From the NCBI GenBank assembly GCA_013298185.1, contig JAAFJQ010000002.1:9591-73590 (forward strand): a stretch of DNA of 64,000 nucleotides, given 5' to 3'. Both the position numbers and the translations under genes were made by a program. Position 1 is the first letter of the stretch; every line of letters starts with the position of its first letter. Positions 1 through 64,000 of this stretch are shown here, piece by piece. The DNA is from Deinococcales bacterium. GTDB taxonomy: Bacteria > Deinococcota > Deinococci > Deinococcales > JAAFIG01. The notes under the pieces were generated by a model. It did no database searches. It was not told the DNA's origin and worked only from the letters and a program-made list of their open reading frames with translations.

Positions 1-2276
1 TAGAACTCGAGGGGCTGGCACGAGATGGGATTAAACGGCGTTACAAGCCCGAACAGCACAAAGCTGCCCTAAAACTGATGAGCCATGAACTCGAGGTGAT
101 TGAAGAACTGGGCTTGGCTGAGTATTTCTTGGTGGTGCATGAAGTCATCGAAGCAGCTCGAGCTTTGAAGATTCGCACGGCAGGGCGGGGGAGTGCTGCC
201 TCGAGCATTGTGGTTTATGCGTTGGGGATTGCCCACGCTGACCCGCTTAAGTTTAGGTTGAGATTTGAGCGGTTCTTAAACACTGGGCGTTTTGTGAACA
301 AGCGCGAAGCTCCAGACATTGATGTGGATGTGCAATCAGAACGCCGCCAAGAACTGATTGAATGGGTGACGCAAAGGTTTGCTGGTCAGACGGCAATGGC
401 TGCCAACATCAACACGTATGGACTTCGCGGCGCAACCAGAGACGCGGCGCGGCTGCTGGGCTGGACACATGACCAAGCTGGGGAGTTGACTCGAGTGCTG
501 CCGTATTCGGGCAGACCACGGAACATCAGGAGGCATACAAACGAACTCGAGAGAGTGGCAGGACAAAGTGTGCTGCTCGAGGTGCTGCTGAGCCTTGTGG
601 AGCGCCTGGACGATTGCCCGAGGGATTTAGGACTTCACTCAGGGGGAATGTTGTTGGCTCGAGATTCGATTCTCAGTCACAGTGCAGTCAAACGCAGTGC
701 CAATGGAACGCTTCAAACATTCCTGGATAAACGCACCGCCGAACACGCAGGGCTGGTCAAACTTGACCTTTTGGGCTTGCTGACTTTGGATGTGCTACAA
801 ACAGCCGTTGAATTACTCGAGGCTCAAGGGATGATCTTAGACCTCGAGAACGTGGATTTAGACGATGCACAGATTTATGCTGGCTTAAAAGATGGCAAAG
901 TGATTGGGCTGTTTCAAGTGGAATCACCAGCCCAACAAGCCCTGATTGCCCAACTGCAACCCGAGAATTTTCTTGACCTTGTGGCGCAAGTTGCACTGAT
1001 TCGCCCCGGACCAATCCAAGCCCAATCGGTGCGCCCGTACATCAAACGGCGCAAAGGACTCGAGAAAGTGACATACCCACACTCGAGCCTCGAGCCAGTC
1101 TTGCGCCAGACATATGGGGTGATGGTTTTTCAAGACCAAGCGATTGAGACAGCTCAGACCATTTGTGGGATGAGCATTGACGAAGCCGATAAGTTTAGAA
1201 AATTGGTATCCAAGGCTCGAGACCGTGAGGACATGGAATCTATGCGGGAGGTGTTTACAACTCGAGCGAAAGAAACCCATGCGGACATTGACGATGAAAA
1301 AGCCAATGCTGTTTTCGAGATGGTAGCAGGGTTCGCAGGTTATGGTTTTCCACTTTCGCATTCGGTGGCGTTCGCAACCACAGCCGCGCACACGGCGTAT
1401 TTGAAGGCGCTCTATCCTGCTGCTTTTTTATGTGCGGTCTTGGAGCATGAACCCGGTATGTATCCGAGGCTAACGATTACCCAAGAAGCGCGGCGCATGG
1501 GTATCCCTGTGCTGCCCGTGAACCTCGAGGAAAGCAGTCATCGGTATAGGCTCGAGAAGGTGGATGAAGCTCTTGGTATCAGGCTGGCATTCTCTGCCGT
1601 GGATGGCATCAGTGAAACAGCAGCTCGAGGGTTGGTGCTGGGCAAACCATACTCGAGTTTGGAGGATTTGGTACGACGATCCAAGCTGGCTCGAGATGCG
1701 CTTATGAATCTGGCTCGGAGTGACGCGCTGGCAACGTTTGGAACACGGCGCGATGTGCTTTGGGAGTTGGGGGTACTGGGCAACCGATTGGGTTTGGTTC
1801 ACTCGAGTCCAGAAATGCTTTTACCGATTCATACCGTGACAGCCGAGGACATGGCTTGGCTCGAGGAATTAACAATCGAGGAAGCGCTCGAGTGGGACTT
1901 AGAGGTGACACGCACCAGTGGGGTTCACCCACTTGCACCGTTGCGCCCGATGCTCGAGGTCATGGGAGTGCGGCGCATGGACAAGATTTTTGATGGGCAG
2001 CGCTGCACCGTGGCAGGGTTAGTGGTGGCTCGGCAGCGACCAGAGACCGCGAAAGGGGTGGTTTTCTTGCTGCTCGAGGATGAAAGTGGGCATGTCCAAG
2101 CGATTGTGAAGAGTGACACTTGGCTCGAGCAGCGCCAGATTTTGCGCTCGAGGGCGTTGTTGGTAACTGGACGAGTGCAAAGGTTACGGGGATGGAAAAC
2201 AATCATGCTCGAGGAAGTGGAAGTTCTCGAGACAGCACAGGTGAGGGAAGCTGAGATGGCGTACTTTGTGCGGTGA
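1..2276 (+). CDS. dnaE2: Error-prone DNA polymerase III alpha-type subunit (DnaE2/ImuC-like); 3' ~757 codons, 5' end off the left edge
   Basis: The frame is open from base 3 (ELEGLARDGIKRRYKPEQHKAALKL precedes the first Met at 78). PolIII-alpha motifs: GRGSAASSIVVYALGI, GLVKLDLLGLLTLDVL, ALIRPGP, VFQDQAIE, GYGFPLSHS. The C-terminal OB fold RCTVAGLVVARQRPETAKGVVFLLLEDESGHVQAIV is as in DnaE2. Confidence 0.85.
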   Translation, partial: ELEGLARDGIKRRYKPEQHKAALKLMSHELEVIEELGLAEYFLVVHEVIEAARALKIRTAGRGSAASSIVVYALGIAHADPLKFRLRFERFLNTGRFVNKREAPDIDVDVQSERRQELIEWVTQRFAGQTAMAANINTYGLRGATRDAARLLGWTHDQAGELTRVLPYSGRPRNIRRHTNELERVAGQSVLLEVLLSLVERLDDCPRDLGLHSGGMLLARDSILSHSAVKRSANGTLQTFLDKRTAEHAGLVKLDLLGLLTLDVLQTAVELLEAQGMILDLENVDLDDAQIYAGLKDGKVIGLFQVESPAQQALIAQLQPENFLDLVAQVALIRPGPIQAQSVRPYIKRRKGLEKVTYPHSSLEPVLRQTYGVMVFQDQAIETAQTICGMSIDEADKFRKLVSKARDREDMESMREVFTTRAKETHADIDDEKANAVFEMVAGFAGYGFPLSHSVAFATTAAHTAYLKALYPAAFLCAVLEHEPGMYPRLTITQEARRMGIPVLPVNLEESSHRYRLEKVDEALGIRLAFSAVDGISETAARGLVLGKPYSSLEDLVRRSKLARDALMNLARSDALATFGTRRDVLWELGVLGNRLGLVHSSPEMLLPIHTVTAEDMAWLEELTIEEALEWDLEVTRTSGVHPLAPLRPMLEVMGVRRMDKIFDGQRCTVAGLVVARQRPETAKGVVFLLLEDESGHVQAIVKSDTWLEQRQILRSRALLVTGRVQRLRGWKTIMLEEVEVLETAQVREAEMAYFVR

Positions 2277-2449
2277 ATATCTGCTCGAGACTCGGCTTTT
2301 AACCGCGAAGCGGATACAAGGTTTTTGATGCGAAGCATGGAGCGAAGCGACGAACTGGGTTAGGGTTGCCTCAAGCCTTGGCTTGTTAAGCATATACAAA
2401 TGGTTTTCGTAAAGATGCGTTAGAATCGAAAGCAAACAGGAGTTGACCA

Positions 2450-3991
2450 ATGACAAGCGAAGCACAACGCGCCGCACTACAAGCCCAAATCTGGAAAATA
2501 GCCAATGATGTACGCGGTTCTGTGGACGGATGGGATTTTAAGCAATTCGTACTGGGTAGCCTTTTTTATCGTTTCATCAGCGAGAATTTCACACGGTACA
2601 TTGAAGGCGGCGACGACAGCATCAAATACGCCGAGATGCCCGATGAGCTGATGACCGCAGCCATCAAAGATGACGCAATTAAAACCAAAGGGTATTTTAT
2701 TTACCCAAGCCAACTTTTTGTGAACATTGCCGCCAAAGCCAAAGACAACGAGAACCTGAACACCGAACTCAAAGAAATTTTTACCGCCATTGAAAGCAGC
2801 GCCAATGGCTACCCTTCTCAAGACGACATCAAAGGGTTATTTGCTGATTTTGACACCACCAGCAACCGCCTTGGCAACACCGTCAAAGACAAAAACAGCC
2901 GCTTGACTGCGGTTCTAAAAGGCGTAGCTGGTCTGAGTTTTGGTGATTTTGAAGACAACCAGATTGACCTCTTTGGTGATGCCTACGAGTTCCTGATTTC
3001 CAATTATGCGGCTAACGCGGGCAAATCTGGTGGTGAGTTTTTCACACCGCAACATGTTTCTAAACTGATTGCACAACTGGCAATGCACAACCAAACAACG
3101 GTCAATAAAATCTATGACCCTGCGGCTGGATCAGGTTCTTTGCTGCTCCAAGCCAAAAAACACTTTGATGCCCATGTGATTGAAGAAGGCTTCTACGGGC
3201 AGGAAATCAACCACACCACTTATAACCTAGCCCGAATGAACATGTTTTTGCATAACATCAATTACGACAAATTCAGCCTAGCCCTTGGTAACACGCTGCT
3301 AGACCCGCATTTTGGTGATGAAAAACCCTTCGATGCAATCGTTTCAAACCCGCCGTATTCGGTCAATTGGATTGGCAGCGACGACCCAACCCTAATCAAC
3401 GATGATCGCTTTGCCCCTGCTGGTGTGTTAGCCCCAAAATCCAAAGCTGATTTTGCTTTTGTCCTCCATGCCCTAAGTTACCTTTCTGCCAAAGGACGAG
3501 CCGCGATTGTTTGCTTTCCCGGTATTTTTTACCGAGGCGGCACAGAACAAAAAATAAGGCAGTATTTGATAGACAACAATTTTGTTGAAACCGTGATTTC
3601 ATTAGCCCCAAACTTGTTTTATGGCACAACCATTTCAGTATGTATCTTGGTGTTATCCAAGCACAAGCCAGACACCAAAACCCAGTTTATAGATGCCAGT
3701 GGACTTTTCAAAAAAGAAACCAATAACAACACCCTGACCGATGACCACATAACCCAGATTATGCGGATTTTTGAGAGCAAAACCGATATTGAACACTTAG
3801 CCAAATCGGTTGACCTCGAGAAGATAACCGCCAATGATTACAACCTTTCGGTGAGTTCGTATGTCCAAGCCAAGGAGAAAAGGGAAGTGGTGAACATAAC
3901 CACCCTGAACAAAGACCTAGAAACCACTGTAGCCAACATAGACCGCCTTCGCACTGAAATAGATGCGATTATTGCGGAGATAGAAGCATGA
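2450..3991 (+). CDS. hsdM: Type I restriction-modification system, N6-adenine DNA methyltransferase subunit (type IC, EcoR124-like)
   Basis: 513 aa. HsdM N-terminal motif [35 protein letters not shown], AdoMet motif [13 protein letters not shown], catalytic NPPY ([10 protein letters not shown]). ATGA overlap with hsdS at 3988-3991. Confidence 0.95.
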
Positions 3992-5169
3992 GCCAGCCAA
4001 CCTTTATGGAGCGACTGCTCGAGGGTGTGACGGTGGAATGGAAGCCGTTGGGAAGCGTAGCTGATTATGAACAACCGACAGAGTATCTCGTTAAGACAAC
4101 TAACTATAGCGACGACTTTGAAACTCCAGTTTTAACCGCAGGAAAAACTTTCATCCTTGGTTACACTGATGAAACAGAGGGTATTTATAAAGCTTCACTA
4201 AAACCTGTAATTATTTTTGATGACTTTACAACAGCCAACAAATGGGTAGATTTTGACTTTAAAGCCAAGTCTTCAGCAATGAAAATGATTACATCTATTG
4301 ATGAAACCAAAGTTTCATTAAGATATGTCTACCATTGGTTAAACACATTGCCCACAGAATTAATTGATGGAGACCATAAACGTCAATGGATTAGCAATTT
4401 TGCTAATAAAAAAATTCCCATCCCGCCCCTCGAGGTTCAAGCGGAAATTGTTCGTATATTGGATACATTCACCGAGCTTACAGCCGAGCTTACAGCCGAG
4501 CTTACAGCCCGCAAAAAGCAATACACCTACTACCGCGACCAGCTTTTAACCTTTGAAGAAGGGCATGCAGAATGGAAAACATTGGAAGAAGTCGCAATAT
4601 ACCGCCGAGGCTCTTTTCCCCAGCCATACGGCGAAGATAAATGGTACGACGGTGAGGGCGCAATGCCGTTCGTGCAAGTTGTTGATGTTGGTGCAAATAT
4701 GCGACTTGTAGAAATTACAAAAAACAAAATATCAAAGTTGGCACAGCCCAAAAGTGTTTTTGTAAAAGAGGGAACAGTCATTGTAACTCTACAGGGCAGC
4801 ATTGGGCGTGTTGCTATCACTCAATATGATTGTTTTGTGGATAGAACTTTGGCAATATTTGAAAAATTCCAGATAGAAATTGATACCAAGTATTTTGCTT
4901 ATCAACTTCAAGCAAAATTCGGAATTGAAAAAGAGAATGCACGCGGTAGCACAATAAAAACAATCACAAAAGAAGAATTTTCCAAGTTTAAAATCCCCAT
5001 CCCGCCCCTCGAGACTCAAGCCCGAATCGTTGCTATCCTCGATAAATTCGATGCCCTAACCAATTCCATCACCGAGGGCTTACCTCGAGAAATTGCCTTG
5101 CGTCAACAGCAGTACGAGTATTACCGTGAATTACTTCTTAGCTTCCCTAAACCAGAGGCAGGGGTCTGA
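3988..5169 (+). CDS. hsdS: Type I R-M specificity subunit
   Basis: 393 aa. Two target-recognition halves, each followed by the conserved helix KIPIPPLE(V/T)QA(E/R)IV(R/A)ILD. Central ELTA x3 repeat; C-terminal [11 protein letters not shown]. Confidence 0.9.
4474..4509 (+). repeat. 3 x 12-bp perfect tandem repeat GAGCTTACAGCC (ELTA x3) in the central conserved region of hsdS
   Basis: Read directly: units at 4474-4485, 4486-4497 and 4498-4509. Confidence 0.95.
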
Positions 5170-5173
5170 ACCC

Positions 5174-5680
5174 ATGAGTAACGCGCCGCGTTTTACGATT
5201 ACTTCCGATATTCTTAATTTGGTGGCTGGTATCAGCGAACAAGTCGGTAGGCTTAACGCCAGTGCTTTAAGTCTGTCGCCGCAGTTACGCAAACAAAATC
5301 GGATTAAAACCATTACGGGAACACTGGCAATTGAAGGGAACACACTGACCGAAGAACAAGTCACGGCGATTCTCGAGGGTCGGCGGGTCTTGGGGAGTGT
5401 GCAGGAAAATGCCCCTGTAAATGCCCCTGTAAATGCCCCTGTAAATGTGGTGGGGTTGAAAACACCAGATGCCATTTTGCTTTTGATTCAAGATAACCCT
5501 CGGCTTACTCGGCAACAAATAGCCAGTACCTTACAAAAAGATGTGCGAACCATTGGACGTGTCATAACCCAGTTACAACAGGCAGGCAACTTAAAAAGAA
5601 TTGGTTCTGATAAGGCTGGTCATTGGGAAGTCAACCCAACGTGGCAACTATCGGCAAAAAGGATGCAGACTCATGAATGA
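5174..5680 (+). CDS. Fic-family N-terminal domain + C-terminal winged-HTH protein lacking the Fic catalytic core
   Basis: Start ATG 5174 (MSNAPRF). Fic_N-like region with inhibitory-helix-type motif [15 protein letters not shown]-terminal wHTH-like [34 protein letters not shown]. No HxFx(D/E)GNGR motif anywhere; an APVN x3 repeat sits where the core would be. Stop overlaps the hsdR start. Confidence 0.6.
5408..5447 (+). repeat. ~3.3 x 12-bp tandem repeat AATGCCCCTGTA (NAPV repeats) inside the Fic-like gene
   Basis: Read directly: units at 5408-5419, 5420-5431 and 5432-5443, plus a partial unit. Confidence 0.9.
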
Positions 5681-8600
5681 ATTTAAACCAATCGCAGAAG
5701 CCAACACGTTTATTGTTCTCGAGAAATACACCAAAATCGAGCAGCTAAACGGCGGATACCAAAGCGAAGCCGATTTAGAACGTGAATTGATTCAAGACTT
5801 ACAGAATCAGGGTTATGAGTACCTGCCCACGCTGACCAGCCCTGAAACCATGCTGGCGAATGTGCGGGTGCAACTAGAAACCCTGAACAACATGCGCTTT
5901 AGTGATGCTGAGTGGTTGCGTTTTATCGAAGAGTATTTGGATAAACCCAGCGATGGCATGACCGAAAAAGCCAAGAAAATTCATGATAATTACATTCACG
6001 ATTTTGTGTTTGATGATGGGCATATTCAAAACATTTACCTTGTAGACAAAAAGAATACGGCTCGGAATAAACTACAAGTGATTCGGCAATTTGAACAAAA
6101 AGGCACACAAGCCAATCGGTACGATGTTACGATTCTGGTCAACGGCTTACCGTTGGTTCAGGTTGAACTGAAAAAACGTGGCGTGGCAATACGTGAAGCT
6201 TTTAATCAAGTGCATCGGTACAGCAAAGAGAGCTTTAACTCGAGTAATTCGCTTTATAAGTACATTCAGATTTTTGTGATTTCCAATGGCACGGACAGCC
6301 GTTATTTTGCCAATACCACCAAGCGCGATAAGAACAGCTTTGATTTCACAATGAATTGGGCAAGAGCCGATAACACCTTGATTAAAGACCTAAAGGATTT
6401 TACTGCAACTTTTTTTGCAAAAAACACCTTGCTGCAAGTCCTGCTGACCTATTCGGTGTTTGATATTGGTGAAACTTTGCTGGTGATGCGTCCATATCAG
6501 ATTGCTGCGACTGAACGAATGTTATGGAAGATTAACAGTTCGTATCAGGCTAAAAAATGGAGCAGCACCGAAGGCGGTGGCTTTATTTGGCACACGACTG
6601 GTTCGGGTAAAACCCTAACGAGTTTCAAGGCGGCGCGGTTAGCCACTGAACTCGAGTTTATTGAAAAAGTCTTTTTTGTGGTGGATCGCAAAGACCTTGA
6701 TTACCAAACGATAAAAGAGTACCAGCGTTTTTCACCTGATAGTGTCAACGGTTCGGACAGCACGGCGGGCTTAAAAAGCAATATCGAAAAAGATGACAAT
6801 AAAATCATTGTCACCACGATTCAAAAGCTGAATAACTTACTAAAAACCGAGGCGAATTTAGCGATTTACGATAAGCAAGTGGTGTTTATTTTTGATGAAG
6901 CCCACCGCTCGCAATTTGGTGAAGCTCAAAAAAACTTAGCAAAAAAATTCAAAAAGTTTTATCAGTTTGGTTTTACTGGCACACCGATTTTTCCTCAGAA
7001 TGCCTTGGGAGCTGACACCACCGCCAGTGTCTTTGGTCGTGAGTTGCATTCTTATGTGATTACTGATGCGATTCGGGATGAAAAAGTTTTGAAGTTTAAG
7101 GTTGATTATAACGATGTACGTCCTAAGTTTAAGGCGATTGAATCCGAGCAAGACGAGCAGAAACTCTCGGCAGCCGAGAACAAAGAAGCCTTGCTGCACC
7201 CTGAGCGAATCAAAGAGATTGCGCGGTATGTACTCAGTAATTTCAGGCAGAAAACCCGCCGGTTACAAGCTGGCGGTAAGGGCTTTAACGCCATGTTTGC
7301 AGTCAGCAGCATAGACGCTGCCAAACTGTACTACGAGGCTTTGCAGAACCTACAAAAAGACAGTGACAAACCCCTGAAAATCGCCACGATTTATTCTTTT
7401 GCCGCCAACGAAGAACAAGGCGCGATTGGTGAAATTCTCGATGAGGGTTTTGAACCCTCGGCGCTCGAGAGCAGCGCCAAAGAGTTTTTAAGCGCTGCAA
7501 TTGCTGATTACAACGCCATCTTCAAAACGAATTTTAGTGTTGACAGCAAAGAGTTCCAGAATTATTACCGCGACCTTGCCAAGCGAGTCAAAGACCAAGA
7601 GATTGATTTGCTGATTGTGGTTGGGATGTTCCTGACTGGTTTTGACGCGCCGACGCTGAACACCTTATTTGTGGATAAAAACCTGCGGTATCACGGTTTA
7701 ATTCAGGCTTTTTCGCGCACCAATCGGATTTTTGGTGCGACCAAAACCTTTGGGAATATTGTGCTGTTTCGGAATTTAGAACAAGCCACAAAAGATGCAC
7801 TGACGCTTTTTGGCGATAAGAACACCAAAAACATTGTGCTGGAAAAAAGTTACAAAGAGTACATGGAGGGTTTTACCGACATCTCCACTGGTGAGGCACG
7901 GCGCGGTTATTTGGATGTGGTGCAGGAATTACAGGAGCGCTTTCCTAACCCTGACGAGATCATCACTGAAAAGGACAAAAAAGACTTTGCCAAGCTGTTT
8001 GGTGAATACCTGCGGGTTGAAAATATTTTGCAAAACTACGATGAGTTTGCTGGTCTAAAAGCCCTGCAAGACGTGGATTTGAGCGACCCTGCGGCGGTAG
8101 AAGAATTCAAAACCAAGCACTTTTTAGACGATGACGAACTCGAGCGGATGCAGCAAGTGAAAATACCAAAAGAGCGCACGATTCAAGATTACCGTTCGAC
8201 TTACAACGACATTAGGGACTGGTTGCGCCGCGAGCAAACTGGCAAAGAAAAAGCCGCCTCGAGTGTAGACTGGGATGATGTTACTTTTGAAGTGGATTTG
8301 CTCAAATCCCAAGAGATCAACCTAGACTATATTCTTGAACTGATCTTTGAACACAAGAAAAAACTCAAAGATAAAACTGCTCTGGTCGAAGAAGCCAGCC
8401 GCTTGGTACGTGCCAGCGTCGGCAACCGCGCCAAAGAGAGCTTATTGGTTGACTTTATCAACCGAACTGACCTTGATACAATCCAAGACAAAGCCAGCAT
8501 CATTGAAGCATTTTTTACTTTTGCACAAGGTGAACAGCAACGCGAAGCACAAGACTTAATTGCATCTGAGAACCTGAATATTGAAGCCGCCAAACGATAC

Positions 8601-8771
8601 ATCGTCGCATCCTTAAAACGAGAATACGCCAGTGACAGCGGTACGGAACTGAGTGAGTTGCTACCCAAAATGAGTCCGTTGAATCCGCAGTACCTAACCA
8701 AAAAGCAAAGTGTTTTCGGAAAAATAGCGGCTTTTGTTGAAAAGTTTAAGGGAGTTGGTGGGCAGATTTAA
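5673..8771 (+). CDS. hsdR: Type I R-M restriction (helicase-nuclease) subunit
   Basis: 1032 aa from ATG 5673 (MNEFKPIAE; the track start at 5601 is an upstream extension). SF2 motifs [10 protein letters not shown] (I), [10 protein letters not shown] (II, DEAH), FGFTGTP (III), QAFSRTNR (VI). Confidence 0.93.
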
Positions 8772-8917
8772 GTGCTGTGTTTAGCAAGCTCGAGCAGGCA
8801 AAAAAAACACGCCACTTCTGGGCGCTGATAGAAACAAGCATACGGCATTATTCTGTATTCGTCAAGTTTATGCACTTGGATTCGTGTATAACAGTGTTTT
8901 TACTGATTTCCAACCAC

Positions 8918-9031
8918 CTATTTCTTAACTTCTTCAAACACTGGCACATCCCCAAGCAGTGGCTCGAGACCCGCGTAGCGCCGTTGCCAATGCTCGAGCC
9001 GAGCATGTAAATAGCCAAAGCCTTTAGACGG
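8918..9031 (-). repeat. HNH-gene 3' tail fragment, copy A (HARLEHWQRRYAGLEPLLGDVPVFEEVKK-stop) plus a 26-nt junction block
   Basis: The minus strand translates to the C-terminus of the HNH protein at 12004-12279. No start codon, and an in-frame stop lies just upstream. ~95% identical to copy B at 10722-10834, including the non-HNH 26-mer TGTAAATAGCCAAAGCCTTTAGACGG (9006-9031). Confidence 0.85.
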
Positions 9032-9060
9032 GCTTTAACCGACTTTTTTATTGAGTTATT

Positions 9061-9095
9061 TAACTGTAAGCATTTTTGTGATATGCTTACAGTTA
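9061..9095. promoter_or_regulatory. 13-bp perfect inverted repeat (TAACTGTAAGCAT-N9-ATGCTTACAGTTA) at the abiEi 5' end; candidate AbiEi autoregulatory operator
   Basis: Arms 9061-9073 and 9083-9095, read directly. Overlaps the first ATG (9083); a second ATG at 9095 is the alternative start. Confidence 0.5.
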
Positions 9096-9709
9096 TGAAC
9101 CAAGCATCTCACCTCGAGCAATTACTCGAGCAGAACCACGGGTTAATCGAACGCCATGCACTTAACAAAGCTGGTATTCAACCACGCACCATAACCCAAT
9201 GGCTCGAGACTGGACGACTTGAGCGGCTGCACCGTGGGGTTTATCGGGCTACAGATTCATTTATTCAGCATTCAGATTTACTCGAGGCATGGTTGGTTGC
9301 GCCTTACAGTGTAATTTGTTTGATTTCAGCTTTACAATTCCATGAGTTAGGCACGGCTCTGGCTGGACGGGTGTACTTAGCCGTGAATCGAACCCATCGC
9401 GCTCCTAAGCTCGAGTTTCCACCGCTTGAGGTGCATCATTTTCCAACGGCTATTTTTAAGGCTGGGATTGAACAGCATTTAATCGGTGGGCGGCTTGTGC
9501 CGATTTATAGCCCCGAAAAAACGATTGCTGATTTACTGCGGTATGAACGGTTTACTGGGCGAGATGTGTTCTTAGAAGCCTTACAGTATTACTTGAAGCG
9601 CAAGTCTCGAAATATAAGTAAGTTGCTCGAGATGGCACGGGTTTGTAAAGTAGAAAGTAAAATCCAGATTTATGTTGAAGCCCTTGTGAATAACAGCTTG
9701 GATTACTAA
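9083..9709 (+). CDS. abiEi: AbiEi-family type IV toxin-antitoxin antitoxin (start may be 9095)
   Basis: N-terminal wHTH pattern AGIQPRTITQWLETGRLERLHRGVYR. C-terminal AbiEi-type domain ICLISALQFHELG...IYSPEKTIADLLRY. Followed by abiEii. Confidence 0.8.
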   Translation: MLTVMNQASHLEQLLEQNHGLIERHALNKAGIQPRTITQWLETGRLERLHRGVYRATDSFIQHSDLLEAWLVAPYSVICLISALQFHELGTALAGRVYLAVNRTHRAPKLEFPPLEVHHFPTAIFKAGIEQHLIGGRLVPIYSPEKTIADLLRYERFTGRDVFLEALQYYLKRKSRNISKLLEMARVCKVESKIQIYVEALVNNSLDY

Positions 9710-9797
9710 GTATCTCCCACTTTCGTTTTAGAATTTCCAAAAAGCGTCAATTCTGTCACTTCAGCGTGAGATACGTTGCCGTTACTCCTTTTAGTCG

Positions 9798-9830
9798 GAA
9801 ATGTTTTAGCAAAAAACTCTAAAACATTTC
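9798..9830. repeat. Perfect 12-bp-stem hairpin GAAATGTTTTAG-N9-CTAAAACATTTC between abiEi and abiEii
   Basis: Read directly. The arms closely resemble the hairpin at 26762-26794. Confidence 0.8.
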
Positions 9831-9845
9831 ACAGGTGTACTTAAA

Positions 9846-10694
9846 ATGAAAGACCATATTAAGAACAAAGCCCAATCGGTACTTGACCGTCTGCGTAACC
9901 TTGCCAGACTCGAGCAACGCGAATTCCAAGCAATGCTGCTTTTATACGCCCAAGAACGTTTTTTAGCTCGGATGTCAAGCAGTCCGTACAAACAGCACTT
10001 TGCCCTTAAAGGTGGGATGTTCTTATACAGCCGTTACCAACAAAGCGCTCGTCCGACCCAAGACATGGATTTTGCAGGACGAAATACCAGTAACCAAATC
10101 GAGGATATTCTCGAGCAAATGCGTGAAATTCTAGGCTTAGACTTAGATGATGGGGTGGTTTTTGACACAAGCAATTTAAGCGGCTCGAGGATTGCTGAGG
10201 AGAGCAAATACGCTGGGGTACGCATCAAAACCGAGGCACGAATTGTCCAAGCCAAATTACCCATCATTTTAGATGTTGGTTTTGGTGATGTGATTAGTCC
10301 TGCGCCGGTATTACAAAGCTATCCGAACTTATTGAACAACTCACCTTTTGAGCTTTTCACCATTACCCTCGAGACCCTGATTGCCGAGAAATTCCAAGCG
10401 ATGGTGATGCTTGGGGAGCGCAATACTCGAATAAAAGATTTCTACGACCTGTACCGCATTGCCAGTACCGAAACCCTAAATCCAGAAAGCCTTCGCACAG
10501 CCCTTGAACGCACTTTCAAGCAACGCGAAACGCGTTTAGAAGCAGCTCAGGCTTTTCTAGCCCAAGGTTACGTGAACAGCACCAACCGACAACAGCTATG
10601 GGAAGGGTATTTACGACGTTCCAAACTTGAAGCACCAACAGATTTTAACGAGATTATGCAGGGTATTCGTGCCATGATAGACAAGGTGCTTTAA
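9846..10694 (+). CDS. abiEii: AbiEii/AbiGii-family nucleotidyltransferase toxin
   Basis: 282 aa. Family-typical N-terminus IKNKAQSVLDRLRNLA...LLLYAQERFLARMSSSPYKQHFALKGGMFL...RPTQDMDFAG. Confidence 0.85.
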   Translation: MKDHIKNKAQSVLDRLRNLARLEQREFQAMLLLYAQERFLARMSSSPYKQHFALKGGMFLYSRYQQSARPTQDMDFAGRNTSNQIEDILEQMREILGLDLDDGVVFDTSNLSGSRIAEESKYAGVRIKTEARIVQAKLPIILDVGFGDVISPAPVLQSYPNLLNNSPFELFTITLETLIAEKFQAMVMLGERNTRIKDFYDLYRIASTETLNPESLRTALERTFKQRETRLEAAQAFLAQGYVNSTNRQQLWEGYLRRSKLEAPTDFNEIMQGIRAMIDKVL

Positions 10695-10721
10695 GTTATC
10701 TTCAATTCGCGTTATAAGCCT

Positions 10722-10834
10722 TTATTTTTTGACTTCCTCGAACACTGGCACATCCCCAAGCAGTGGCTCGAGACCCGCGTAGCGCCGTTGCCAATGCTCG
10801 AGCCAGCTTGTAAATAGCCAAAGCCTTTAGACGG
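10722..10834 (-). repeat. HNH-gene 3' tail fragment, copy B, plus the same 26-nt junction block
   Basis: The minus strand reads ...LEHWQRRYAGLEPLLGDVPVFEEVKK-stop. The junction 26-mer lies at 10809-10834 and ends one base before the RES gene stop codon (10836-10838). Confidence 0.85.
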
Positions 10835-10835
10835 A

Positions 10836-11420
10836 TTACGACAAAATTTGAATGGTTGGCAGGACATTCTCAGGGTCAAATAAGGTCAGTGTGCAATTAT
10901 GCTGCGTGGCAACACTTGGGAAAATAATTAGATTTTTACCGTTATCTGCTCGAGCGCTTTCGGCAATGAACGCAGCAAAAAGTTGGTGTTCGATGTTCAT
11001 TCGCCCTAGAGCCTGAGTGGGTGATTCAAGACCACGGTTTTGCATTCGGATAAAATTCCCACTGAGTTCTTGTGTGTTTGTTCCAAGAGCTGCTTGAACA
11101 GTTGTACTGGTTAAATCCAAGGCGCGGATGTTGGTGCTTTCTAAGGTCAGGATGCTCGAGGGTCTGAAACGCCCCGCCAGTCTGGGATCGGTGTGCGCGT
11201 AATGTTGCATTTCGGCGATCATGGTTTCAATTTCAAGGCTGGTGTATAACGCCTCGAGCTTCTTTGGGTTAAATCGCCCACCTGCAAGAGCGCTTCCCAA
11301 CGCATTGAGTGGATTTTCGATGTACTTGAGGTTGGTACTGCGAAACGAGAGGTAATCTTGGGGTTGGGTTTGCTTCAACAATTTTTTAAGGGTACTTAAA
11401 AGTTGTTTTTCTGAGTTCAT
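10836..11420 (-). CDS. RES-domain toxin (NAD+-targeting family)
   Basis: 194 aa. GGRFNP motif, ALYTSLEIETMIAEM. 4-nt overlap with the upstream Xre/DUF2384 antitoxin gene. Confidence 0.8.
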   Translation of the reverse strand: MNSEKQLLSTLKKLLKQTQPQDYLSFRSTNLKYIENPLNALGSALAGGRFNPKKLEALYTSLEIETMIAEMQHYAHTDPRLAGRFRPSSILTLESTNIRALDLTSTTVQAALGTNTQELSGNFIRMQNRGLESPTQALGRMNIEHQLFAAFIAESARADNGKNLIIFPSVATQHNCTLTLFDPENVLPTIQILS

Positions 11421-11824
11421 GCGGTTTGTCCTCGCTCGAACATCTCGAGCAAGTCATTTACACTGGCTAAATCGCCTTCTAGGATGCAATCCATTGGGGT
11501 TTGATAATCGAGGTCTGGGTGCGGTGCGCGTAGCCAAATTCGGGTGTACTCGAGTGAGTTGTCTAGTAACGCTTTGAGGCGTTGAGCGATGATGGAGAGT
11601 TGTAAAAACTTTTTTTGGTAATTGTTTGAATTTGGTGTTTTGCGTAAGGCACTGTCTGAGACGCTTAAATACCGTGCCATTTCGGTCACGGTTAAGCCGA
11701 GTGCTGTGGCAAGTTTAAGACCATCGAAACGCCCTGTTTCAGGTTCTTGAGCTTCAAAAATGACGTGTGCTGTGAGGATGTTTGAATTGATGGGTGACAT
11801 AATTCTCTCTTTGTTTCTATACAT
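11417..11824 (-). CDS. Xre/MbcA/ParS-type antitoxin with C-terminal DUF2384 toxin-binding domain (start may be 11800)
   Basis: HTH region LGLTVTEMARYLSVSDSALRK. DUF2384-type C-terminus WLRAPHPDLDYQTPMDCILEGDLASVNDLL. Confidence 0.8.
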   Translation of the reverse strand: MYRNKERIMSPINSNILTAHVIFEAQEPETGRFDGLKLATALGLTVTEMARYLSVSDSALRKTPNSNNYQKKFLQLSIIAQRLKALLDNSLEYTRIWLRAPHPDLDYQTPMDCILEGDLASVNDLLEMFERGQTA

Positions 11825-12003
11825 AGTATTTAGGGTTTAAAAATTCATTCGTATTTTTTTAAGGTAAGACATTTTCAGTGTTTTTTTAGACTCCTTTGCA
11901 AGATAGCTGGCGAATGCTCGAGCTGAACAAAGTTTAGTCTTTGGTTTTGTTTCTGTCAAGTTTTAGTTGTTTTTTTGTTGTGAAAAGGTTTATTGAAAGA
12001 TAT

Positions 12004-12279
12004 TCACTTTCTGACTTCTTCAAACTCTGGTAAGTCCCCCAATAGTGGCTCGAGACCCGCATAACGCCGTTGCCAATGCTCGAGCCGAGCGTGTTCGGAT
12101 TGACTTGGCATGATGACCAGATTCTCGGGGGAATTATCGAGCTTATCGCCATTCTTGTGATGCACCACTTCTCGAGGGTCAAGAGAGCGCCCTAGCTTTT
12201 GTTCGGCTGCTAAGCGATGGGCATAACGGGGGTTCTGACCGCGTTCTGGACTATGGACTCGAGTTCGTTTGTATCTCAT
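12004..12279 (-). CDS. Small HNH endonuclease (intact family member)
   Basis: 91 aa. HNH core VVHHKNGDKLDNSPENLVIM...H. GGAGG RBS 7 nt upstream. Related fragments at 8918-9031, 10722-10834 and 45425-45616. Confidence 0.85.
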   Translation of the reverse strand: MRYKRTRVHSPERGQNPRYAHRLAAEQKLGRSLDPREVVHHKNGDKLDNSPENLVIMPSQSEHARLEHWQRRYAGLEPLLGDLPEFEEVRK

Positions 12280-12340
12280 GATGATTCCTCCGAGATAAAC
12301 ACCAACGACGGCAAAATTGCAGCCACACTGACGGCTTGAT

Positions 12341-12979
12341 TCATGCGCTGACCATCGCTTCGAGGTATGGGGTGATGATGTTTTGCACTCGGCAGGCTCG
12401 AGCCATGTTCCAGAGTTGGTCTTGGGTGAAGCGTTTTTCAGTTAAGCATTGTTTCAGGGCTTCCAAGGCAACATCCAAACCGATTTGATGACGGAACTTA
12501 AAGCAATCAGCCACAGTACGGGCAGGGGAATAGATTTGCACTGATACACCGTCTATGTATACAGTCTCGAGACCCGTGTGGAAGTGTTTAGCATCAAAGT
12601 GATGAACTTTGACCCCGAGGGTCTGAGGATCACGGGTGCGGGTGGGTATGGCAACCCATGTTTCATAGGGCATTTGCGTGGTGATTTGGTGGTACTCGAG
12701 GGCTGAAATCAGGCAGATGGCAGCTTTAGGGATTTGTAAGGCAATTTCAGCGAGGCGTTGATGGGCGCTGGTGGGGATGTTGGGATTGAGGTACATTCCT
12801 CTGGCAAGTCGCTGTAGTCGACCTTGTTTGACCATACGACCAATGGCGGTGCGTGAGTAGCCTTGCTGCTCGAGGGTTTGGGTGTTGAGCAGTGGCGGTA
12901 AGTTGTTATCTGTTACAGTTTGCTTACTGTTATTCACAAGTATCAACATATTGTAACACAAAACTTTGTGGCGAAACAA
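12341..12979 (-). CDS. AbiEi-family antitoxin paralogue with no abiEii partner
   Basis: Same architecture as 9083-9709 (GRMVKQGRLQRLARGMY; ICLISALEYHQIT; IYSPARTVADCFKF). The downstream gene is the HNH endonuclease, not a nucleotidyltransferase. Confidence 0.75.
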   Translation of the reverse strand: MFRHKVLCYNMLILVNNSKQTVTDNNLPPLLNTQTLEQQGYSRTAIGRMVKQGRLQRLARGMYLNPNIPTSAHQRLAEIALQIPKAAICLISALEYHQITTQMPYETWVAIPTRTRDPQTLGVKVHHFDAKHFHTGLETVYIDGVSVQIYSPARTVADCFKFRHQIGLDVALEALKQCLTEKRFTQDQLWNMARACRVQNIITPYLEAMVSA

Positions 12980-13011
12980 GTGTTAAGTATCTCCTAACAA
13001 CAGATGTAGTT

Positions 13012-13056
13012 AGTACACTGTCAACAAAAATCTACGATTTTTGTTGACAGTGTACT
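13012..13056. repeat. Perfect 21-bp inverted repeat AGTACACTGTCAACAAAAATC-TAC-GATTTTTGTTGACAGTGTACT
   Basis: Read directly. Lies between the divergent abiEi paralogue and the PIN fragment, so it is an operator or an element end rather than a terminator (no T-run). Confidence 0.85.
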
Positions 13057-13059
13057 TAA

Positions 13060-13320
13060 TTGAGCAAGCTCAAGAACTTGGTTAGGAAGTTTGTAACCTT
13101 AAACCTTTGGGATTTTCCAGCTTCTCTACTTGAACCATTCGGCATTCAGGCGGTGTATCCAGATGATTTTGTGCTTGAACTGATAGACTTCGATTTACCT
13201 CAGGTTGTGCAGGCATTGATTGCCCGTCAGGAGCGATTCAAAAATACGCAGTCTGAAAACCCACCTCGAGCGGTTATGGCACTAACCACGAAGCAACTCA
13301 AAGATAGCTTGAAGAGTTGA
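13060..13320 (+). pseudogene. 3' fragment of a PIN-domain toxin gene
   Basis: The 86-aa ORF starts at TTG. VTLNLWDFPASLLEPFGIQAVYPDDFVLELIDFDLPQVV...KN matches, from memory, the C-terminal part (xTFNxKDFP...PDEFL) of a PIN-toxin family. The N-terminal catalytic half is absent. Confidence 0.45.
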
Positions 13321-13375
13321 ATCAGTGGGGGCGCTATTCATAATCACCTCATTTCGGATTGTTTATAGGTTGCTT

Positions 13376-14671
13376 TCAGCTTGGTGTTAAGTTCTTACGG
13401 CTCGAGTACATAAAGGCTTCTGCTATCATTGGTTCTGAAAGTAAAAACCCTTGTACAAACTGACAATCTTGTTCTTTCAGCCAAGCGAGTTGAGTTTCTG
13501 TTTCTACCCCTTGAGCCACCACCTCCAGACCAAATTGCTTAGCAATGAAGAACATGGTCTTTAACAGTATTTTTATTTGTGGTTGCTCGAGTTCTTGAAT
13601 GAATCGTCGGTGAATTTTGAGTCGTTTAAAACCAAGTTCTTGGAGCAACGCAAGGTTGGTTGCACCTACTCCAAAGTCATCGAGTGATACATCAATCCCG
13701 TATGCTGCTAAAGATTGTATGGTCGTGGCGTTACTTATATGGTTGGCTGTTTCAGAAATTTCTAAGGACAGGACATGGCTAGGCAAATGATGGTTTTGGA
13801 GGGCTTTTTTGACACTTTCCGCGAAGTCTTTTTGTAGAAAACGCTGTGATGAAACATTGACGAAAAACTGTAGATTTGGCTCGAGTTTGCGCCAAGAGGC
13901 GCAGCGTTTGAGTACCTCTGAAATAACCCAATCGTCGAGTTGGGCAGCCAATCCAAGTGATTGCAACAGCGGCAAAAATTCGGCTGGAGTTAGTAAACCA
14001 AGACTTGGGTGCTGCCAACGAAGTAAAACTTCATAACCACTGACACGGTGCGTGCGAAGGTCTATCTGAGGTTGAAAATATAGGCAAAATGATTTTTCAG
14101 CGCAGGCTTTAATCACTTCTCGACTCAGTGCTAAACGTTGGTCAAGCATTTGCTGAAGTTGCGGTGTAAACCATTGGCTTTGCCGTTTGCCTAAGCGCTT
14201 GACGTGATACAGCGCGACATCAGCCGCGTGGAGCAGCGTTTTTGAAGAACGCCCATTGTCTGGAAATAAGCTGATTCCGATACTAATGCCAACGTAAACG
14301 GTTTGCTCGAGCCGAAATGGTGCTTCAAAGACCTCGAGCAGACGGTCAGCCAGTCGTTGCACTACGGCAATGTCAGTAAGATTGGGTAGGACGATCACAA
14401 ATTCATCGCCACCCCACCGACTTAACAAGTCCGTTGGGCGAATGTTTTCTTGTAATCTACGAGCTACAGCTTGTAGGATTTGGTCGCCAAATTGATGCCC
14501 CCAAGTGTCGTTGATTTGCTTAAATCCATCCAAATCCAAGAACAAAACTGCCAGTTGATCTGGCACGGTGGTGTGTTTTTGAATCCACTGCTCGAGTTGG
14601 CTTTCAAATTGTTCGCGCCGAGGCAGTAAGGTCAGGGTTTCGGGTGGTAAAGCGTGGGATATGTGCATCAT
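13376..14671 (-). CDS. GGDEF-EAL dual-domain c-di-GMP turnover protein with no N-terminal sensor domain
   Basis: Start ATG 14671 (MMHISH) behind an AAGGAG RBS. GGDEF motif RWGGDEFVIVL. EAL-domain motifs YEVLLRW, LEISET, DDFGVG, QGVETE, VQGF. Confidence 0.9.
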   Translation of the reverse strand: MMHISHALPPETLTLLPRREQFESQLEQWIQKHTTVPDQLAVLFLDLDGFKQINDTWGHQFGDQILQAVARRLQENIRPTDLLSRWGGDEFVIVLPNLTDIAVVQRLADRLLEVFEAPFRLEQTVYVGISIGISLFPDNGRSSKTLLHAADVALYHVKRLGKRQSQWFTPQLQQMLDQRLALSREVIKACAEKSFCLYFQPQIDLRTHRVSGYEVLLRWQHPSLGLLTPAEFLPLLQSLGLAAQLDDWVISEVLKRCASWRKLEPNLQFFVNVSSQRFLQKDFAESVKKALQNHHLPSHVLSLEISETANHISNATTIQSLAAYGIDVSLDDFGVGATNLALLQELGFKRLKIHRRFIQELEQPQIKILLKTMFFIAKQFGLEVVAQGVETETQLAWLKEQDCQFVQGFLLSEPMIAEAFMYSSRKNLTPS

Positions 14672-14684
14672 AAGGCTCCTTGAT

Positions 14685-14740
14685 CTCGAGATAAATAATG
14701 CTAGCACTATTTATCTCGAGATTGGGTGCAAAAATCACAT
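14685..14740 (-). promoter_or_regulatory. Promoter/operator module A: 36-bp palindrome CTCGAGATAAATAATGCTAGCACTATTTATCTCGAG plus GTGCAAAAATCACAT box
   Basis: Palindrome 14685-14720 (one mismatched pair). Core TAATGCTAGCACTA 14696-14709. Box 14726-14740, upstream relative to the minus-strand GGDEF-EAL gene. Shared with modules B, D and E. Confidence 0.6.
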
Positions 14741-17034
14741 CAAGGCAGGGTCCCGCTGTAGAGCTTGGTTTCATCGCGGTAACTGGGCAGGTTTCTGTAC
14801 CAGTCTTTGGACTGAACACCACTGCTTTGCGACCAAGGGTCAAATTGTAAATAACCATTGCGAATATCTTCGCCCAGACTGACCCAACCACTGGGTTGAT
14901 TGAGGTGTTCTTTGAGGTGTGCAAAACGAGTTGGCATATTCAGCGCCCAAGGGCGATTATTGCTGTCTTTGTAATACCTGCCTTGGGAGGGGTTGCTGGT
15001 ATCGTCTTGTGTGCCAAATAGACTCTGGTTGGCTTTGCTGGTCGGGGCAAACCCGGGTAAGTGGACTTCAATATCCCGAATTCTGCTGATCATAAATTGG
15101 TCATTGACGAAACTCACAGGGTTGACAATGATAAATGGGTTGTAAGGGACACTCTCGATGGCGCTCAGGGCAACAGGGTTGGTTAAATTGATGGTCACAC
15201 GGACTTTACCGGGGGTCTTGACGGGTTCATCGTCTGCGACATTGCTGTAAAATGGGCGATTGACCAACGAGGGCGGGGTAACGTCATAGCCATCTTCAAA
15301 GACAACAATGGTGGCTTTTTGATGACCGGATTCCAGACCGTTGGCAGCGTACTGAATTGTGCCATAACGCGGTGGTGTTCCAGCTTGTTGTACACCTGAT
15401 TTTTCCCATTGGTAACTGACCGAAGCCACTTGACTGGGCAACAAATTGGTCTGAAAGGCAAAGCCATTGTGGTAGCCACCGCCCAAGGCTTTGACCGTAT
15501 ACTCACCGACAATTTGCACCAGTTGGTTGCTGGCATTGGTGACATGGGTGATGTTGTAATCAATCACCATGTCGTTAAAGTCATAATCGCCGCGTGTGGG
15601 CCAGAGGTCTTCAAACAGCAATGTACCGTAATCGTTTTTGGCAGGAAAGTAACTGTTAAGGGCTTTGCTTGGATCGTTGGGATAATCATCGAATGCGTCA
15701 CTGATACCATCCCCGTCGGAATCGGCGGCTTGCGGGTTGTTGACAGGCGAAAGTGCCACGTTACGCACCACATCGGTGTTCTGGGGGTCTCTGACGGCTA
15801 CGGTGCTGGCAACCGCCGAGGGTGGATTGGCTTGAATCAGTAAAATCGCATCGTTGAAGTCTTGGTCACCGCCTTGGTAGCGTAAAATATCTTCGATTCC
15901 AAGTAGCATACTTTTTTTACCTTCAGCATCGGTGTTGTTGTCGAGTAGCACCGTCTGAGCACTTTTTTCTACGGTCATACCTGCGTTACTTTGGTAAAGT
16001 TGATAGTTGATGGCTTGATCAGAAAAAACGGTTTGTTGTGGTGAGCGTTCGACCACGCTTGTGCCATTCCAACCATTGGCAACCAAAAACCAACCAATGC
16101 CTGTGCCTGCGGGGAAGGTGTCGCTCCATTGTTGGGCGGTGGGTTGTGTGGGGTCGTAATACCGCAGTTGGACTCGCTTACCAGTGCTGAGTCCTCCGCC
16201 TGCATTGGTAAATGAAGCATTTGGGTATGCAATCACCATGCGGTTTTTAATGTCATGGACACTGCTTGGCGGGTTGGCAGCATCGTATAAGTAATAACCC
16301 ACCGAGTTTCGATAACCCGCCCCTTCGTGAATGAAGGTCATCCAGACTTGACCACTTTGCTCCATCACAAGGTTGCTGGCTGCACCTCGAGCAATGTAGT
16401 TTTTAAGTTTGGGGTTATCGGGCAGGGCAATGCCTTCTGGCAAACTGGCGTTGATGGTTTGTAGGGTACTCGAGTTGATGGTTTGGTCGCCATAAAAGTA
16501 ATTGGGTAGACCGGCGTTGGTTCCACTGCTAAAACCACCTAAGTAATTCAGGACTGTGCCACTTGGTAGGTATTGGGGTTTAAGATTGGCTTTAGGGGTT
16601 TGGTTGGCGGTTGTCAGTAGGTTAATTTGCTGGTCGTTGAGTGACAGGCTGACTTTATTGCTGCGAATTGGAATTTCGATCAATTCACTGGTTAAACCAA
16701 TGTAATTGACTTTGACATAGATTTTGTTCAGGTCGGCTGGGATGACCAGTTTCTGGGTGTACAGTCCAGTTGAGTTGGTTAGCCCTCGCAAAACTTCTTT
16801 TTCACCAACTTCTTGGGTGCTGTTGCCTAAATCAATGGCTTTTTTGCTTTGGTAGACAACAAATGGGGCTGCTTTGGCGGGTGCGCCTGCGGCTTTGGCA
16901 CTGATTTGCAAATCCACTTGTTGTGTGGTTGCGTAGTTAAATGCCACGCTTTGTGGTGGGGGGCTTTGGGTTTGCTGACATGCAATTAAACCCATGGTTG
17001 AGGTCAGTGCTGAAAACACGATTGCTTTTTTCAT
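14740..17034 (-). CDS. LruC-domain (DUF4842) surface lipoprotein with a DUF4114-like region
   Basis: 764 aa. Lipobox MKKAIVFSALTSTMGLIAC. WMTFIHEGAGYRNSVGYYLY. DSDGDGISDAFDDYPNDP followed by FEDLWPTRGDYDFNDMVIDY. Confidence 0.75.
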   Translation of the reverse strand: MKKAIVFSALTSTMGLIACQQTQSPPPQSVAFNYATTQQVDLQISAKAAGAPAKAAPFVVYQSKKAIDLGNSTQEVGEKEVLRGLTNSTGLYTQKLVIPADLNKIYVKVNYIGLTSELIEIPIRSNKVSLSLNDQQINLLTTANQTPKANLKPQYLPSGTVLNYLGGFSSGTNAGLPNYFYGDQTINSSTLQTINASLPEGIALPDNPKLKNYIARGAASNLVMEQSGQVWMTFIHEGAGYRNSVGYYLYDAANPPSSVHDIKNRMVIAYPNASFTNAGGGLSTGKRVQLRYYDPTQPTAQQWSDTFPAGTGIGWFLVANGWNGTSVVERSPQQTVFSDQAINYQLYQSNAGMTVEKSAQTVLLDNNTDAEGKKSMLLGIEDILRYQGGDQDFNDAILLIQANPPSAVASTVAVRDPQNTDVVRNVALSPVNNPQAADSDGDGISDAFDDYPNDPSKALNSYFPAKNDYGTLLFEDLWPTRGDYDFNDMVIDYNITHVTNASNQLVQIVGEYTVKALGGGYHNGFAFQTNLLPSQVASVSYQWEKSGVQQAGTPPRYGTIQYAANGLESGHQKATIVVFEDGYDVTPPSLVNRPFYSNVADDEPVKTPGKVRVTINLTNPVALSAIESVPYNPFIIVNPVSFVNDQFMISRIRDIEVHLPGFAPTSKANQSLFGTQDDTSNPSQGRYYKDSNNRPWALNMPTRFAHLKEHLNQPSGWVSLGEDIRNGYLQFDPWSQSSGVQSKDWYRNLPSYRDETKLYSGTLP

Positions 17035-17116
17035 ATCTTTCTCCTAAGAACTTTCCTAATTTGGTTTTGGTGTGAAAATTGCACACTGTAGAACTTTGAA
17101 ATCAGGTAGTCTTCTA

Positions 17117-17161
17117 TAGTGCTAGCACTTAAGATTCTTGGAAGTTGTGCAAAAATCACAC
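17117..17161. promoter_or_regulatory. Promoter/operator module B: TAGTGCTAGCACTT plus GTGCAAAAATCACAC in the divergent region
   Basis: Core 17117-17130, box 17147-17161. On the minus strand the order is box, 16 nt, core, LruC gene. On the plus strand TATAGT (17115-17120) faces the gene at 17185. Confidence 0.55.
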
Positions 17162-17184
17162 AGGGGATATTTAGACCTCGGTAC

Positions 17185-18291
17185 ATGCCCATTGTTTTGA
17201 TTGGGCTGCTGATTGCGCTCAACACTGGTTTTTACACTTTTTTATCCCCTAATCTAATTCGGGAAGCTGTTGGCAAATTGCCATATTGGGATTTGCTCGA
17301 GCGTCCAGATTTGGAGTGGATCACGGTCAGTGGTCAGCCGAAACTCGAGCAGGGAATTTGGGTCGCAAATCAAAAAACTCAAGCTCAAATGCCTTTGATG
17401 CTTTTACCCAATCAAGCCTACCGCGTCAAAATCCCTATTCGGCTCGAGCCGAACGGTGTGGTTGAAATTTGGTTCAATGTCCAGCAAAAGCACCGATTGC
17501 AATCAAGCCACCTGCTGAAACTCGAGTCCAAGCACCAGCGCTTCTACTTGACGGCATGGGTTTACAACCGCTTAGGGGAGCTTCGGATTCTCGAGTCAGC
17601 CGAAGTGGCGGCACAAAATGCGGTTCTGGAGTTACAGGTCAATACTCGGTATTTTCGGGTTTGGTTTGCTCAGCAATGGCTCTTCACCGCCCCTCTCAGC
17701 TATTTAGGCGGGATTCTTGGTGTGGGATTGGAACGTGCCAGTTTGGAGGAGGTTCTGGTGGTCACTGACCCAACACCCATCCCTTCCAATCAGCCTTGGC
17801 AGCTTGTCTCGCCCATATGGCAAGCCCTTGGTGGGACTTGGCGGATTCAGAACGGAGTTCTCGAGCAGATTGACCCACGGGATTTTGATCAATTACTGGT
17901 CTGGCAAAAACCACTGACCGCGCTGCGCTCAATTGAAGTTGAACTCTCGGGTTTTGGGGCTGGGGTTGTATTTGCTATGCCCAAAGCCAACACGTCTCAA
18001 GGGGGGTACATGGTGCGGTTTTCTGAGGATGGCAAAAACTTATTCTGGGGGCGTTTTGGTCAACAAGGCTTTATTGGAAAAGGCAATCGAAGCATCAACG
18101 CCAAAGCTATTCAAAAGCTGCGGCTCGAGTTTCGGCAAAATCAGTTTGATCTGTACTTGAATCAGCAACGCATTGCCCAAAACATTATCATCAGACAGAA
18201 ACACGGGTTTATGGCATTGACCAGTTCCTTATCGTCGGCTCGATTTTTGCAGCTTCGGGTCAATCAGCAAGCGATAGGTTGGTCAAAATGA
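17185..18291 (+). CDS. Hypothetical membrane-anchored protein
   Basis: The ORF-track start (GTG 17119) lies inside the conserved palindrome. The first ATG, at 17185, gives MPIVLIGLLIALNTGFYTFL (a TM anchor). No recognised motif. Confidence 0.5.
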   Translation: MPIVLIGLLIALNTGFYTFLSPNLIREAVGKLPYWDLLERPDLEWITVSGQPKLEQGIWVANQKTQAQMPLMLLPNQAYRVKIPIRLEPNGVVEIWFNVQQKHRLQSSHLLKLESKHQRFYLTAWVYNRLGELRILESAEVAAQNAVLELQVNTRYFRVWFAQQWLFTAPLSYLGGILGVGLERASLEEVLVVTDPTPIPSNQPWQLVSPIWQALGGTWRIQNGVLEQIDPRDFDQLLVWQKPLTALRSIEVELSGFGAGVVFAMPKANTSQGGYMVRFSEDGKNLFWGRFGQQGFIGKGNRSINAKAIQKLRLEFRQNQFDLYLNQQRIAQNIIIRQKHGFMALTSSLSSARFLQLRVNQQAIGWSK

Positions 18292-19352
18292 AGGTCATTT
18301 CAGCTTTTTGGTTTGTTGTTCTGGTTTTTGTCAGCAGCCGCTGCCTTGTGGGTTTGGCAGCCGTGGTCGGGCAGCATTTTTTGCCATTTCCTGCAACTGA
18401 AGCATTTTACCGAATTCACCCAGAGCTACCACTGCTTGACGCGGCGGCTCGTTGGGACAGTGGCTTTTACCTCGAAATTGCCCAATTTGGCTACCGCATG
18501 AGTCTGGGCGAAATCTCGAGTGTGGCATTTTTTCCGTTGTATTCTTTGCTGATTGCCGTTTTTACACCACTGTTTGGTGAGGCTGTCTTAGCTGGGGTAA
18601 TCATCAGCCACCTGTGTTTTTTAATTGGGCTGGTGTTCCTAGAAAAACTAACCAGACAGGTACTGAACCCATCGGCGGCTCGAGTAGCCGTGATGGCGGT
18701 GGCGTTTTTTCCAACTTCGTTTTTCTTTTCAGCCGTGTACACCGAATCCCTATTTTTTATGCTGACCACCATTTTTTTCTACGCGATTCAAACCAAAAAC
18801 CTGCCATTGGCATCGGTCATGGCTTTACTTGCCAGCAGCACCCGCTTTATTGGCTTACTATTGTGTTTTTTGCTGCTGCTCGAGTTTTGGAAAAACAAAA
18901 AACAATGGCTTTGGGTGTTTGCTTCTGGGCTGGGAACACTGAGCTACATGGGTTTTTTAGCCTATATGTTCCAAGACCCAATTGCTTTTTGGACAGTCCA
19001 ACCTGCCTTTGGACGGCAAGGTTTTGATCCAATAAGTGCCTTGCTGCGCGACCTTGCACCGCTTTTTTTAGGGTACTTTGCTTGGAATGTCATTTTGGAT
19101 CTGAGCGCCTTGGGTTTGGTCATAAGCCAAGTGCCACGCTTGTGGCGCATTCGACCCAGTTACGGTGTGTATGCGCTGCTCAGCTTGTTGATACCACTGA
19201 TGAGCGGTACTGGTAGCTTATCGCGTTATGTGCTGGTGGTTGTGCCATTGCTGGTCTTGGCTTATCGCTTGCCAAGATGGTTGTACTGGTTGTCGGGTGG
19301 TTTCTTGGTGATCTTTACGATGCTGTTTTCAACTTGGACATTTGTTGCTTAA
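18288..19352 (+). CDS. Polytopic GT-C-type membrane glycosyltransferase (PIG-V/mannosyltransferase-like)
   Basis: ATGA overlap with the upstream gene. ~9 hydrophobic segments. AARWDSGFYLEIAQFGY...VAFFPLYSLLI pattern. Confidence 0.55.
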   Translation: MKVISAFWFVVLVFVSSRCLVGLAAVVGQHFLPFPATEAFYRIHPELPLLDAAARWDSGFYLEIAQFGYRMSLGEISSVAFFPLYSLLIAVFTPLFGEAVLAGVIISHLCFLIGLVFLEKLTRQVLNPSAARVAVMAVAFFPTSFFFSAVYTESLFFMLTTIFFYAIQTKNLPLASVMALLASSTRFIGLLLCFLLLLEFWKNKKQWLWVFASGLGTLSYMGFLAYMFQDPIAFWTVQPAFGRQGFDPISALLRDLAPLFLGYFAWNVILDLSALGLVISQVPRLWRIRPSYGVYALLSLLIPLMSGTGSLSRYVLVVVPLLVLAYRLPRWLYWLSGGFLVIFTMLFSTWTFVA

Positions 19353-19362
19353 TAGACTGTAC

Positions 19363-19950
19363 TTAACCAACCAAAACCAGTTTTAATAAATCGGTGATGT
19401 GCTTACCAACAATTGGTTTACACAGAATCAGCACTGGGCATTCTTCAGTACCAAGCAACGGGGTCAGGTCATCTGGAAAACCAGTCAAGGCTGCCACAGG
19501 AAGGCTTGGATAGGTTTGCCTGACTTCTTTGATAAAACCAATCCCATCACGCTTATTTGGCATTCGTACATCGCTGATCACCAAATTGACCGATTCTTTT
19601 TTCAGGATGCTCAGACCCTCGATAGGTGAGGCTGCCTCGAGAACTTCGCAGTCGGCAAGCTCGAGTTCTTCGCGCAGAATTTCTCGGATCATCGGGTCAT
19701 CGTCTGCTATTAGAATGCGTGAACGATAACGAGATCTGACAAATGTGCCACGACCTTGTTCTCGAGAAATTAAGCCTTCGGCTTCGAGAACCGAAAGGGC
19801 ATGACGCACAGTCAGTGGGGCGACTTTGAATTGCAGGGCAATTTCTTTATGTGGTGGTAATTTGAACCCGATGGCTAAACTGCCAGATTTGATCTGACTT
19901 CGTAAGTCACTAACAACTCGCCCTGCTTGTTTGCCTAGTTGATAAATCAT
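19363..19950 (-). CDS. Hybrid regulator: N-terminal GntR-type wHTH + C-terminal receiver (REC) domain
   Basis: LPPHKEIALQFKVAPLTVRHALSVLEAEGLISREQGRGTFV (GntR HTH). Then ILIADDDP...LVISDVRMP...AALTGF...LCKP (REC acidic pocket, Asp, Thr, Lys). Confidence 0.75.
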   Translation of the reverse strand: MIYQLGKQAGRVVSDLRSQIKSGSLAIGFKLPPHKEIALQFKVAPLTVRHALSVLEAEGLISREQGRGTFVRSRYRSRILIADDDPMIREILREELELADCEVLEAASPIEGLSILKKESVNLVISDVRMPNKRDGIGFIKEVRQTYPSLPVAALTGFPDDLTPLLGTEECPVLILCKPIVGKHITDLLKLVLVG

Positions 19951-20213
19951 AATATTTGGCTCATTTCGACCACTGGATTTTACTCTAAAATGTTCGTAAA
20001 TGCCATATCTTCTTAAATTAAAGTAGGTTGCAAAAAATATATGAAAAGAAAAAAAGCCCGATAGGACACAATACTCGGGGTCAAAGAAAAGAGAACGTGT
20101 TTGGTCTCGAGTTCAAAAGTTTTTCAAAAACGTGCGCTGGTTCAGGTTTTTCATGATGATGACTTTCGGGGTTCTGATCACCCATGTCGAAAATGACCAG
20201 CCTCAAAAAAAAA

Positions 20214-20227
20214 TAGTGCTAGCATCA
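20214..20227. promoter_or_regulatory. Solo copy (site C) of the TAGTGCTAGCA palindrome core
   Basis: AAATAGTGCTAGCATCA, located between the GntR-REC gene (minus) and the cohesin/dockerin-alg operon (plus). No adjacent GTGTGA box found. Confidence 0.45.
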
Positions 20228-20370
20228 TTTTAGAAATCTTCAGATTTCCCAAACATTGTTCCTATCTTTTTTGCAAATAAGACCTCAGAAAAGATGGAGT
20301 TCGCGGTGCAGCCAATTGAATCATTGGTTGAGGTCAACAGCCCTATTGTGCTGTACAAAGGAGATTCGTT

Positions 20371-21936
20371 ATGTACAAAATCATATTCACACTTTTCTTG
20401 GCAATGCTCGTCAGTTGCGCCACAACGCCTGCTCCTGCTCCTGCTCCGACCACTGCGCTCAATCCCTTGAAAATCAATATCGAAGCCAGTCAGTCAGCAC
20501 TCGGTTTTAGTGCAGTTGTTCAGTTCGACCCTAAATTGCACCAATTTACAAAACTCGAGAAAGGCAAAGGGGTGCTGGGTGCAGTCAAAGAAACCAGCCC
20601 CGGGCAACTAAAAGTCAGTCTCATCTCGAGTACCTCCATACAGAACACTTGGGGTAGTCTTGAATTCAAAAGTCTTCAAGCAACCAACCAAGCCCCACAA
20701 ATTCAACCCATAGAAATTGTTACACCTGATCGAAAGGTAATCAAGCTAAACAATAACTCACGCCCTCAAGTTGCCGTGCGAACTGCCAAGCATCTAACGT
20801 TTGAGGCTTGGTTTGTGCGGCTACCGTTAGGTGACATTGACCAATCGGGTCATGTGAACATCACTGATGCTATCAACGCACTTTTGATTGATGTTGGAAC
20901 GCTTGTACCCACCAATTTTCAAATCTATATTTCCGATTTATACTCCGATGGCTTAGTGAATCTTGCCGATGCCGTTTGGATTTTGCAAAAAGCGATTAAC
21001 CCAAATTTACCAGCCCAGCCAGTGATTCACCCTGCTTACCATGCTGTTGATCTTGCTGGTGGTGAAGTATGGACGGTTTTAATTGGTAACGCTGGCAATC
21101 TCGCTTTACCTGAAATCAGTTTAACCACCGCCCAAGGTGTGACAACCGAATTGGTATCAGCCAACGCACAACACGCCATGTACCGTTTTACGCTAGACCA
21201 AGCAGCTATTTCAAACCGAATTCTGGTTGAATTTGAAGGTTATTCTCCAATCCCTTTGGTTTACACAATTGTTGATAAAATTGCCCCAGAAATTCAATTT
21301 AACAGTGGTTCGCCTGTCCAGACTGTCAACTCGAGCCGCCAGATCACTTTTGATTTTAGCGTAAGCGATAATCATGAAGTTGAGCAAATATCCATATTTG
21401 ACGGTTCACAATTGCTTCAGAATTTCCCAATCAACACAAGCTACACCTATACATTCAATACAAACCCGCACAACAATGGGGTGCATCCATTTCGTATCCA
21501 AGCTCAAGATAAAGCAGGTAACAAGGCTACTTTACCGCTTCTTATCACTGTGGATATTCAAGCCATCATTGTACACCAAACAAATTGTTATGGTGTGGCG
21601 ATAGGTCAAACTTGTCAGTTGCACGTCCGTAAAACCGGTTCTGGACTTGATTGGAAAGGCTTTGGTTTTGATCTTGACATTCCTGGATTTCAACTGACCA
21701 GTGTGAGCAGCCAAGAAGGTTGCACCACTGATTATGCCACCCTAGCAAGTTATTCATACCGCATCGGCACAATCTGTGATGCGGCTGGTGACAGTAATGC
21801 CGACCTGATGGTACTAAACCTGACCCGCACAACGCTGGGGGAAAGCACGTTTGAAGTACAAAATGCGATTCTGGCAAGTGACACTGTTCCGTCAACTACG
21901 GTCATTGTTGAAGGCGATAGTATGACCATCCAATAA
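20371..21936 (+). CDS. Lipoprotein with cohesin-like and dockerin-like modules and Ig-like repeats
   Basis: Lipobox LAMLVSC. Dockerin-type paired Ca-binding repeats DIDQSGHVNITDAINALL and DLYSDGLVNLADAVWILQ. Confidence 0.55.
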   Translation: MYKIIFTLFLAMLVSCATTPAPAPAPTTALNPLKINIEASQSALGFSAVVQFDPKLHQFTKLEKGKGVLGAVKETSPGQLKVSLISSTSIQNTWGSLEFKSLQATNQAPQIQPIEIVTPDRKVIKLNNNSRPQVAVRTAKHLTFEAWFVRLPLGDIDQSGHVNITDAINALLIDVGTLVPTNFQIYISDLYSDGLVNLADAVWILQKAINPNLPAQPVIHPAYHAVDLAGGEVWTVLIGNAGNLALPEISLTTAQGVTTELVSANAQHAMYRFTLDQAAISNRILVEFEGYSPIPLVYTIVDKIAPEIQFNSGSPVQTVNSSRQITFDFSVSDNHEVEQISIFDGSQLLQNFPINTSYTYTFNTNPHNNGVHPFRIQAQDKAGNKATLPLLITVDIQAIIVHQTNCYGVAIGQTCQLHVRKTGSGLDWKGFGFDLDIPGFQLTSVSSQEGCTTDYATLASYSYRIGTICDAAGDSNADLMVLNLTRTTLGESTFEVQNAILASDTVPSTTVIVEGDSMTIQ

Positions 21937-21948
21937 GCTCAAAGCGAG

Positions 21949-23352
21949 GTGAGTGGTATGAATTTCACATCTTATGCGTTTTTATTTGGGTTCTTACCAC
22001 TCATGTTCTTGGCGTATTGCTGTTGTCCAAAACAATCGCGCTATTTGTTGTTGCTGACGGGTAATTGCGTATTTTACGGATTGCTCGACCCTCGAGCCTT
22101 GATGGTCTTATGGGCAGTGGTTGGGTTGAGCTTTGTGGCAGGCAAAATCATTTTTGTTATCAACCACAAACGGGTTTGGTTGGTGGGTAGTGTTGTCTTG
22201 CTTTTGGGTATTTTAGGGTTTTTCAAATACGCCTACTTTGGACTCGAGATTGCCAGTGGTTTATTTGGCACGACTGAACTTTTGCATGGCTGGGAAATAC
22301 TGCTACCGATTGGCTTGAGTTTTTATGTGTTCAATGGACTGGCGTATGTGGCAGATATTTACAGCCAAAAAGCTGAACCAGAACCAAATTTTTTACGATT
22401 TGCCAGTGGGATGACCTTTTTTGCATCTTTGCTGAATGGTCCATTGTTGCTGTACTCGAGTATTGGTTCGCAGTTGCAGACTCCTGAAGTGAGCGGTCAT
22501 CAAATCCAAGATGGTATCCGGCGGTTTATTCTGGGTTTTTGTAAGAAAGTGATCATTGCAGATGCCTTTGCTCCATTGGTGCGTGAATGTTTTGCTGTTG
22601 AGGCAAGCAGTTTGGACATTTGGTTTGGTGCTTTTGTCTACAGCTTGCAGCTTTACTTTGACTTTAGTGGCTACAGCGATATGGCAATTGGATTGGCATT
22701 GATTTTTGGGATTCATTTGCCTGAAAATTTTAATCAACCTTATGCGGCTAAAAGCATCACTGAATTCTGGCAACGTTGGCACATGAGTTTATCTGCTTTC
22801 TTAAAGCAGTATGTTTATATCGGACTGGGTGGGAATCGTTGCGGTGAGTTACGAACTTATTTGCATTTGTTGTTGACGATGTTGATTGGTGGTTTATGGC
22901 ATGGTGCGAACTGGACGTTTGTCTTTTGGGGCGCTTGGAATGGGGGTTTGTTGCTGCTCGAGCGCTGGCTTGGTGTGAAGCTGAAACGCCCTCCACCTCC
23001 GGTTTGGTACGGCATTACAAAAATGTTTTTACTGGTCATGCTTGGGCGGTTGTTTTTTATTGCACCTGACCTGACCACAGCCTTTTCTTATTTTGCGGCT
23101 TTAACGGGGGAACACGGCTGGTGGCTTGGTTCAAATGTTGTGCTGTTGCTGACCCCCGAGCGATTACTGCTGCTGGTTGTGGCGGTGCTGTTGAGTTTTC
23201 CATGGTTGACATGGTTGAGTCCAAACCGTGTTGTACCACTTGGTTTGTTGGCAAACAGGGCTTATCTAGCATTGTTGTTGCCACTGTTTTGGTTAGCAAT
23301 TGGCTTGGCGGCGGCTCGGCAGGCTGTCCCGTTCTTGTATTACCGATTTTGA
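21949..23352 (+). CDS. algI: MBOAT-family polysaccharide O-acetyltransferase (AlgI-like); start may be ATG 21958
   Basis: Polytopic. FWQRWHMSLSAFLKQYVYIGLGGNR and GGLWHGANW (conserved His) are typical of AlgI/DltB. Confidence 0.85.
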   Translation: MSGMNFTSYAFLFGFLPLMFLAYCCCPKQSRYLLLLTGNCVFYGLLDPRALMVLWAVVGLSFVAGKIIFVINHKRVWLVGSVVLLLGILGFFKYAYFGLEIASGLFGTTELLHGWEILLPIGLSFYVFNGLAYVADIYSQKAEPEPNFLRFASGMTFFASLLNGPLLLYSSIGSQLQTPEVSGHQIQDGIRRFILGFCKKVIIADAFAPLVRECFAVEASSLDIWFGAFVYSLQLYFDFSGYSDMAIGLALIFGIHLPENFNQPYAAKSITEFWQRWHMSLSAFLKQYVYIGLGGNRCGELRTYLHLLLTMLIGGLWHGANWTFVFWGAWNGGLLLLERWLGVKLKRPPPPVWYGITKMFLLVMLGRLFFIAPDLTTAFSYFAALTGEHGWWLGSNVVLLLTPERLLLLVVAVLLSFPWLTWLSPNRVVPLGLLANRAYLALLLPLFWLAIGLAAARQAVPFLYYRF

Positions 23353-23359
23353 GGTGAAG

Positions 23360-24334
23360 ATGAATAAATTTCTGAATTTTGGTTTTGGGCTAACGCTTGT
23401 GATTGGCTTATTTGGATTTTTGGTTGGACAGGATTTCACGAAACATCCTTGGATGGTTCAGACCATCGGTTTTGCCAATGGTTTACGCTACTGGCTTTTA
23501 GCCACTGCTGACGATCAGGTGCATCTGGGTTCTAGTGGCTGGTTATTCTTAAATCAGGAACTGAAACTGCCCGCCGAGCCAATTCGTAACCTCGAGACTC
23601 GTGCCAGCGCGGTGCTGAGTGTGGCTAAGATTTTACAAGCTCGAGGCACAGAACTGATTGTTGTGGTTGTACCTAATAAATCGCGTATTTACCAAGACCA
23701 ACTTGGCTTCGCTTTGCCCAAAATCTTGCAACACGGGTATAGCAGATGGGTGCAAATTCTTGGGGCTAACCAGATCAAAACCGTGCAACTCGAGGTCGTT
23801 TTCTCCAAGGCGGCGCAGCAGCAACAGGTTTTTTTGAAAACCGATACGCATTGGAATACGGCAGGGGCGGCAATTGCCGCTCGAGCGGTAGCTCAGCAAA
23901 TCAAGACAAATAATTTAACTCGAGCCTCTTTTGTGACCCGAAGCCACGCTGCTCAACCATACCTTGGCGATCTGATTCATTTGATGGGTGTGGCGCAGTT
24001 ACCGCCACCTTTTCGCCCCGAGTCCGAGCTTGAAATTTCTACCAGCACCAAAAGTTTGGCGGTTGCCAATCAAGGCTTGTTGGCTGCCCCTCAAAGCCAA
24101 GTGGTGCTGGTTGGAACTTCGTATTCGCTTCGCAGTAACTTTGGGGGTGCGCTCGAGCAGGCGTTGGGTGTGAGGGTGGCAAATCTTGCTCAAGAAGGCT
24201 CTGGCTTTGAGCGGAGCATCAGGACTTTTTTACAAGACCGTGTGCTGCAAGACCACCCACCAAAAATTCTGATTTGGGAATTTGCTGAACGATTCTTGTA
24301 TTTGCCAGTTGAAGATTCGTTGTCGCTACCGTAA
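23360..24334 (+). CDS. algJ: AlgJ/AlgX-type SGNH-like O-acetyltransferase, membrane-anchored
   Basis: Start ATG 23360 (MNKFLNFGFGLTLVIGLFGFLV). GSSGWLFLNQE and TDTHWNTAGA motifs. Confidence 0.7.
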   Translation: MNKFLNFGFGLTLVIGLFGFLVGQDFTKHPWMVQTIGFANGLRYWLLATADDQVHLGSSGWLFLNQELKLPAEPIRNLETRASAVLSVAKILQARGTELIVVVVPNKSRIYQDQLGFALPKILQHGYSRWVQILGANQIKTVQLEVVFSKAAQQQQVFLKTDTHWNTAGAAIAARAVAQQIKTNNLTRASFVTRSHAAQPYLGDLIHLMGVAQLPPPFRPESELEISTSTKSLAVANQGLLAAPQSQVVLVGTSYSLRSNFGGALEQALGVRVANLAQEGSGFERSIRTFLQDRVLQDHPPKILIWEFAERFLYLPVEDSLSLP

Positions 24335-24441
24335 AGAAGAAGATTGGCTATCGTTACCGTAAAGAAGAAGATTGGCTATCGTTACCGTAAAGAAGAAGAT
24401 TGGCTATCGTTACCGTAAAGAAGAAGATTAGCTATCGTGCC
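24311..24441 (+). repeat. 28-bp tandem repeat (GTAAAGAAGAAGATTGGCTATCGTTACC), ~4 copies plus an ancestral partial copy, spanning the algJ stop to the algF RBS
   Basis: Units at 24331-24358, 24359-24386 and 24387-24414 are perfect. 24415-24441 is degenerate. 24311-24330 (the gene's 3' end) resembles the unit's 3' part. Confidence 0.9.
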
Positions 24442-24457
24442 ACAAAGAGGAGGCAAC

Positions 24458-25072
24458 ATGAAACAAATTGTATTGGGTCTGTGCTTGGTTGGTCTGGTTG
24501 CTCAAATCAGCCTCTCGAGTCCGTTGTATGCGCCTGCCCCACCTGCCAATTCAGCTTTTGTACGACTGGTGAGTACCTTGCCACAAACCACAACTTTGAA
24601 TTGGGGTGGTGTGGTGTTGTCGTTAAAGCCGAATCAAGTCAGCCCATACCGAATTTTTAAGCAAGGCAAACACCAATTACAAACGGCTCAAATCAGCCAA
24701 AGTATAGTTCTCGAGGCGGGTTTCTTTTATACAGCGATGTTGTCGGCTCGGGGCTGGTGGTTTAATCAAGACCACAGCAATGCAAGTCTCATCCAAGCCC
24801 GAATTGCGGTTTATAATACCTCGAGCCAAAGTATTCAAGTAAAAACCGCCGATGGTCAGCAGGTGTTGTGGGATCGAGTACAACCACAAAGTTACGTAAT
24901 GCAGCCGGTAAATCCTGTTAAGGTGCGCTTAGCCGTTGGTCTGGGTCAGAAAAACCTGATCTTACCCGAGAGCCAACTCGAGCCGAATAAAGCGTACAGC
25001 ATCTTTGTTTTTGGCAATCAAAAAACCAATCAAGCCATTTGGCTGGAAAACAGCACCGAGGTCAGACCATGA
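24458..25072 (+). CDS. algF: AlgF-like periplasmic acetylation protein
   Basis: Signal peptide. LYAPAPPANSAFVRLVS and VKTADGQQVLWDRVQPQSYVMQPVNPVKVRLAV resemble, from memory, P. aeruginosa AlgF (LYGPQAPKGSSFVRLLN; LKTADGKTEVV...INPVKVSLAL). RBS AGAGGAGG. Confidence 0.7.
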   Translation: MKQIVLGLCLVGLVAQISLSSPLYAPAPPANSAFVRLVSTLPQTTTLNWGGVVLSLKPNQVSPYRIFKQGKHQLQTAQISQSIVLEAGFFYTAMLSARGWWFNQDHSNASLIQARIAVYNTSSQSIQVKTADGQQVLWDRVQPQSYVMQPVNPVKVRLAVGLGQKNLILPESQLEPNKAYSIFVFGNQKTNQAIWLENSTEVRP

Positions 25073-26751
25073 AATCTGTCTTGGTGTTGGTGCTGCTTTG
25101 TGGTTTAGCGGTTGCGACTTCGTTTGGCGAATTTACGCAAACAGGGGTCAGTCAAGGCAAAAATGGTTGGTTGTTTCATATCGCCGAGTTTGGTGCTTAT
25201 CAAAACGAACAACCACAAGACATTGAAGAAAAACTAAACTATATTGCCGCCATAGCTCAGCTTCTGAAAACCCAAGGTACGCAACTTGTGGTCGCGCTTG
25301 TGCCTGCTAAAATTCATTTGTACACCAATCAACTCCCCGATGGTTTGCCGCTGACCAGTACCATCAAAAGTCGGTACGAACGGGCATTGGGGTATTTACA
25401 AAAAGCTGGGGTCACGGCGGTTGACCTCTTGACTCCGATGCGTCAAGGACAACGCCTCCAAGAGGAAACAGTCTATCCGGTCTATCAAAAACTTGATCAC
25501 CACTTCTCGAGTAGAGGGGCGCTGATTGCTGCCAAGGCGGTAGCTGATACGGTGCGGCAGGTGGTGAATTTGGCGCAGTTACCTCGGACACCATTTATCT
25601 TAAAAGCCCAAAGCCAAGAATTTTACGAACAACCCAGCTTACTCGGTCGCTTACCCAAGGTCGAGCAGAACAAATATAAAAAAGAAGCCTTTATTCCCTA
25701 TGAACTGACCCAAACCAGCAATCAGCTTTTGAACAAACCGAGTCCTGCGATGGTTTTGGTTGGTTCATCGGCTTCTAAGGGCGGCAGGTTGTGGCCCTTT
25801 GAATATGGAATTCCGTATTACCTTGGTACGGAAGTTGCCAATGCCGCCCAAATTGGACGCGGACCGTGGTTGCCACTCGAGGAGTATCTGTCTGACCTTA
25901 GTTACCAACAGCAACGTCCAAAAGTAATAATTTGGCAACTCTGGGAGGCATTTTTACTCGATGTTGACCAAGCCGAATTGCCCGAGTATTGGGCAGCTCG
26001 TTTGGGTGCATTGATTGAGGACAAAAGCGGTGGTACGACGTTAAGTGTTGTCAGTCCCACACCAACCAGCCAAGAAATTGCTGTGCCATCAGGGCTGACT
26101 GCCTTGGATTCAATTGTAGTTGAAGTCAGTAGTCAAAAACTCGAGCGTTTGGTGGTCGAATTGGTTGGGGTTGGGCAAGCTCGAAAAGTTATTTTTCGAC
26201 TTGCTGCAAGCAACACCAAACAACGCATCAAAATCCCATTGATGCTCGAGGCGCAAGTGCCAAAGACCATACGTTTACTTGCAGGTGGGCAAAACCTTAA
26301 AGTGCATCGGGCGTATGGGTATGGGCTGCATCCAATCATGGCGGGTTTGCTCGAGCCAAAAGGGCAACAAAATCTTTTGCAGCGCACCAGCCGTGTACAC
26401 CTGACTGGTTTTGCTGAGATTGAAGCCAATGGTGTGCGGTGGGCAGTGGGTCCGGAAACCAGTGTTGGGTTTTTTATCCAGCAAGCCCATCCGATCAGAC
26501 TTGAGCTTGATCTTTACAATCCAATTGCCAACCAAGAAATACGCTGGTATTTCAATGGTCAGTGGCTCGAGACTTGGCAGGCTTTGGCAGCCGGTGAACA
26601 ACGTCAAAGGCAGTGGACACTTCAGCCTGTGCTTGGTAAAAATACCTTAAAGATGATGGTCAAACACCACAATGGTTTTGGTAGTGACTTTGCTCAGGAT
26701 GATCCTCGGCAGCTTTCGGTGATGTTCAATCGTTTTGAAATTGGTTTTTAA
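25069..26751 (+). CDS. AlgX/AlgJ-like SGNH acetyltransferase with a C-terminal beta-rich (carbohydrate-binding-like) domain
   Basis: ATGA overlap with algF. Signal peptide MKSVLVLVLLCGLAVA. GKNGWLFHIAE and LDHHFSSRGA motifs. Confidence 0.65.
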   Translation: MKSVLVLVLLCGLAVATSFGEFTQTGVSQGKNGWLFHIAEFGAYQNEQPQDIEEKLNYIAAIAQLLKTQGTQLVVALVPAKIHLYTNQLPDGLPLTSTIKSRYERALGYLQKAGVTAVDLLTPMRQGQRLQEETVYPVYQKLDHHFSSRGALIAAKAVADTVRQVVNLAQLPRTPFILKAQSQEFYEQPSLLGRLPKVEQNKYKKEAFIPYELTQTSNQLLNKPSPAMVLVGSSASKGGRLWPFEYGIPYYLGTEVANAAQIGRGPWLPLEEYLSDLSYQQQRPKVIIWQLWEAFLLDVDQAELPEYWAARLGALIEDKSGGTTLSVVSPTPTSQEIAVPSGLTALDSIVVEVSSQKLERLVVELVGVGQARKVIFRLAASNTKQRIKIPLMLEAQVPKTIRLLAGGQNLKVHRAYGYGLHPIMAGLLEPKGQQNLLQRTSRVHLTGFAEIEANGVRWAVGPETSVGFFIQQAHPIRLELDLYNPIANQEIRWYFNGQWLETWQALAAGEQRQRQWTLQPVLGKNTLKMMVKHHNGFGSDFAQDDPRQLSVMFNRFEIGF

Positions 26752-26761
26752 GTACCTCCGT

Positions 26762-26794
26762 GAAATGTTTAAGCGTTTTTTGCTTAAACATTTC
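26762..26794. terminator. Perfect 13-bp-stem hairpin GAAATGTTTAAGC-GTTTTTT-GCTTAAACATTTC after the alg module
   Basis: Read directly, 11 nt after the stop at 26751. No downstream T-run, so terminator function is uncertain. Confidence 0.45.
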
Positions 26795-26817
26795 CGACCG
26801 ATGGGAGTAAGGATAGC

Positions 26818-26882
26818 GTATCTACCGCTGTAATGGCAGAATTGCCGCTTTTTGAAAATTCTAAAATGAAAGCGGTAGATAC
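26818..26882 (+). promoter_or_regulatory. Structured leader candidate upstream of the GH-A hydrolase gene
   Basis: Outer 12-bp stem GTATCTACCGCT / AGCGGTAGATAC (26818-26829, 26871-26882). It encloses the hairpin GGCAGAATTGCC + CTTTTT and an alternative AGAATT/AATTCT pairing. Confidence 0.3.
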
Positions 26883-26905
26883 TGAAGTCTTTTGCATGAG
26901 ACAAT

Positions 26906-28438
26906 ATGCCAATGCTCTTTCGTCTGCTTCGTCTTGTGGGTTGGCTGACCCTGCTTGGTTGCCTTGGACTTGGTGTTTGGTTGCTCCTGCCAAGGCTTGA
27001 GCAAGCTGCCCGCCAAGAAGCGGCTCTCTCGGCGCTGAAAACCAAAGAAAAATCGCCAGATGTCTGGCGTTGGAACAACATCAAACCAATGCCGCGTTTA
27101 CTTGAACCGTCGCGGCGTGACCAAATTACAGCAGATTACCAAGCTGCGCTGCGTGAACTGGGTTATGCCAGTCAAAGCGGCGACTCGAGCGGCTTAAGAA
27201 CGTATTTTGAAGCGGCAGCGCTCGAGGATGCGCTTTTAGCTGCTCAGACCAAGCAAAGGCAGAACACTTGGGGTCACGAGTTACAATTGCGTTTCTATGC
27301 TCCTGACGGGGCAACGGTGGCGTTCACCGATTCGGCTTGGCAGGGCTTTATTTGGCAGGACAACTTTGAAGTTCGGTATCAGGTCATGGATGTGGTGATG
27401 AGCCTATCTGATGGTAATTGGCGGGTTTTGCATTGGCGGGTTTTAGAACGAAAAATTCCAGCGCTAACTCGAGCCTCGAGCCTCGGTAGCCAAACCCTGC
27501 AACAATTGCGTGGTGTGAATTATGTCGGACGACTGCACCCATTTAATGATTTTTGGAACAATTGGAACAGCGCCGAAGTTCGCTCGAGTTTTCGTTTAGC
27601 AAAAGCCATGAAGCTAAACACTGTACGCTTTTTTATTCCTTATCCCACGCCAAAAACTGTGTATCAGTACCTACCTGCTTTGCTTGAGATTGCTCGAGAC
27701 GAACAGGTTCAACTGATGCCAACTTTGCTTGATACGTACACCAAATACGCACTCGAGGATATACCAGCCATTTACCAATCTTTTGTACAACTGCTGCCAA
27801 TGCTCAGGCATTCGCAAGTCTTGGCGATTGATCTGAAAAACGAAGCCGAACGCGATGCCGACCAAGCTGGTTGGCACAATATCCGTGGTTTGCTTGGTTT
27901 TTTTGCTGTTTGGCTTGCCGAAAAAACCGCTAAGCCAATCACCGCAGGTTTAAGCGACCCAGACCAAATAGTCTCAAAGTCGCTTGATTTTGTGACCGTG
28001 CATCATTATGGTTCATTGCTCCAACTCGAGACTCGGTTGTTGGCAGCTCAGAAGGTGGGTAAACCTGTGCTGCTGCAAGAATTTGGGTTTCATACCCAAG
28101 TCAATAAGCTACCCGACCCACACACTGAACTCGAGCAAGCCGAGTATATTGCGGGGGTTTTGGCGCTTTGTCAGCGCCTGGGTGTTGGTTGGTTGGTTTG
28201 GAATTTACATGATTTTCGGGCGGGTACGATGCCCAATAACCGTGAAGTTGAGCGGCATTTAGGTTTGGTGCGTGCCGATGGCTCGCTTAAACCAGTCGCC
28301 GAGGTACTGCTTGGTCGAATTGTGACTGGTTCGTGGCAAGATAAACTAAGTAAAGTTCAGGCGCTTTTGAGCTTGTGGTGGCTCGGTGGGTTGTTGCTTA
28401 TTGTTGTTTTGATTTTTCGACACTTTCGGACAGCCTGA
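26906..28438 (+). CDS. Membrane-anchored clan GH-A (GH5/GH39-like, PslG-like) glycoside hydrolase
   Basis: N- and C-terminal TM segments. Acid/base IDLKNEAE and nucleophile LLQEFGF in a (beta/alpha)8-like spacing. Confidence 0.6.
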   Translation: MPMLFRLLRLVGWLTLLGCLGLGVWLLLPRLEQAARQEAALSALKTKEKSPDVWRWNNIKPMPRLLEPSRRDQITADYQAALRELGYASQSGDSSGLRTYFEAAALEDALLAAQTKQRQNTWGHELQLRFYAPDGATVAFTDSAWQGFIWQDNFEVRYQVMDVVMSLSDGNWRVLHWRVLERKIPALTRASSLGSQTLQQLRGVNYVGRLHPFNDFWNNWNSAEVRSSFRLAKAMKLNTVRFFIPYPTPKTVYQYLPALLEIARDEQVQLMPTLLDTYTKYALEDIPAIYQSFVQLLPMLRHSQVLAIDLKNEAERDADQAGWHNIRGLLGFFAVWLAEKTAKPITAGLSDPDQIVSKSLDFVTVHHYGSLLQLETRLLAAQKVGKPVLLQEFGFHTQVNKLPDPHTELEQAEYIAGVLALCQRLGVGWLVWNLHDFRAGTMPNNREVERHLGLVRADGSLKPVAEVLLGRIVTGSWQDKLSKVQALLSLWWLGGLLLIVVLIFRHFRTA

Positions 28439-28441
28439 TTT

Positions 28442-28469
28442 GGGTGTGATTTTGGTCACACCCGTTTTT
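28442..28469 (+). terminator. Intrinsic terminator GGGTGTGA-TTTTGG-TCACACCC-GTTTTT
   Basis: 8-bp stem starting 4 nt after the stop at 28438, followed by a T-run. The stem contains a perfect TGTGA-N6-TCACA. Confidence 0.65.
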
Positions 28470-28498
28470 CTGGTCGTGGTATGATAGTGCTAGCACTT
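28444..28498 (+). promoter_or_regulatory. Promoter/operator module D: GTGTGATTTTGGTCACAC plus TAGTGCTAGCACTT
   Basis: Box 28444-28461, core 28485-28498, 25-nt spacer. GATAGT is a possible -10. Precedes the PAS-GAF-HD-GYP gene. Confidence 0.5.
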
Positions 28499-28543
28499 TA
28501 AGTTTTGGACAAGCCTGAATATCCACAGGCTCTTTGAAAATCC

Positions 28544-31345
28544 ATGAACAGGCTTTCTGTTCTGCTTAAACACAGAATCCACAAACCACGCAAATACCTG
28601 CTACTCGGAGAATTTATGATTGACTTTAGAAATCCACTGCCTCAAAACAAGGGTTCGACTGGTATCCTGACTTTGTTTTCGACCCACAGCCAAGAAAAAA
28701 AGCAGACGAATACACAGCCAGCGTTCAACCATGTCCTCGAGGGATTGCTGGGCGCTCTGCACACCAATGCGGCTGTTTTGGACATGAGCGGTACTGTTTT
28801 AGCTACGAACTTGGCTTGGCAAAGATTTAGCAACCTTGGACGCAATTCGATGTGTGTGGTGAGCCAAAATTACTTTACTTACTTAAAAATCTGCTCGAGT
28901 GACCACCCATTAACCTCAGTGGAATTTGCCAATGCTTTGCGAAGTATTATCCAACAACAAACCCAGATGACAACCATTGAACTTGTTCATCGGGCGGCAC
29001 TGGTTCGGATTCACTTAAAAAAAGTAGATCTGCTCGAGCAGCCATGTGTTTTGGTTCAATTTGAGCAAATTGCCTTACCAGTTTTGCCACAAAGTAAAGA
29101 CCTCGAGTCATTGCTTGAACATTTGCCTGATATGGTTGCCCGCTTTGATGATCAATGTCGCTTTTTGTACATCACCACCAATTTTGAGCAGTGGAGCGGC
29201 TTAAATCATACTTTGCTCATTGGTCAGACCATGCAGCAGGCGGGTTTGTCCGAAGAACTGTGCCAACTCTGGAATTGGATGGTGCTTGAAGTCTTTGCAA
29301 GTGGTTTAAGCAAAACGATTGAATTTGAATTTCTAGGCAGCCCCTATGAGGCTTGCTTTGTACCAGAATTCAATCAATCGCAAAGCGTACAAAGCGTGCT
29401 TGTTTGTACCCGAGGCGTGACCAAGCAACTGCCCCAAACCATTGACCACGCTCGAGAACGCCGTTTCCGCGCCATGATCGAACACAGTGCCGAAGCAATC
29501 ACCTTACTGAGTGGTAAAGGGAAAGTGATTTATGGCAGTCCTTCAACCGAAGAAATCCTTGGACTGCCACTCGAGCAGTTTTTAGGATCGTCTTGCTTGG
29601 CATTTATTCACCCTGACGACCAGCCACAAGCCCAGACTGCTTTTCGTAAAGCCCTGTTAAACCCGCGTTTAGGTATCACCACCGAAGTTCGTTTTTGTCA
29701 TGGCGACGGCGCTTGGATTTGGCTGGCTGGGACATTCACCAATTTGCTTCATGATCCTGATGTTGGGGCAGTTATTGCCAATTACCGCGATGTCAGCCAT
29801 AAGCATGTCCAAGCTGCCGATCTGAAAGCCCGAGAAGAGCATTACCGTTTTCAAGCTGCCTTTGACCAATCGCCAACTGGAATTGCTATTCTTGGACTAG
29901 ATGGTTCATGGAAGCGAATCAATCAGGCTTTTGCAGCCATGTTGGGTTACTCGGTTGAAGAATTAAAGAATTTAACCATTGCAGCAATCTCGCACCCAGA
30001 TGAACACCAAGCTGACCTTGAACGTGGATTAGAATTGACCATCACAGGGCAACTGCATTACGAGAAGCGCTTTGTTCACAAAAATACTTCGGTGGTTTGG
30101 GCAAGGGTTCATTTTTCATTGGTGATTGATGGGGCTAACCATTACATCCTCAAGCAAATTGAGAACATCACCGAAGAAAAGCGCTTTCAGACTGAGGTAC
30201 AACAATTAAATTTTCAACTCGAGAAACGTCTAGCACGACTGAGTGCTTTGCGTGAAATTGATACAGCCCTGGTCTCGAGCCTTGATTTATCATTGACTTT
30301 AGGGTTAATTCTCGATCAAATCTGTAAACAACTTGGGGTTCAAGCAGCTAACGTGATGCTTTACTACCCTGAGTCATTGAGTTTACGTTTTTACATTGGG
30401 CGAGGTTTTCGCACCTCCAGTGTCAGAAACTCTTGGGTACGACTTGGCACGCCACTTGGTGGCTTGGTTGGTTTGGACCGAATGACCATGGTGATTCCCA
30501 ATGTTTTTGTGCGTAAGGATTTAATTGGCAGTTACATGGAATTTTTACAAAACGAAGGCATTCAATCTTTTGTTGGCTTACCGCTTTTAGCCAAAGGTGA
30601 GTTGCTTGGTGTGATTGAAATTTATCACCACACTGCCCTCGAGCCAGACCATGAAATGCTCGAGTACCTTGAATTACTGGCAGGTCAGGCAGCTTTGGCG
30701 ATTGAAAACACCAAAGTGCTTCGAGCCTTGCAGTATTCCAATACCGAATTGGCAATGGCGTATGACGAAACCATCGAAGGTTGGTCTCGAGCGCTTGATT
30801 TACGCGACAAAGAAACCGAAGGACACAGCCGTCGGGTCACAGAAATGACGGTGCGTTTGGCTCGAGCCATGAATATCAATGAAGGCGAAATCATTCAGAT
30901 TCGACGCGGGGCGCTGCTGCACGACATTGGCAAAATGGGAGTCCCAGACGAAATTCTGCTGAAGCCCGGTAAACTGACCGATGATGAATGGGTGATGATG
31001 AAAAAGCATCCTGACTATGCCCATGAATTGCTAGCACCCATTGGATTTTTAGGAGCTGCTTTGGATATTCCATATGCCCACCATGAAAAATGGGACGGCA
31101 CAGGTTATCCGCGTGGTCTTCACGGAGAGCGAATCCCATTGGCTGCCAGAATTTTTGCAGTGGTTGATGTCTGGGATGCCCTAAAATCAGACCGCCCGTA
31201 CCGCTCTGGCTGGACAACTGAGCGGGTCATTGAACACATTGCACAGTCTTCTGGTACGCATTTTGACCCTCGAGTGGTGACAAATTTTCTTGCCTTATTA
31301 AAGCAAGATCAAACCTTGTTATGCGATGAACCCGAGGTCAAATAA
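28544..31345 (+). CDS. PAS-PAS-GAF-HD-GYP c-di-GMP phosphodiesterase (start may be ATG 28616)
   Basis: Multiple PAS-like segments and a GAF region. HD-GYP motifs HDIGKMGVP and HHEKWDGTGYPRGL. Confidence 0.85.
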   Translation: MNRLSVLLKHRIHKPRKYLLLGEFMIDFRNPLPQNKGSTGILTLFSTHSQEKKQTNTQPAFNHVLEGLLGALHTNAAVLDMSGTVLATNLAWQRFSNLGRNSMCVVSQNYFTYLKICSSDHPLTSVEFANALRSIIQQQTQMTTIELVHRAALVRIHLKKVDLLEQPCVLVQFEQIALPVLPQSKDLESLLEHLPDMVARFDDQCRFLYITTNFEQWSGLNHTLLIGQTMQQAGLSEELCQLWNWMVLEVFASGLSKTIEFEFLGSPYEACFVPEFNQSQSVQSVLVCTRGVTKQLPQTIDHARERRFRAMIEHSAEAITLLSGKGKVIYGSPSTEEILGLPLEQFLGSSCLAFIHPDDQPQAQTAFRKALLNPRLGITTEVRFCHGDGAWIWLAGTFTNLLHDPDVGAVIANYRDVSHKHVQAADLKAREEHYRFQAAFDQSPTGIAILGLDGSWKRINQAFAAMLGYSVEELKNLTIAAISHPDEHQADLERGLELTITGQLHYEKRFVHKNTSVVWARVHFSLVIDGANHYILKQIENITEEKRFQTEVQQLNFQLEKRLARLSALREIDTALVSSLDLSLTLGLILDQICKQLGVQAANVMLYYPESLSLRFYIGRGFRTSSVRNSWVRLGTPLGGLVGLDRMTMVIPNVFVRKDLIGSYMEFLQNEGIQSFVGLPLLAKGELLGVIEIYHHTALEPDHEMLEYLELLAGQAALAIENTKVLRALQYSNTELAMAYDETIEGWSRALDLRDKETEGHSRRVTEMTVRLARAMNINEGEIIQIRRGALLHDIGKMGVPDEILLKPGKLTDDEWVMMKKHPDYAHELLAPIGFLGAALDIPYAHHEKWDGTGYPRGLHGERIPLAARIFAVVDVWDALKSDRPYRSGWTTERVIEHIAQSSGTHFDPRVVTNFLALLKQDQTLLCDEPEVK

Positions 31346-31370
31346 ACCTTTTGACCCACCAATACCCGCC

Positions 31371-31423
31371 GTGTGATTTTTGCACACCGATTGATTGCTT
31401 ATCCAGATATAGTGCTAGCACAT
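31371..31423 (+). promoter_or_regulatory. Promoter/operator module E: GTGTGATTTTTGCACAC plus TATAGTGCTAGCACAT
   Basis: Box 31371-31387, core 31410-31423, TATAGT 31408-31413. AAGGAG RBS lies before ATG 31440. Confidence 0.55.
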
Positions 31424-31439
31424 ACCAAAAGGAGTGACC

Positions 31440-32066
31440 ATGGAACAATTATTCAGCACCGCGTTTTCACCATTTATCAGCGAAGCTCAAGGGGAATTCT
31501 CGAGGAACTTGATTGTCCAATTGGCAATTGAACTCGAGGAACGAGGACTCGAGCCTCAAGGACATACCTTACGCATGGTGCGTCTGGCAGAATCTTTGGG
31601 TCAAATGCTTAGCATTTCGGCTGATCACATGGAGGCATTGATTCATGCCGCTTACTTACACGATGTCGGTAAGTTGATGCTGCCCGTTGGCACACTCCTT
31701 AAACCCGATGCCTTAGATCCGCTCGAGTGGGATGTGATTAAAACCCATCCTCGTTGGAGTGCAGTGATTGCGGCTGCCATCAGTTCAGTTCACCCCCGAG
31801 CCGTCGGTGCGGTGCTGCACCACCATGAGCGCTGGGACGGAACTGGCTACCCATTGTATTTGCGCGGCGAGCAAATCCCGTTAGAGTCTCGGATTATCGC
31901 TGTCTGCGATGTTTACGATACCCTGATTTCAAAAAGAAGTTATGGCAGGGCTTGGTCTTGTAACAATGCTTTAAGCGAAATTCAACAAAAGCGTGGTAGC
32001 CATTTCGACCCTCGAGTCGTGGATGCCTTCTTGGAACGCGCCTTAGGCAAATTAACCATGGTTTAG
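31440..32066 (+). CDS. Stand-alone HD-GYP domain protein
   Basis: HDVGKLMLP and HHERWDGTGYPLYL. ATG 31440 lies behind AAGGAG (the track start is GTG 31434). Confidence 0.85.
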   Translation: MEQLFSTAFSPFISEAQGEFSRNLIVQLAIELEERGLEPQGHTLRMVRLAESLGQMLSISADHMEALIHAAYLHDVGKLMLPVGTLLKPDALDPLEWDVIKTHPRWSAVIAAAISSVHPRAVGAVLHHHERWDGTGYPLYLRGEQIPLESRIIAVCDVYDTLISKRSYGRAWSCNNALSEIQQKRGSHFDPRVVDAFLERALGKLTMV

Positions 32067-32096
32067 AGCCATTACGCTCCGAACGATAAGGACACC

Positions 32097-33254
32097 ATGC
32101 CAACCAAACAACAACTTTCACATACTGCCTTGTTAATGCTGATCCAAATTGGCATTCAAGCCGCAACTTACTTGTACTATGCGGTTTTGGCGCGGTGGCT
32201 CGAGCCAACTGAATTTACGGCTTATGTTGGTCTAACGGCTTTTTTTTCGATTTACAGCGTAATTGGAATCAGTTTGCAGCAATCGGCGGCTCGAGCCACA
32301 AGTCTTGGTCAAAGCGTGACCATTCCCAACTACCTGATCTGGCTTGGTGCAGTAGGGGTGGGGTTAAGTATGCCAATTTTAATGGTCTATGCCCATCTGC
32401 CTTGGTATTGGACTTTAGCCCTTGGGTTGATGATCCCTGTCTATATTCGCCTTTCGGTTTGGCGTGGCATTCAATTGGTCCTAGCCCCAAAACAGCTTGG
32501 CTTGAATCTGATGCTCGAGCATGGCAGCAAACTGCTGTTGACTCCCGCTTTGGCTTTAATCTTCGGTCTTGTAGATGCAGCCGCTTTGGTTATCCCAATT
32601 TCAATTGGTTTGGCGGCTTGGCACGTCCGAAAGCAAAAACTAATCCATAGCCCTAAATCAGACTTTGATGGGTTTTTGTTGCACGGTTTTTTTCAGCTCT
32701 TCTTAGCAAACCTTGATGTACTGCTGGCACAAACCCTGCTCGAGCCTGCCCAAGCCAGTGTCTATATACAAGCAGCGCTGCTGGCTCGAGTGATGGGATT
32801 CTTGGCGCTAAATCTGACTCAGGCTTCGACCCAAACCTTAACCACCCAACCATTGGCGGTTTGGCGGGTGATGCTGTGGATTACTGGTGTTGCCATGATT
32901 TATCTGTGCGGCATTGCTTTACTAGGCAACCAAGTGGGGCTGTTGATGTTCGGCACAAAACTCGAGGTCAACCTTTGGATGCTTTTGGTGGTGGCAAGTG
33001 GTTTGTTATCGCTGTGTAGTTTGCTGTTGCAAACAGCTTTTCTCCGAGGACACAAACCAGTTTTGGTGTGGTGGTTGTTTGGTTTGGGCTTACAAATCAG
33101 CGTCATGCTGATTTCGCATCAGTCGGCGTATCAGCTTGCAAGCGGTTTGGTATGGGCTGCTTTACTTTGGCTTGTAGCAATTCTATGGCAACACAAAAAT
33201 CTGGCACAACAAGGAGAAGTGCATGTCTTACCAAAAATTCAAAAAATGGCGTGA
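32097..33254 (+). CDS. Polytopic membrane protein, polysaccharide flippase (MOP/Wzx)-like
   Basis: 385 aa, ~10 or more hydrophobic segments, followed by glycosyltransferase genes. No sharp motif. Confidence 0.45.
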   Translation: MPTKQQLSHTALLMLIQIGIQAATYLYYAVLARWLEPTEFTAYVGLTAFFSIYSVIGISLQQSAARATSLGQSVTIPNYLIWLGAVGVGLSMPILMVYAHLPWYWTLALGLMIPVYIRLSVWRGIQLVLAPKQLGLNLMLEHGSKLLLTPALALIFGLVDAAALVIPISIGLAAWHVRKQKLIHSPKSDFDGFLLHGFFQLFLANLDVLLAQTLLEPAQASVYIQAALLARVMGFLALNLTQASTQTLTTQPLAVWRVMLWITGVAMIYLCGIALLGNQVGLLMFGTKLEVNLWMLLVVASGLLSLCSLLLQTAFLRGHKPVLVWWLFGLGLQISVMLISHQSAYQLASGLVWAALLWLVAILWQHKNLAQQGEVHVLPKIQKMA

Positions 33255-34026
33255 CCACCCCAAAAAACGCCCTAGTCTTTCAATCATTGTTCCAACCTAC
33301 AATGAATTGGTGCGGATTCTTCCCACACTTGGCAGTATTGCAGTTGTGGTTTCGGGTATTGAAGACAATTGGGAATTGATTGTCTCAGATGACGGCAGCA
33401 GTGATGGGACACTAGAAGCCATCGAGAATCTGAAATGGGTAAATTTACGCATCCTCAGACATGCCAACACCGGTAAAGGCGGCGCGGTTCGCCGTGGAAT
33501 GACAGCGGCTCGAGGACAGTATTTGTTATTCACCGATGCCGATAACAGCACTCCTATCGAAGAACTACCGCGTTTTCTCGAAGCACTGCACAAAGCCGAT
33601 ATGGTGATTGGTTCAAGAGCCGTAACTGGGGCAAATGAAAAAAACAAAAGCCTGATCCGCAGCTTTGGTTCTCGGGTTTTACGTGGTTTAACCCAAATGG
33701 TGCTAGGACTCCCCATCCGAGATACCCAATGTGGTTTTAAGTTACTGCGTCGCCATACCGCCTTAAAGCTCTGTGCTTTGCAACGCATCGAAGGGTTTTC
33801 ATTTGACCTCGAGTGGTTGTACTTGGCAAAAAGACTGCAATGTCGGGTGCTTGAACTACCAGTGGGTTGGTTTGATGCACCAGGTAGTAAAGTACAAGGG
33901 TTGCGCGACGGGCTACGTTTTTTGCAGGACATGGGCAGAATTCTGCACAACGATGCCCTTGGTTTGTACCGCCGTTTGGAGGTGAGTCATGCACCTCGTT
34001 ATCATCAGCGCTCTGCCGCCGAGTAA
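33223..34026 (+). CDS. GT2-family glycosyltransferase (polyprenol-phosphate sugar transferase-like)
   Basis: SIIVPTYNE, VSDDGSSDGT, FTDADNS (DxD), IRDTQCGFK. Confidence 0.8.
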   Translation: MSYQKFKKWRDHPKKRPSLSIIVPTYNELVRILPTLGSIAVVVSGIEDNWELIVSDDGSSDGTLEAIENLKWVNLRILRHANTGKGGAVRRGMTAARGQYLLFTDADNSTPIEELPRFLEALHKADMVIGSRAVTGANEKNKSLIRSFGSRVLRGLTQMVLGLPIRDTQCGFKLLRRHTALKLCALQRIEGFSFDLEWLYLAKRLQCRVLELPVGWFDAPGSKVQGLRDGLRFLQDMGRILHNDALGLYRRLEVSHAPRYHQRSAAE

Positions 34027-35164
34027 AGGCACGCTCAACGAATATGGTTTACATCTGATCGAAGCCCTGAGTCAGAAATCAGAGATCAGTCAGATTACAG
34101 TTTTGGCTGACCGAACTGACCAAGCCGAAACACTGCACTTTAAGCACACCACCATTCAGCGTGTTTGGGAGTTTAATCACCCACTGAACTTTTGGCGAAT
34201 TCGCCAAGCCATTGTGCGACTCAAACCCGATGCGGTGCTGTTCAATTTGCAATTCTCAAGTTTTGGTAGCCAAGACTTAGCGGCGGCACTGGGTTTAATC
34301 ACACCTGCCCTGATTCGTTTCATGGGCATTCCAACCATTACCTTGCTGCATAATCTGATGGAAACCGTCAACCTCAAAGAAGCGGGTTTTGGCAGCCATG
34401 CGTGGCGTGAAAAAATCATTCGTTTTGGTGGGCGAATCCTGACCAAATGCCTCTTAGCCAGTCACCGCTTAGCCATTACCATGCCCGAGTACCAGAAAAT
34501 TCTCGAGGATCAATACGCTGCCAAAAATGTTTTCCATGCGCCTCACGGGGCTTTTTCTAAGCGCGAACCAACCCCACTACCAACGAACCGCACAATCATG
34601 ACCTTTGGTAAGTTTGGAACCTACAAACGGGTTGAAGTGCTGATCGAAGCCCATCAACGACTTCTAGCCCAAGACCCAAACCTGCGCTTAATCATTGCGG
34701 GAAGTGACTCCCCGAACCGCCTTGGCTATTTGGCAGCCGTCCAACAACATTTTGCCCATGCCAAAAACATTGAATACACGGGTTATGTTCCCGAAGAAGC
34801 TGTGCCTGCTTTATTCGAGAACTCGAGTGTCGTGGTTTTTCCGTACACTGCCACGACCGGCTCAAGTGGGGTGCTCCATCAAACAGGCGAATTTGCTCGA
34901 GCCGCCGTGATGCCAACCATTGGCGACCTTGAAGCCTTGGTGCAATGTGAAGGGTATCAAGCCGAGTTTTTTGAACCCAACGATGTGTCTGGTTTGGCAG
35001 CAGCCCTTTGGCGGGTACTGGCAAACCGTGAGTACGCCACCCAACTAGGACTGGCAAATCACCGTGCCTCGAGTCAGTTATTAATTTCAGAGGTTGCCGA
35101 GATTTACCTAAATCAATTCCAAAAGCTACGTCGCAAACAACTCACACCAATCATGGAGGTCTAA
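33989..35164 (+). CDS. GT4-family (GT-B) glycosyltransferase
   Basis: 391 aa. C-terminal nucleotide-sugar binding half with FPYTATTGSSGVLHQTGEFARAAVMP, typical of group 1 glycosyltransferases. Confidence 0.7.
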   Translation: MHLVIISALPPSKGTLNEYGLHLIEALSQKSEISQITVLADRTDQAETLHFKHTTIQRVWEFNHPLNFWRIRQAIVRLKPDAVLFNLQFSSFGSQDLAAALGLITPALIRFMGIPTITLLHNLMETVNLKEAGFGSHAWREKIIRFGGRILTKCLLASHRLAITMPEYQKILEDQYAAKNVFHAPHGAFSKREPTPLPTNRTIMTFGKFGTYKRVEVLIEAHQRLLAQDPNLRLIIAGSDSPNRLGYLAAVQQHFAHAKNIEYTGYVPEEAVPALFENSSVVVFPYTATTGSSGVLHQTGEFARAAVMPTIGDLEALVQCEGYQAEFFEPNDVSGLAAALWRVLANREYATQLGLANHRASSQLLISEVAEIYLNQFQKLRRKQLTPIMEV

Positions 35165-35165
35165 G

Positions 35166-35453
35166 ATGGAAATCCGCACTGAATCCCAAGGTTCAACCAC
35201 TTTTTTGTATTTACTCGGGCGATTTGATGCCCACACAACCCAGTTATTTCACAGCAAAACGCTGGATATTCAAGGCAGACTGATCATAGATTTAACCCAA
35301 GTTAATTTTATAGACTCACGCGGTTTAGCCGCCCTGATTGGGTTGTACCATCGCCTTGGGACACTGTTGACGCTACGCGCTCCACAAGATGCGGTGCGCT
35401 TGATTTTTGAAATCACTCGCCTCGACCAAGTGTTTATCTTCGAGCAATCATGA
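35166..35453 (+). CDS. STAS-domain anti-sigma-factor antagonist (SpoIIAA/RsbV-like)
   Basis: 95 aa. VNFIDSRGLAALIGL carries the conserved phosphorylatable Ser. Confidence 0.8.
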   Translation: MEIRTESQGSTTFLYLLGRFDAHTTQLFHSKTLDIQGRLIIDLTQVNFIDSRGLAALIGLYHRLGTLLTLRAPQDAVRLIFEITRLDQVFIFEQS

Positions 35454-36547
35454 CCACCCAGACCAATGAACTTCAAGCGCTGGTGACCACACTTGCTGAC
35501 AGTTTTGACCAAATTGTCTTCCTCGAGCGGGCAGTGCAGCACATCAACACTTGCGAAACCCCCGAGGCGCTGCTACCAATCCTCGAGGAAGCCCGCCTGA
35601 TGTTATCGGCTCAACACGCAGCCTTGTCACTTGGAGGGCAATGGCTGACCCCTGTGCCGCCTTGGCTGGCAGAGCTGGCAACCTATCAAGTACCCATGCT
35701 CCAACCAGCTTTGCTGATACCATTCAGAGGCGGATGGACAGCCTTTTGGGGTAAAGCCCAAGGCTTTGGGGCAGCCGAACGAAAAATTGCTGAAACCCTT
35801 GGGCGTTTAATGGCTGGTTTATACCAAAGTCTCGAGCTGCGCCAAAAACAGCAGCAACAAGCCTTAGAAGCCCATGAACAACGGCTTGCTTCGGATTTAT
35901 GGCGCACGATTATGCTGCAACCTCAAACCCAATTACCAGCTTACCAGTGGCAAGTCTGGTATGAACCAGCCAAAGAGATTGGCGGTGACTTTTACCTGAT
36001 GGATGACAATTGGGTCATGGTTGGCGACATCAGTGGCAAGGGCTTAGCCGCCGCGATGCTCTCGGGGATGTTCCAAGCTGCGGCAAAAGTTGCCTTAAAA
36101 CAAGCCCAACCTTTTAGGCAACTCGAGCAAGCCATGCTGGCTGATTTTCTAAAAACAGGCATGTTTTGTACCTTATTTGCCACACAATTTTTGAGTAATG
36201 GCGAACTTGGTTATTTGAATATGGGGCATCCGCCAGCTTTGCTGATTGATCCTGCTGGCTCGGTGCGGTGTTTATCAGCCACGACTTTACCGTTTGGCAT
36301 TTTTCCAACGCCAGACCTCGAGTTGCAACGGGTTCAACTGGTAGACCAAGAAATTTTGGTTATCCTGACCGATGGTGTCACCGAAGCCAGTCAACACGGT
36401 TTGTTATACGGGCAAGAAAGACTGATTTCTTTACTTAAAAAAACCACGCACCCAAGCCAAGTTATTGCTAAAATAAAGTCAGAACTCAAAAGTTGGCAAA
36501 TCGAAGATGATGTGTGTGTCCTTGCCATCCAATACCAAGCCACTTAA
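35450..36547 (+). CDS. PP2C/SpoIIE-type serine phosphatase with an N-terminal sensory region
   Basis: GGDFYLM, VGDISGKGLAAAML, LTDGVTEA. 4-nt overlap with the STAS gene. Confidence 0.8.
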   Translation: MTTQTNELQALVTTLADSFDQIVFLERAVQHINTCETPEALLPILEEARLMLSAQHAALSLGGQWLTPVPPWLAELATYQVPMLQPALLIPFRGGWTAFWGKAQGFGAAERKIAETLGRLMAGLYQSLELRQKQQQQALEAHEQRLASDLWRTIMLQPQTQLPAYQWQVWYEPAKEIGGDFYLMDDNWVMVGDISGKGLAAAMLSGMFQAAAKVALKQAQPFRQLEQAMLADFLKTGMFCTLFATQFLSNGELGYLNMGHPPALLIDPAGSVRCLSATTLPFGIFPTPDLELQRVQLVDQEILVILTDGVTEASQHGLLYGQERLISLLKKTTHPSQVIAKIKSELKSWQIEDDVCVLAIQYQAT

Positions 36548-36556
36548 AGGACTGTT

Positions 36557-36922
36557 ATGCAGCGTCAATTTCAAGCTATTCCCGCATCTTTGGAACAGAT
36601 TGCACTTTTTTTAAGCGAGGCGGGTGTGGTGCATCCGCGTGTTCTTTTGGTTGTCAATGAGTTAGTCACCAATGCAATTTTACATGGAAAGGCTAAAATA
36701 TTAAAAATTGTGATTCAAAAACAAAAAGAGTCTTTAAAAATCATTATTTCTGATGATGGAATAAAGTTTGATATAACTCAAAATATTTTTTCTTTACCAA
36801 TTCAAATTCAAGAAAATGGCTATGGTTTATATGTGATTCAAAATTTAGTGGATAAAATAAATTACTCAAGAGAAAACAATTGGAATTTCAATGAATTTCA
36901 GTTTACTGAAAACCATGAATAA
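36557..36922 (+). CDS. RsbW/SpoIIAB-like anti-sigma serine kinase (HATPase_c)
   Basis: N-box ELVTNAILHG; ISDDGIKFD; ENGYGLYVIQNLVD. The 3' two-thirds is very AT-rich. Confidence 0.7.
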   Translation: MQRQFQAIPASLEQIALFLSEAGVVHPRVLLVVNELVTNAILHGKAKILKIVIQKQKESLKIIISDDGIKFDITQNIFSLPIQIQENGYGLYVIQNLVDKINYSRENNWNFNEFQFTENHE

Positions 36923-37268
36923 TCAACTGATTGTTGTGTTTTGTAAAGACATTAGCCTTCGATTGCTGATTGATTATATTCTAAAAAGTCGTTATCAAAA
37001 TATTCAATTTATTTCGAGTTTATCAGAATTATCGGGTATTTACAGCCCCAATATTTTTTTAATTATTTTTGATTTTGGTACTGAACCAACCCAAACACTT
37101 CAAGCTATTAAAACAATCAGACAAGTATCTAAAATACCCATTATGGTCATTGAAAACTACACTGAGATTTCCGATGAAATTCATTTGAAAGCCCTTGGTG
37201 TCAACAGTTTTTTAACCAATCCATTCTCTCGAGATCAGTTGCTGGCAGAAGTCAAAAAATATGAATAA
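36915..37268 (+). CDS. Receiver-like (REC) single-domain protein with a degenerate acidic pocket
   Basis: ATG 36915 (MNNQLIVVF) overlaps the previous stop. LIIFDF (Asp), PIMVIEN, NSFLTNPF. The N-terminal DD pair is replaced by KD. Confidence 0.5.
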   Translation: MNNQLIVVFCKDISLRLLIDYILKSRYQNIQFISSLSELSGIYSPNIFLIIFDFGTEPTQTLQAIKTIRQVSKIPIMVIENYTEISDEIHLKALGVNSFLTNPFSRDQLLAEVKKYE

Positions 37269-40257
37269 GTTAATTCAAAAGCACGCCCTTTTTTTTGTTG
37301 CCTTAGGCATTATTTTGCTTTTTCATGGCACATTGTTAGTCAATCAAAGTTTTTATCGCACCTATGATGCGCTGATTCACATTTTTTTTGCTTCGCATTA
37401 TGCCAATGCTTGGTTTGACCCTTGGGAACCTCGGTGGTACACAGGTTTTACAGTTTTTTCTTACCCGCCACTTTCACATCAATTGATTGCGTTGCTCAGT
37501 TGGTTTATGGATTTGCGGCTTGCTTTTGGCTTGGTACAATTTGGCGCGATTTGCGTACTGGCGCTTGGAATTTACCGCTTTTCGCAGCTTTTGGGTTCAA
37601 CCACAGCGGCTGGTTTGGCAAGCCTGCTTTTTGCGGTCTCGAGTAGCTTAACCCAAACTGTGCATGTTTACGGACAACTCCCAACCATTTTATCACTTGG
37701 GTTGTTGCTCAATGCCTTGCCTTTTTTGGTGGACTACATCCGCTTTGGGCGTAAACAGCACCTCTACAAAGCCTTGATTCTGGTGGCTGCCACCACCACG
37801 GCTCATCATGTCACGACTATTTTTGGCAGCGTTTTTTTTATTCTGCCGCTGATGGTTGCTTTTTGGTTGCCAACCGCCAAACAAGCCCGTCCACTCGAGC
37901 CAAGCACCCCGACTTTTTACCGCATGTTACCGACAACCTATAGGTCTGTTATTTTTCTGGGTTGCACCGTGGTTTTTTTGGTACTAACGGTACTACCTTA
38001 CTGGCTTTGGAGTCGCAATGACCCGATCACCCAAACACCCATTCCCCATGCCAGCCGCGATAATTTTATCCAAAACCCCAATGCTGGGTTACTCTTTTTT
38101 GTGATTCCGTGGTCGAGTCTGATTGTCTTCTTACCCAATGCCATCAGCCATGCCCTACGTTCTTGGCGTTGGGCAATTGGGATCAGTCTGATGCTGCTTT
38201 TTATCCTCGGCACGGGTGGCACAACACCATTGCCAAAATTGATGCTGGGTCCTGCTTTTGATATTTTAACCCTCGAGCGTTTTACCTTTTGGGCAACCAT
38301 TCTGATTTTACCATTTGCAGGCATCAGCCTCGAGCGATTGCTGCATAGCGATTTAAGTCCGTTTTCGGATCAACGGCAATTCAAGCTGCTGCTTCTACTT
38401 GGTGGGGTAGCAGTAAGCCTAGGCATTGCCATTTATATTTCTGGGATGACTCGGCTGCGCCAGTTTCAACCAGAGCCAATCAATGTTCAACCAATTGTTG
38501 AATTCATCAACAAAGACGAGCATTGGCGTTACCGTTACTTAACCCTTGGCTTTGGTGACCAAATGGCGTGGTTGTCTGCCAACACCAAAGCCCAGACACC
38601 AGACGGCAATTATCATTCTGCTCGGCGTTTAATTGAACTGACCAAAACCAGTGTCGAGCGGTTGGATGGTGCAAAATTTAGAGGCGTAGATGGCATTGGT
38701 AGCTTAGAAGAATTTCTGACCAACCCTGAGCGCTTTCACCTGAAATTTATTTTTAGCAATGATACCTTCTACGACCCCCTACTGTTTTTTATGGGCTGGC
38801 ACAAAGTCATTCGACTCGAGAATGGGATCATGGTTTGGGAGCGCGAGGACATCCCACCTCTGCCTGAGCGTTTACCGCGTCCAGTCATTGATTTATGGCA
38901 AAGAATTGTCTGGGGCAGTTTACCAATGCTGATTTTGGGCTTGCTCCCCTTGGTGCTGATTCGCCAAGCCAAGCCAGACCGTCTGTATTTTTGGCATCGC
39001 TACACTTGGGGTAAAGGCTGGTTGCGGCGCTTAAAAGCCGATTCCAGCCCAAGGCAACTTGTCGAATCAGAAGCGACTTTTCAACCGATTCGCCGACCTC
39101 GAGTTTGGCTTGGTTTATCTGGTTTGGTTGGTCTGGTTTTGCTTGGCGTTTGGTTATATCCAACCCCAAGCACCCCCGAAAAAACCATTCAAGCCTACTG
39201 GAATGACCTTGATTTTGGACGTTTCAGCCAATCATTTGACTATATTTCAAAACAACAAGGTCTGACTTTAGAACGCTATTTGCTCGAGCGTTCGATTCGT
39301 GGTGGTTTAATTGTCAATTACGCTAAATTGTCCGAAATAAAAACAACCATCATCTCGAGCAGTGCCAATCAAGCTGTAGTACAAGCGGAGATCAGTTGGT
39401 TGACCAGTCTAAGTACACTCACCCGACGCTTTGTCTACCAAATGGTGCTAGAAGCTGGAGCTTGGAAAATCAAGCAATCACCTTCGGTCTTACCGCGTCC
39501 TACCAAGCGTTTTTTCACCGAACCAGCCTTGGAATACGATCGCGCTCCAAGGCGTTTGACCACTTTGACCAGCGATGCTCGAGATATTTTAGACCGCCCT
39601 CAACTCGAGGTGATTTCTGCCCGTTTGGTGACGTGGAAAAACACCACAGGGCAACTTGTTTGGTCCGTGATAGGCGAACTTGAAAACATTGATGCCCGCC
39701 CAGCTGACTGCACGGTCACGGTGGTGCTGCGCGACCAGTATCAACGCCAAATTGCTCAGAGCAATGCTGGAATGACCCTGTTACATAAATTATTGCCAGG
39801 TGAGCGTACAGCCTTTCGGGTTGATTTTACTGCCCTATCAGCACCAATCAATGACTTTGAAGTGATTGCCAAAGCCGTGGTTACCCAAACCGACCTCGAG
39901 CGACCATTGGCAATTTGGGTAAAACAAAAACCTGATCGCTTTGAAGCTCAAATAAGTAACCTCAGCAACCAAAATGTAGTTGTGTCAAGAGCGTTTTTTC
40001 ATTTTTATGACGCATCTGGTTTGGCTTGGTCAGAAAACCAAATTATCGAAAACCAAATTCCACCCTCTAGCAGCCTGCGGCATTCGTTTGTCCTGACAAC
40101 CCCAAAAGAATACCGTGTGCTTGCCATCCAGCGCCAAGTGACTGATGCTCGAGTGGTTTTTGATAATAAAACTGCCCAACGTCCTGCCTCGACCACTGTT
40201 TTCAATCTGCCTTGGTCATACCGCATTCAAATGCAGGCGTTTTTAGGAACGCGATGA
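37261..40257 (+). CDS. Large polytopic membrane protein (GT-C-like N-terminal half, ~440-aa extracytoplasmic C-terminal half)
   Basis: 998 aa. More than 10 hydrophobic segments in the first ~560 aa, and another near residue 620. WFDPWEPRWYTGFTVFSYPPLSHQ motif. Confidence 0.5.
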   Translation: MNKLIQKHALFFVALGIILLFHGTLLVNQSFYRTYDALIHIFFASHYANAWFDPWEPRWYTGFTVFSYPPLSHQLIALLSWFMDLRLAFGLVQFGAICVLALGIYRFSQLLGSTTAAGLASLLFAVSSSLTQTVHVYGQLPTILSLGLLLNALPFLVDYIRFGRKQHLYKALILVAATTTAHHVTTIFGSVFFILPLMVAFWLPTAKQARPLEPSTPTFYRMLPTTYRSVIFLGCTVVFLVLTVLPYWLWSRNDPITQTPIPHASRDNFIQNPNAGLLFFVIPWSSLIVFLPNAISHALRSWRWAIGISLMLLFILGTGGTTPLPKLMLGPAFDILTLERFTFWATILILPFAGISLERLLHSDLSPFSDQRQFKLLLLLGGVAVSLGIAIYISGMTRLRQFQPEPINVQPIVEFINKDEHWRYRYLTLGFGDQMAWLSANTKAQTPDGNYHSARRLIELTKTSVERLDGAKFRGVDGIGSLEEFLTNPERFHLKFIFSNDTFYDPLLFFMGWHKVIRLENGIMVWEREDIPPLPERLPRPVIDLWQRIVWGSLPMLILGLLPLVLIRQAKPDRLYFWHRYTWGKGWLRRLKADSSPRQLVESEATFQPIRRPRVWLGLSGLVGLVLLGVWLYPTPSTPEKTIQAYWNDLDFGRFSQSFDYISKQQGLTLERYLLERSIRGGLIVNYAKLSEIKTTIISSSANQAVVQAEISWLTSLSTLTRRFVYQMVLEAGAWKIKQSPSVLPRPTKRFFTEPALEYDRAPRRLTTLTSDARDILDRPQLEVISARLVTWKNTTGQLVWSVIGELENIDARPADCTVTVVLRDQYQRQIAQSNAGMTLLHKLLPGERTAFRVDFTALSAPINDFEVIAKAVVTQTDLERPLAIWVKQKPDRFEAQISNLSNQNVVVSRAFFHFYDASGLAWSENQIIENQIPPSSSLRHSFVLTTPKEYRVLAIQRQVTDARVVFDNKTAQRPASTTVFNLPWSYRIQMQAFLGTR

Positions 40258-41474
40258 AGTCGGTTATTTTCCTAGTGATGGTTTTTATCCTATCTTCTTT
40301 AGCTGGAGTGGCGTTTTATATTGTTTTCCATGTATTATTTCAACCTTCAACCAAGCAGCTCGAGTTTCGCCCAGAAACCAAAGTGGCAATCACCCAAGCT
40401 GGTATCGTCTTACAAATTGTTGCCCCAAATCAACAGCCTTTCCCTGGTGGACTAACAGCCAAAGTTTGGCTTGAGACTCCCGCCGGGATACTGGTAGCCA
40501 CCAGCATAACCACACAAGAAGATAAGCAAAGCTATTTTTTCCCGTACAAACGAGCTGGCTTGGTGATCTACCAAGTGCAGATCGGTCAGTACCGCAGCTT
40601 TGGTCGTCTGGAGCGCCAGAGCCTCTTACCAGTCAATCCGCTAAAACTCAATGTTGGCGCTCGAGCGGTACGACTTGATACCAGCCGCCCACCTGCTTTG
40701 GTGATTCACCCAACCGATGCCTTGGGCAATGTCAGTGATGCACCGATTCTGGTCACTACCCGAACCCCCAATGGCACAATTCAACAAACAACCATTCGCA
40801 GTCAGCATCTGCTGGCGTGGACTTGGCTGCCTGTTGGACAGCGCCCGGGTTTACTTCATGTTGCCGCCCAAAGCAGTCAGGCTTTTGGTGAGCGAGCCGA
40901 AGTGGATATTCTGGCAGGCGCAACCCAACAAGCCCAACTTGACTCGAATGCCAATATGGTCAACGACCCAACTCGAGATCAAGTCGAACTGTTATTCAAC
41001 AAGGCAATAGATCAATTTGGTAATCCTGCCACCGATGGAGCAGCCGTTGAATTTACCAGTCAGTCAGTGTTAGGTTGGAATTTATTTCTAACCCGCCCGT
41101 TGGTGCGCTCGAGCGCCACTGGCAAGATACCTCTGCTTGGTTCTGGCAAGCTACAAGCTCGAGCCGAAGCGTACCAAAGCCCAAAACAGAGCATCAAAGT
41201 TAAATCTTTGCCTTGGCAGGTCTGGCTGGAAAACAATCAGCTCCTGAGTTCAGTTTTTCGGGATGAACTTGGTTCAACCTTGGATGATGGCACACCGATA
41301 GAGCTAGACCTGATAAACAAAACCACACAACGGCACTTCACAACGTACTTGAAAAACGGTCGTATCGGTTTCCCACTCCCCAATATTGGTGCGTTTAAGC
41401 AACTCGAGGTGACAGTCTATGGCGAGACAAAAACCATTCAACTTAACGATTTGGGAAAAAAAGGCAAACCCTAA
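40254..41474 (+). CDS. Membrane-anchored hypothetical protein
   Basis: ATGA overlap with the previous gene. N-terminal TM MKSVIFLVMVFILSSLAGVAFYIVF. The rest is beta-rich with no motif. Confidence 0.5.
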   Translation: MKSVIFLVMVFILSSLAGVAFYIVFHVLFQPSTKQLEFRPETKVAITQAGIVLQIVAPNQQPFPGGLTAKVWLETPAGILVATSITTQEDKQSYFFPYKRAGLVIYQVQIGQYRSFGRLERQSLLPVNPLKLNVGARAVRLDTSRPPALVIHPTDALGNVSDAPILVTTRTPNGTIQQTTIRSQHLLAWTWLPVGQRPGLLHVAAQSSQAFGERAEVDILAGATQQAQLDSNANMVNDPTRDQVELLFNKAIDQFGNPATDGAAVEFTSQSVLGWNLFLTRPLVRSSATGKIPLLGSGKLQARAEAYQSPKQSIKVKSLPWQVWLENNQLLSSVFRDELGSTLDDGTPIELDLINKTTQRHFTTYLKNGRIGFPLPNIGAFKQLEVTVYGETKTIQLNDLGKKGKP

Positions 41475-43098
41475 AATCGGGTTCAACCTCGAGCCAAATT
41501 CGGGCATGGTTTCGTTCAATGATCTGCTTAACAATATGCAGCCCTATCCCCATTCCATCTTGGGTATTGGTGGTGTAAAACAAATCAAACAAACGCCGAG
41601 ATGATTCTGGGGCTATTGGATTTGTATTGTTGGTGATTTCCAACCAAGTTCCACTTTCAAACGCCATACTGACAATCTGAATCCACGGAGCTTCTTGGTT
41701 TTTCCCTGCAAATTTCACAGCGTTCTGTACCAGATTTTGTAAAACTTGATAAAGTTCGGATTCAGCAAAAAACACACTGGGAGAAGCTAAGTTCAACTCG
41801 ATTTTAACTTGGCGCAATTCAATGTCAGCCTCTAAACTATCAAAAACCTGCTGCAATATGCTTTGCAGTTCCACTTGCCCAATCAAAAGACTTGATTGAC
41901 CTCGAGCCAATTCAAGCATCACATTCAGCATTTCATTCATCCGCACCGCAGCCGTCTGCACTGAGTCGGCAATGCGGGTTAATTGACTGTTGGTTGCACT
42001 CTGCTCTTTGATACGACGACTAGCCGCCAACAAGACACTTAAAGGCGCACGGAGATCATGTGAAGCGCTAAACACAAACGCCTCGAGTTCGATAGTTCGA
42101 TTTCGCAATTCATCGGTACGAGCAATCACTTGCTGTTCGAGATCAAGATTAAAAGCCCTGAGTTTTTCGACCAGTTGAATTCGTTCAATGGTATGAGCCA
42201 AAATCTGGGAGATACTCAAAAATAAATCCATTTCTTCCATAATTTCTTCGGCGCTTTGTTTGGCAAATCCCAATTGAATCTCACCAAATACACCGTCTTG
42301 CGTTACAATTGGCAATAACAAGATGGTTAATAAATTATTTCTATGAAGATAATCAATATCGGCTCGGTTGGCATGTGTTGTGTCTAAAATAACTGGTTTT
42401 TGTGTTTGCAAAACCAATGCAGTTGGAGAATTTTCTCTGGTCATCCAAATGGTTTCAGGTCTACAAGCACTTGATTTTATACCTTCAATAACAATAATTT
42501 TAAGGTATTTTGAACCAACTAAACTTGAAATTTTAATCGATTGATTATTAAAAATTTGATAAATTTTTTGAGTAAAATAACTACAAGCGCCTAAAATTGT
42601 ATAAATATTATTTAATTCAAACGAAGTTTCTTGAAGTAAATATCTTTGTTGATATATTTTTTTATATTTTATAAGTAATTTTACTTGATTATCAATATCT
42701 GTATTTGTTCCAATCCAGTGCGTAATTTCATCATTTTTAACCACTGGCTTAGCTGTAACTTGAAACCATTGCCAAGTATTTTTTGAAGATTTTAATCTTA
42801 CTTGTATGTTTAAATGAATAATTTTTTGTTCAGCCAATTTCCAAGCCATTAAAAAACCCGTAAGATCTTCTGGGTGTATAACACTGTAAAGCCTTTGACT
42901 AGATATTTTACTTTTACCATATAATCCCGTAAAACTTTGCCAATATTTGTTGAAATAAACTATATTTTTTTTAGAATTTAAGACAAACCAGACATGGTGC
43001 GGAATATTTTCAAAAAGTTCTATATTTTCAGGGATTAAAGAATCAAAATCTAACAAGATAAGCCTCCAAGCATGGTTTCCTAAATTCAGAAGCACCAA
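41443..43098 (-). CDS. PAS-GAF sensor histidine kinase (5' boundary uncertain)
   Basis: H-box FSASHDLRAPL, N-box LVQNAVKF, G-box DGMGIGLHIVKQI. The sensor half (about 42250-43098) is very AT-rich. Confidence 0.8.
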   Translation of the reverse strand: MVLLNLGNHAWRLILLDFDSLIPENIELFENIPHHVWFVLNSKKNIVYFNKYWQSFTGLYGKSKISSQRLYSVIHPEDLTGFLMAWKLAEQKIIHLNIQVRLKSSKNTWQWFQVTAKPVVKNDEITHWIGTNTDIDNQVKLLIKYKKIYQQRYLLQETSFELNNIYTILGACSYFTQKIYQIFNNQSIKISSLVGSKYLKIIVIEGIKSSACRPETIWMTRENSPTALVLQTQKPVILDTTHANRADIDYLHRNNLLTILLLPIVTQDGVFGEIQLGFAKQSAEEIMEEMDLFLSISQILAHTIERIQLVEKLRAFNLDLEQQVIARTDELRNRTIELEAFVFSASHDLRAPLSVLLAASRRIKEQSATNSQLTRIADSVQTAAVRMNEMLNVMLELARGQSSLLIGQVELQSILQQVFDSLEADIELRQVKIELNLASPSVFFAESELYQVLQNLVQNAVKFAGKNQEAPWIQIVSMAFESGTWLEITNNTNPIAPESSRRLFDLFYTTNTQDGMGIGLHIVKQIIERNHARIWLEVEPDFRVCLFFPNR

Positions 43099-43163
43099 GC
43101 CAACATCAGCGATTCATGAGATAAAATTTTGAACAAGCTAATAAAAACTCACTGAAACTTCAC

Positions 43164-43203
43164 TGAGAAAGCTGTCTCAAGCCAAAAAGAGACAGCTTTC
43201 TCA
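43164..43203 (-). terminator. Perfect 15-bp-stem hairpin TGAGAAAGCTGTCTC-N10-GAGACAGCTTTCTCA downstream of the TPR-SARP gene
   Basis: Read directly. A third GAGACAGCT copy follows at ~43212. No clean T-run. Confidence 0.45.
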
Positions 43204-43234
43204 GCTTGACTTGAGACAGCTCTATCCAGTCAAT

Positions 43235-45154
43235 TTAATTGATGTGCATATTTCGCTCGAGGCGTTGCAATTCTTGTGGAATTTCATCAAGCTCTTGCAA
43301 AAAACGATTTTGCAAACGAATAAGGGTGCGTTTCGCTGCCAGTTCACCCTCCAAAGCCAGGGTGGCATTGACCATATACTCAGCTAATGCCACATCCAAT
43401 TCTAGCTCGAGCAATCGCTCAGCCAGTGAAATACATTTGTGATATTCACCAAGAGCAGACCATTTTTGTAGGGTTTGTAATCCGATTTTTGTGATTGACC
43501 AAGCCAAAGTATTTCGCTCCCTTTCCGCCCAAAGGCTGGTTGCCTGAGGTAAAAATGGACCCGCCATTTGATCCAAAGCAACCTGAACCTTATTTTCAGC
43601 ATCGCTTCTGAGGATTTGCTGAAGTAAAGTATAGTCCCACTGAAAGTGTTTAGCTTGGTAACTGAGCGAATACGTTTTATGCCGAGCCGAATACTCAAAA
43701 GAAATCACTTTGGTCTTTTGACGCAAATATTTATTGGCTTGGTGAAAGTAATCTATGGCGCGTTTAGGATCGGAATCCGGAAACAAAGCAGCCATGATTT
43801 GCTCGCGTCGGCTGTGCGGGTGAAGCAGCAAGTACGCCATGATTTCAATGGTTCTGACCATATCCAAAGCAATCACTTCGCCATTGATACGCAACTGCAT
43901 TTGCCCTAAAGTCAATAAATCAATCTGCATATCCACTGAACTTGGCACAACATCTTCTTTGGGGATAACAATGTAGCGCCCACTGTGCTTAGCTGGTAAA
44001 GATCGAATCTGCTTACACAATAAACTCAAACCAGATGCTTCAACCAACGTACTGTGTGCATTACCCGCAAAGGCAGTGCGTCCTGCCAGAACCAGACACT
44101 GGTCTATCCGTTCAGATGACTGCCCCAAGCGCAAATAGCCTTCGATTTGATTTAACAAAGCCCAAAGCACTTCTCGAGTTGCGCCCAAACGCCTAAATTC
44201 AGTTTCTGCAAAATTGAGGCGCTCTAACCCTAAAGTATCACCTTCGGCAGTCAGTAAGGCACCTTCACGCAAAGCAAAATAAGCGCTTTCTCGAGCCGTC
44301 ATGGTCGGTAAAGCATTTTTAGCTCGCAACAAATGTAAACGTGCCAGTTCAGTTTCCCCGAGTACCATCAGGGTTGTGACCAAACCAAGCTCGGCATAAA
44401 ATTCGGTGGATGAATCGGGTACTTGTTTAGCAAAACCAGCCGCTTTTAAGTAAGCGCCTTGGGCAGCTTGCCAATCCCCAACGGCTCTTGCCCAAGTACC
44501 AAGTGCATACTCGAGCAGTCCTTCTAAAGTCGGAGTTTCCGAAATACCAATTTTTGCTTGGTTGAGGTCTTGTTGCGCCACATCCAAGTGACCTAAATAC
44601 ACCCGACACAAACCACGGTAAATCAGTAAACGGGTGCGCCTTCCGGGGCGTAAACAATTTAAGCCAAGCGAGTAATAATGCACTGCATGTTCGTAACGCT
44701 CGAGTTGATTGTAGATCATACCCAATGCTTGAGCTATACCTGCTTGTAAAGGTTGAAGCCCTGCATCTGAAAGACTTAAACTCCAAGCCTGCTCGAGACA
44801 TTCAACAGCACATTGATGCTCACCAGTACGAAACGCATGAAGACCAGACTCGCGCCAATACAGGATTTGATTGATCGGCGAAAGTCGGTGATGGTGCAAT
44901 TGATCAAGACACTGTTTTGACTTAGCAGTTTCACCTAAAAAACGGTACATCGTAGCAAGTTCAATGGCGGCTTCTTCACAACCACGGGTTTTGGCTTGAA
45001 GCAGCAAGTCTTTAGCTTGAAGGATTTTTTGTTGATGAAGTAAATATACCCCTCCCCAACGATCATCTTCAGCCGTAGGTTGCTCGAGTTCACAGTAAAG
45101 ACTCCAAGCCAATTCTTCTTCACCACTAAGCAGATGCTTAAAAATTGGATTCAT
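43235..45154 (-). CDS. Regulator with an N-terminal TPR-like helical-repeat domain and a C-terminal SARP module (OmpR-type wHTH + BTAD)
   Basis: 639 aa. ~400 aa of TPR-like repeats. Then LLTLGQMQLRINGEVIAL...IEIMAYLLLHPHSRREQIMAALFPDSDPKRA (wHTH) and a BTAD-like helical tail. Confidence 0.65.
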   Translation of the reverse strand: MNPIFKHLLSGEEELAWSLYCELEQPTAEDDRWGGVYLLHQQKILQAKDLLLQAKTRGCEEAAIELATMYRFLGETAKSKQCLDQLHHHRLSPINQILYWRESGLHAFRTGEHQCAVECLEQAWSLSLSDAGLQPLQAGIAQALGMIYNQLERYEHAVHYYSLGLNCLRPGRRTRLLIYRGLCRVYLGHLDVAQQDLNQAKIGISETPTLEGLLEYALGTWARAVGDWQAAQGAYLKAAGFAKQVPDSSTEFYAELGLVTTLMVLGETELARLHLLRAKNALPTMTARESAYFALREGALLTAEGDTLGLERLNFAETEFRRLGATREVLWALLNQIEGYLRLGQSSERIDQCLVLAGRTAFAGNAHSTLVEASGLSLLCKQIRSLPAKHSGRYIVIPKEDVVPSSVDMQIDLLTLGQMQLRINGEVIALDMVRTIEIMAYLLLHPHSRREQIMAALFPDSDPKRAIDYFHQANKYLRQKTKVISFEYSARHKTYSLSYQAKHFQWDYTLLQQILRSDAENKVQVALDQMAGPFLPQATSLWAERERNTLAWSITKIGLQTLQKWSALGEYHKCISLAERLLELELDVALAEYMVNATLALEGELAAKRTLIRLQNRFLQELDEIPQELQRLERNMHIN

Positions 45155-45232
45155 ACCCTCTCTCAGTGTACACCTCAGTATTCCAACAGAACGTGCTTTC
45201 TAGCATAGCCGCAACCTTAAAGGAGGTTGTGT

Positions 45233-45355
45233 ATGCAAAAAGTATTAAAACTCTTGGCTATGGTTTTTGTGTTACTGGCTGGTGGAATCGCTTTAGCTGA
45301 CCCTGACACTGGGGCAGGAACAGGCATTGGTAATGGCATTACACAAAGACCATAA
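45233..45355 (+). CDS. Unannotated 40-aa secreted peptide precursor (MQKVLKLLAMVFVLLAGGIALA/DPDTGAGTGIGNGITQRP)
   Basis: Not in the ORF track (under 60 aa). AAAGGAGG RBS 7 nt before ATG 45233. Classic signal peptide with an ALA cleavage motif. Followed by a hairpin + T-run. Divergent from the TPR-SARP gene across 78 bp. Confidence 0.5.
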   Translation: MQKVLKLLAMVFVLLAGGIALADPDTGAGTGIGNGITQRP

Positions 45356-45386
45356 ACACAAGTAAATACCATGGATTTTAACAACT

Positions 45387-45437
45387 AGCGGCGCAGATTC
45401 AGGCTTTGACCTCGAGATGCGCCGCTATTTTTGTTTT
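45387..45437 (+). terminator. Hairpin AGCGGCGCA-N22-TGCGCCGCT followed by ATTTTTGTTTTG
   Basis: Arms 45387-45395 and 45418-45426, then a T-rich run. Lies 32 nt after the peptide stop. Confidence 0.55.
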
Positions 45438-45616
45438 GTGCTGCACTTAAATGACGAGTTGATTTGAAAAAAATTGAGCTTATCGCCGTTTCTGTGATGC
45501 ACCACTTCTCGAGGCTCGAGGGAGCGCCCTAGTTTCTGCTCGGCGGCTAAGCGGTGGGCATAACGGGGGTTCTGACCGCGTTCTGGACTGTGGATCCGAG
45601 TTCGTTTGTACCTCAT
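45425..45616 (-). pseudogene. 5' fragment of an HNH endonuclease gene (first ~45 codons homologous to 12004-12279, then unrelated tail)
   Basis: MRYKRTRIHSPERGQNPRYAHRLAAEQKLGRSLEPREVVHHRNGDKL matches the intact copy. Homology ends after GDKL. Confidence 0.8.
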
Positions 45617-45619
45617 GAT

Positions 45620-45985
45620 TTACACCGTTTTGGAATGAATGAGCTGATGGTTTGGGATGGCATGTTGAAGGGATTGAATGGCTTGTGGGCTTAGGTGCTG
45701 GACACGTAAATAATCTTTGATGTTGGGGTCTGTTTTGATGTAACACTTGAGTTCTTCTTGTACTTCGGTAGGCAATTGAGCGCGAAACTCAAAACCCAAA
45801 TCAGTCAGCAGGAGTTCGCTGTAGTGGAGTACCTGAAATGCCCAGTCTGAGTCAAACCAGTACATCATGCAAGACGCACCCCCCGGTGAGTTTTTGGTGG
45901 GTGTTTTAGAAACCAAGTAAATGAAAGTTGGGTTTTGTTCCAACTGGTTTGATTCGTAGAATGCGCCCACTTGAGCTTGAAGCAT
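45620..45985 (-). CDS. Hypothetical 121-aa protein, tightly coupled (3-nt gap) to the HNH fragment
   Basis: ORF only; no recognised motif. Confidence 0.4.
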   Translation of the reverse strand: MLQAQVGAFYESNQLEQNPTFIYLVSKTPTKNSPGGASCMMYWFDSDWAFQVLHYSELLLTDLGFEFRAQLPTEVQEELKCYIKTDPNIKDYLRVQHLSPQAIQSLQHAIPNHQLIHSKTV

Positions 45986-45994
45986 GGTCTTATT

Positions 45995-46627
45995 CTACAA
46001 CCCTGCACTTTGTTTTGCTGCATTATTTGCTGGTGGTTTTGACATGACAGTCCGAACAAGGCTTTGTATTTGTACGGCGTTGACACCATTTTTGAGGCGC
46101 ACAAGTGGCAGCCTGACAGCTTCAAAAGCAGCGTCTTTGGTAGCATCTCGAGTACGTTGTTTTTCTAAAGTGTGGCTCCAGCCATCGAGTTCAATAATAA
46201 AAAGTGGTTGGTGGGTCTGGGCATTGACCACCAAGAAATCGAGGTGCATTCCTCGCAAACGATTCAGGGTTTGTAAACGTGCTGCACCTACGGGGTCAAT
46301 CACATCAAGCACCCGAACCTTTGGGAAGACTCGGTATTCGGTATCTGCAAGGGCTTGCTCGAGCAGCAAAAAGGCTTGGCTTTCTGCATTGGTGAAAAAC
46401 CGCGATCTGAGTTTGACCTCGAGCTGGCTGGTGGCTCGAGCTGGTGAATTGTAGGTTTGGGGTGTTGGGGTTTGCCTGTCTGGTTCGGCATACGAGTAAG
46501 AAGAATTCTCGAGTCGGCTTGACGGCTTTTTCTTTCTTGCCCGATAAACAAAAAAAGCAACCACGGCAGCCCAGAACAAGATGCCAAACCAATTTTTAAT
46601 GAGGTAGTCCATGCTCCAAACTAGCAC
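45995..46627 (-). CDS. Membrane-anchored DUF2726 (restriction-endonuclease-like fold) protein
   Basis: N-terminal TM WFGILFWAAVVAFFVY. FFTNAESQAFLLLEQAL...RVFPKVRVLDVI...HLDFLVV...IIELDGWSH...RD is typical of DUF2726. Confidence 0.65.
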   Translation of the reverse strand: MLVWSMDYLIKNWFGILFWAAVVAFFVYRARKKKPSSRLENSSYSYAEPDRQTPTPQTYNSPARATSQLEVKLRSRFFTNAESQAFLLLEQALADTEYRVFPKVRVLDVIDPVGAARLQTLNRLRGMHLDFLVVNAQTHQPLFIIELDGWSHTLEKQRTRDATKDAAFEAVRLPLVRLKNGVNAVQIQSLVRTVMSKPPANNAAKQSAGL

Positions 46628-46648
46628 GGGATTTTTTTGAGTCTGGGT

Positions 46649-47179
46649 TTATCGCCACAAGCCGCGTTTTGCTGCTCGAGCTTCGCGGCTGGCGGCTAGG
46701 ATTTGCTCGGCGTATCGGACATTTGGCGGGATGGTGAGTGGATCGGCATAGCCTGCTCGAGCAATTTCAACACTCGAGTTCTTGCCATTCACAAGCAAGT
46801 AAGCAAGGTTGCGCTGGTAACGGTCTGTACGTTGTACATCCCATTCAATCGTGACGGTTTTGTTCTCGAGCAAGGATTTGGTGAATGCCTTAGCGCGTTT
46901 ACCTTCAGCCACAATGCTGTCTAAGCTCTGTCCTGTCCGAGCTGCAATTGATTTGGCGCGAGCGTTGCGGCGCGATTCTGGGGTGTCTATGCCGATGAGC
47001 CTAAAGTTCTCTTTGAAGCCCTCGAGATGCACGGTGTCGCCGTCTATGATTCGGGTGACTTTGGCGATTTGGACTTGCTGCGCGTTTGCGGGTTGGAGTG
47101 CTGTCACGAGCTGGTACATGGCTGCACCGATGAGCAATGGAACAGCGAAAATAAGCTGTATTTGCAAACGATTCTTCAT
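46649..47179 (-). CDS. Exported staphylococcal-nuclease (thermonuclease/SNase) family protein
   Basis: Signal/anchor MKNRLQIQLIFAVPLLIGAAMY. IIDGDTVHL...RLIGIDTPE; RYQRNLAYL. Confidence 0.8.
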   Translation of the reverse strand: MKNRLQIQLIFAVPLLIGAAMYQLVTALQPANAQQVQIAKVTRIIDGDTVHLEGFKENFRLIGIDTPESRRNARAKSIAARTGQSLDSIVAEGKRAKAFTKSLLENKTVTIEWDVQRTDRYQRNLAYLLVNGKNSSVEIARAGYADPLTIPPNVRYAEQILAASREARAAKRGLWR

Positions 47180-47250
47180 GATTGACCTCTTAATTCTGTG
47201 AAATTCCCGCTTTGAATGCAGGAATTTCGCATTTTTGATAGAATGAATAC

Positions 47251-48438
47251 ATGGTTACTCGAGAAAAATTATTGGCTCGGATACGCACCGCCCTAAGTCG
47301 CAGTAAAGCCGTGGCATTGGTAGGACCTCGGCAAGTTGGTAAGACCACATTGGCTCGAGCTTTTTTACCCACTAAACATCCCAATTACTTTGACCTCGAG
47401 AACCCAGTGGCACAAGTGCGTTTACAAGAACCAATGACCGCACTCGAGCCGTTAAAAGGCTTGGTGGTGATTGACGAAGTTCAACTTGCTCCCAATCTTT
47501 TTCCTGTCTTGCGGGTTTTAATGGATGATAAACCAGATAACGGACAATTCTTAATTCTAGGCAGTGCCAGCCCCAAATTATTACAGCAAAGCAGCGAATC
47601 TTTGTTGGGACGAATAGAAGTGATTGAGGTGAGCGGTTTTGACATGGAGGAAGTTCCTGACCTTGAGATGCTTTGGCGACGCGGTGGCTATCCACTTTCG
47701 TATTTAGCCAGCAGTGAAGAGAACAGTTTGCAGTGGCGTAGAAATGCGGTCAACCGTTTTGTAGAACAAGACTTAACCCAATTGGGCATTAATGTTGCCA
47801 GTCCTGCAATGCTGCGTTTCTGGACGATGCTGGCGCATTACCACGGTCAAATCTGGAATGCAGCCGAACCAGCGCGGTCTTTAGGGGTCAATGAAAGCAC
47901 CGTTCGGCGCTACTTAGACACACTGACCCAAACCTACATGGTGCGGCAATTACAACCTTGGTTTGAGAACCTTGGTAAACGCCAAGTCAAACACCCTAAA
48001 ATATATTTTTCTGACACGGGTTTACTCCATTATTTACTGGGGATTCGCCAAGCTGATGATTTACTGGTTCATCCACGGCTAGGCGCATCGTGGGAAGGCT
48101 TTGCGCTCGAGCAGGTGATACGGCGGATTCAACCCGACCAAGCCTATTTTTGGTCTACCCACAGTGGCGCAGAATTGGATTTATTGCTCTTCAAGGACGG
48201 GAAGCGATTAGGCTTTGAATTTAAGCGCGGCGATGCGCCAAAACTCACCGCTTCGATGCGAACTTCTTTTGAGGTTTTAGAACTAACGAGTTTACAAGTG
48301 ATTTACCCCGGTGAGATTGCGTACCCATTGGGCGAGATTGCCACAGCCATGCCCCTAAAGCAATTCGGACTCGAGCAAGACAGTCTTGAGGCAAGGCAGG
48401 CTTTGGTCAAGGTTTCGTTGCCTCCTCGAGCAAAGTGA
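47251..48438 (+). CDS. AAA+ ATPase with C-terminal DUF4143
   Basis: Walker A GPRQVGKTT, Walker B VVIDEVQ. C-terminal GASWEGFALEQV pattern. Confidence 0.75.
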   Translation: MVTREKLLARIRTALSRSKAVALVGPRQVGKTTLARAFLPTKHPNYFDLENPVAQVRLQEPMTALEPLKGLVVIDEVQLAPNLFPVLRVLMDDKPDNGQFLILGSASPKLLQQSSESLLGRIEVIEVSGFDMEEVPDLEMLWRRGGYPLSYLASSEENSLQWRRNAVNRFVEQDLTQLGINVASPAMLRFWTMLAHYHGQIWNAAEPARSLGVNESTVRRYLDTLTQTYMVRQLQPWFENLGKRQVKHPKIYFSDTGLLHYLLGIRQADDLLVHPRLGASWEGFALEQVIRRIQPDQAYFWSTHSGAELDLLLFKDGKRLGFEFKRGDAPKLTASMRTSFEVLELTSLQVIYPGEIAYPLGEIATAMPLKQFGLEQDSLEARQALVKVSLPPRAK

Positions 48439-50059
48439 TCTCGAGATTGACACCTTTAGCGGTGACACCACGCACTCGCACTTCTGAGACAAGGGCTTTG
48501 AATGGAGATTTCACCCATTGCTTCTCGAGCGTGCTGTCTGATTGGGCTACTGCGGTTTGAATGGTCAGTTCGGCTTTTTGAATCGTGGTCTCGAGGTGGG
48601 ATTTCTCGCCTGTGTACCGCGATAATTCACGCAGTTGCTCGGCTTTGGTGTCGCGCAGCTTGGCTTGGGCGGCACTGAGTTTGACTCGAGGCTCTGCCCC
48701 TGCACCCACAAGGTACTCGAGGCGTGAGACTTCGGTCTGAGCCGCTTTGATACGCTCCTCGAGCGTGGGTTGGTACGCCACAAACCCCACCCGAAGGCGC
48801 TCGAGGTCAGCTCTACTTTGGGCTACCGTGGCTTTGGCGGTACTGACACGGGCTTTGACTTCCTCGAGGGCGGCATCGTTCACATAACGCGCTAAAGGCT
48901 GACCAGAGACGACTCTATCGCCCGGCTTGACCACCAGACCCGCGATTGATGGCAGATTGGGAATGGGTAGGACATGGGTTCTGGCTCTGGCTTGTTGTTG
49001 AAACTCCAAAGCATCCATGATGCGTTCACCCGGTTTGTACTCGATTCGCACCCGAGCAGTACCGCGATTGATGAAAGCATTCTCTAAACCAAAGAAGTCA
49101 TCTACATGGGCTGAGCGAGCTTGTAACTCGAGGTTGATGCTGGTCACGCGCTTATACCGACCAACACGCGGCGGGGCTGGGAAGGTACGCTCGAGGGTCT
49201 GGAAATTGGCGGTGATCCAGACCCGTTGGCTTCTGGGTAGGGAGTTCAGCAAATCGGATAAGGTACGCCCTGACATTTCCAAGTCATATTCTCGAGCGGT
49301 GACAGGTTCGCCTTTGACACTGAAAATACGGTACGTCGTGAGCTGCGCTCCTCTGGTGATACCAGTGGCGAGCGCTGCGCCCGTTGCATCTTCGACGATC
49401 AGACCTTCTTTAGAAAGAATATCCACCACTTTGAAACGCCCTTGAACGCTTTGCTGAGTTTCGGTGTTAAAGCCTTCGATGTCGGCGAAGACTTCAAACT
49501 TATCTCGAAGCTCGAGGTAATCCGCCACCACACCAGAAGGTGTGCCGAGCCATCGGTTAAAGGCGAAGCTAAAGCCTTCTGTACTGGTTGGCAGGATAAT
49601 CAGTGCCGCCAGTGCAAACCCAAGCGCCCATTGCCATTCGGCTGGGCTGCCATACGGAACACGCCAGCGCCGATTGGAGATAAACCAGAACTGCAACCGA
49701 CTGGGATAAAGCAGTGGTACACCGATGATGTTCATGGTGTCCAGAATCAGGTGAGACGCAAAGCCAAGCAGCAGGTAAAAGTACACACCAGGCATGGCTC
49801 GAGCCAACGGAAAAGCACAGGCGGCGAGGATTGCCATACCAAGCAGACTATGGGTGATGGTGCGATGCCCAAAACGACGCTCGAGGAATCTCGAGACTGG
49901 TTTAACGAACTTCCCAAGCCCTGATTGAGTGGTGTCAATGTCTGGCAGGATAGACCCAAACGCCAGCGCCGCCGCGCTGATTGGTTCGAGCGGCTGACCC
50001 GTGCCTTGGGCAATCACTCCGCACAGGGCAGCAAAAGCAACGTGAGTTCCTGCGATCAT
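48407..50059 (-). CDS. Fusion protein: N-terminal DUF457 (YdjM-type membrane metal-dependent hydrolase) + unknown beta-rich region + C-terminal HlyD/membrane-fusion-protein-like module
   Basis: DUF457-like THVAFAAL...GSILPDIDT...HRTITHSLL...SHLILDTMN. MFP-like lipoyl motif GLVVKPGDRVVSGQPLARYVND, a long coiled coil, and WVKSPFKALVSEVRVRGVTAKG. Confidence 0.6.
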   Translation of the reverse strand: MIAGTHVAFAALCGVIAQGTGQPLEPISAAALAFGSILPDIDTTQSGLGKFVKPVSRFLERRFGHRTITHSLLGMAILAACAFPLARAMPGVYFYLLLGFASHLILDTMNIIGVPLLYPSRLQFWFISNRRWRVPYGSPAEWQWALGFALAALIILPTSTEGFSFAFNRWLGTPSGVVADYLELRDKFEVFADIEGFNTETQQSVQGRFKVVDILSKEGLIVEDATGAALATGITRGAQLTTYRIFSVKGEPVTAREYDLEMSGRTLSDLLNSLPRSQRVWITANFQTLERTFPAPPRVGRYKRVTSINLELQARSAHVDDFFGLENAFINRGTARVRIEYKPGERIMDALEFQQQARARTHVLPIPNLPSIAGLVVKPGDRVVSGQPLARYVNDAALEEVKARVSTAKATVAQSRADLERLRVGFVAYQPTLEERIKAAQTEVSRLEYLVGAGAEPRVKLSAAQAKLRDTKAEQLRELSRYTGEKSHLETTIQKAELTIQTAVAQSDSTLEKQWVKSPFKALVSEVRVRGVTAKGVNLEITLLEEATKP

Positions 50060-50071
50060 TTCAATGCTCCT

Positions 50072-50704
50072 CTAGCAGAACGTCCATGCGGTTTTGCGTT
50101 TGACTTTGACTTTGGCGGGTTTGCTGTTTTGAATCACTCGAGTTTGCCCTGTTTGCACCCACACCTTTTTAGTACCTTGAACTTGCTGTTCAAATTCAAA
50201 TTCTGTTCTTGTGTAGGTGGTGGTGAACTCCTCATACGTGGCACAAGCAGACTTTGAACCTGAGTAGGTCGGTGGGACGGTCACATCTGCACCACTGGCA
50301 CTGGCGGTTTTGGAACTGAACATATAGCCCGTGCTGGATTTGATTTTGAGTTTGTAATACCCGCCAGCCGTGATGTTGAAGGTACTGGTGATGCGCTTGA
50401 CTTCTGTGTTGGTCAGGGTGATGGTTTTATCGGTCTTACCTTTCTTCCATTTCTTCTGCCCTGTGACAGTTAAGACAGCCGCCTCGAGGGTGTCATCTGT
50501 CCAATCCGTGTCGTCTATTTCATTGGCTGGGGTGCTGCCTTCTGAACTGGTGTCGAGGACCGCATCTGGCTCGAGTGTGCCGTCTAAGCTCGAGCGGTCT
50601 TGGGTGATGGTGACTTCGGTGGCGATTTGGTCGCCGTCTTCGTCGAGCAGATTTGGTGCAGCACAGGCTGCAAAAAAGAGTGTGATTAACAAGAGTTTTT
50701 TCAT
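50072..50704 (-). CDS. Lipoprotein, unknown function
   Basis: Start ATG 50704 (MKKLLLITLFFAAC lipobox), 7 nt after the upstream stop. Acidic, Thr-rich. Confidence 0.55.
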   Translation of the reverse strand: MKKLLLITLFFAACAAPNLLDEDGDQIATEVTITQDRSSLDGTLEPDAVLDTSSEGSTPANEIDDTDWTDDTLEAAVLTVTGQKKWKKGKTDKTITLTNTEVKRITSTFNITAGGYYKLKIKSSTGYMFSSKTASASGADVTVPPTYSGSKSACATYEEFTTTYTRTEFEFEQQVQGTKKVWVQTGQTRVIQNSKPAKVKVKRKTAWTFC

Positions 50705-50711
50705 GATTTCC

Positions 50712-52697
50712 TTACCAAGACCAATCCTGAAAGATGTAGTTATTGCTGGTGTTGGCATCTTCGCCCACGGTGTAGAAATAACCTGCCATAGAAGCATTGG
50801 GATTGGTTTCGGCTGTGACTGTGGTTAGGGTTATGGTTTTTTGTTGCCCAGCCGCAAGGCTGATACCAACGCACTCAAAAGCACGTCCGTCGGAGCTGCT
50901 GCAACTTGGGTCACTGCTCGAGAATGTGGCTGCTCCAGAGTAGTACAGCTCTAAATCAGCTGTGCCAGCTTCTGCGCCTGTGTTGCTGAGGGTAATCAGG
51001 TGCTTTGCTCCAACCGCTTGGCTGGCTGGGTCGGGGTCGCTCGAGAGACTGATGGATAAGTCTGCGGCTGGGTAAGTGGCGCTGAGTTGCACAGAGTTGT
51101 TGTTGTAATTGGACTCGAGGGTATTGGTGTAAATCGAAAAGTAATACGTGACATTGGCAGCCGTTTCTTCTTGCTCTGTGGTTAGCGTGACCACTCGAGT
51201 TTCATTACCTGCGATTGTGCCAAGGTCGCAGTAAGAATCTTGGTTGAGGCAACCAGTGTAAACACGCTGGACACTCGAGCCGCCGTCAAACAAGCGGGTG
51301 TTCAAAGCTGGGTTGCTTGAGTTATTCGTGACGGTTAGCGTAAAAACCTGACCCGCATTTTGTTGTGGTGGGCTAGGGTTGGATGACAGACTGACACTGA
51401 CATCCGCAAAGGTGGCGGGGTCTGGTTCAAAAGTAACGCTGGTGGCATCTTGGTTATTCCACACTGGGTCAAGGTCAGAACCACCGTAGACCGCCGCAAA
51501 GAGTTGAATGGTTTCTTGGTAGGTGGTGAAGACCGTCCAAGTCATACTAAAACTGGCATTGGGTGCAATTGGTGGGACAACGCAAGCATAGGTATAATTG
51601 GTGTGCTTAAAACCGCAATTACTGGGGGCTTGGGTGTCGGCAAGTTGTCGGTACATCTGAAAAAACATAGCTCTGGTGGTGCTGGTACTCGAGCCACGAT
51701 TGGTGATGATGAGTTGCAGTGGGGTGAGCTGATTCGATGTGGCTTGAGTTGGTGCAAGCCATTTGACTTCAAGGTTGGCTCGAGTTGGTGCATAAGTTGG
51801 TAGGTTGGCAACCAAAGTGTTGTTGCTGAGGTTGGTTTCAGTCGCGGTGCTGGTGTACGTGACACTGAGCGGCACAGTTTCGAGGGTATCCGGCACATCG
51901 AAAGTCAGGGCTAAGCTGATGACATTCGGAGGCGGTACGCCAGCCATATTGAAGTAAAATCCACCAACGCAGCTCAGACCATCGGGAATCTCGAGACACT
52001 GGGCATTCCATAAGGGCGGTGAGAATTGAAAGTTACTCGCACCAGGCATGGAGATGGTCAGGGTTTCAGTACCAATGGGATTCTGCGGGTTCTGAGGACG
52101 AGTCAGACGCAAAGAAAGGCTCTGCCCGTAATTTCGGTACAGCTTGGTATTACCGCCCAAGGTTATGGCAAGGTCAATTGGGGGTACATCTGGGCAAATT
52201 GGCTCGAGGGACTGGCGTTTGAAGTTCGTACCTAGACTGGTGGTGACATCGAAGGTGATTTGCACACAAGGGCGCTCAGTCGATTTGACTTGAGGGGTTC
52301 GTAGCAATGCACCAAGGTTATTGATGGCGGCTGTGGTGGTGTAAGGCTGCCCTGTGACGTAATTGGTCAGCGGTTCTCGAGTGATGCCATCCAAATACGT
52401 CAGGGTAGCCGTACCAGCCACTTGAACTTTAGAACTGGCAATGACGGTAATCACTGATTTGGTCTTGAATGTACCCGCATCCAAGGCTGCACCAAACCGC
52501 AACCTGACTTCAGGCATGGTGATAACAACATTCTGCAAGCCAAGCCGATTATCCGAAACTGTTTTGATACCTCGAGCCGTCAAAGACAAAGTGCGCCAAG
52601 TAAACGCACCATCGGGCAGTTGCGTATCCTCGAGCAGCACAGGTGCTTGAGAACACGCAAAGAACGCCAAGCAAAGCATGAGGAAAAGGTTTTTCAT
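50712..52697 (-). CDS. Large surface lipoprotein with DUF11/CARDB-like beta-sandwich repeats
   Basis: Start ATG 52697 (MKNLFLMLCLAFFAC lipobox). Repeats of the type ADVSVSLSS...GQVFTLTVTNNSSNPALNT and ADLSISLSS...HLITLSNTGAEAGT. Confidence 0.6.
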   Translation of the reverse strand: MKNLFLMLCLAFFACSQAPVLLEDTQLPDGAFTWRTLSLTARGIKTVSDNRLGLQNVVITMPEVRLRFGAALDAGTFKTKSVITVIASSKVQVAGTATLTYLDGITREPLTNYVTGQPYTTTAAINNLGALLRTPQVKSTERPCVQITFDVTTSLGTNFKRQSLEPICPDVPPIDLAITLGGNTKLYRNYGQSLSLRLTRPQNPQNPIGTETLTISMPGASNFQFSPPLWNAQCLEIPDGLSCVGGFYFNMAGVPPPNVISLALTFDVPDTLETVPLSVTYTSTATETNLSNNTLVANLPTYAPTRANLEVKWLAPTQATSNQLTPLQLIITNRGSSTSTTRAMFFQMYRQLADTQAPSNCGFKHTNYTYACVVPPIAPNASFSMTWTVFTTYQETIQLFAAVYGGSDLDPVWNNQDATSVTFEPDPATFADVSVSLSSNPSPPQQNAGQVFTLTVTNNSSNPALNTRLFDGGSSVQRVYTGCLNQDSYCDLGTIAGNETRVVTLTTEQEETAANVTYYFSIYTNTLESNYNNNSVQLSATYPAADLSISLSSDPDPASQAVGAKHLITLSNTGAEAGTADLELYYSGAATFSSSDPSCSSSDGRAFECVGISLAAGQQKTITLTTVTAETNPNASMAGYFYTVGEDANTSNNYIFQDWSW

Positions 52698-52728
52698 AAG
52701 AAGAAAAGAGAAAAGGTTAAAGGTCAAA

Positions 52729-52768
52729 GAGGAAAGTGAAAGGCATGGTTTTCCTTTTCTCTTTCCTC
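52729..52768 (-). other. Intercistronic purine/pyrimidine-tract hairpin between the two DUF11 genes
   Basis: GAGGAAAGTGAAAGG (52729-52743) pairs imperfectly with CCTTTTCTCTTTCCTC (52753-52768). A TTTTCTCTTTCCTC unit is duplicated just downstream. Confidence 0.35.
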
Positions 52769-52787
52769 TTTTCTCTTTCCTCTGCTC

Positions 52788-54128
52788 TTACGGCTGTACG
52801 TCGCTCGAGACGCTGGTGTTATCGTTTCCGCTGCTCGAGTCTTCGGTCATGCTGCTTAACTCGGCAGTGACACCGACGATGCCAGTAACGCTTGGTGTGA
52901 CCACAAGCGGCAGGGTTAAGGTGGCTGCATTGGCGATGCTTGGCAGGGTGCAAGTGGTGATGTCACCTGTGTTGCTGCACGTCACGCCCGACAAGGTGGC
53001 ACTGCCAAAGGTCAGGCTGCTCGAGCGGTACAGGTTCAAGGTGCGCCCTGCGGTGCTGGCATCAGGTCCGGTGTTGGTAATGGCGATGCTGTAGGTGTAA
53101 CCAACTCCAACTTTTGGAGCTGGGCTGCTTGGTTGAGTGATACCAACAGCCAAGTCAGCACTGATGCTGGCAACGGGAGTGTTGGTGACACTGAAGTTGA
53201 CTGAACCCGAGTTATTGCTGTTAATGGGGTCAATGGTGGCGCTGCTGACCGTGGCTGGAATGGCAATACCACCAATGCTCGAGCCTTTGAAGGAGAGTTT
53301 GATGTCTTTCGAGGACTTGGAGAGTGTGGCAGCATTGCAGGTGATAAACGTGGTTGGGGTGGCGTTCGGGATGCAAGTAAAGAAGGGTTGAGTGGCATTT
53401 GAGCTTGGTGGGACGTACTCCAAGCCGTTGGGTACAGTCACCACAACACTGACATTGGTGGCTGCTTTGGGTCCGTTGTTCCGCACGACAAAGGTGGCTT
53501 GTTTAGCGCTGTTAATCGCAGCACTGATAGAACCCGCGCTGGTGACGGTCAGGTCAGCTACAGCGGGTGGTGGTTGCTTTTGGCAGAACGTGACTTTTTG
53601 GGTTTGGGCAAAAGAATACGCTGGGGTTGCGCCGCCAGTTGAGAGATTCCAAGTCACATCCACACAAAGCGCATCTGTGCCAACCACTTGAGAAGCAGCA
53701 TTGGCGATGTTGCCCGTGTAATTCGCTACGGCATCCCCTGTTTTGTTGCTCGAGACATTGGCAGTGGTGCTACCAAGGACTGTAGCGCTGTTGAGTCGGC
53801 GAGTCTCGAGGGTGACTGCACCTGTCATGGTGGTGGCGGTGTCATCCCATTTGAATGTGCCAGAAGCGATTTTCTCGAGTATACCAGCCGCGTTCTTCTG
53901 GTTTTTGATACGAAGGCGGACTTTTAGAGCTGGGACATCACCATCGGCTAGAAGTTGCAGATTTGATTGAGTCCGAAGAGCGCTCGAAGCTGCACCTGGG
54001 GCTTTAGCAGCAAAGAAGGTTAAGTCGGTGCTGTCATCCTCGAGTAATTCTGTGGTGCTTTGGGTGTTACAGGCGGCTAAGGTTGCTATGGCAACCAAGC
54101 CAAAAGCGATGAGTTTTTTCATGTTCAC
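52788..54128 (-). CDS. Surface lipoprotein with DUF11-type repeats
   Basis: Lipobox LVAIATLAAC. ADLTVTS...QATFVVRNNGPKAATNVSVVVTVPNGLEYV and ADLAVGITQ...YTYSIAITNTGPDAST. Confidence 0.65.
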   Translation of the reverse strand: MNMKKLIAFGLVAIATLAACNTQSTTELLEDDSTDLTFFAAKAPGAASSALRTQSNLQLLADGDVPALKVRLRIKNQKNAAGILEKIASGTFKWDDTATTMTGAVTLETRRLNSATVLGSTTANVSSNKTGDAVANYTGNIANAASQVVGTDALCVDVTWNLSTGGATPAYSFAQTQKVTFCQKQPPPAVADLTVTSAGSISAAINSAKQATFVVRNNGPKAATNVSVVVTVPNGLEYVPPSSNATQPFFTCIPNATPTTFITCNAATLSKSSKDIKLSFKGSSIGGIAIPATVSSATIDPINSNNSGSVNFSVTNTPVASISADLAVGITQPSSPAPKVGVGYTYSIAITNTGPDASTAGRTLNLYRSSSLTFGSATLSGVTCSNTGDITTCTLPSIANAATLTLPLVVTPSVTGIVGVTAELSSMTEDSSSGNDNTSVSSDVQP

Positions 54129-54356
54129 TCCATAAATGTAGAATTGAATGCGGAAACCGAATTGCCTTTTACGAGGGGATTCACTCCTTCCACCCGTCCC
54201 TTTTTCGCTTGCCGGCTGACAGGGGGCGGGGTTTTGATTTAACGAGCAATAAGTTGGCGGCGCTGAACAATTCCAGTGACACCGATGAGGTCAAGGTTAG
54301 CTGTGAAGGCGCTGGACTCGAGGGTTAAAGACACAATGTAAAACCTCTTTGCATAC

Positions 54357-54782
54357 TTACTCCTTTTCGCAGGTTTGAGCTGTGCCTGAAATGGTTTTTT
54401 CATCACCATTTGAATTAAAACCAGTCGCAGTCATGGTCATGACCGCGCAGCGTCTACGGGTTTCAGAAGTGGTGTCGGTGCTGACGGATTTAGAACCATC
54501 TGGTTCAAGGTCAAAATTGGTATCGAAGCGCTCGAGTTCCTCGAGTTTATTGGTGTCAAAGCGGTACAGGGCTACGCTGGTGGTGACACTGGCAGAGTCC
54601 GAACCTGCCCAAGTGAACAGCACCACTGCGAGGGCTTTATCTCCTGCTTGGCGTATCTCGAGTTTGCTCGAGAGTGTGCCAATACCGCTTAGAGACACGG
54701 TTTTATTGGCGCTGGCGGTGATCTTGATTGGCGTGGTTTTACCGCAACCAAGCAGCAACACAGCGAGCAGTAAGAGTCTCAT
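54357..54782 (-). CDS. Small lipoprotein, unknown function
   Basis: Lipobox MRLLLLAVLLLGC. 141 aa. Confidence 0.5.
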   Translation of the reverse strand: MRLLLLAVLLLGCGKTTPIKITASANKTVSLSGIGTLSSKLEIRQAGDKALAVVLFTWAGSDSASVTTSVALYRFDTNKLEELERFDTNFDLEPDGSKSVSTDTTSETRRRCAVMTMTATGFNSNGDEKTISGTAQTCEKE

Positions 54783-55015
54783 GCCTTTGGTAAGTCCTTG
54801 GCTCGAGGGAAGAGTGGTGCTTGGAACGATGTATCCACTTGTACTTGGCGGTACTGGTCAGCAATCGCGGCAGTGAGCGCGTTTTGAGCCGCTATTTCCT
54901 GCTCGAGGTGCTTGGCAATGGCGACAATATCGGGGTCTACCACTGGGCTTTCCAGTAGCACATTCATTAGGGTCAGGAGCTTTTCGGCTCGGCGAGCAGT
55001 CAGGGGCAGATTCAT
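54779..55015 (-). CDS. Hypothetical 78-aa protein
   Basis: 4-nt overlaps with both neighbours. No motif. Confidence 0.4.
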   Translation of the reverse strand: MNLPLTARRAEKLLTLMNVLLESPVVDPDIVAIAKHLEQEIAAQNALTAAIADQYRQVQVDTSFQAPLFPRAKDLPKA

Positions 55016-55680
55016 TTTGTCTCCTTGATGATTCGCTCCAAATCAGCGCTGGTGATGTTGCAAATACGAATCAGGGTGTACTTCGTTTCGATGACTTTGG
55101 TATTGGCAGTGCGAAGGTCGTTATTGGCTCGAGCCGCATTGTCACGCGCTCTCGAGAGATCGGCGGGTGTGGCAGTGCCAGCTTTGAACCTCGCTTCGAC
55201 TTGCTTAAATTCGGTTGTGGCAGTGTCCACAGCGTCCGCCAGTTCCTCGGCTTTCTGGGCTGCCAGCCACCATTGGATATAGGCGTTCAGGGTGTCAGCT
55301 CGGACTCGAGACTCGGCTTCTTGGAGTTTCGCCTCGAGTTCAGGGACTCGGCTGGGTTCGCTCTTCAGTAAACCCGTAAGGTTGAGGCTGACCGAGACTG
55401 AGAAATTCGGATTGACCTGACCATCTGGGAGTTGAGCTAGGTTTCCGCTCGAGCCTGAAATGGTGACACTGGTGTTGTTCAGGAGTTGATTACCAAAGCC
55501 TTCGGCTTGTTTGGCTGTCTCGAGTTCACGTCTGGCACTTCGGACAGCGCTCGAGCGATCTACGGCAAGGTCAGCTAAGGCTCGGACGATTCTTAGGTCG
55601 CGGTCTGTCAGTCCAAACGACTGAGCAGCGGCACTCGAGACGAGACAGATAAGAGTAAGGGCAAGAGCAAGTATTTTCAT
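55012..55680 (-). CDS. Half-size TolC-like outer-membrane protein (single OEP repeat)
   Basis: Start ATG 55680 (MKILALALTLICLVSSAAAQ signal) behind GGAGG. One OEP-type unit (LRIVRALADLAVDRSSAVRSARRELETAKQ ... TEFKQVEARFKAGTATPADLSRARDNAARANNDL). 222 aa, versus ~450 aa for canonical TolC. Confidence 0.55.
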   Translation of the reverse strand: MKILALALTLICLVSSAAAQSFGLTDRDLRIVRALADLAVDRSSAVRSARRELETAKQAEGFGNQLLNNTSVTISGSSGNLAQLPDGQVNPNFSVSVSLNLTGLLKSEPSRVPELEAKLQEAESRVRADTLNAYIQWWLAAQKAEELADAVDTATTEFKQVEARFKAGTATPADLSRARDNAARANNDLRTANTKVIETKYTLIRICNITSADLERIIKETK

Positions 55681-55685
55681 ATGGT

Positions 55686-56651
55686 TTACCTCCGAAGGAG
55701 TGGGCGTATCACCCATGTAGCAACAGTCACAGCCGCGATAACGATGCCTGACAAGACATAGGCGTTCATGTCACCTTGCGCTCGAGCGATGTACCGCCAT
55801 GCGATGGCAAACATGGCGAACGCCGCGACGATGGGCAGGATGGCGATGCCTTTTTCTTCCCTTGCGCCTGAGTGTTCGGACAAGCTGAGAATGTGCTTGG
55901 CGTTCATCACTTCATCAGGGGATTTATAGGTGACGAGCCGCACGACTTCGCCCGGATTACCTTGGGATAATGCCACGATGCGCTCGGTGTAGGCTTCATC
56001 ATCTCGGGTAATGACACGATTTTGCTGCATGACCAGCTTGGTTAATTCTCGGGTGTCCTTTTGGTTCAGGTTCTCGAGCCTGACTTCCTCGAGCCGTTTC
56101 CAGAAACGCCGTGTGTCCTTTTTGTTCATGGCTTCAGGCAGACACGCCACAACCAAGGTCGCAGCCTCGAGCCACGCGATTAAAAAGGGTTGAATACTCG
56201 GGCTGATACCGCCCACGTCCTCGATAACAAGGGTGATTTTTGGATGGTCTTTTTGGTACTCGAGAAACGCCTCGAGCAGACTCTTGGCTTTTTCGTCGTT
56301 GTTAGGGAATGCTTTGCCCCATTCTTTACGGGCGAAATCAATATCTTTGTACCAATCGGTGCGGGGGATATTACGCAGGATGTTCAATGCCTTTTGGTCA
56401 TGCAGTTGCGTGAAAATTTCACGCAGGGCAGCATTCCACGGGCTGACGCGCTCGAGATGTATAACAGCGCTGCGCTCCTCGAGGAGCGGATAGAGTTTTT
56501 GGAGCAATGCGGACTTACCTGTGCCTGAGTCACCAGTGACAAGCACACTGTTTCCGCGCTCGATGTGATTAAACACGGTTCTGGCATAGCTCGAGCGAGC
56601 TATAAGAACTGTGTCCTCGCGTGCTGCAAACACGGTTGGACCCCCTTTCAC
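55686..56651 (-). CDS. P-loop AAA-type ATPase with two C-terminal transmembrane helices
   Basis: Walker A GDSGTGKS, Walker B LVIEDV. C-terminal GIAILPIVAAFAMFAIAW and VLSGIVIAAVTVATWVI. Confidence 0.65.
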   Translation of the reverse strand: MKGGPTVFAAREDTVLIARSSYARTVFNHIERGNSVLVTGDSGTGKSALLQKLYPLLEERSAVIHLERVSPWNAALREIFTQLHDQKALNILRNIPRTDWYKDIDFARKEWGKAFPNNDEKAKSLLEAFLEYQKDHPKITLVIEDVGGISPSIQPFLIAWLEAATLVVACLPEAMNKKDTRRFWKRLEEVRLENLNQKDTRELTKLVMQQNRVITRDDEAYTERIVALSQGNPGEVVRLVTYKSPDEVMNAKHILSLSEHSGAREEKGIAILPIVAAFAMFAIAWRYIARAQGDMNAYVLSGIVIAAVTVATWVIRPLLRR

Positions 56652-56670
56652 CTGGAAGGGAGTTTAGCAG

Positions 56671-56759
56671 ATTGATAGCAAAATGTCATGCTATATTGAT
56701 AGCATTCTATATTTATATATTTTGTTGTTTTAATTTTGATATAATGCTATAATTATATC
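56671..56759 (+). promoter_or_regulatory. AT-rich divergent control region: two ATTGATAGC boxes, TTTGATATAATG block, TATAAT 7 nt before the parA ATG (leaderless-type)
   Basis: Boxes at 56671-56679 and 56695-56703. TTTGATATAATG at 56735-56746. TATAAT at 56748-56753. No Shine-Dalgarno before ATG 56760. Confidence 0.45.
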
Positions 56760-57395
56760 ATGGCTAAGAAAAAACCCTCCTCTCGAGTCGTAGCATTTGT
56801 CAGCCTTAAAGGTGGTGTCGGTAAAACCACGAGCTGCTGGTTCTTTGCTGGTGTCGCCCTCGAGCTTGGCAAATCTGCAAAAATCATAGATGCCGATAAC
56901 GAGCAAAGCACCCTCGAGTGGGGTGCAATCCTCGACGATAAACCCAATAACTTGAGCTTTATAGCTGCCAATGCCCGTACCCTCGAGAAAGTCGCCCAGC
57001 CAATGCCCAATGAAGTGGTGCTGATTGACTGCCCACCGAATCAGCGTGAAGTCTTAAACGTTGCGGCAGAATTGGCAGATGACATTATCTTATGTGTGCG
57101 CCCAACTGGTGTGGATGCCAACCGCGCCCGATCCACGCTCGAGGTACTGGCGGCGCTGGACGAAAAACGGGTCAAAGCTGGTAAGAAAGCCCTACGGGTG
57201 GCAGTGCTGGTGACGCACTTTCAAGGGAATAAGAAACTCCATAAAGAAGCTTTTGCCGCCTTATCCAATGCCCTGCCAACCTTTGAGACACCGATTCGGT
57301 ACTTGACCATGTACGAAGAAGCCTTTGGGCAGATTCCACGCGGTAAGGCACTCGAGGAGTACAGGCAAGTTTGGAAGGAGTTGGAAGACGCATGA
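56760..57395 (+). CDS. parA: ParA/Soj-family partition ATPase (small, type Ib-like)
   Basis: Deviant Walker A SLKGGVGKTT. 211 aa. Followed by an RHH protein. Confidence 0.85.
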   Translation: MAKKKPSSRVVAFVSLKGGVGKTTSCWFFAGVALELGKSAKIIDADNEQSTLEWGAILDDKPNNLSFIAANARTLEKVAQPMPNEVVLIDCPPNQREVLNVAAELADDIILCVRPTGVDANRARSTLEVLAALDEKRVKAGKKALRVAVLVTHFQGNKKLHKEAFAALSNALPTFETPIRYLTMYEEAFGQIPRGKALEEYRQVWKELEDA

Positions 57396-57610
57396 AAACC
57401 AAGATGAAAAGCATCTCGAGTATCCTAGGCACTGCCACGCAAAAAGCCGTGACCACAAGTGAACCCACCAACCAAGAAGACCAAGTGCAATTATTGCTGC
57501 GGATTCCTGCTTCGTTACACAGTGAAGTCAAAGCAAAAGCGGCTGCACAACGTAAAAGCATGAAGGTTGTGGTTGAGGAACTGCTGGGCAATTGGGTCAA
57601 AGGCTTATAA
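57392..57610 (+). CDS. Ribbon-helix-helix (ParG/CopG-like) protein
   Basis: ATGA overlap with parA. C-terminal VQLLLRIPASLHSEVKAKAAAQRKSMKVVVEELL. Confidence 0.6.
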   Translation: MKTKMKSISSILGTATQKAVTTSEPTNQEDQVQLLLRIPASLHSEVKAKAAAQRKSMKVVVEELLGNWVKGL

Positions 57611-57613
57611 GGC

Positions 57614-58336
57614 ATGGCAAAAATCACCCTTGAAATTCTGGGGCAGCACATTCAAAGCATTGCCAGTGGTTACAGCAAGCAAATTTTAGAATTGGAAGAC
57701 GCGGCGTTTCTTGCTGATGATGTCCAAGCCATTCGGATTCAGCTCGAGCAACTGCAACACCAAATGCGGCTCGAGCAGCTTGAGCCTTTAAGGGTAAAGC
57801 ATCCTGTGCATATTGCTTGGTTCACGATTGATGAATTGCCGAAGCCTTTGATTGGAAGGATTCAAAACGCCATCGAAGTATTGCGCTTGCTGTTGCCACA
57901 ACCTCAAGGACACGCGGGTTTCTACCTTGAAGTGCTGCACCGCCCTGAAATGGTCTGTGAGTACAGGTTCGTGAAACCTGACTTTTCGGAAATTTACCTC
58001 CGAAGCGATGCACCAACCAATGTGATTGTGCATGAGCTTGGACACTGGCTCGAGGCTTCGATACCAGGCGCAGAGAAGGCAGCATTTGCCCACCTTCTGC
58101 CTAGGGTGCAAAATGAAGAGCCGCGACACCTTGGACCTGGATACCATGCGCTCGAGTACACGCAGCCAGACGCATTTATCCACCCCTACACGGGAAAGTG
58201 CAAAGCAGACGGCTCGAGGGTGTACACTGAACTGATTAGCATTGGCTTGGAGTACCTGTACCAAGACCCGATGCTCCTGATTGAACAAGACCCACAAACC
58301 ACTGTTTTTCTTTTCAACCTATTGGAGTCCGTATGA
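57614..58336 (+). CDS. Putative zinc metallopeptidase (HExxH)
   Basis: VIVHELGHWLE is the only motif. 240 aa. Confidence 0.45.
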   Translation: MAKITLEILGQHIQSIASGYSKQILELEDAAFLADDVQAIRIQLEQLQHQMRLEQLEPLRVKHPVHIAWFTIDELPKPLIGRIQNAIEVLRLLLPQPQGHAGFYLEVLHRPEMVCEYRFVKPDFSEIYLRSDAPTNVIVHELGHWLEASIPGAEKAAFAHLLPRVQNEEPRHLGPGYHALEYTQPDAFIHPYTGKCKADGSRVYTELISIGLEYLYQDPMLLIEQDPQTTVFLFNLLESV

Positions 58337-58647
58337 CCCTTTCAAGTACCAACAGCAGCAAACAAACCCAGCGCAACCAGAAACGCCCAAAAGGTGGTGT
58401 TCAGACGCTCGAGCAATTAACCGCCCTTGAATACCAAGGCACTCGAGCCGAGTTAAAGCATGGGGTTTGGCACTCGAGCGACGCGGCGTTTGCCAAGCGA
58501 TTGACCGAGTTGAGTTTAATGATTGGTTACACTGCGGCTGACCCAAATCCAGATGCAACCATTGCTCGAGGGATTGCTGCACGGCTTGGGGCGCGATTGG
58601 TACAAGTTGGGGCTGCTCCGAAACGCTCACCCGATGCAATATATTAA
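58333..58647 (+). CDS. Hypothetical 104-aa protein
   Basis: 4-nt overlap with the upstream gene. No motif. Confidence 0.4.
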   Translation: MTLSSTNSSKQTQRNQKRPKGGVQTLEQLTALEYQGTRAELKHGVWHSSDAAFAKRLTELSLMIGYTAADPNPDATIARGIAARLGARLVQVGAAPKRSPDAIY

Positions 58648-58678
58648 AATATCTTTATATCATTATATATTGATAGCT

Positions 58679-59602
58679 TTATATCGGTTTCATGCTGGTT
58701 ATATCTGGCAGCGCGGTGACCGCTGTTTGCAACCGTGCTTGACTTGCATGAACATAAATCTGTGTCGTGGCGATGCTGGCATGACCCAGAATGTCCTTTA
58801 CCTCGTCTAAGCTCCGTCCATGCTCCATCAGTGCTGAAGCAAAACTATGCCGTAACTTGTGAGCGCTCCTCGAGCCTAGCCCAGCCTCGGCTGCTGCGGT
58901 GCGGATAATTTTGTCGGCACTCTGCACACTCATGCGTTTATTCCTCGAGCGCCCTCGGGTGTTCACCCAGACATACGGGTTGGTTAAATCCCCCTCGAGC
59001 TTGCGATGCCGAATCCATTGGTGCAGCGCGGTTTGAGCGGTTGAAGAAAGCGGCACGATTCTTTCTTTGTTGCCTTTACCAATCACTTTGACCGCCACTG
59101 GCAAACCATCTTGGCGAATAATGCTCGCCCCTTCCTCGAGGGTCATGTTTAAGCACTCCGAAATTCGCAAGCCAGAGCCGTACAAAAACGCGATCAGACT
59201 CCAGTTACGGGTTTTCTCGGCTGACCGACAATACTTTAAGACCGCATCCAGCATTTTTGAAACCTCGAGCGGAGTCATCGATTTGGGGAGGCGCTGCGGC
59301 AGTTTGGGTTTGCTGATTTTCGCGGCTGGATTACCATTGATCAGTCCTTCGGCTGCCAAGAATCCCATGAATGACCGCAAAGCAGCCACCACCCGATGAA
59401 CGCGGTGCGGTGAAGCACCCTCGAGCGAAGCTAAAAAACCCCGAATGTCCAAGGTGCTGACTTCTGACCACTGCCAAGCTGGGGCGTTCTTGGTCATGAA
59501 TTTAGAGAATTGCTCGAGGTCGTTGCTGTATTCGGTGATGGTTCGGGGTTGCCTGCCTTTTTCGGTTTTGAGGAAGGTGCGCCAAGTGTCGAGGTGGTTC
59601 AT
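58679..59602 (-). CDS. Tyrosine site-specific recombinase (XerC/XerD-like)
   Basis: Start ATG 59602 behind AAGGAG. GSGLRISECLN (Arg), HKLRHSFA (H-x-x-R), LGHASIATTQIYVH (His...Tyr). Confidence 0.9.
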   Translation of the reverse strand: MNHLDTWRTFLKTEKGRQPRTITEYSNDLEQFSKFMTKNAPAWQWSEVSTLDIRGFLASLEGASPHRVHRVVAALRSFMGFLAAEGLINGNPAAKISKPKLPQRLPKSMTPLEVSKMLDAVLKYCRSAEKTRNWSLIAFLYGSGLRISECLNMTLEEGASIIRQDGLPVAVKVIGKGNKERIVPLSSTAQTALHQWIRHRKLEGDLTNPYVWVNTRGRSRNKRMSVQSADKIIRTAAAEAGLGSRSAHKLRHSFASALMEHGRSLDEVKDILGHASIATTQIYVHASQARLQTAVTALPDITSMKPI

Positions 59603-59796
59603 GGTTCTCCTTATGAATAGGTTAGACCCAAAGGGATGACGGGGGTCTGGCGGTGTCGTCTGGCTCAAAAGTGATTATACCACAAATAATAGTTTGTACA
59701 ACTGAGTTTAAATGCCCGACCAAGACGGTTTAAGGCTGTCTGAGACGATGAATCGCCACCAAAACGCGCTAGGCGATGGTACAGTCAAAGGCTAGA

Positions 59797-59830
59797 ATTG
59801 GATTACAAATAGTCAGATTGGATTACAAAT
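59797..59830 (+). repeat. Two 14-bp direct repeats ATTGGATTACAAAT spaced 20 bp, overlapping the -35 region of a TTTGATATAATG promoter
   Basis: 59797-59810 and 59817-59830, read directly. TTTGATATAATG at 59840-59851. Confidence 0.8.
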
Positions 59831-59848
59831 TATTGATATTTTGATATA

Positions 59849-60259
59849 ATGATAGCAATACATCAAGCTAGAAAGCTATCGAAAATTGTTCAGAGTTGTA
59901 TATTCTTTGGCATGACCCAGAAAAAGCCTAAAACCCTCTCAAGCCTCGGAATCGAACCACGAATGAAGCAATACAGTGTTTTGGAAGCCCAAGCCCTACT
60001 GGGTTACAAAACTCGAGCTTCGATCTACAAATTAATCGCTGATGGATTCCTCGAGCATATCAACCCACAAAAGCATGTTGCCCGAATTACTGGCTCGAGC
60101 TTGATGGATTATTTAGAGGCAACCAATGCTGGGAAGAAGCCACAAGCCAAGTACACCAAAAAAGATGCTCGAGCAGTAGAAGCGGCTGCACCCGTTAGAG
60201 CCGAGAAAGGCTCGAGTGCGGCTGATAAGTTGCGGGAGTGGATGGGACTGAAGAGGTAA
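59849..60259 (+). CDS. Excisionase/MerR-type HTH DNA-binding protein (true start probably 59912 or 59963)
   Basis: YSVLEAQALLGYKTRASIYKLIADGFLEHI. The first ATG lies inside the TATAAT block. Confidence 0.6.
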   Translation: MIAIHQARKLSKIVQSCIFFGMTQKKPKTLSSLGIEPRMKQYSVLEAQALLGYKTRASIYKLIADGFLEHINPQKHVARITGSSLMDYLEATNAGKKPQAKYTKKDARAVEAAAPVRAEKGSSAADKLREWMGLKR

Positions 60260-60299
60260 GACCCCTCGGGTTTGGCTCGAGCCACCAGTATGGGGCTTA

Positions 60300-60440
60300 C
60301 AGCGAACGGCATTTTAGGTATATTTAGTTTTTTACAGAATATACCTATGTAATTTTTGTCAATAACGTAGTATCTAAATCAGCATTATGTTTTTAGCTAA
60401 TGTCACATTAGGTTAATACGTTCAAATAAAAACGCTCAAG
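60300..60440. other. AT-rich region with 10-bp inverted repeat TAGGTATATT / AATATACCTA; origin-of-replication candidate
   Basis: Arms 60315-60324 and 60338-60347. Flanked by the Rep-candidate gene's 3' end. Confidence 0.3.
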
Positions 60441-60486
60441 AATGGCAAAAGCCGCTCGAGCTGCTCAAGATTTTTGAAACTGATTT

Positions 60487-61806
60487 TTAAGCCATCGAAG
60501 GCTTGCCGAGGTGTAAGTCCTCGGTTATTTTCTCGAGCTTCTGCCAATCCAGCCCATTTAAGAGCTTTCTGGCATAGGCTCCCATGTTACGAACCTTCCC
60601 ACTGCTTGACTGCTGTACCAAAGTGCCAACCAAAGCCTCCATAATCAGCTTTTGGGCATCTATGCCGTGGTACACAATGGCTTTTGCGGCTGTCCATGCC
60701 ACGGCTAACCAACCTTCTACAGAATGATGGTCGTTTAGCGCCTGTGAAATGGCATTTGCTATTCTGTCAACCCAAGCAACACGCCCGCGATAACGGGTCG
60801 GGATGGGTTCTTCGAGTGCGTCATTGACAGCGTTAAGCGATTCAAGGTCACATACATTAACTACGATCTTTTCAATAGAAAATACGGGTAACGATAAATA
60901 GAAGAATTGCTTTATGAGTAAAATGTTCGACATATTGCTTTTGTTCCGCTTTGTATGTGACTTATCACCATGAGAAGCGAAATCAGCCGTGTCCGTGGCA
61001 TTCACTTTCCGAGTTTTAGCCTGCTCGAGCAGCAGCGAAGCGGTACGCCCTGCCTCGATGTCTTTGCCCATGTCTCGCCAGACCCGTTTGAAGTCTGCTC
61101 CTCGAGGGCGTGGGGACTTGCCAAGAGGTAGTGGGGTTGGGTGGGTGGTGTAGATCGTGCCGCCAGTGGCTCGAGCGGCTTCGGAGTCCGCTGCGCCCGA
61201 GCTGGCAATCCAGTAATCTGACACCCAAGCCTCACAGCCAATGAGCCGTTTGAAGAATTCACCTTCGGGCTTGGTTCGGATTAAGCGGTAGGTGTGTTCT
61301 CGAGACCAGCCGCACAAGTAAGCAGCCACGTTAAAGGGCAGCACACCGCACAGGATAGCGTTTGATTTGGCTTTGGTGTTCCACATCAGGGTAACGGTGC
61401 GGAGAAGTACAGCGAGGTCAAAGAGGCATCCTAGTTCTTTGTGGTACTGGCTGTACTGCTCGAGCGCTCGCCCTCGAGCCATTGACCAGGCTTGAGAGAA
61501 TTTGTCCACGTTCATGGTGAGGTCTGGGCGTAGGTCGCGGCGTTCAATGCTAGGGAAGATGGTTAGTTTTTGCTGCACCGCGCTGGTGGGTGTTTCTTCG
61601 TCTGGAAGGTCGGTTCTGAGATTGGCTTTAATGCTCTCGAGGAATTGCGGGTTTATAGCGGGTCTCGCTTGAGGTTGGGGGAAGAGCTGGTTTTGGGCTT
61701 TGAGTTGGGCTTTATAGGCTTGGTCTTTGGCTCGAGCAGCGTTTTGGTGCTGACGCACCTGCTCGAGCATGGCTTGCCATTCGGGGGTGTTGGGGGCAGG
61801 GGTCAT
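60487..61806 (-). CDS. Hypothetical 439-aa protein, plasmid replication-initiator candidate by position only
   Basis: No recognised motif. Contains an odd AT-rich internal patch (about 60840-61000, KSNMSNILLIKQFFYLSLPVFSIEKIVV) that may mark a two-domain junction or an internal site. Confidence 0.35.
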   Translation of the reverse strand: MTPAPNTPEWQAMLEQVRQHQNAARAKDQAYKAQLKAQNQLFPQPQARPAINPQFLESIKANLRTDLPDEETPTSAVQQKLTIFPSIERRDLRPDLTMNVDKFSQAWSMARGRALEQYSQYHKELGCLFDLAVLLRTVTLMWNTKAKSNAILCGVLPFNVAAYLCGWSREHTYRLIRTKPEGEFFKRLIGCEAWVSDYWIASSGAADSEAARATGGTIYTTHPTPLPLGKSPRPRGADFKRVWRDMGKDIEAGRTASLLLEQAKTRKVNATDTADFASHGDKSHTKRNKSNMSNILLIKQFFYLSLPVFSIEKIVVNVCDLESLNAVNDALEEPIPTRYRGRVAWVDRIANAISQALNDHHSVEGWLAVAWTAAKAIVYHGIDAQKLIMEALVGTLVQQSSSGKVRNMGAYARKLLNGLDWQKLEKITEDLHLGKPSMA

Positions 61807-61914
61807 GAGTGACCTTTGCTAGACTTGAGTCTAAATACGAGGGGTTTGGGGGGCGAAAAAGTGTATAGCACGGCGACCTCTTTTCTAGGGAGATGGCTGT
61901 TACCAACGTTTTAC

Positions 61915-62058
61915 TATGTGTTGGTATAGCGATATGACGGCAAGGGAGTCCTCTTTTTGGGGAGGCTTGCTAGATTCGGGGTTTATCGCTACACTCGAAG
62001 CAACTCAGGTTTCGATGTGTAGCGCCCCCCATGCTCAAGTGGGGGGTTTGCGCTTTTT
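61915..62058 (+). ncRNA. Candidate structured small RNA ending in an intrinsic terminator
   Basis: Long-range stem GTATAGCGATA (61924-61934) / TATCGCTACAC (61984-61994, one mismatch). Terminator CCCCCCA-N8-TGGGGGG (62025-62046) with outer GCGC arms, then TTTTT (62054-62058). No credible CDS on this strand. Confidence 0.25.
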
Positions 62059-62209
62059 GCGCGGCTGTGATTCACCTACGGCTGGTTCGCCTTGCTCAGG
62101 GGCGGCGGTTGGGTGGGGTCACTGGGTCAATAATATCTCCTTGATTTGTATTGTAATGGATTTGTCAGGCGAGAAGCCCGAGAAGTGTTCTATAAAAAAG
62201 CTGAAGTGT

Positions 62210-63217
62210 TCAGGTAGAAAATAAGCGCTCGAGTTGGTTTAAAAGGGCTTCGGCTTGTTGGCGTTTTTTGGCGGGTAGGGTGTCTATTTGCTTGGCGATG
62301 GTTTGCACTCGAGGTCTGAGTTTTGGAAAGCTGGGCGGTGGGGCTGGGGTCAGGGCTTTTTGGGCTTGGCTGACCAAGGTCTTGATTTGGGTTAGGGGTA
62401 AGGAGAGTTGCAAGACCCGCTCGAGGAGGTCAGCGCGGGTTTTGGGGTCTTTGATCTTGCTGAGTTCTTTGGCTTTGGTGTACTCGAGTTCGCCTCGTTG
62501 CATGACATCGAGGAGGTCTTGGGGTAGTGAGAGGATGGGTAGGCGATTGGTCACAAAGGATTCCCATGTGATGTGATGCGAGTTTTGAAAAACCTCGAGG
62601 ATTTTTGACTCGATTGGGCTACCCATGATGAAGTGATTTGGATTTACAATAACGTTATTGTAAATTTTGGTCTTGCCTCGGAATTCGTTTTGATAACGAT
62701 TGAGTATCTTGGCTACCACAACCCTAATATCATTGTTTTGCTGACACAAAAGTTTAAACTCTGGTAGTGGCTCGAGTTCAACCGATAAAAGGTCTAACCA
62801 ACCAATGGTTTCTTCATAGTCGTTCAGGTCTTGGCGTTGCAGATTTTCCGATAAACCAATGCGGCGGGCTTCTCGGTTGGTCAGTTGGCGGATGTTAGCT
62901 TTGAGGGTGGGCATACCAGCCACTTGCGCGGCTCGGAGGCGGCGTTCACCGACCACGACCTCGAAACGCCCGTTTTCGGTGGGACGAACCATGATCGCGT
63001 GAATTTGACCATTCTCGAGCATGTCCTGTCCGAGGAGTTTGATTTGTTCGGAGTCAAAGTAACGCCGTGCGTTCCACGGGGCGGGGTCAAGCTGATTGAT
63101 GGGCAGGTCATTGACTGGCTCGAGCGGCGAGAGGCTTTTGAGCGGTTCGGATTGGGCAATGTTATCGCGGTAGGTGTCTATGGCGCTGAAGTCTATGCTG
63201 CGCTTGGGCTTGGTCAT
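62210..63217 (-). CDS. parB: ParB/Spo0J-family partition protein
   Basis: ParB N-terminal domain IHAIMVRPTENGRFEVVVGERRLRAAQVAG. 4-nt overlap with parA. Confidence 0.85.
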   Translation of the reverse strand: MTKPKRSIDFSAIDTYRDNIAQSEPLKSLSPLEPVNDLPINQLDPAPWNARRYFDSEQIKLLGQDMLENGQIHAIMVRPTENGRFEVVVGERRLRAAQVAGMPTLKANIRQLTNREARRIGLSENLQRQDLNDYEETIGWLDLLSVELEPLPEFKLLCQQNNDIRVVVAKILNRYQNEFRGKTKIYNNVIVNPNHFIMGSPIESKILEVFQNSHHITWESFVTNRLPILSLPQDLLDVMQRGELEYTKAKELSKIKDPKTRADLLERVLQLSLPLTQIKTLVSQAQKALTPAPPPSFPKLRPRVQTIAKQIDTLPAKKRQQAEALLNQLERLFST

Positions 63218-64000
63218 GGTTCACCTGCTTCGGTGACATCAAGGTCTATTTCAGCTGCAAGTTGGCGGTGTTGTTCGGCAGAGGATGAATCTGGTTGGAA
63301 CTGCCCGAGGGCTTGACCGGTACTGGGTGCTTCGGCGGCTTTTGAGGCTTCGTGGATGATGGTGGCAAAGACGGGTACAGCGAACTTGGGAAGCTGCGAG
63401 ACGACTTCTTTGCATAAGAGCATTCGGGAGTCGTAACGGGTGGCGAGCAAACCCAAGACCCTGAGTTTAGGATTGGCTTCGCGGCGCACCTGTTCGATCC
63501 TCGAGAGCAGCGCGGTTAAGCCTTGGAGGGCGTAGAAGTGGGCTGCCACAGGTACAACCACTTCTTGAGCGGCGCAGAGGACGTTATAGGTAAGTTGCCC
63601 GAAGTTGGGTGGAGAATCCAAGAGGATATAGTCGTAATGCGCCATCAGTTCGGGTGAGATGGCGTTCTTTAAGGTGTTATGACCTCCAAAACGCCCTGTG
63701 AGGGACTGATCCACTTCGGCTAACTCGAGGTGGGACGGAACAATATCGAGGTTTGGGGTGGTGGTGGTCTGCACCACTTCGGAGAGTTTGCGGTCTGGCT
63801 GAGCGAGGATCGCCGCGATGCTGCGCGAAGCGGGGATATTGGCGACACCAAGACCGATGGAGAGGTTGGCTTGGGCATCGCAGTCCACGACCAGCACCCG
63901 ATGACCGCGTTCGGTCAGGGCATGACCAAGATTGGCGGTGGTGGTGGTTTTACCGACTCCTCCTTTTTGATTGGAAAAAGCAATCACTCGAGCGTTACGG
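63214..64000 (-). CDS. parA: ParA/Soj-family partition ATPase; 5' end probably just beyond the right edge
   Basis: Deviant Walker A NQKGGVGKTTT. The frame stays open upstream of the GTG at 63987 through to the window end. Confidence 0.85.
   Translation of the reverse strand, partial: RNARVIAFSNQKGGVGKTTTTANLGHALTERGHRVLVVDCDAQANLSIGLGVANIPASRSIAAILAQPDRKLSEVVQTTTTPNLDIVPSHLELAEVDQSLTGRFGGHNTLKNAISPELMAHYDYILLDSPPNFGQLTYNVLCAAQEVVVPVAAHFYALQGLTALLSRIEQVRREANPKLRVLGLLATRYDSRMLLCKEVVSQLPKFAVPVFATIIHEASKAAEAPSTGQALGQFQPDSSSAEQHRQLAAEIDLDVTEAGEP

Follow-up and report, generated by a model that had tools for sequence, protein, structure and literature searches.

CTCGAG as a proposed HIP-type motif of an uncultured Deinococcota lineage

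Why should one palindromic hexamer, CTCGAG, recur so densely in a stretch of bacterial DNA, inside and outside of genes, and what kind of force could have put it there? A sequence-only reading of the window (the whole stretch of 64,000 bases analyzed here) had claimed that the motif is hyper-abundant throughout, and an exact count confirmed this, with 327 copies (5.1 per kb, mean spacing of 196 bp) against a mean of 7.4 (sd 2.9, maximum 16) in 100 dinucleotide-preserving shuffles, i.e., an observed/expected ratio of ~ 44 and an excess of about 40-fold over chance. Its hand counts for six stretches were all exact on recount (30, 16, 12, 10, 6, and 4), while its expectation of 16 sites assumed equal base frequencies; the true composition leads to 7–14, so the excess is larger than had been stated. 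Markov models of order 0, 1, and 2 expect 14, 8, and 20 copies, respectively, and those of orders 3 and 4 as many as 96 and 274, solely because the counts of the sub-words are driven by CTCGAG itself (357 copies of CTCGA and 359 of TCGAG, with CTCGAG accounting for 70% of all TCGA). The motif ranks first among the hexamers of the window, followed by its own overlaps GCTCGA (141) and TCGAGC (137), and by TTTTTT (100).

The spacing of the 327 sites is roughly exponential, with gaps of ≤ 10 bp under-represented and gaps of ≥ 500 bp as frequent as at random (24 vs. 25 expected), and within sub-regions it is slightly more even than random (coefficients of variation 0.67–0.9). The sites form no arrays, do not cluster at landmarks anywhere in the 64 kb, and show no flank conservation beyond a weak preference for G at position – 1 and C at position + 1, which is alike in every codon phase and in non-coding DNA; as remarked earlier, the flanking bases vary.

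The densest feature is the 3′ part of dnaE2 (error-prone DNA polymerase III alpha; 1–2276, + strand), with 29 sites or 12.8 per kb (30 in bases 1–2300), where CTCGAG encodes 17 of the 20 Leu-Glu dipeptides and where two sites 7 bp apart (starts at 1082 and 1089, spanning 1082–1094, + strand) lie in different codon phases of His-Ser-Ser-Leu-Glu-Pro, just as described before. The Type I restriction-modification operon hsdM, hsdS, hsdR (2450–8771, + strand) is site-poor, with 11 sites in 5.9 kb of genes (0.6, 3.4, and 1.9 per kb, respectively) and few Leu-Glu dipeptides, yet 8 of these 15 are written CTCGAG. A pair of sites 30 bp apart belongs to a stretch from the 3′ end of an HNH gene that is present in three copies (8963–8998, unstranded, with the others at 10767–10802 and 12049–12084), and this repeat accounts for 6 of the 327 sites; the abiEi gene (627 bp; 9083–9709) carries 6 and the HNH gene at 12004–12279 (276 bp) carries 4. 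An intergenic hairpin with an 18-bp stem (14683–14722, – strand; free energy – 26 kcal/mol, z-score – 7.2) has CTCGAG in each arm, at 14685 and 14715, in agreement with the report of sites at both ends of a palindrome. The DUF4842/DUF4114 gene (14740–17034, – strand) is again site-poor (2 sites, 0.9 per kb; a single Leu-Glu dipeptide), the stretches 17185–19352 and 37261–40257 hold 10 and 12 sites, two low-GC genes (GC 0.30–0.31; 36557–37268, + strand) hold 0 and 1, and a histidine-kinase gene of GC 0.36 (41443–43098) resembles the latter with 1.8 sites per kb. The right-hand third (46000–64000, unstranded) is site-rich (131 sites, 7.3 per kb) and includes a YdjM-like gene with 16 sites (48407–50059) as well as integrase, ParA, and ParB genes. 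The window as a whole resembles a portion of a plasmid or megaplasmid.

A shuffle of synonymous codons within genes, which preserves protein sequence and codon usage, returned 35 ± 5.5 copies (maximum 52) compared with 296 observed in coding DNA (observed/expected ~ 8.4), and 28 ± 4.6 compared with 240 when only Pfam-supported genes were considered. With ratios this far from 1 under both shuffle nulls, the proposal of a DNA-level force rather than codon or amino-acid usage is supported. The occurrence of the motif in all three reading frames and in intergenic DNA was also borne out: 179 sites are in phase CTC-GAG, 67 in nCT-CGA-Gnn, and 53 in nnC-TCG-AGn, with odds ratios against the codon-shuffle null of 19.3, 20.4, and 20.8 in the three phases, while 6.7 kb of non-coding DNA contain 28 sites (4.2 vs. 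5.2 per kb in coding DNA), 24–43 times above expectation. CTCGAG is used in 66% of Leu-Glu contexts, 55–57% of [SPTA]-Arg-[VADEG], and 33–34% of x-Ser-[Ser/Arg]. A force on the DNA itself, blind to frame and to coding or non-coding context, raises the odds of CTCGAG about 20-fold per eligible position, and it prevails over weak constraint on the protein sequence, as Leu-Glu dipeptides are doubled (268 vs. 130 expected from amino-acid composition, 2.06-fold; Glu-Leu 118) and other dipeptides were convergently replaced by Leu-Glu.

In line with the earlier reading, the excess is not restricted to the window. Eleven other contigs with DnaE2 homologues (46–93% identical, GC 0.47–0.65), from different samples and databases, carry 4.6–8.3 CTCGAG per kb, it is the top hexamer in all nine of those that were ranked, and the same excess is found in independent assemblies (NCBI, JGI, ENA, Logan) with differing gene content. 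The nearest two metagenome-assembled genomes are labelled ‘Deinococcales bacterium’ by NCBI. The signature and its hexamer excess extend to plasmid-like and conjugative-element-like DNA and to some phage-like contigs: a related contig (L008) bears TraG/TraM conjugation genes, and CTCGAG is the top hexamer, at 4.4–5.3 per kb, in IMG/VR contigs that encode portal, head-morphogenesis, tail, and tape-measure proteins. In cultured Deinococcus plasmids it is depleted.

An alignment of orthologues had been proposed for detecting convergent substitutions, and for dnaE2 the outcome was positive. The alignments are nearly gap-free, Lys-Glu, Leu-Lys, Asp/His/Pro-Glu, and Leu-Gly/Ala changed independently to Leu-Glu in separate lineages, and CTCGAG sites shared by the whole clade sit where the outgroups have other amino acids. 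The DnaE2 orthologues of the clade contain 13–27 Leu-Glu dipeptides (2.1–4.3 times expectation), compared with 5 (0.66 times) in Deinococcus deserti. CTCGAG sites thus arise by point substitution, some of it convergent and non-synonymous. Once present, they persist about 2.5 times better than other hexamers do: in an 8-kb comparison at 85.6% identity, 77.5% of CTCGAG were retained vs. 43% of all hexamers, 45% of those of the same composition, and 37% of CpG-centred ones, and at conserved dipeptides the CTCGAG codon pair was kept in 79% vs. 20%.

Other palindromes are scarce in the same DNA. The remaining 63 palindromic hexamers add up to 296 copies in the window vs. 936 expected, with 24 of them absent, GGCC occurs twice vs. 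247 expected, and even TCGA is under-represented outside the motif (141 remain vs. 174 expected for all TCGA). As nearly all other 6-bp palindromes are purged, CTCGAG must presumably be safe from cleavage, and the earlier suggestion that the host methylates it or is devoid of such a restriction enzyme is a plausible one. A methyltransferase, receptor or nuclease specific for CTCGAG was not found in the 64-kb window, where the sole methyltransferase is the Type I HsdM.

We read CTCGAG as a HIP-type motif of an uncultured Deinococcota lineage, outside the cyanobacteria. HIP1 (GCGATCGC), which as stated before is absent from the window (0 occurrences), was rightly named as the closest analogue, and by the method used for it (PMC5861425) CTCGAG is likewise conserved above control motifs. 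As with HIP1 and the alternate cyanobacterial HIPs (GGCGCC, GGGATCCC, CAGGCCTG, etc.), we are dealing with a short GC-containing palindrome that is tens-fold over-represented across the genome, found in every reading frame as well as outside of genes, spread by substitution, and hosted by DNA that otherwise avoids palindromes. Its core is a classical restriction/methylation site (TCGA in CTCGAG; GATC and CGATCG in HIP1), and the partial outer G...C preference leads to GCTCGAGC, a form like the GC-GATC-GC of HIP1. Unlike HIP1, it is a hexamer rather than an octamer, of another sequence and in Deinococcota, it is denser (1 per 120–215 bp vs. at most 1 per 350 bp), and it is present in some phage-like contigs. 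The abundance of HIP1 has not been seen outside cyanobacteria (PMC5861425), and our search of the literature found no earlier description of an iterated CTCGAG.

Two other systems share part of this pattern. The uptake sequences of Pasteurellaceae (USS) and Neisseriaceae (DUS) are also lineage-specific short motifs with hundreds to thousands of copies and substitution under drive; they made the tripeptides that they encode about twice as frequent and build up following gene transfer (PMC2817400), comparable to the doubled Leu-Glu and the sparser sites of island-like genes here. They are, however, asymmetric, 9–12 nt long, present about once per kb and often paired as terminators, in contrast to a 6-nt palindrome at 5–8 per kb. 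Nocardiaceae, Nocardia among them, possess orphan methyltransferases without a restriction partner (Blow et al. 2016, PMC4752239) that recognize the very same CTCGAG, but in that family clustering is confined to the stretch between dnaA and dnaN, whereas here the sites are densely dispersed everywhere.

For the mechanism behind the per-site force, the likeliest candidate, held tentatively and at less than even confidence, is a methylation-linked drive through uptake and recombination, with biased repair as a close rival. A protein of the lineage would read CTCGAG, most plausibly a DNA methyltransferase of XhoI/PaeR7I specificity that is either orphan or always on; methylated, site-bearing DNA would be favoured in uptake and recombination between cells, site-gaining alleles would spread by molecular drive, and a mutation-drive balance might settle at about 5–8 sites per kb. 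Deinococcus and Thermus are naturally transformable. DNA uptake in Thermus is not known to be sequence-specific, which counts against such a drive, and uptake specificity is not known from Deinococcota. Molecular drive has been invoked for the uptake sequences in Haemophilus and Neisseria, and recent studies point to the same process for HIP1, whose methylated form boosts natural transformation up to > 100-fold (bioRxiv 10.1101/2024.09.10.611283) and whose abundance co-varies with DNA-uptake genes (bioRxiv 10.64898/2026.06.24.733823). The palindrome is, on the other hand, shorter and 5–8 times denser than any known uptake sequence, and its presence in phage structural genes would fit only if those contigs are prophages, an in-cell process such as repair being simpler. 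The uniform per-site odds without diminishing returns argue for a drive but not for which one, and since any lasting bias towards the site would keep retention high, the latter does not single out uptake.

Somewhat less probable, though a possibility to be taken seriously, is a repair ratchet in which mismatches or heteroduplexes are resolved towards whichever strand has, or would complete, a methylated CTCGAG, either by mismatch repair directed by methylated sites (Elhai’s HIP model) or by a nicking enzyme of the very-short-patch kind. Such a ratchet would fill any DNA replicating in these cells without benefit to the cell, in keeping with the like effect on plasmid-like, conjugative-element-like, and phage-like DNA, with the uniform odds shift regardless of coding context, and with the reach of the force into the island-like Type I restriction genes. 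Elhai’s G-methyl-C model also predicts the G(– 1)/C(+ 1) bias if the first C is methylated (PMC4390886). The same model predicts saturation at ~ 1 site per kb with the extension enriched over the core, whereas in this DNA the core hexamer itself is in excess whatever its flanks, at 5–8 per kb; moreover, no organism has ever been shown to possess the methyl-directed nicking enzyme that the model postulates, and the window is devoid of a repair gene of this kind. In Escherichia coli, Dcm/Vsr very-short-patch repair offers a parallel for repair linked to methylated sites that shifts oligonucleotide frequencies genome-wide, with CCWGG enriched and its deamination neighbour CTWGG depleted, but that effect is well under 2-fold, compared with ~ 40-fold here. 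Vsr-type T:G repair would also deplete the deamination neighbours CTTGAG/CTCAAG, which are instead the commonest one-off neighbours of CTCGAG, at 1.5 times their composition class.

Selection acting directly on a chromosomal role of the sites, for instance, nucleoid-protein binding, epigenetic marks (replication control, strand discrimination) or self-complementary tags by which single strands would pair in the repair of shattered DNA, seems unlikely. Conservation well over control motifs, from which Xu et al. argued for selection on HIP1 (PMC5861425), the slightly even spacing within sub-regions, and the Nocardia sites clustered near the replication origin speak for it, but persistent bias alone also yields high conservation, long gaps are as frequent as at random, landmark clustering is absent, and plasmid-like and phage-like contigs share the excess. 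CTCGAG fills two thirds of the places that a synonymous choice opens to it, and the odds are the same throughout and do not level off; a function that depends on a certain site density is difficult to square with such saturation.

A by-product of codon, amino-acid or RNA-level preference (a Thermus-like CTC/GAG spelling of Leu-Glu, or self-complementary CUCGAG in mRNA) is highly improbable, even though the CTC-GAG phase is the richest (179 of 299 coding sites), most CTCGAG of Thermus brockianus occur within CCTCGAGG, in keeping with codon usage, and strand symmetry cannot exclude an RNA role for a palindromic motif. Outside the motifs, just 9.8% of the codons for Leu are CTC and 28% of those for Glu are GAG, the Leu-Glu excess is derived within the clade, and the codon shuffles together with the phase and non-coding counts (the other two phases being enriched by the same factor) refute such a preference as the main cause. 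Least probable of all is that the excess is local or technical in nature and stems from a dispersed mobile repeat, from this replicon alone or from an assembly artefact. The plasmid-like window and the three-copy repeat could point that way, but the related contigs from independent assemblies with the same excess are taken to refute it, the flanks are unconserved, and the sites lie inside ordinary Pfam-domain genes.

Taken as a HIP-type motif, CTCGAG in this Deinococcota lineage appears to be a second and independent instance of “highly iterated palindromes”, a still unexplained phenomenon that had previously been described only in cyanobacteria.

The 64,000-base window contains 327 copies of the hexamer CTCGAG (5.1/kb), and the counts and coordinates taken by hand in the sequence-only reading were all exact on recount. 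Dinucleotide-preserving shuffles of the window contained 7.4 ± 2.9 copies (maximum 16), which bears out the claimed excess over background, and Markov models of order 0, 1, and 2 predicted 14, 8, and 20 copies, respectively. The maximal-order Markov expectation (274) lies near the observed count and is uninformative because CTCGAG dominates its own sub-words (CTCGA is present 357 times, TCGAG 359 times, and 327 of the 468 TCGA fall within CTCGAG); therefore, the lower orders and the shuffles were used. CTCGAG ranked first among all hexamers of the window, the next non-overlapping one being TTTTTT with 100 copies, and it exceeds the level (at least ~15-fold over background across the genome) at which a short palindrome is regarded as a highly iterated palindrome (HIP). 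The cyanobacterial type case HIP1 (GCGATCGC), already reported as lacking, was found 0 times and CGATCG only once.

Synonymous codons were shuffled within each gene, so that every protein and the per-gene codon usage were preserved. This null model gave 35 ± 5.5 copies of CTCGAG vs. 296 in the coding DNA (a ratio of 8.4), and 28 ± 4.6 vs. 240 when only Pfam-supported genes were used. The sites are distributed over all three codon phases, i.e., CTC-GAG (Leu-Glu dipeptides; 179 sites in 274 eligible contexts, odds ratio vs. the null 19.3), nCT-CGA-Gnn ([S/P/T/A]-Arg-[V/A/D/E/G] tripeptides; 67 sites in 118 eligible contexts, odds ratio 20.4), and nnC-TCG-AGn (x-Ser-[Ser/Arg] tripeptides; 53 sites in 158 eligible contexts, odds ratio 20.8), and the coding data are described by one context-blind odds shift of about e^3. 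The 6.7 kb of non-coding DNA contain 28 sites (4.2/kb), 24–43 times the masked-composition expectation, an excess of the same order as the coding shift or somewhat larger. Outside the motifs, CTC is a minor codon for Leu (9.8%) and GAG the minor one for Glu (28%). An artefact of codon or Leu-Glu usage is ruled out by the synonymous and whole-codon shuffles and by the per-phase counts; the frame independence, the presence outside genes, and the DNA-level nature of the force, all proposed from the sequence alone, thus hold.

The flanks are variable and the position matrix is flat except at −1 and +1, in agreement with the earlier view that the hexamer itself is the unit, and a longer repeat or mobile element is ruled out. 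A weak preference for G(−1)/C(+1) and an avoidance of T(−1)/A(+1) recur in all three phases as well as in non-coding DNA and the relatives, and are therefore part of the DNA-level signal. Occurrence in all frames and in non-coding DNA, with no longer repeat unit, is a further trait shared with HIPs. A dispersed repeat of the REP/MITE type was likewise rejected, as only six sites lie in a three-copy gene fragment and no conserved sequence extends beyond the core.

The excess is a property of the lineage and not of the window alone. Two metagenome-assembled genomes that bear the label 'Deinococcales bacterium' encode DnaE2 proteins with 88% and 85% identity to that of the window, and eleven contigs with DnaE2 homologues (46–93% identical, GC 0.47–0.65) from NCBI, JGI, ENA, and Logan assemblies carry CTCGAG at 4.6–8.3/kb. 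CTCGAG was the top hexamer in all nine of the DnaE2-homologue contigs that were ranked (CTCGAG-rich contigs of this kind bear the handles L001, L002, L005–L010, L014, and L144–L146). Two more distant contigs showed no clear enrichment (L015, DnaE2 45% identical, GC 0.73, 1.9/kb) or none (L016, DnaE2 43% identical, 0.4/kb). No close named relatives of the window were present in the plasmid collection, and the metagenome scan with DnaE2 returned distant matches only. Plasmids of cultured Deinococcus were depleted in CTCGAG (D. radiodurans MP1, 8 vs. 18.7 expected; D. deserti, 2 vs. 8.6; Deinococcus sp. QL22, 3 vs. 13.5), and the Abditibacteriota plasmid pIAD-21 (L011, 52766–94919) had 0 copies in 42 kb vs. 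12 expected, a classical avoidance that suggests an active XhoI-type restriction system in its host. Thermus plasmids reached 1.6–2.7 times the expectation, in a CCTCGAGG context consistent with codon usage. On the Allomeiothermus silvanus plasmid pMESIL01 (L138, 185307–226113), CTCGAG is the fifth-ranked hexamer (65 copies vs. 12.7 expected, 5x), and this mild excess could mean that a cultured representative of the phylum shows the phenomenon in weak or incipient form.

Between two of the DnaE2-homologue contigs (L001 and L145; 8 kb of orthologous DNA, 85.6% identity), 77.5% of the CTCGAG sites were retained, compared with 43% for all other hexamers, 45% for those matched in composition, and 37% for those centred on CpG. 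In dnaE2 pairs at 55% nucleotide identity retention was 41% vs. 3%, and where the dipeptide was conserved the codon pair was kept in 79% vs. 20%. CTCGAG is thus conserved above controls between orthologous regions, the measure used by Xu et al. 2018 (PMC5861425). A persistent bias alone gives high retention, and therefore retention by itself does not separate selection from drive. The dnaE2 nucleotide alignments are nearly gap-free, hence sites arise by substitution and not by insertion. Lineage-specific gains and losses are common, and transitions (C/T or G/A) account for 12 of the 15 one-base differences at sites that are not shared. Among the one-off neighbours in the window, the transition neighbours equal or exceed their composition class (CTTGAG/CTCAAG 1.5x, CCCGAG/CTCGGG 1.3x), while most transversion neighbours are depleted (0.1–0.46x; ATCGAG/CTCGAT, at 0.94x, being the exception), a pattern that fits a large pool of sites decaying by transitions and then being refilled. 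Vsr-like T:G repair was rejected, as CTTGAG/CTCAAG (49 copies on both strands, 1.5x the same-composition mean) is not depleted.

This force has rewritten the proteins of the lineage. Leu-Glu is the most over-represented dipeptide in the window (268 vs. 130 expected from composition; Glu-Leu, 118), and the other two eligible peptide classes are enriched 1.3–1.4x. DnaE2 orthologues from six CTCGAG-rich lineages contain 13–27 Leu-Glu (2.1–4.3x the expectation), and those of Deinococcus deserti and Thermus brockianus contain 5 (0.66x) and 15 (1.35x). At clade-wide sites of the DnaE2 codon alignment both outgroups have other residues (Phe-Thr, Lys-Glu, Val-Leu), and independent changes to CTCGAG-coded Leu-Glu from Lys-Glu, Leu-Lys, Asp/His/Pro-Glu, Leu-Gly/Ala, and Leu-Pro were observed across lineages. 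The orthologue alignment that had been proposed as a check thus reveals convergent substitutions at the sites.

Within the window, gap lengths between sites are near-exponential (≤ 10 bp, 6 observed vs. 16 expected; ≥ 500 bp, 24 vs. 25) and the coefficient of variation of spacing within sub-regions is 0.67–0.9. Regular arrays or periodic spacing at short range, well below the 10–90 kb scale on which HIPs are periodic, were rejected on the basis of these gaps, the peaks at 27 and 30 bp stemming partly from the three-copy gene fragment. Regional densities range from 0–2/kb (Type I restriction genes, a DUF4842 gene, and three low-GC genes) to 9–13/kb (dnaE2 and the right-hand third of the window). 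The low density of the Type I restriction operon is due to its few eligible peptides: 8 of its 15 Leu-Glu are encoded by CTCGAG vs. 169 of 257 elsewhere (p = 0.40), and this equal saturation weakens the low density as proof of recent acquisition. One reading would be that synonymous saturation is fast and amino-acid-level enrichment slower or resisted. The low-GC signalling genes (36557–37268 and 41443–43098; GC 0.30–0.36 vs. 0.476 for the window), encoding a histidine-kinase-like ATPase, a response regulator, and a histidine kinase, have few CTCGAG sites and are probably foreign. The imuB-dnaE2 cassette is the richest stretch in the window and in every related contig (L005, L006, L008, L009, L010, and L014), with 8–13/kb compared with 2–7/kb in its flanks; the simplest explanation would be its Leu-, Glu-, and Arg-rich composition together with long residence. 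In L001, the dnaE2 orthologue (3383–5646) has several frame disruptions and 10 stop codons in its best frame, reflecting either a pseudogene or assembly errors.

Several local features were recorded as well. A defence and toxin-antitoxin island (2450–12979) comprises hsdM, hsdS, and hsdR, an AbiEi/AbiEii pair, a RES-Xre pair, a second AbiEi, and an HNH gene. The three-copy fragment, a repeat of about 115 nt (8919–9031, 10723–10834, and 12005–12086; 83–95% identical), is the 3′ end of this HNH endonuclease gene (12004–12279, − strand), and the two further copies between toxin-antitoxin modules look like gene remnants. A hairpin with a perfect 18-bp stem (14683–14722, − strand; −26 kcal/mol, z-score −7.2) separates the DUF4842 and GGDEF-EAL genes; it is not a standard terminator, as it lacks a T-run and an AAGGAG ribosome-binding site comes after it, and the start of the GGDEF-EAL gene is probably the ATG near 14668 rather than the GTG at 14707. 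A polysaccharide-synthesis locus (21949–26751) combines glycosyltransferases with alginate-type O-acetylation genes (MBOAT/AlgI-like, two AlgX-like, and AlgF-like). The tRNA and Rfam scans of the window gave no matches.

Plasmid-like and phage-like contigs show the same CTCGAG signature. The CTCGAG-rich contig L008 carries TraG/TraM-type conjugation genes, and a scan of IMG/VR for three CTCGAG sites within about 70 bp returned 120 loci, in many of which CTCGAG was the top hexamer at 4–6/kb. Three of them bear genes for structural proteins of tailed phages (portal and head-morphogenesis, tail, tape-measure), and the portal protein of one CTCGAG-rich, phage-like contig (L106) matched named phages at only 21–23% identity. 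The window itself encodes ParA and ParB at 62210–63987, and a second ParA-like gene and an integrase gene within 56760–63987, suggesting that it belongs to a plasmid or megaplasmid. In L145 (2807–13096) ParA/ParB are situated about 5 kb upstream of SRAP-imuB-dnaE2, and for this reason the two ends of the window (56760–63987 and 1–2276) may be joined on a circular replicon of about 77 kb.

All other palindromes are treated in the opposite way. The remaining 63 palindromic hexamers sum to 296 copies in the window vs. 936 expected (24 are absent and 45 have ≤ 3 copies), GGCC is present 2 times vs. 247 and CCGG 33 times vs. 179, and this avoidance is common to the relatives (L001, L005–L010, and L014; ratios 0.25–0.48). 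Other palindromic contexts of TCGA are purged (TTCGAA 0, ATCGAT 2, GTCGAC 1). Outside CTCGAG, TCGA is found mostly in the asymmetric ATCGAA/TTCGAT, a pair that has 52 copies counting both strands and leads the hexamer ranking of the maximal-order Markov model. Such avoidance points to a very heavy restriction pressure in the lineage; with CTCGAG treated oppositely, the motif would have to be protected by methylation, or the cognate endonuclease be absent lineage-wide. Avoidance imposed by an active XhoI-type system was rejected, as it predicts depletion and CTCGAG is over-represented. For a HIP, the genome would be expected to encode a methyltransferase that recognises the motif or its core (Elhai 2015). 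The only methyltransferase in the window is the Type I HsdM, and screening 42 CTCGAG-rich contigs (381 kb) for motifs brought up no convincing candidate. Two proteins with the NPPY motif, which is typical of adenine methyltransferases, were seen on CTCGAG-rich, conjugative-element-like contigs (L008, 21322–21900, − strand; L006, 18158–19138), one with precomputed BpsA_C and EVE hits and the other a DUF6094 protein beside an SNF2 helicase. Neither HsdM nor the DUF6094-type or the truncated NPPY protein can be tied to CTCGAG. A hot-spring methylome preprint describes CTCGAG and TCGA methylation as shared within one host-phage group and is taken as a lead only.

Taken together, CTCGAG is favoured across the lineage by a strong and uniform force that acts on the DNA through substitutions, and the agent of this force can only be inferred. 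Deinococcota are naturally competent, which counts for our first-ranked, still tentative, candidate: CTCGAG would be installed by a methylation-linked uptake or recombination drive. In its favour we also count that uptake sequences doubled the peptides they encode and accumulate after gene transfer (PMC2817400), that methylated HIP1 boosts natural transformation (bioRxiv 10.1101/2024.09.10.611283), and that HIP1 co-varies with uptake genes (bioRxiv 10.64898/2026.06.24.733823). A close rival, itself rather doubtful, is a ratchet of biased repair at the methylated site of the type proposed by Elhai (PMC4390886), which would account for the G(−1)/C(+1) bias and most simply for the motif on phage-like and plasmid-like DNA, but its enzyme is hypothetical and the saturation (about 1/kb) and neighbour pattern it predicts differ from those found here. 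Direct selection for a chromosomal function is improbable, as the sites approach saturation without diminishing returns and mobile DNA has them too. Artefacts, and effects at the codon or RNA level, are essentially excluded.

CTCGAG behaves like the HIPs of cyanobacteria, sharing three of their defining features (excess, frame independence, and preferential conservation), but it differs from HIP1 proper, as that motif is cyanobacterial and the nearest genomes here are labelled Deinococcales. Compared with known HIPs it has 6 instead of 8 nt, another sequence, and another phylum, it is denser (1 per 120–215 bp vs. at most 1 per 350 bp for HIP1), and, unlike them, it is present in phage-like contigs. 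The uptake sequences USS/DUS, which cause competent cells to take up motif-bearing DNA preferentially, are asymmetric 9–12-nt motifs at about 1 per kb, whereas CTCGAG is a 6-nt palindrome at 5.1/kb, and no extended asymmetric consensus was found in its flanks in the window. Nocardia has an orphan CTCGAG methyltransferase, but there the sites are clustered only at the replication origin (PMC4752239). A high abundance of HIP1 is on record for cyanobacteria only (PMC5861425), and our literature search yielded no paper in which CTCGAG is connected with hyper-abundance, HIPs, or Deinococcus. On balance we lean towards an independent, non-cyanobacterial origin of HIP-type genome saturation, in which a CTCGAG-reading system in an uncultured Deinococcota lineage would exert a context-blind, ~20-fold per-site drive that has filled two thirds of the synonymous opportunities, doubled Leu-Glu in the proteome, and left the same signature on plasmid-like and phage-like DNA.

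What HIP1 does and how it arose have been debated for about three decades. If our reading is true, a second HIP system with another sequence and host would make it possible to test by comparison what purpose HIPs serve, and it may bring to light a methylation-dependent machinery for uptake, recombination, or repair that is as yet undescribed, in a phylum noted for its natural competence and its repair of DNA. As an independent and denser case in another phylum, it would separate general HIP traits from cyanobacterial ones, the general traits then being a palindrome with a restriction-site core, the purging of other palindromes, a per-site drive, and the rewriting of the proteome. Any model is constrained quantitatively by odds that are uniformly ~20-fold in the coding phases and in non-coding DNA alike. 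In practice, CTCGAG density is a strong signature for the binning and host assignment of this lineage, its mobile elements, and its phages, and XhoI digestion would cut its DNA into very small fragments, unless methylated. For the lineage itself, it means that protein evolution is measurably distorted by a force acting at the level of DNA.

Follow-up and report, generated by a model that had tools for sequence, protein, structure and literature searches.

Toxin-antitoxin cassettes probably accumulate behind a small HNH nuclease gene, and displaced ends of that gene mark their borders, in a Deinococcales bacterium

Why should toxin-antitoxin cassettes in a Deinococcales genome be bounded by copies of the 3' tail of a nuclease gene? 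The window, that is, the whole 64-kb stretch of DNA analyzed here, contains two 113-nt units (8918-9031 and 10722-10834) that flank an abiE cassette and a RES/Xre cassette. The units have 94.7% identity in pairwise alignment, with one 1-nt gap, and each is composed of a 26-mer and the last ~87 nt of a 91-aa HNH gene. The window has exactly two copies of the 26-mer, TGTAAATAGCCAAAGCCTTTAGACGG (9006-9031 and 10809-10834, both minus strand), and 100 shuffles gave none. An earlier note on this DNA had described the pair (~113 bp, ~95% identical, each with the 26-mer) accurately, and its gene identities for abiE, RES-Xre, R-M, and HNH agree with Pfam and PADLOC results (AbiEi, AbiEii, RES, Xre, type I R-M).

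Tail A (8918..9005, minus strand) corresponds to HNH nt ~188-276 with the stop codon (8920..8918), translates in frame as HARLEHWQRRYAGLEPLLGDVPVFEEVKK, and is contiguous with an ancestral spacer. Tail B (10722..10808, minus strand) encodes the same peptide from LEHW on, and a 1-nt junction deletion breaks its frame upstream. The 26-mer of unit B ends at 10834, one base from the RES stop codon (10836-10838), exactly as had been noted, and a population variant of it, TGGCTGTTTTTACAAGCTGG, is present in L021. Only these two copies and the parent gene were found within the 64 kb, and the units have neither terminal inverted repeats nor a stable fold. An assembly artefact is unlikely, since the same junctions recur in independent short-read assemblies from other samples, of which L001, L020, L021, and L022 contain the RES/unit B junction and L004 contains the two end junctions of the abiE cassette.

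Seen across related contigs, the locus is a slot of highly variable content with two conserved sides, an SNase-(small ORF)-HNH block and, across a ~100-nt spacer, dnaE; the variable DNA lies between HNH and the spacer. One bound in the window is the 3' part of dnaE (78..2276, plus strand; Pfam DNA_pol3_alpha, finger, HHH_6, and OB), which has 80% nucleotide identity to dnaE of L006, where that gene is convergent with, and adjoins, HNH plus spacer. The anchor on the other side is an SNase-domain gene (46649..47179, minus strand; Pfam SNase) that is syntenic in L005-L012, L017, L018, and L024. The spacer (8788..8876, minus strand) comes next after the final HNH or tail of each relative and is 90-94% identical in L005-L008, L010-L012, and L014. 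A pattern scan placed a promoter-like site at 8865..8837 and a terminator-like hairpin with T8 at 8825..8809 in the spacer, which had no match in Rfam. Its conservation stops exactly at CTCGAGC, right beyond which four genomes diverge completely. Between spacer and dnaE, the window has a type I R-M operon (2450..8771, plus strand; hsdM 2450-3991, hsdS 3988-5169, a DUF4172/HTH ORF 5093-5680, and hsdR ~5673-8771, by Pfam) that is not at the corresponding position in L005-L008. CTCGAG is at its sparsest in this operon (1.9 per kb, the lowest density of the window), where GC is also low (0.44). A search of the window for tRNA and tmRNA genes found none.

Comparison with related strains, which the earlier note had proposed, recovered both empty and independently filled sites. 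The empty site, in L005-L008, consists of HNH, the conserved ~100-nt spacer, and dnaE. In L014 the site is filled by a PIN/HTH_17 toxin-antitoxin cassette followed by that genome's own HNH tail at 2171-2253, and in L024 the same abiE cassette as in the window stands directly behind the intact resident HNH and is again followed by a tail. The slot of L010 holds an abiE module and a second HNH (a whole-gene duplicate), and that of the window holds abiE and RES/Xre. HNH was found in every relative examined, and wherever a cassette is present the last ~80-87 nt of the gene are copied distal to it; downstream of HNH in L009, L015, and L017-L019, no tail was found within the sequence available. The proposed accretion at the HNH 3' end is thus upheld in that L014 and L024 show cassette gain with the displaced end surviving as a tail, but not in its treatment of tail copy B as an independent scar. 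The L014 tail and window tail A also have a spacer variant in common, so a single ancient tail may be the ancestor of both, which would mean fewer independent events.

The abiE cassette of the window (9083..10694, plus strand; abiEi 9083-9709 and abiEii 9846-10694, by Pfam and PADLOC) is convergent with the tails, has an inverted-repeat operator upstream of abiEi, and is 90-92% identical to the L024 cassette at the nucleotide level. Homology with L024 is continuous from within tail B (10802) through the cassette to 9013, and the distance from the abiEii stop to the HNH stop is 27 nt in both, the HNH being the intact resident gene in L024 and tail B in the window. Tail A and the spacer form a block homologous to L006:7304-7546 and L010:4939-5182. 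The RES/Xre cassette (10836..11986, minus strand; RES 10836-11420 and Xre 11417-11824, by Pfam and NCBIfam) has its own promoter-like site (11959..11931, promoter scan) and tight edges, running from ~18 nt past the HNH stop to the RES stop codon. A homologous RES/Xre in L023 adjoins recA, has no HNH or 26-mer, and covers window positions 11986..10842.

These alignments also bear on unit B. The earlier note had proposed a search for a recombinase with the 26-mer in its att site. The 26-mer is not an att arm shared by two islands, however: in L024 the abiE cassette is flanked by a block of ~77 nt, from which the 26-mer derives by loss of ~51 nt, and unit B is therefore not an independent scar. 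The position of tail B matches the resident HNH 3' end in L024. Judged by sequence, unit B is a recombinational copy or hybrid of unit-A-type sequence, and tail B is probably a hybrid. The tail of the intact window HNH has 82-83% identity to both tail copies, and the repeats are 5-18% diverged among themselves. Codon differences (synonymous:nonsynonymous) were 5:0 for tail A vs. tail B, 9:0 for tail A vs. the L014 tail, 9:0 for the L024 tail vs. L024 HNH, 12:0 for tail B vs. L024 HNH, and 5:1 for the L014 tail vs. L014 HNH. Nonsynonymous changes are thus almost absent, both between tails and relative to intact genes, which indicates that the tails are displaced ends of once-functional, translated genes.

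The intact HNH (12004-12279, minus strand; 91 aa; Pfam HNH_3 at 1e-14) had been regarded as the target gene, a role that passes to a fragment elsewhere in the window. Adjoining the intact copy are an orphan abiEi and abiEii remnant (12280..12979, minus strand; Pfam, and AbiEi by PADLOC), with abiEi at 12341-12979 and a ~60-nt remnant of the deleted abiEii at 12280-12340. In L009 and L010 the order is abiEi-abiEii-HNH with a 4-nt overlap, and ~800 nt of abiEii are missing in the window. By this comparison, 12280..12979 is the residue of an abiEi-abiEii-HNH module, with which the intact HNH arrived. The resident target, judged by its surroundings, is the HNH 5' fragment at 45.6 kb (45476..45616, minus strand; 89% identity to HNH nt 1-141), which is still joined to its upstream neighbors, a small ORF and the SNase gene. 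The fragment noted earlier at 45425-45616, with its different breakpoint, is real; the ORF continues past the HNH-like part into unrelated sequence, and the same truncated ORF was found in another sample (P0010). The small ORF (orfX; 45620..45985, minus strand) is translationally coupled to the resident HNH, has 85-91% amino acid identity to ORFs upstream of the intact HNH in L024 and L015, and had no match in a family search.

Mosaicism of the HNH alleles around nt ~196 is what replacement of their 3' ends would produce. The intact window HNH resembles L014 in its 5' part (90%) and has a unique 3' part (78-85% to all others). Identity over nt 1-195 vs. nt 196-276 was 90.3% vs. 77.8% between window and L014 (p = 0.011), 91.8% vs. 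82.7% between L006 and L024 (p = 0.03), and, in the opposite direction, 73.8% vs. 95.1% between the two copies in L010 (L010a and L010b; p = 2e-5). In strains otherwise ~99.8% identical, 8 of 12 SNPs fall in a single 100-nt stretch inside HNH, a gene-conversion patch (nt 51-150). This patch and the L010 copies bear out the view of the family as a recombination hotspot. The gene is retained while DNA varies on both its sides.

Breakpoints differ within the family, at nt ~141 for the fragment and at nt ~188-196 for the tails, and L010 has a duplicate of the whole gene. The tails behind PIN in L014 and behind abiE in L024 and the window start within ~2 nt of one position, although the upstream flanks of these two cassette types are unrelated. 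The palindrome CTCGAG is 44-fold over-represented in the window (327 vs. 7.4 expected) and coincides with the tail 5' ends in L014, L024, and window tail B, and with the distal edge of the spacer in four genomes. The 9-mer TAAAGGCTT is common to three HNH ends, after which they diverge into different cargo; it occurs 5 times in the window vs. 0.72 expected.

On balance we favor, with some confidence, the reading that this region is a cassette-accretion hotspot anchored on the small HNH nuclease gene, in which host homologous recombination combined with a CTCGAG microhomology joint would act rather than a dedicated integrase. DNA from related strains would bring an HNH 3' end with a cassette behind it and recombine with the resident HNH within the last third of the gene, the non-homologous joint falling at the ubiquitous palindrome. 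The replacement end would keep HNH intact, and the resident end would be displaced distally as a tail. Tails and HNH ends would then offer ~85 nt of portable homology at which more DNA could be inserted, duplicated, deleted, or exchanged, so that cassettes stack and a tail can resume service as a functional 3' end. In unit B, the 26-mer and proximal tail would derive from unit-A-type sequence, and the distal tail and downstream DNA from the resident HNH end, as in L024. That end would now lie ~34.7 kb from the 5' fragment, the two being separated by a 32-kb exopolysaccharide/c-di-GMP block plus abiEi-HNH and RES/Xre.

Several of these observations could also come from site-specific recombination in trans, which we consider unlikely. 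The cassettes would then be miniature integrase-less integrative elements, comparable to Ccr-less pseudo-SCC elements or integron cassettes, with the HNH 3' end as attachment site, a core near CTCGAG at nt 196 or TAAAGGCTT on the stop codon, and a recombinase encoded elsewhere, the Xer-like protein at 58679-59668 being one candidate. Coincident tail starts behind different cargo, and one shared TAAAGGCTT boundary followed by three different sequences, are equally expected from such a recombinase and to that extent count against the favored reading, as do the Xer-family recombinase in the window and the exact 9-mer direct repeats on both sides of the abiE cassette; the tight edges of RES/Xre fit as well. 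However, no recombinase was found within 46 kb of the units and none of the cassettes encodes an integrase, as the earlier note had observed locally, although its likening of the pattern to tRNA islands implies one. The Xer-family protein, the sole tyrosine recombinase of the window, is encoded 46 kb away in a ParA/HTH_17 neighborhood, has no link to the units, and scores under XerC/XerD cut-offs. Neither a dif-like site or 28-mer at or near the units nor an attC-like hairpin (z -1 to -2) was detected, and the integron-integrase model gave 95 bits against a cut-off of 265, i.e., no IntI. Moreover, the copies of the 9-mer flanking abiE in L024 match at 6/9 positions, the other breakpoints of the family vary, and the diverged repeats are not an identical core with arms.

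Less probable still is nuclease-driven homing on the model of phage free-standing homing endonucleases, in which the HNH protein or a CTCGAG-specific nuclease would cut or nick alleles near the HNH 3' end and repair from a cassette-bearing donor would co-convert the flanks. Phage homing endonucleases have HNH_3 as their catalytic module (PHROG matches 1e-10 to 1e-14), and the variable flanks, the retained gene, and short conversion tracts with mosaicism centered on it agree with this. The predicted nuclease, however, has just 91 aa and no recognizable DNA-binding domain, the presence of HNH in every relative means that no HNH-less target allele was seen, and the viral contigs searched contained no relatives. 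A one-off tandem duplication or pseudogene debris, with no recurrent gain at the HNH 3' end, seems very unlikely: the derived 26-mer common to both units does mean that at least part of unit B copies unit-A-type sequence, but tails behind different cassettes in L014 and L024, the empty site, the wholly synonymous tail-tail differences, and the mosaic 3' ends contradict it. We give hardly any credence to a generic dispersed repeat (MITE- or REP-like) resembling the HNH 3' end by chance, the alternative raised in the earlier note. Nothing positive speaks for it, and the copy number within the 64 kb, the lack of inverted repeats and fold, the conserved frame with synonymous substitutions, and the tail's place between cassette and spacer at every locus speak against it.

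How does this locus compare with known systems? SCC elements use Ccr serine recombinases, and their integration-site repeats are short (~15-27 bp). In staphylococci, SCC composite islands insert in the 3' end of the conserved protein-coding gene rlmH (orfX), which is left intact, and form tandem stacks in which every element is bordered by a direct repeat of the target end; recombinase-less pseudo-SCC elements exist (PMC3900703; bioRxiv 10.1101/336396). The present locus shares 3'-end insertion in a protein-coding gene, tandem stacking, target-end repeats, and elements lacking a recombinase, but it has no linked recombinase, its repeat is a ~85-nt gene tail diverged by 5-18%, its cassettes are toxin-antitoxin operons of only 1.2-1.7 kb, and its breakpoints are non-uniform. 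At tRNA/tmRNA islands and in tycheposon arrays, serial integration at one site pushes older elements outward and scatters partial target copies (Hackl et al., bioRxiv 10.1101/2020.12.28.424599). Displaced older elements and leftover partial copies are found here too, although the target is a protein-coding nuclease gene, in a window with neither tRNA nor tmRNA, and no element encodes a tyrosine recombinase.

Integron arrays, especially chromosomal ones rich in toxin-antitoxin genes, likewise have small single-operon cassettes, a repeated element of ~60-140 nt between them, and a recombination function outside the cassette; here, in contrast, IntI and attC hairpins are absent, cassettes have their own promoters and both orientations, and the repeat is a gene fragment. 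The pdif modules and Xer-dependent elements of Acinetobacter plasmids carry toxin-antitoxin and other small modules in either orientation between short repeated sites acted on by host recombinases. The window resembles them in its small, repeat-bounded toxin-antitoxin modules in either orientation, but not in having dif-like 28-mers. With free-standing homing endonuclease genes of phages it shares an HNH_3 gene between conserved genes, with local mosaicism and conversion tracts; unlike those, the gene here is a minimal 91-aa catalytic module, chromosomal, present in all relatives examined, and without viral relatives. Set beside these systems, the stacking of toxin-antitoxin cassettes behind HNH is an integrase-free variant of a known route of accessory-gene gain, in which each gain leaves behind an untranslated gene end of ~85 bases.

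The window carries two copies of a unit in which a 26-nt block precedes the 3' end of a small HNH endonuclease gene, as the earlier note had described. Unit A (8918-9031) and unit B (10722-10834) align across 113 nt at 94.7% identity, a single 1-nt gap included. Read on the minus strand, either unit begins with the 26-mer, which has exactly two copies in the window and none in shuffled sequence, and continues with the final ~87 nt of an HNH_3 gene that encodes 91 aa. Tail A is an open frame through to the stop codon; tail B has a 1-nt deletion at its junction, and from LEHW on its peptide is identical to that of tail A. The intact gene lies at 12004-12279 on the minus strand (91 aa; Pfam HNH_3, 1.1e-14). 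The previously described gene order also held, with AbiEi and AbiEii encoded on the plus strand (9083-10694), the minus strand encoding RES/Xre (10836-11986) and HNH, and a type I restriction-modification (R-M) operon extending to 8771, as did the single base between the RES stop codon and 26-mer B and the distant HNH 5' fragment (45476-45616, with 89% identity to HNH nt 1-141). Other samples gave short-read contigs that end within the units, yet contain both A-specific and B-specific junctions, and this recurrence argues against misassembly.

The cassettes next to these units contain toxin-antitoxin (TA) genes only. In the first, an AbiEi regulator neighbors an AbiEii nucleotidyltransferase (Pfam AbiEi_4 and AbiEii, 7e-43; PADLOC AbiEi, 1e-57, and AbiEii, 7e-87). 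The second is a RES-Xre type II TA pair, in which the antitoxin gene comes first and overlaps the RES toxin gene by 4 nt (Pfam RES, 1.7e-15; Xre_MbcA_ParS_C, 2e-8), with NCBIfam subfamily models matching below cut-off only. Its edges are tight: a homolog beside recA on a related contig (L023) shares only window 11986..10842, and neither HNH nor the 26-mer is found there. In a distant-mode search of a plasmid collection with 8772-12979, the matches were confined to short stretches of AbiEii on plasmids of rhizobia.

Homologs of HNH are scarce (12 clusters), and the loci used for comparison are metagenomic or draft contigs throughout, some of them short. Searching a genome collection with a 20-nt tail core gave one unrelated match (an Aestuariivirga MAG, L003), a metagenome scan with the HNH alignment gave a single distant locus (L013), viral contigs contained no relatives, and a profile search of solved structures gave no match. 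All relatives found have the HNH gene. The comparison with related strains proposed in the earlier note revealed an unoccupied site: contigs L005-L008 read SNase, small ORF, HNH, a ~100-nt spacer and convergent dnaE, with nothing in between from HNH through spacer to dnaE. Their HNH and spacer block aligns to window 9008..8788 (tail A plus flank) and their dnaE to window 2361..3. Contig L014 has HNH, an HTH_17/PIN TA cassette, 18 nt, an HNH tail (2171-2253, 91% identical to its own gene) and the spacer. Contig L024 has SNase, orfX, intact HNH, 27 nt, an abiE cassette, a ~77-nt block and an HNH tail; its cassette is that of the window (90-92% nucleotide identity), likewise in inverted orientation. 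Contigs L010-L012 read HNH, abiEi, abiEii, a second, frameshifted HNH, the spacer and a type I R-M operon, and L009 reads SNase, abiEi, abiEii and HNH. The HNH-to-spacer region is therefore a variable slot, and a displaced HNH end lies distal to cargo in three separate genomes, although the tail of L014 and tail A of the window may not be independent because the two have a spacer variant in common. These comparative data contradict the notion that the unit is a generic dispersed repeat.

Other possible occupants and neighbors of the slot were also seen. In three JGI contigs (L017-L019), HNH is followed by 216-aa and 511-aa proteins without a Pfam family, which may be an uncharacterized pair of defence proteins occupying this slot; within the available sequence of these contigs, no tail was seen downstream of HNH. 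A small ORF upstream of HNH was rejected as a conserved partner, its conservation being limited to the window, L024 and L015.

Comparison with L024 also allows the window locus to be reconstructed. The orfX and HNH 5' part of L024 align to window 45998..45473, and its HNH tail, abiE cassette and block to 10802..9013. It follows that the resident HNH gene is split, with its 5' 141 nt at 45.6 kb beside orfX/SNase and tail B at the expected place of its 3' end, 27 nt from the abiEii stop. The gap of ~34.7 kb between the two halves consists of three parts, namely a 32-kb block (12980-45475) between the 5' fragment and the abiEi-HNH module, that module itself, from which ~800 nt of abiEii are deleted, and the RES/Xre cassette. 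Relatives have nothing at the position of the 32-kb block, and no mobility genes were found within it; it may have arrived as an island or through rearrangement. Its GC content is 0.46 and its CTCGAG density is reduced to 3.8 per kb, while the core flanks have a GC of 0.52-0.54 and 7-13 CTCGAG per kb; densities in the TA cassettes and in the R-M operon are 5-6 and 1.9 per kb, respectively. These values fit the reconstruction. The 26-mer is not a common att arm: it equals the L024 block minus ~51 nt, its first 19 nt are part of the abiE flank, and an intermediate variant is present in L021. Since the 26-mer is this abiE-flank block with a deletion and tail B sits at the resident 3'-end position, unit B is probably a hybrid, its proximal part copied from unit-A-type sequence and its distal part the resident HNH end.

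Several features of the intervening and flanking regions are recorded here. The 32-kb block encodes alginate-O-acetylation-like AlgI/AlgJ-X/AlgF proteins, glycosyltransferases, GGDEF-EAL, HD-GYP and PAS/GAF proteins and histidine kinases, along with SpoIIE-STAS-anti-sigma components and c-di-GMP genes; where its AlgX-like ORF (23300-24334) meets the AlgF-like ORF (24437-25072), the 28-nt sequence GAAGATTGGCTATCGTTACCGTAAAGAA is repeated in tandem 4-5 times (24311-24450). The abiEii remnant at 12280-12340 comprises ~20 nt of the start and ~25 nt of the end of the gene, and an orphan AbiEi antitoxin/regulator is found directly upstream of HNH. The 4-nt overlap of abiEii and HNH in L009 and L010 suggests that HNH is co-transcribed with abiE. 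Directly adjoining the truncation point of the HNH fragment is a small Gly-rich ORF (~40 aa, signal-peptide-like) with a strong hairpin behind it (45227-45355, plus strand); in L024 (~3130-3258, reverse strand), the truncated tail is followed by another small Gly-rich ORF of secreted type, distinct from the first. Relative to L024, a DUF2726 gene (45995-46627, minus strand) is inserted between SNase and orfX. On the opposite side of SNase, an AAA_14/DUF4143 ATPase (47251-48438, plus strand) matches the PADLOC candidate system PDC-S01 (1e-78), and a further PADLOC candidate, SNc+LTD, is matched by SNase, so that the conserved flank also looks defence-related. Between hsdS and hsdR, an ORF at 5093-5680 (plus strand) weakly matches DUF4172 (Fic N-terminal) and a winged HTH and contains an (NAPV)x3 repeat; L010 has a full Fic protein near its corresponding R-M operon.

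Codon differences among tails and genes are nearly all synonymous, with synonymous to nonsynonymous counts of 5:0 (tail A vs. tail B), 9:0 (tail A vs. L014 tail), 9:0 (L024 tail vs. L024 HNH), 12:0 (tail B vs. L024 HNH) and 5:1 (L014 tail vs. L014 HNH). Such counts show the tails to be displaced ends of functional genes whose divergence arose under translation, and they fit either recent displacement or a return to service upon cassette loss. The HNH alleles are chimeric around nt ~196: identity over nt 1-195 vs. nt 196-276 is 90.3% vs. 77.8% for the window and L014 (Fisher p 0.011), 73.8% vs. 95.1% for the two copies in L010 (p 2e-5), and 91.8% vs. 82.7% for L006 and L024 (p 0.03). In L001/L002, which are otherwise ~99.8% identical to the window over 2.2 kb, 8 of the 12 differences fall within HNH nt 51-150 (window 12130-12229), all synonymous; this cluster is a gene-conversion patch, and recombination within HNH is ongoing. 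Breakpoints in HNH vary, from nt ~141 (the fragment) to nt ~188-196 (the tails) and a whole-gene copy in L010. Synonymous-codon identity over codons 56-70 is 0.69-0.74 vs. 0.47-0.66 elsewhere, a mild rise that is not decisive for DNA-level constraint.

The junctions coincide with an unusually abundant palindrome. CTCGAG occurs 327 times in the window vs. 7.4 expected, a 44-fold excess seen both within genes and in spacers (e.g., 8789, 8963, 8993, 10767, 10797, 12049 and 12079), and microhomology is therefore on offer roughly every 200 nt. Densities fall from 12.7 per kb in dnaE to the minimum in the type I R-M operon, and related contigs L006, L014, L023 and L024 are likewise CTCGAG-rich. The 5' ends of three tails lie at the CTCGAG of HNH nt 196-201 (slash at the tail start: L014, AAG/CTCGAG; L024, CTGG/CTCGAG; window B, GCTGG/CTCGAG), and the sequences upstream of these starts are unrelated. 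An automated test of homology end points placed 8 of 42 clusters at most 2 nt from CTCGAG vs. 2.6 expected (P ~0.003), which is a lead only, being biased because BLAST alignments tend to stop on conserved words. The distal edge of the spacer is CTCGAG too: conservation of the spacer, at 90-94% above that of the surrounding genes, stops exactly at CTCGAGC in four genomes, and the onward sequence is unrelated in each, a type I R-M operon following in the window and in L010. The literature searched yielded no paper on a CTCGAG iterated palindrome and, to our knowledge, the function of the HIP1 iterated palindrome in cyanobacteria is still open. Junctions that coincide with so over-represented a palindrome offer a testable lead on the role of iterated palindromes.

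The spacer itself (window 8788-8876, minus strand; L006:7458-7546; L010:5093-5182; L014:2259-2409) is non-coding and contains a promoter-like TTGACG-17-TATGCT followed ~12 nt on by a hairpin and T-run; the L014 copy has a 38-nt insertion within the hairpin loop. Rfam gave no match for the spacer, the whole window, or the HNH locus at a permissive threshold. It may act as a small RNA or as a boundary element.

The best-supported explanation for these observations is cassette accretion through recombination in the last third of HNH. Incoming DNA would bring a replacement HNH 3' end plus a cassette, the resident end would remain distally as a tail, and the tails would then provide portable homology for more stacking, duplication, loss and exchange. 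A one-off local duplication is contradicted by the comparative data. The main rival is a site-specific recombinase that acts in trans to bring about cassette gain. Coincident tail starts and a shared TAAAGGCTT boundary speak for such an enzyme, but the breakpoints are not uniform, the repeats (tails and HNH ends) are 5-18% diverged, and no recombinase is linked to the units; moreover, the 9-mer TAAAGGCTT, though attractive in the window, is degenerate in L024 and was rejected as a recombination core, counting only as a minor point for this rival. A route more likely than a dedicated recombinase is homologous recombination by the host, its outer joint being made at CTCGAG microhomology. A homing-type role of the HNH nuclease is a less likely possibility, given its catalytic domain (the Pfam HNH_3 match, and PHROG HNH endonuclease families down to 6e-14), but every relative found carries the gene. 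We think it improbable that the minimal nuclease and the hyper-abundant CTCGAG together form an integrase-free cassette-capture system, in which CTCGAG would be nicked or cut in the nuclease gene's own 3' end and CTCGAG-bounded fragments joined in. If true, recombination joints would be supplied genome-wide by the palindrome, with the HNH 3' end in a role like that of the attI of an integron.

Searches for recombinases and their sites bear on the same choice. The integrase beside an att site sought after the earlier note was not found, neither a tyrosine nor a serine enzyme being encoded by the elements. Pfam/NCBIfam scans of the long ORFs of the window (all those listed but 10, of 85-210 aa) detected no recombinase within 1-58 kb, and no scanned window ORF has a resolvase/serine-recombinase (Ccr-type) domain. 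An Xer-family tyrosine recombinase at 58679-59668 (minus strand) scores 231 bits vs. the XerC cut-off of 335, below both XerC and XerD cut-offs. As the sole tyrosine recombinase, 46 kb off and at 95 bits vs. an integron-integrase cut-off of 265, it does not make up an IntI with attI and Pc, and no link between it and the HNH units was found. Its neighbors (within 56760-57395, 59849-60259 and 62210-63987) include a ParA-like ATPase, an excisionase-like HTH_17 protein, a 439-aa protein of no known family and parB-parA, and the neighborhood could be a resolution system or an integrative-element remnant. An attC-like hairpin in the units was rejected: single-strand DNA folds of both units on both strands contained no long hairpin, with z-scores from -1.1 to -2.0. 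A dif-like 28-bp XerC/XerD site at module boundaries was rejected as well, since the sequences closest to the E. coli dif consensus (16-18/28) lie elsewhere; the one site with the inner-arm motif is at 3749, within hsdM.

Defence and TA genes cluster in hotspots, and the entry route of small, recombinase-less cassettes is often unclear. The HNH locus presents a compact series of states (empty, one cassette, two cassettes) in which every gain is marked by a short displaced gene end usable as homology for the next. If tails cycle between displaced and functional, cassettes could be stacked and shuffled simply by host recombination alone.

Among known systems, the locus lacks the defining features of integrase-bearing islands, integrons and dif modules. 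Tails A and B with the 91-aa HNH gene form a direct repeat of the target end around inserted DNA with the target intact, as do the L014 and L024 loci, and, as in SCC elements, insertion is at the 3' end of a protein-coding gene and tandem elements are parted by repeats of that end; a Ccr-type recombinase, which also defines SCC, was absent from the scanned window ORFs. The locus is alike in outline to SCC composite islands at rlmH, including recombinase-less pseudo-SCC elements (PMC3900703; bioRxiv 10.1101/336396), and is also similar to the tandem arrays found at tRNA genes, in which partial copies of the tRNA are left behind (bioRxiv 10.1101/2020.12.28.424599). Its unusual features are a target that is a minimal HNH nuclease gene, a long, gene-derived repeat, very small, self-contained TA cassettes without a linked recombinase, and junctions at a hyper-abundant palindrome.

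Follow-up and report, generated by a model that had tools for sequence, protein, structure and literature searches.

Why do two short sequence blocks recur upstream of c-di-GMP and surface genes in this Deinococcales genome, and what might read them? The blocks, here called the palindrome and the box, had been singled out in a first reading of the 64,000-nucleotide stretch (here, the window) without database searches; we refer to it as the sequence-only reading. Our analysis inclines us somewhat toward the view that both are DNA-level control elements common to the promoters of a ~25-kb c-di-GMP/exopolysaccharide cluster.

On the minus strand, the cluster holds a GGDEF-EAL gene (13376..14671), an LruC-domain gene (DUF4114 plus DUF4842; TIGR04456, 228 bits; 14740..17034), and the gene of a 195-amino-acid GntR-REC response regulator (19363..19950), which matches Pfam GntR with 62 bits (PF00392, cutoff 27) and Response_reg with 66 bits. 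The plus strand carries hyp368 with a PMT_2-like glycosyltransferase gene (17185..19352); an operon for a Big-domain protein, an MBOAT (AlgI-like) protein, AlgX/J-like, AlgF, and AlgX-like proteins, and hyp510 (20371..28438); a PAS-PAS-GAF-HD-GYP gene with intact HDIGK and HHE..GTGYP motifs (28544..31345); and an operon of HD-GYP, hyp385, GT2, GT1, STAS, SpoIIE phosphatase, RsbW-like kinase, and REC genes (31440..37268). The gene assignments made earlier (GGDEF-EAL, LruC domain, two intact HD-GYP genes, and AlgI/J/F/X-type acetylation genes) agree with these results.

The palindrome ATAGTGCTAGCAY occurs five times in the 64 kb, always within one 17-kb cluster and always in non-coding DNA, which makes up only 7.3% of the window. 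The 10-mer lies at 14698-14707 on the minus strand and starts at 17119, 20216, 28487, and 31412 on the plus strand, so that the five intergenic regions reported earlier are the correct ones; the weight matrix gives these sites 21.8 to 26.4 bits and the runner-up in the window 10.4. A search for TAGTGCTAGCAC with up to two mismatches returned 15 strand-hits versus 3.6 expected, a number reached in 0 of 100 shuffles. GCTAGC is found six times, at the five sites and at 31030 within a coding sequence, just as had been noted. The information profile is symmetric across 20 bp. The palindrome is ~18 bp long, WWWWR-TGCT/AGCA-YWWWW. Its core, GT-GCTAGC-AC with A/T-rich flanks, has the twofold-symmetric GT-Nx-AC pattern of GntR operators that was recognized at the outset, here as GT-N6-AC with a central CTAG.

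We designate the five putative operators s1 to s5. Operator s1 (AAATAGTGCTAGCATTAT on the minus strand, 14694..14711) is upstream of the GGDEF-EAL gene, at the center of the 36-bp palindrome flanked by CTCGAG that had been described (14685-14720; a single mismatched pair). Operator s2 (TATAGTGCTAGCACTTAA, 17115..17132, plus strand) lies where the LruC-domain gene and hyp368/PMT2 diverge. It had been assigned to the LruC gene; the region has two boxes, and s2 probably serves both that gene and the hyp368/PMT2 operon. Operator s3 (AATAGTGCTAGCATCATT, 20212..20229, plus strand) precedes the Big-domain gene and the AlgI/J/F/X acetylation operon. Operator s4 (GATAGTGCTAGCACTTTA, 28483..28500, plus strand) precedes the PAS-PAS-GAF-HD-GYP gene and is itself preceded by a TG-extended -10 element, TGGTATGAT (28477-28485). 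Operator s5 (TATAGTGCTAGCACATAC, 31408..31425, plus strand) is upstream of the short HD-GYP gene and the GT2-GT1-STAS-SpoIIE-RsbW-REC operon.

The second block, TGTGATTTTTG followed by CACA or ACCA, is present at all five palindrome sites and not, as first counted, at four; 20214 is not a solo site. The form of the box is TGTGA-N5-KCACA. Five of the six copies in the window have 5 bp between the half-sites, and only the copy at 28444 has 6. The promoter-distal half is better conserved, and the proximal half often reads ACCA or AACA. Box b1 (ATGTGATTTTTGCACCC, 14724-14740, minus strand) is centered 29.5 bp from the center of s1 and overlaps the stop codon of the LruC-domain gene. Two boxes flank s2: b2a (GTGTGATTTTTGCACAA, 17145..17161, minus strand), 29.5 bp away and facing the LruC-domain gene, and b2b (GTGTGAAAATTGCACAC, 17070..17086, plus strand), 45.5 bp away and facing hyp368/PMT2, which had been overlooked. 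A degenerate box, b3 (ATGTCGAAAATGACCAG, 20184..20200, plus strand), lies 28.5 bp from s3 and is kept in orthologues. Box b4 (GTGTGATTTTGGTCACAC, 28444-28461, within a feature at 28441..28470, plus strand) is the perfect TGTGA-N6-TCACA that had been reported; it folds into a hairpin, with a U-run after it, 3 nt past the hyp510 stop codon. Box b5 (GTGTGATTTTTGCACAC, 31371..31387, plus strand) lies 37.5 bp from s5, and this exact sequence occurs only there; the identical copies claimed at 14726-14740 and 17147-17161 read ATGTGATTTTTGCACCC and GTGTGATTTTTGCACAA. In about 160 kb, there were 0 cases of a box without a palindrome nearby, which is unexpected for the site of a global activator.

Both blocks and their center distances are kept in syntenic loci of related Deinococcales MAGs (loci are given here as L numbers), while the spacers have diverged. 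All five sites are present in L019, whose proteins are 37 to 75% identical to those of the window. A scan of 185,579 species genomes for the two-block pattern gave 18 hits; 7 were in four Deinococcales/Deinococcota MAGs, and all 7 lie inside this same cluster. In alignments of s5 and s2, only the two blocks and the Shine-Dalgarno sequence form invariant columns, and the spacers are unalignable. Each site retains its own spacing among orthologues (28.5/29.5, 37.5, or 45.5 bp), and all orthologous boxes have the N5 half-site spacing. L006 and L007 carry s1 unchanged; L019 has it with a 1-nt difference and, at an equal distance, the counterpart of b1, ATGTGGGTTTTGCACAA. Around s2, a 25-nt block is invariant across six orthologues; the orthologues of b2b read TGTGAAAATTTCACA, a perfect 15-bp palindrome, and in all of them TAGTCT or TACTCT lies 29 nt from the b2b center. 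The counterparts of b3 (CTGTGAAAATTGACCAT in L019 and ATGTAGAAAATGACCAC in L021) keep their distance from s3. The L019 orthologue of b4, GTGTGATTTTTGACCAA, is unable to form a hairpin, and b5 is identical in L004, L017, and L019 despite an unalignable 20-nt spacer. Footprinting in related genomes, which had been proposed as a check, thus finds both blocks upstream of orthologues, conserved as motifs and not as duplicated DNA. Operator s3 is present in L019 and L021 and missing from L022 and L107, where the acetylation operon is missing as well. The site at 20214, described earlier as standing beside the GntR-REC gene, is indeed near that gene, but it tracks the acetylation operon.

Across the cluster, the centers of box and palindrome are 28.5/29.5, 37.5, or 45.5 bp apart. 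The two spacing classes recognized earlier hold in their 8-nt step but not in their values of 16 and 24 to 25 nt; the gaps between 17-mer and 12-mer measure 14 nt and 22 to 23 nt. In every spacing class, a -10-like TAnnnT hexamer begins 29 nt from the box center (by class, TAGCAT/TAGCAC, TATAGT/TAAAGT, and TAGTCT/TACTCT), and a sigma-70 -35/-10 pair was not found at any of the sites. Because the hexamer is fixed and no -35 hexamer accompanies it, we infer that the box lies at about -41 from the predicted start, in agreement with the 40 to 41 nt first suggested for the wider of the two spacing classes. The same fixed hexamer implies that the palindrome overlaps the -10 element or the transcription start; its centers fall at about -11.5, -3.5, or +4.5 relative to the predicted starts, as expected from the earlier placement over -10/+1. 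Toward the LruC gene, the hexamer is TAGCAC, without the conserved final T, so the -41 model is weak for this promoter. Where an s4 orthologue has no box, TATAAT or TATGAT is found in TG-extended form instead. Relative to the palindrome core, the best -10 hexamer is offset by a variable amount (-2, 0, or +1 nt).

Which protein would bind the palindrome? The conserved cluster encodes no DNA-binding protein other than GntR-REC, whose gene is located mid-cluster in L006, L019, L021, L022, and L107; since the loci were retrieved via GntR-REC homology, its standing as the only common neighbor is partly by construction. Palindrome and GntR-REC occur together at every clade locus holding GntR-REC and also in L024, L027, L028, and L052. 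In L021, an additional palindrome site lies 14 nt upstream of the GntR-REC start codon; no site precedes the gene in L022 or L107. Outside the clade, L028 (45% identity, 65% GC) has TTGACA-17-TAGTCT-GCTAGCAC 58 nt upstream of the GntR-REC gene and two further copies upstream of an adjacent 5xPAS histidine kinase gene, and L052 has TTGCCG-17-TACTCT-GCTAGCAC about 50 nt upstream of the GntR-REC gene. L027 and L024 have one TGCTAGCA copy each, and the lone copy in L119 sits inside a coding sequence. In nine distant GntR-REC loci (119.6 kb; a further locus, L121, contributed no copy), there are 7 TGCTAGCA copies versus about 1.3 expected (P = 4e-4); generic GntR loci taken as a control, 529 kb in all, have 1. 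TGCTAGCA was not found within 6 to 10 kb in the out-of-clade GntR-REC loci L025, L118, L026, L116, and L121, and the recognition helices of loci with and without the motif show no clear difference. The suggestion that GntR-REC is involved is strengthened by distant homologues bearing the same core on their own promoters.

In GntR-REC itself, the residues D83, D84, D85, D127, T156, and K178-P179 do not vary among 13 homologues of 51 to 100% identity; with its acidic pocket, its phospho-acceptor Asp, and the conserved Thr and Lys all kept, the receiver domain looks functional. A histidine kinase gene adjoins the regulator gene in L024 (PAS-GAF) and L028 (5xPAS); no histidine kinase is encoded beside GntR-REC in the window, where the nearest PAS histidine kinase gene is at 41443-43098. 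In the DNA-binding domain, H34, R49, and H50 are invariant, and K35 (variable) and P45 stand at the positions equivalent to the guanine-reading arginines of NagR (R38/R48) and FadR (R35/R45). Because these arginines are replaced, the operator specificity cannot be deduced by homology. We infer the direction of regulation and the identity of both binding proteins from sequence comparison, and we consider it slightly better supported than its opposite that the palindrome is the operator of the mid-cluster GntR-REC, acting as a repressor, and that the box binds a separate activator.

The palindrome could also be a true operator whose binder is encoded elsewhere in the genome, with GntR-REC a mere member of the regulon. 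In support of such a binder, the motif is missing from about half of the distant GntR-REC loci, s3 goes with the acetylation operon instead of the regulator gene, and the protein lacks the hallmark GntR arginines. We nevertheless regard it as a minority possibility: the 8-bp core lies on the -10/start region of GntR-REC promoters on the unrelated GC-rich contigs L028 and L052, which have no other gene in common with the window cluster, and the control loci yielded one copy only in 529 kb. It is far less probable that no dedicated protein binds the palindrome and that it simply marks the core promoter as a -10 hexamer with a conserved start region. A -10-like hexamer (TATAGT, TAGTCT, or TACTCT) does always abut GCTAGCA, but the variable offset between the two (-2, 0, or +1 nt) and the shifts of the palindrome relative to the box by 8 and 16 nt argue against this, as does the promoter-distal half, GCAY, being as strongly conserved as the proximal half. 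Equal conservation of both halves points to a twofold symmetry read by a dimeric protein and not by a sigma factor.

For the box, the class II CRP/FNR geometry proposed in the sequence-only reading agrees with the predicted position (about -41, no -35 hexamer) but not with the nature of the site. The 5-bp separation of the half-sites, one short of 6, led us to reject a canonical CRP/FNR site. That the box is nonetheless a standard CRP/FNR/Clp-family site responding to cAMP or c-di-GMP is unlikely in our view. In its favor are the TGTGA half-site, the predicted -41 position without a -35 hexamer, the one perfect TGTGA-N6-TCACA copy, and the class II positions from which CRP-family activators of Deinococcus-Thermus work (PMC8465061). 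The N5 spacing, which five of six window copies share with all orthologues (the perfectly palindromic TGTGAAAATTTCACA among them), speaks against it, given that SdrP, a CRP-family protein of the same phylum (T. thermophilus), loses binding with a 5- or 7-bp spacer (PMC8465061). In addition, no CRP-family (cNMP-binding/HTH_Crp) gene was found among the 46 window open reading frames scanned with Pfam (of 55 called), the box is never seen away from the palindrome in about 160 kb, and the lone N6 copy resembles a terminator hairpin, which it probably is: with its U-run, 3 nt past a stop codon, it folds at -15.2 kcal/mol (z = -3.8). Should the blocks then act as RNA or terminators in general, the box ending the upstream gene and the 36-bp palindrome forming a 5'-UTR or intercistronic hairpin? 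The s1 palindrome could indeed form an 18-bp hairpin in an LruC read-through transcript (-23.7 kcal/mol, z = -8.4), 5 nt before the Shine-Dalgarno sequence. However, the remaining boxes do not fold (z > -1 for s5, s1, and L019-s4), two boxes lie between the starts of divergent genes, orthologous boxes such as GTGTGATTTTTGACCAA lack self-complementarity, there is no loop in the 10-bp palindrome, and Rfam gave 0 matches at the gathering score in the whole window. Only the s4 copy has the features of an intrinsic terminator, and we consider an RNA-level role of the blocks very improbable.

In the favored reading, with GntR-REC as repressor and a separate activator at the box, a GntR-REC dimer on the palindrome would cover the core promoter and block RNA polymerase, and a histidine kinase would set operator occupancy by phosphorylating the receiver domain. 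The box, at its fixed predicted position of ~-41, would bind the activator, replacing the -35 contact in a class-II-like manner. Read from sequence, this is an undescribed yet conventional design, a repressor operator plus an activator site under an uncharacterized regulator family. It proposes an operator sequence and a target set for a family (GntR winged helix-receiver) that has no characterized member and comprises at least 120 protein clusters at 90% identity. It also suggests how an uncultured Deinococcales lineage may couple a two-component signal to c-di-GMP turnover. Besides one GGDEF-EAL gene and two HD-GYP genes, the suggested targets are the acetylation of exopolysaccharide, glycosyltransferases, an LruC protein of the surface, and a partner-switching module. 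Of the two blocks, the box is the less well understood: its 5-bp spacing is atypical, and it is strictly coupled to the palindrome. Its half-sites, GTGCA/GTGAT, resemble the palindrome half-site GTGCT. As a speculative extension, to which we assign a low probability, GntR-REC may represent a response-regulator class of Deinococcota and GC-rich relatives (labeled Chloroflexota by the sources) with a family-wide TGCTAGCA-core operator whose half-sites resemble a -10 hexamer (TAnnsT-GC), the regulator then vying directly with sigma factor for the -10 element; in Deinococcales, the regulator might also occupy the box half-sites at -41. If so, one phosphorylation-controlled protein would flip the whole c-di-GMP/exopolysaccharide cluster between activation and repression.

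Among known systems, the box is closest in placement to class II CRP/FNR promoters (T. thermophilus SdrP, D. radiodurans DdrI, and cyanobacterial NtcA): it lies ~41 nt upstream of the predicted start, would stand in for the missing -35 element, and has a TGTGA half-site with the distal half better conserved. Unlike those sites, it has N5 instead of N6, a proximal half that is often ACCA or AACA, and an occurrence confined to the vicinity of the palindrome. A second comparison is with the RDRM, the 17-bp operator of the XRE-family repressor DdrO in Deinococcus (TTATGT-N5-ACATAA; PMC8533742, PMC6300522). Box and RDRM come from the same phylum, lie on or near promoters, and are 17-bp 6-N5-6 palindromes with an A/T-rich center, as in GTGTGA-TTTTT-GCACAC. 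They agree only at T2, T4, G5/C13, A14, and A16, which is 3 of the 6 positions in each half-site; the box, which was rejected as an RDRM, lacks the outer TT/AA of the consensus TT(A/C)TG(T/C)-N5-(A/G)C(A/G)TAA, and the RDRM controls DNA-repair genes, unlike the box near c-di-GMP/exopolysaccharide genes.

The palindrome resembles the dre sites of NagR/DasR (AGTGGTCTAGACCACT; PMC4333415) in being a twofold-symmetric element of 16 to 18 bp with a central CTAG and GT...AC arms, and its overlap with the predicted promoter recalls operators of the GntR/HutC type, to which winged-helix domains bind as a dimer. Among solved structures, the closest relative of the GntR-REC DNA-binding domain is NagR/YvoA, and the wing motif G-R-G is conserved. 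In contrast to dre (GT-N4-AC), the palindrome is GT-N6-AC, with the arms one bp further out on each side, and K35 and P45 take the place of the two guanine-reading arginines. GntR/HutC repressors carry UTRA or FCD where GntR-REC has a receiver domain; because the receiver replaces the effector-binding/dimerization domain, the signal would be phosphorylation instead of a small ligand. There was no PDB chain with a match to both the GntR and the receiver domain, and a literature search found no paper on the GntR-receiver architecture. Unlike the OmpR, NarL, NtrC, and LytTR classes, GntR-REC has an N-terminal DNA-binding domain of the GntR type. It is nevertheless similar to self-repressing response regulators of c-di-GMP/biofilm genes in that its receiver retains all catalytic residues, a kinase gene is next door (L024 and L028), and the palindrome lies on the regulator's own promoter (L021, L028, and L052). 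The proposed arrangement, a repressor operator over the -10 element with an upstream activator site, would thus extend known regulation and overturn none of it.

The two-block arrangement is real and conserved. Its palindromic block, of about 18 bp (core TGCTAGCA, of which TGCATGCA would be a mutant form), occurs at five putative operators, which would serve a GGDEF-EAL gene (s1), the genes for an LruC-domain protein and for hyp368/PMT2 (s2), the acetylation operon (s3), a PAS-PAS-GAF-HD-GYP gene (s4), and the HD-GYP operon (s5). All five sites share ATAGTGCTAGCAY, lie inside 17 kb, and are noncoding, in a window of which 7.3% is noncoding DNA. With a weight matrix made from the sites of the clade (loci from related Deinococcales metagenome-assembled genomes [MAGs]), they score 21.8 to 26.4 bits, and the runner-up position in the 64 kb scores 10.4 bits. 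GCTAGC is found six times in the window, five times in these sites and once within a coding sequence at 31030, and the 12-mer TAGTGCTAGCAC gives 15 strand-hits with up to two mismatches in the 64 kb, versus 3.6 expected.

The second block is a box of the TGTGA-N5-KCACA type. Its exact form, GTGTGATTTTTGCACAC, exists in the window only at 31371, and the copies at 14724-14740 and 17145-17161 (both minus strand) deviate from it by two bases and one base, respectively. The sequence-only reading had overlooked a further box at 17070-17086, had taken the palindrome at 20214 (s3) to be solo, where a degenerate box adjoins it at 20184-20200, and had missed that the half-sites are separated by 5 bp, instead of 6, in every copy except that at 28444. 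Should transcription continue past the LruC gene, the 36-bp palindrome at s1 (region 14680-14725, minus strand) would fold into an 18-bp RNA hairpin (-23.7 kcal/mol, z = -8.4), whose end lies 5 nt ahead of the GGDEF-EAL Shine-Dalgarno sequence; the sole difference in the related locus L019 replaces a G-U pair with G-C.

Gene content was checked with Pfam, which covered 46 of the 55 called window open reading frames (ORFs), and NCBIfam. The cluster encodes the GGDEF-EAL protein (13376-14671, minus strand), the LruC-domain protein (14740-17034, minus strand; TIGR04456, 228 bits), hyp368 with a PMT_2-like protein (plus strand), and GntR-REC, a GntR winged helix joined to a receiver domain (19363-19950, minus strand). 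It further holds genes for a Big-domain protein, MBOAT, AlgX, AlgF, a second AlgX, and hyp510; for the PAS-PAS-GAF-HD-GYP protein; and for HD-GYP followed by hyp385, GT2, GT1, STAS, SpoIIE, an RsbW-like kinase, and REC. The catalytic motifs are intact. The s5 operon ends in a partner-switching module (35166-37268) of STAS, SpoIIE-type phosphatase, RsbW-like kinase, and a lone REC. A lower-GC defense and toxin-antitoxin island (2450-12979) carries type I restriction-modification genes (HsdM and HsdS), AbiEi/AbiEii, RES-Xre, HNH, and another AbiEi.

Conservation was assessed by scanning one genome per species with the two-block query TGTGATTTTK-N14-44-AGTGCTAGCAY, and the locus set was enlarged by exact look-ups of GntR-REC homologues, with contigs in runs SRR9948921-33 and JGI samples 3300078828/33/34. 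Seven of the 18 matches fall in four MAGs labeled Deinococcales or Deinococcota, which have 42 to 45% GC and are CTCGAG rich like the window. All seven map to the syntenic cluster, and thus the module occurs nowhere else in those genomes. L019 retains all five sites, while L021, L022, and L107 retain subsets, with proteins 37 to 75% identical to those of the window. Phylogenetic footprinting, proposed in the sequence-only reading as a check, gave a clear footprint: in the s5 and s2 alignments the invariant columns coincide with box, palindrome, and Shine-Dalgarno sequence, and the spacers are unalignable.

The center-to-center distances between box and palindrome are site specific and conserved across relatives: 29.5 bp at s1 and at s2 towards LruC, 28.5 bp at s3, 37.5 bp at s5 and s4 (39.5 bp for the window s4 copy, with its N6 box), and 45.5 bp between s2 and its second box, which faces hyp368. 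Every spacing class has a -10-like hexamer that starts 29 nt from the box center and reads TAGCAT or TAGCAC (after TGC, as a TG-extended -10), TATAGT or TAAAGT, or TAGTCT or TACTCT. A consensus scan found a -35/-10 pair at none of the sites, and s4 orthologues without the distal half of the box have TG-extended TATAAT or TATGAT. From this layout we infer that the box would lie at about -41, standing in for the -35 contact. Once it is placed there, the palindrome center would fall at about -11.5, -3.5, or +4.5, under RNA polymerase every time. Transcription is thereby predicted to begin near 31420, 28492, and 20232 on the plus strand, near 17119 or 17127 for s2 on that strand, and near 17112 and 14691 on the minus strand. 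The LruC-facing hexamer TAGCAC is the weak point of this geometry. Were the box itself a -35 element, its TTGCAC or TTGACC would stand 20 to 22 nt from the -10 hexamer, an excessive distance. A promoter for sigma-54 or another alternative sigma factor was likewise rejected: GG-N10-GC is absent, and Pfam, covering 46 of the 55 called ORFs, revealed no sigma-factor gene despite the STAS/SpoIIE/RsbW module.

As for what binds the box, a canonical CRP/FNR site requires a 6-bp spacer. In SdrP, from the same phylum, a 5- or 7-bp spacer abolishes binding (PMC8465061). No CRP-family gene was found among the 46 Pfam-scanned ORFs, and the only N6 box in the window (28444) lies just past a stop codon and folds into a hairpin of -15.2 kcal/mol followed by a U-run. 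None of the other boxes folds. A role as terminator holds solely for this window s4 copy; a known RNA family was rejected as well, since Rfam gave no matches in the window. In its 6-N5-6, 17-bp architecture the box is similar to the RDRM, the Deinococcus site that DdrO binds, but their sequences agree at only half the positions, and the identity was rejected. A candidate box ahead of the L024 site, TGCGA-N6-GCACT, was judged an over-reading. In about 160 kb, every box of at least 17.6 bits is paired with a palindrome at one of the discrete spacings, a coupling not expected of a global regulator. The box may be bound by the palindrome's own binder or by a cluster-specific partner.

GntR-REC is the sole DNA-binding protein of the conserved cluster, and its architecture recurs in at least 120 protein clusters at 90% identity. 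Every catalytic residue of its receiver domain is present, and its winged helix is nearest to those of NagR/YvoA, PdhR, and HutC; no solved chain covering both domains was found. In L021, an extra palindrome lies 14 nt upstream of its start codon. The key evidence that it may bind the palindrome comes from loci outside the clade. L028 (45% identity, 65% GC) has TTGACA-17 nt-TAGTCT-GCTAGCAC 58 nt upstream of the GntR-REC gene and two further copies in the interval from an MCP gene to the 5xPAS kinase that precedes the regulator; L052 has TTGCCG-17 nt-TACTCT-GCTAGCAC upstream of the gene, L027 carries TTAGTCTGCTAGCAGATTAG, and in L024 GTGCTAGCAT precedes a PAS-GAF kinase and GntR-REC. Altogether, TGCTAGCA occurs seven times in nine nonclade loci (119.6 kb, L121 contributing no copy) versus about 1.3 expected (P = 4e-4). 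A metagenome scan with the GntR-REC alignment gave true homologues in only 3 of 80 loci (L027, L028, and L052); the back-translated REQGRGTFV peptide is common to all GntR proteins. The remaining 77, reused as a 529-kb negative control of generic GntR loci, hold one copy. Against GntR-REC, L025, L118, L026, L116, and L121 have no copy of TGCTAGCA, that of L119 lies within a coding sequence, the presence of s3 goes with the acetylation operon rather than the regulator gene, and GntR-REC has K35 and P45 in place of the arginines that read guanine in NagR and FadR. No residues clearly split motif-bearing from motif-less homologues; a weak hint is that R-H pairs with GTGC and R-Q/E with CTGC. With moderate confidence, we regard GntR-REC as the probable binder of the palindrome.

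Between s3 and the GntR-REC gene (20050-20160, minus strand), the sequence suggests a putative 34-codon ORF (MGDQNPESHHHEKPEPAHVFEKLLNSRPNTFSFL) with a weak hairpin and T-run after it. In L028 (9905-9935), the stretch that separates -35 from -10 in the GntR-REC promoter contains a perfect 12-bp palindrome, CAACACGTGTTG, which may be a second operator. Elsewhere in the window, the AT-rich repeat TATWWTGATAGCWWT has four copies versus 1.3 expected (56670-56760, 58666-58680, and 59845-59859), intergenic and beside ParA, integrase, and HTH_17 genes; they probably act as operators or centromere-like sites in a mobile or plasmid-like segment, on which ParB is encoded too. The 64 kb contain 327 copies of CTCGAG versus 7.4 expected (e.g., 14685-14690 and 14715-14720), distributed 182/68/56 by reading frame with 21 noncoding, and the second-commonest 6-bp palindrome has 36 copies. 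Related loci and some GC-rich contigs are likewise very rich in CTCGAG (120 in 20.6 kb of L025). This abundance resembles the cyanobacterial "highly iterated palindrome" HIP1; we found no paper on CTCGAG abundance.

Literature searches returned no prior description of the two-block arrangement, only primers and unrelated matches when GTGCTAGCAC and TGTGATTTTTG were searched verbatim, and nothing relevant on GntR-type response regulators. On the best reading, the palindrome would be a cluster-specific repressor operator and the box an activator site upstream of it, a design that varies familiar regulation and introduces no new principle.
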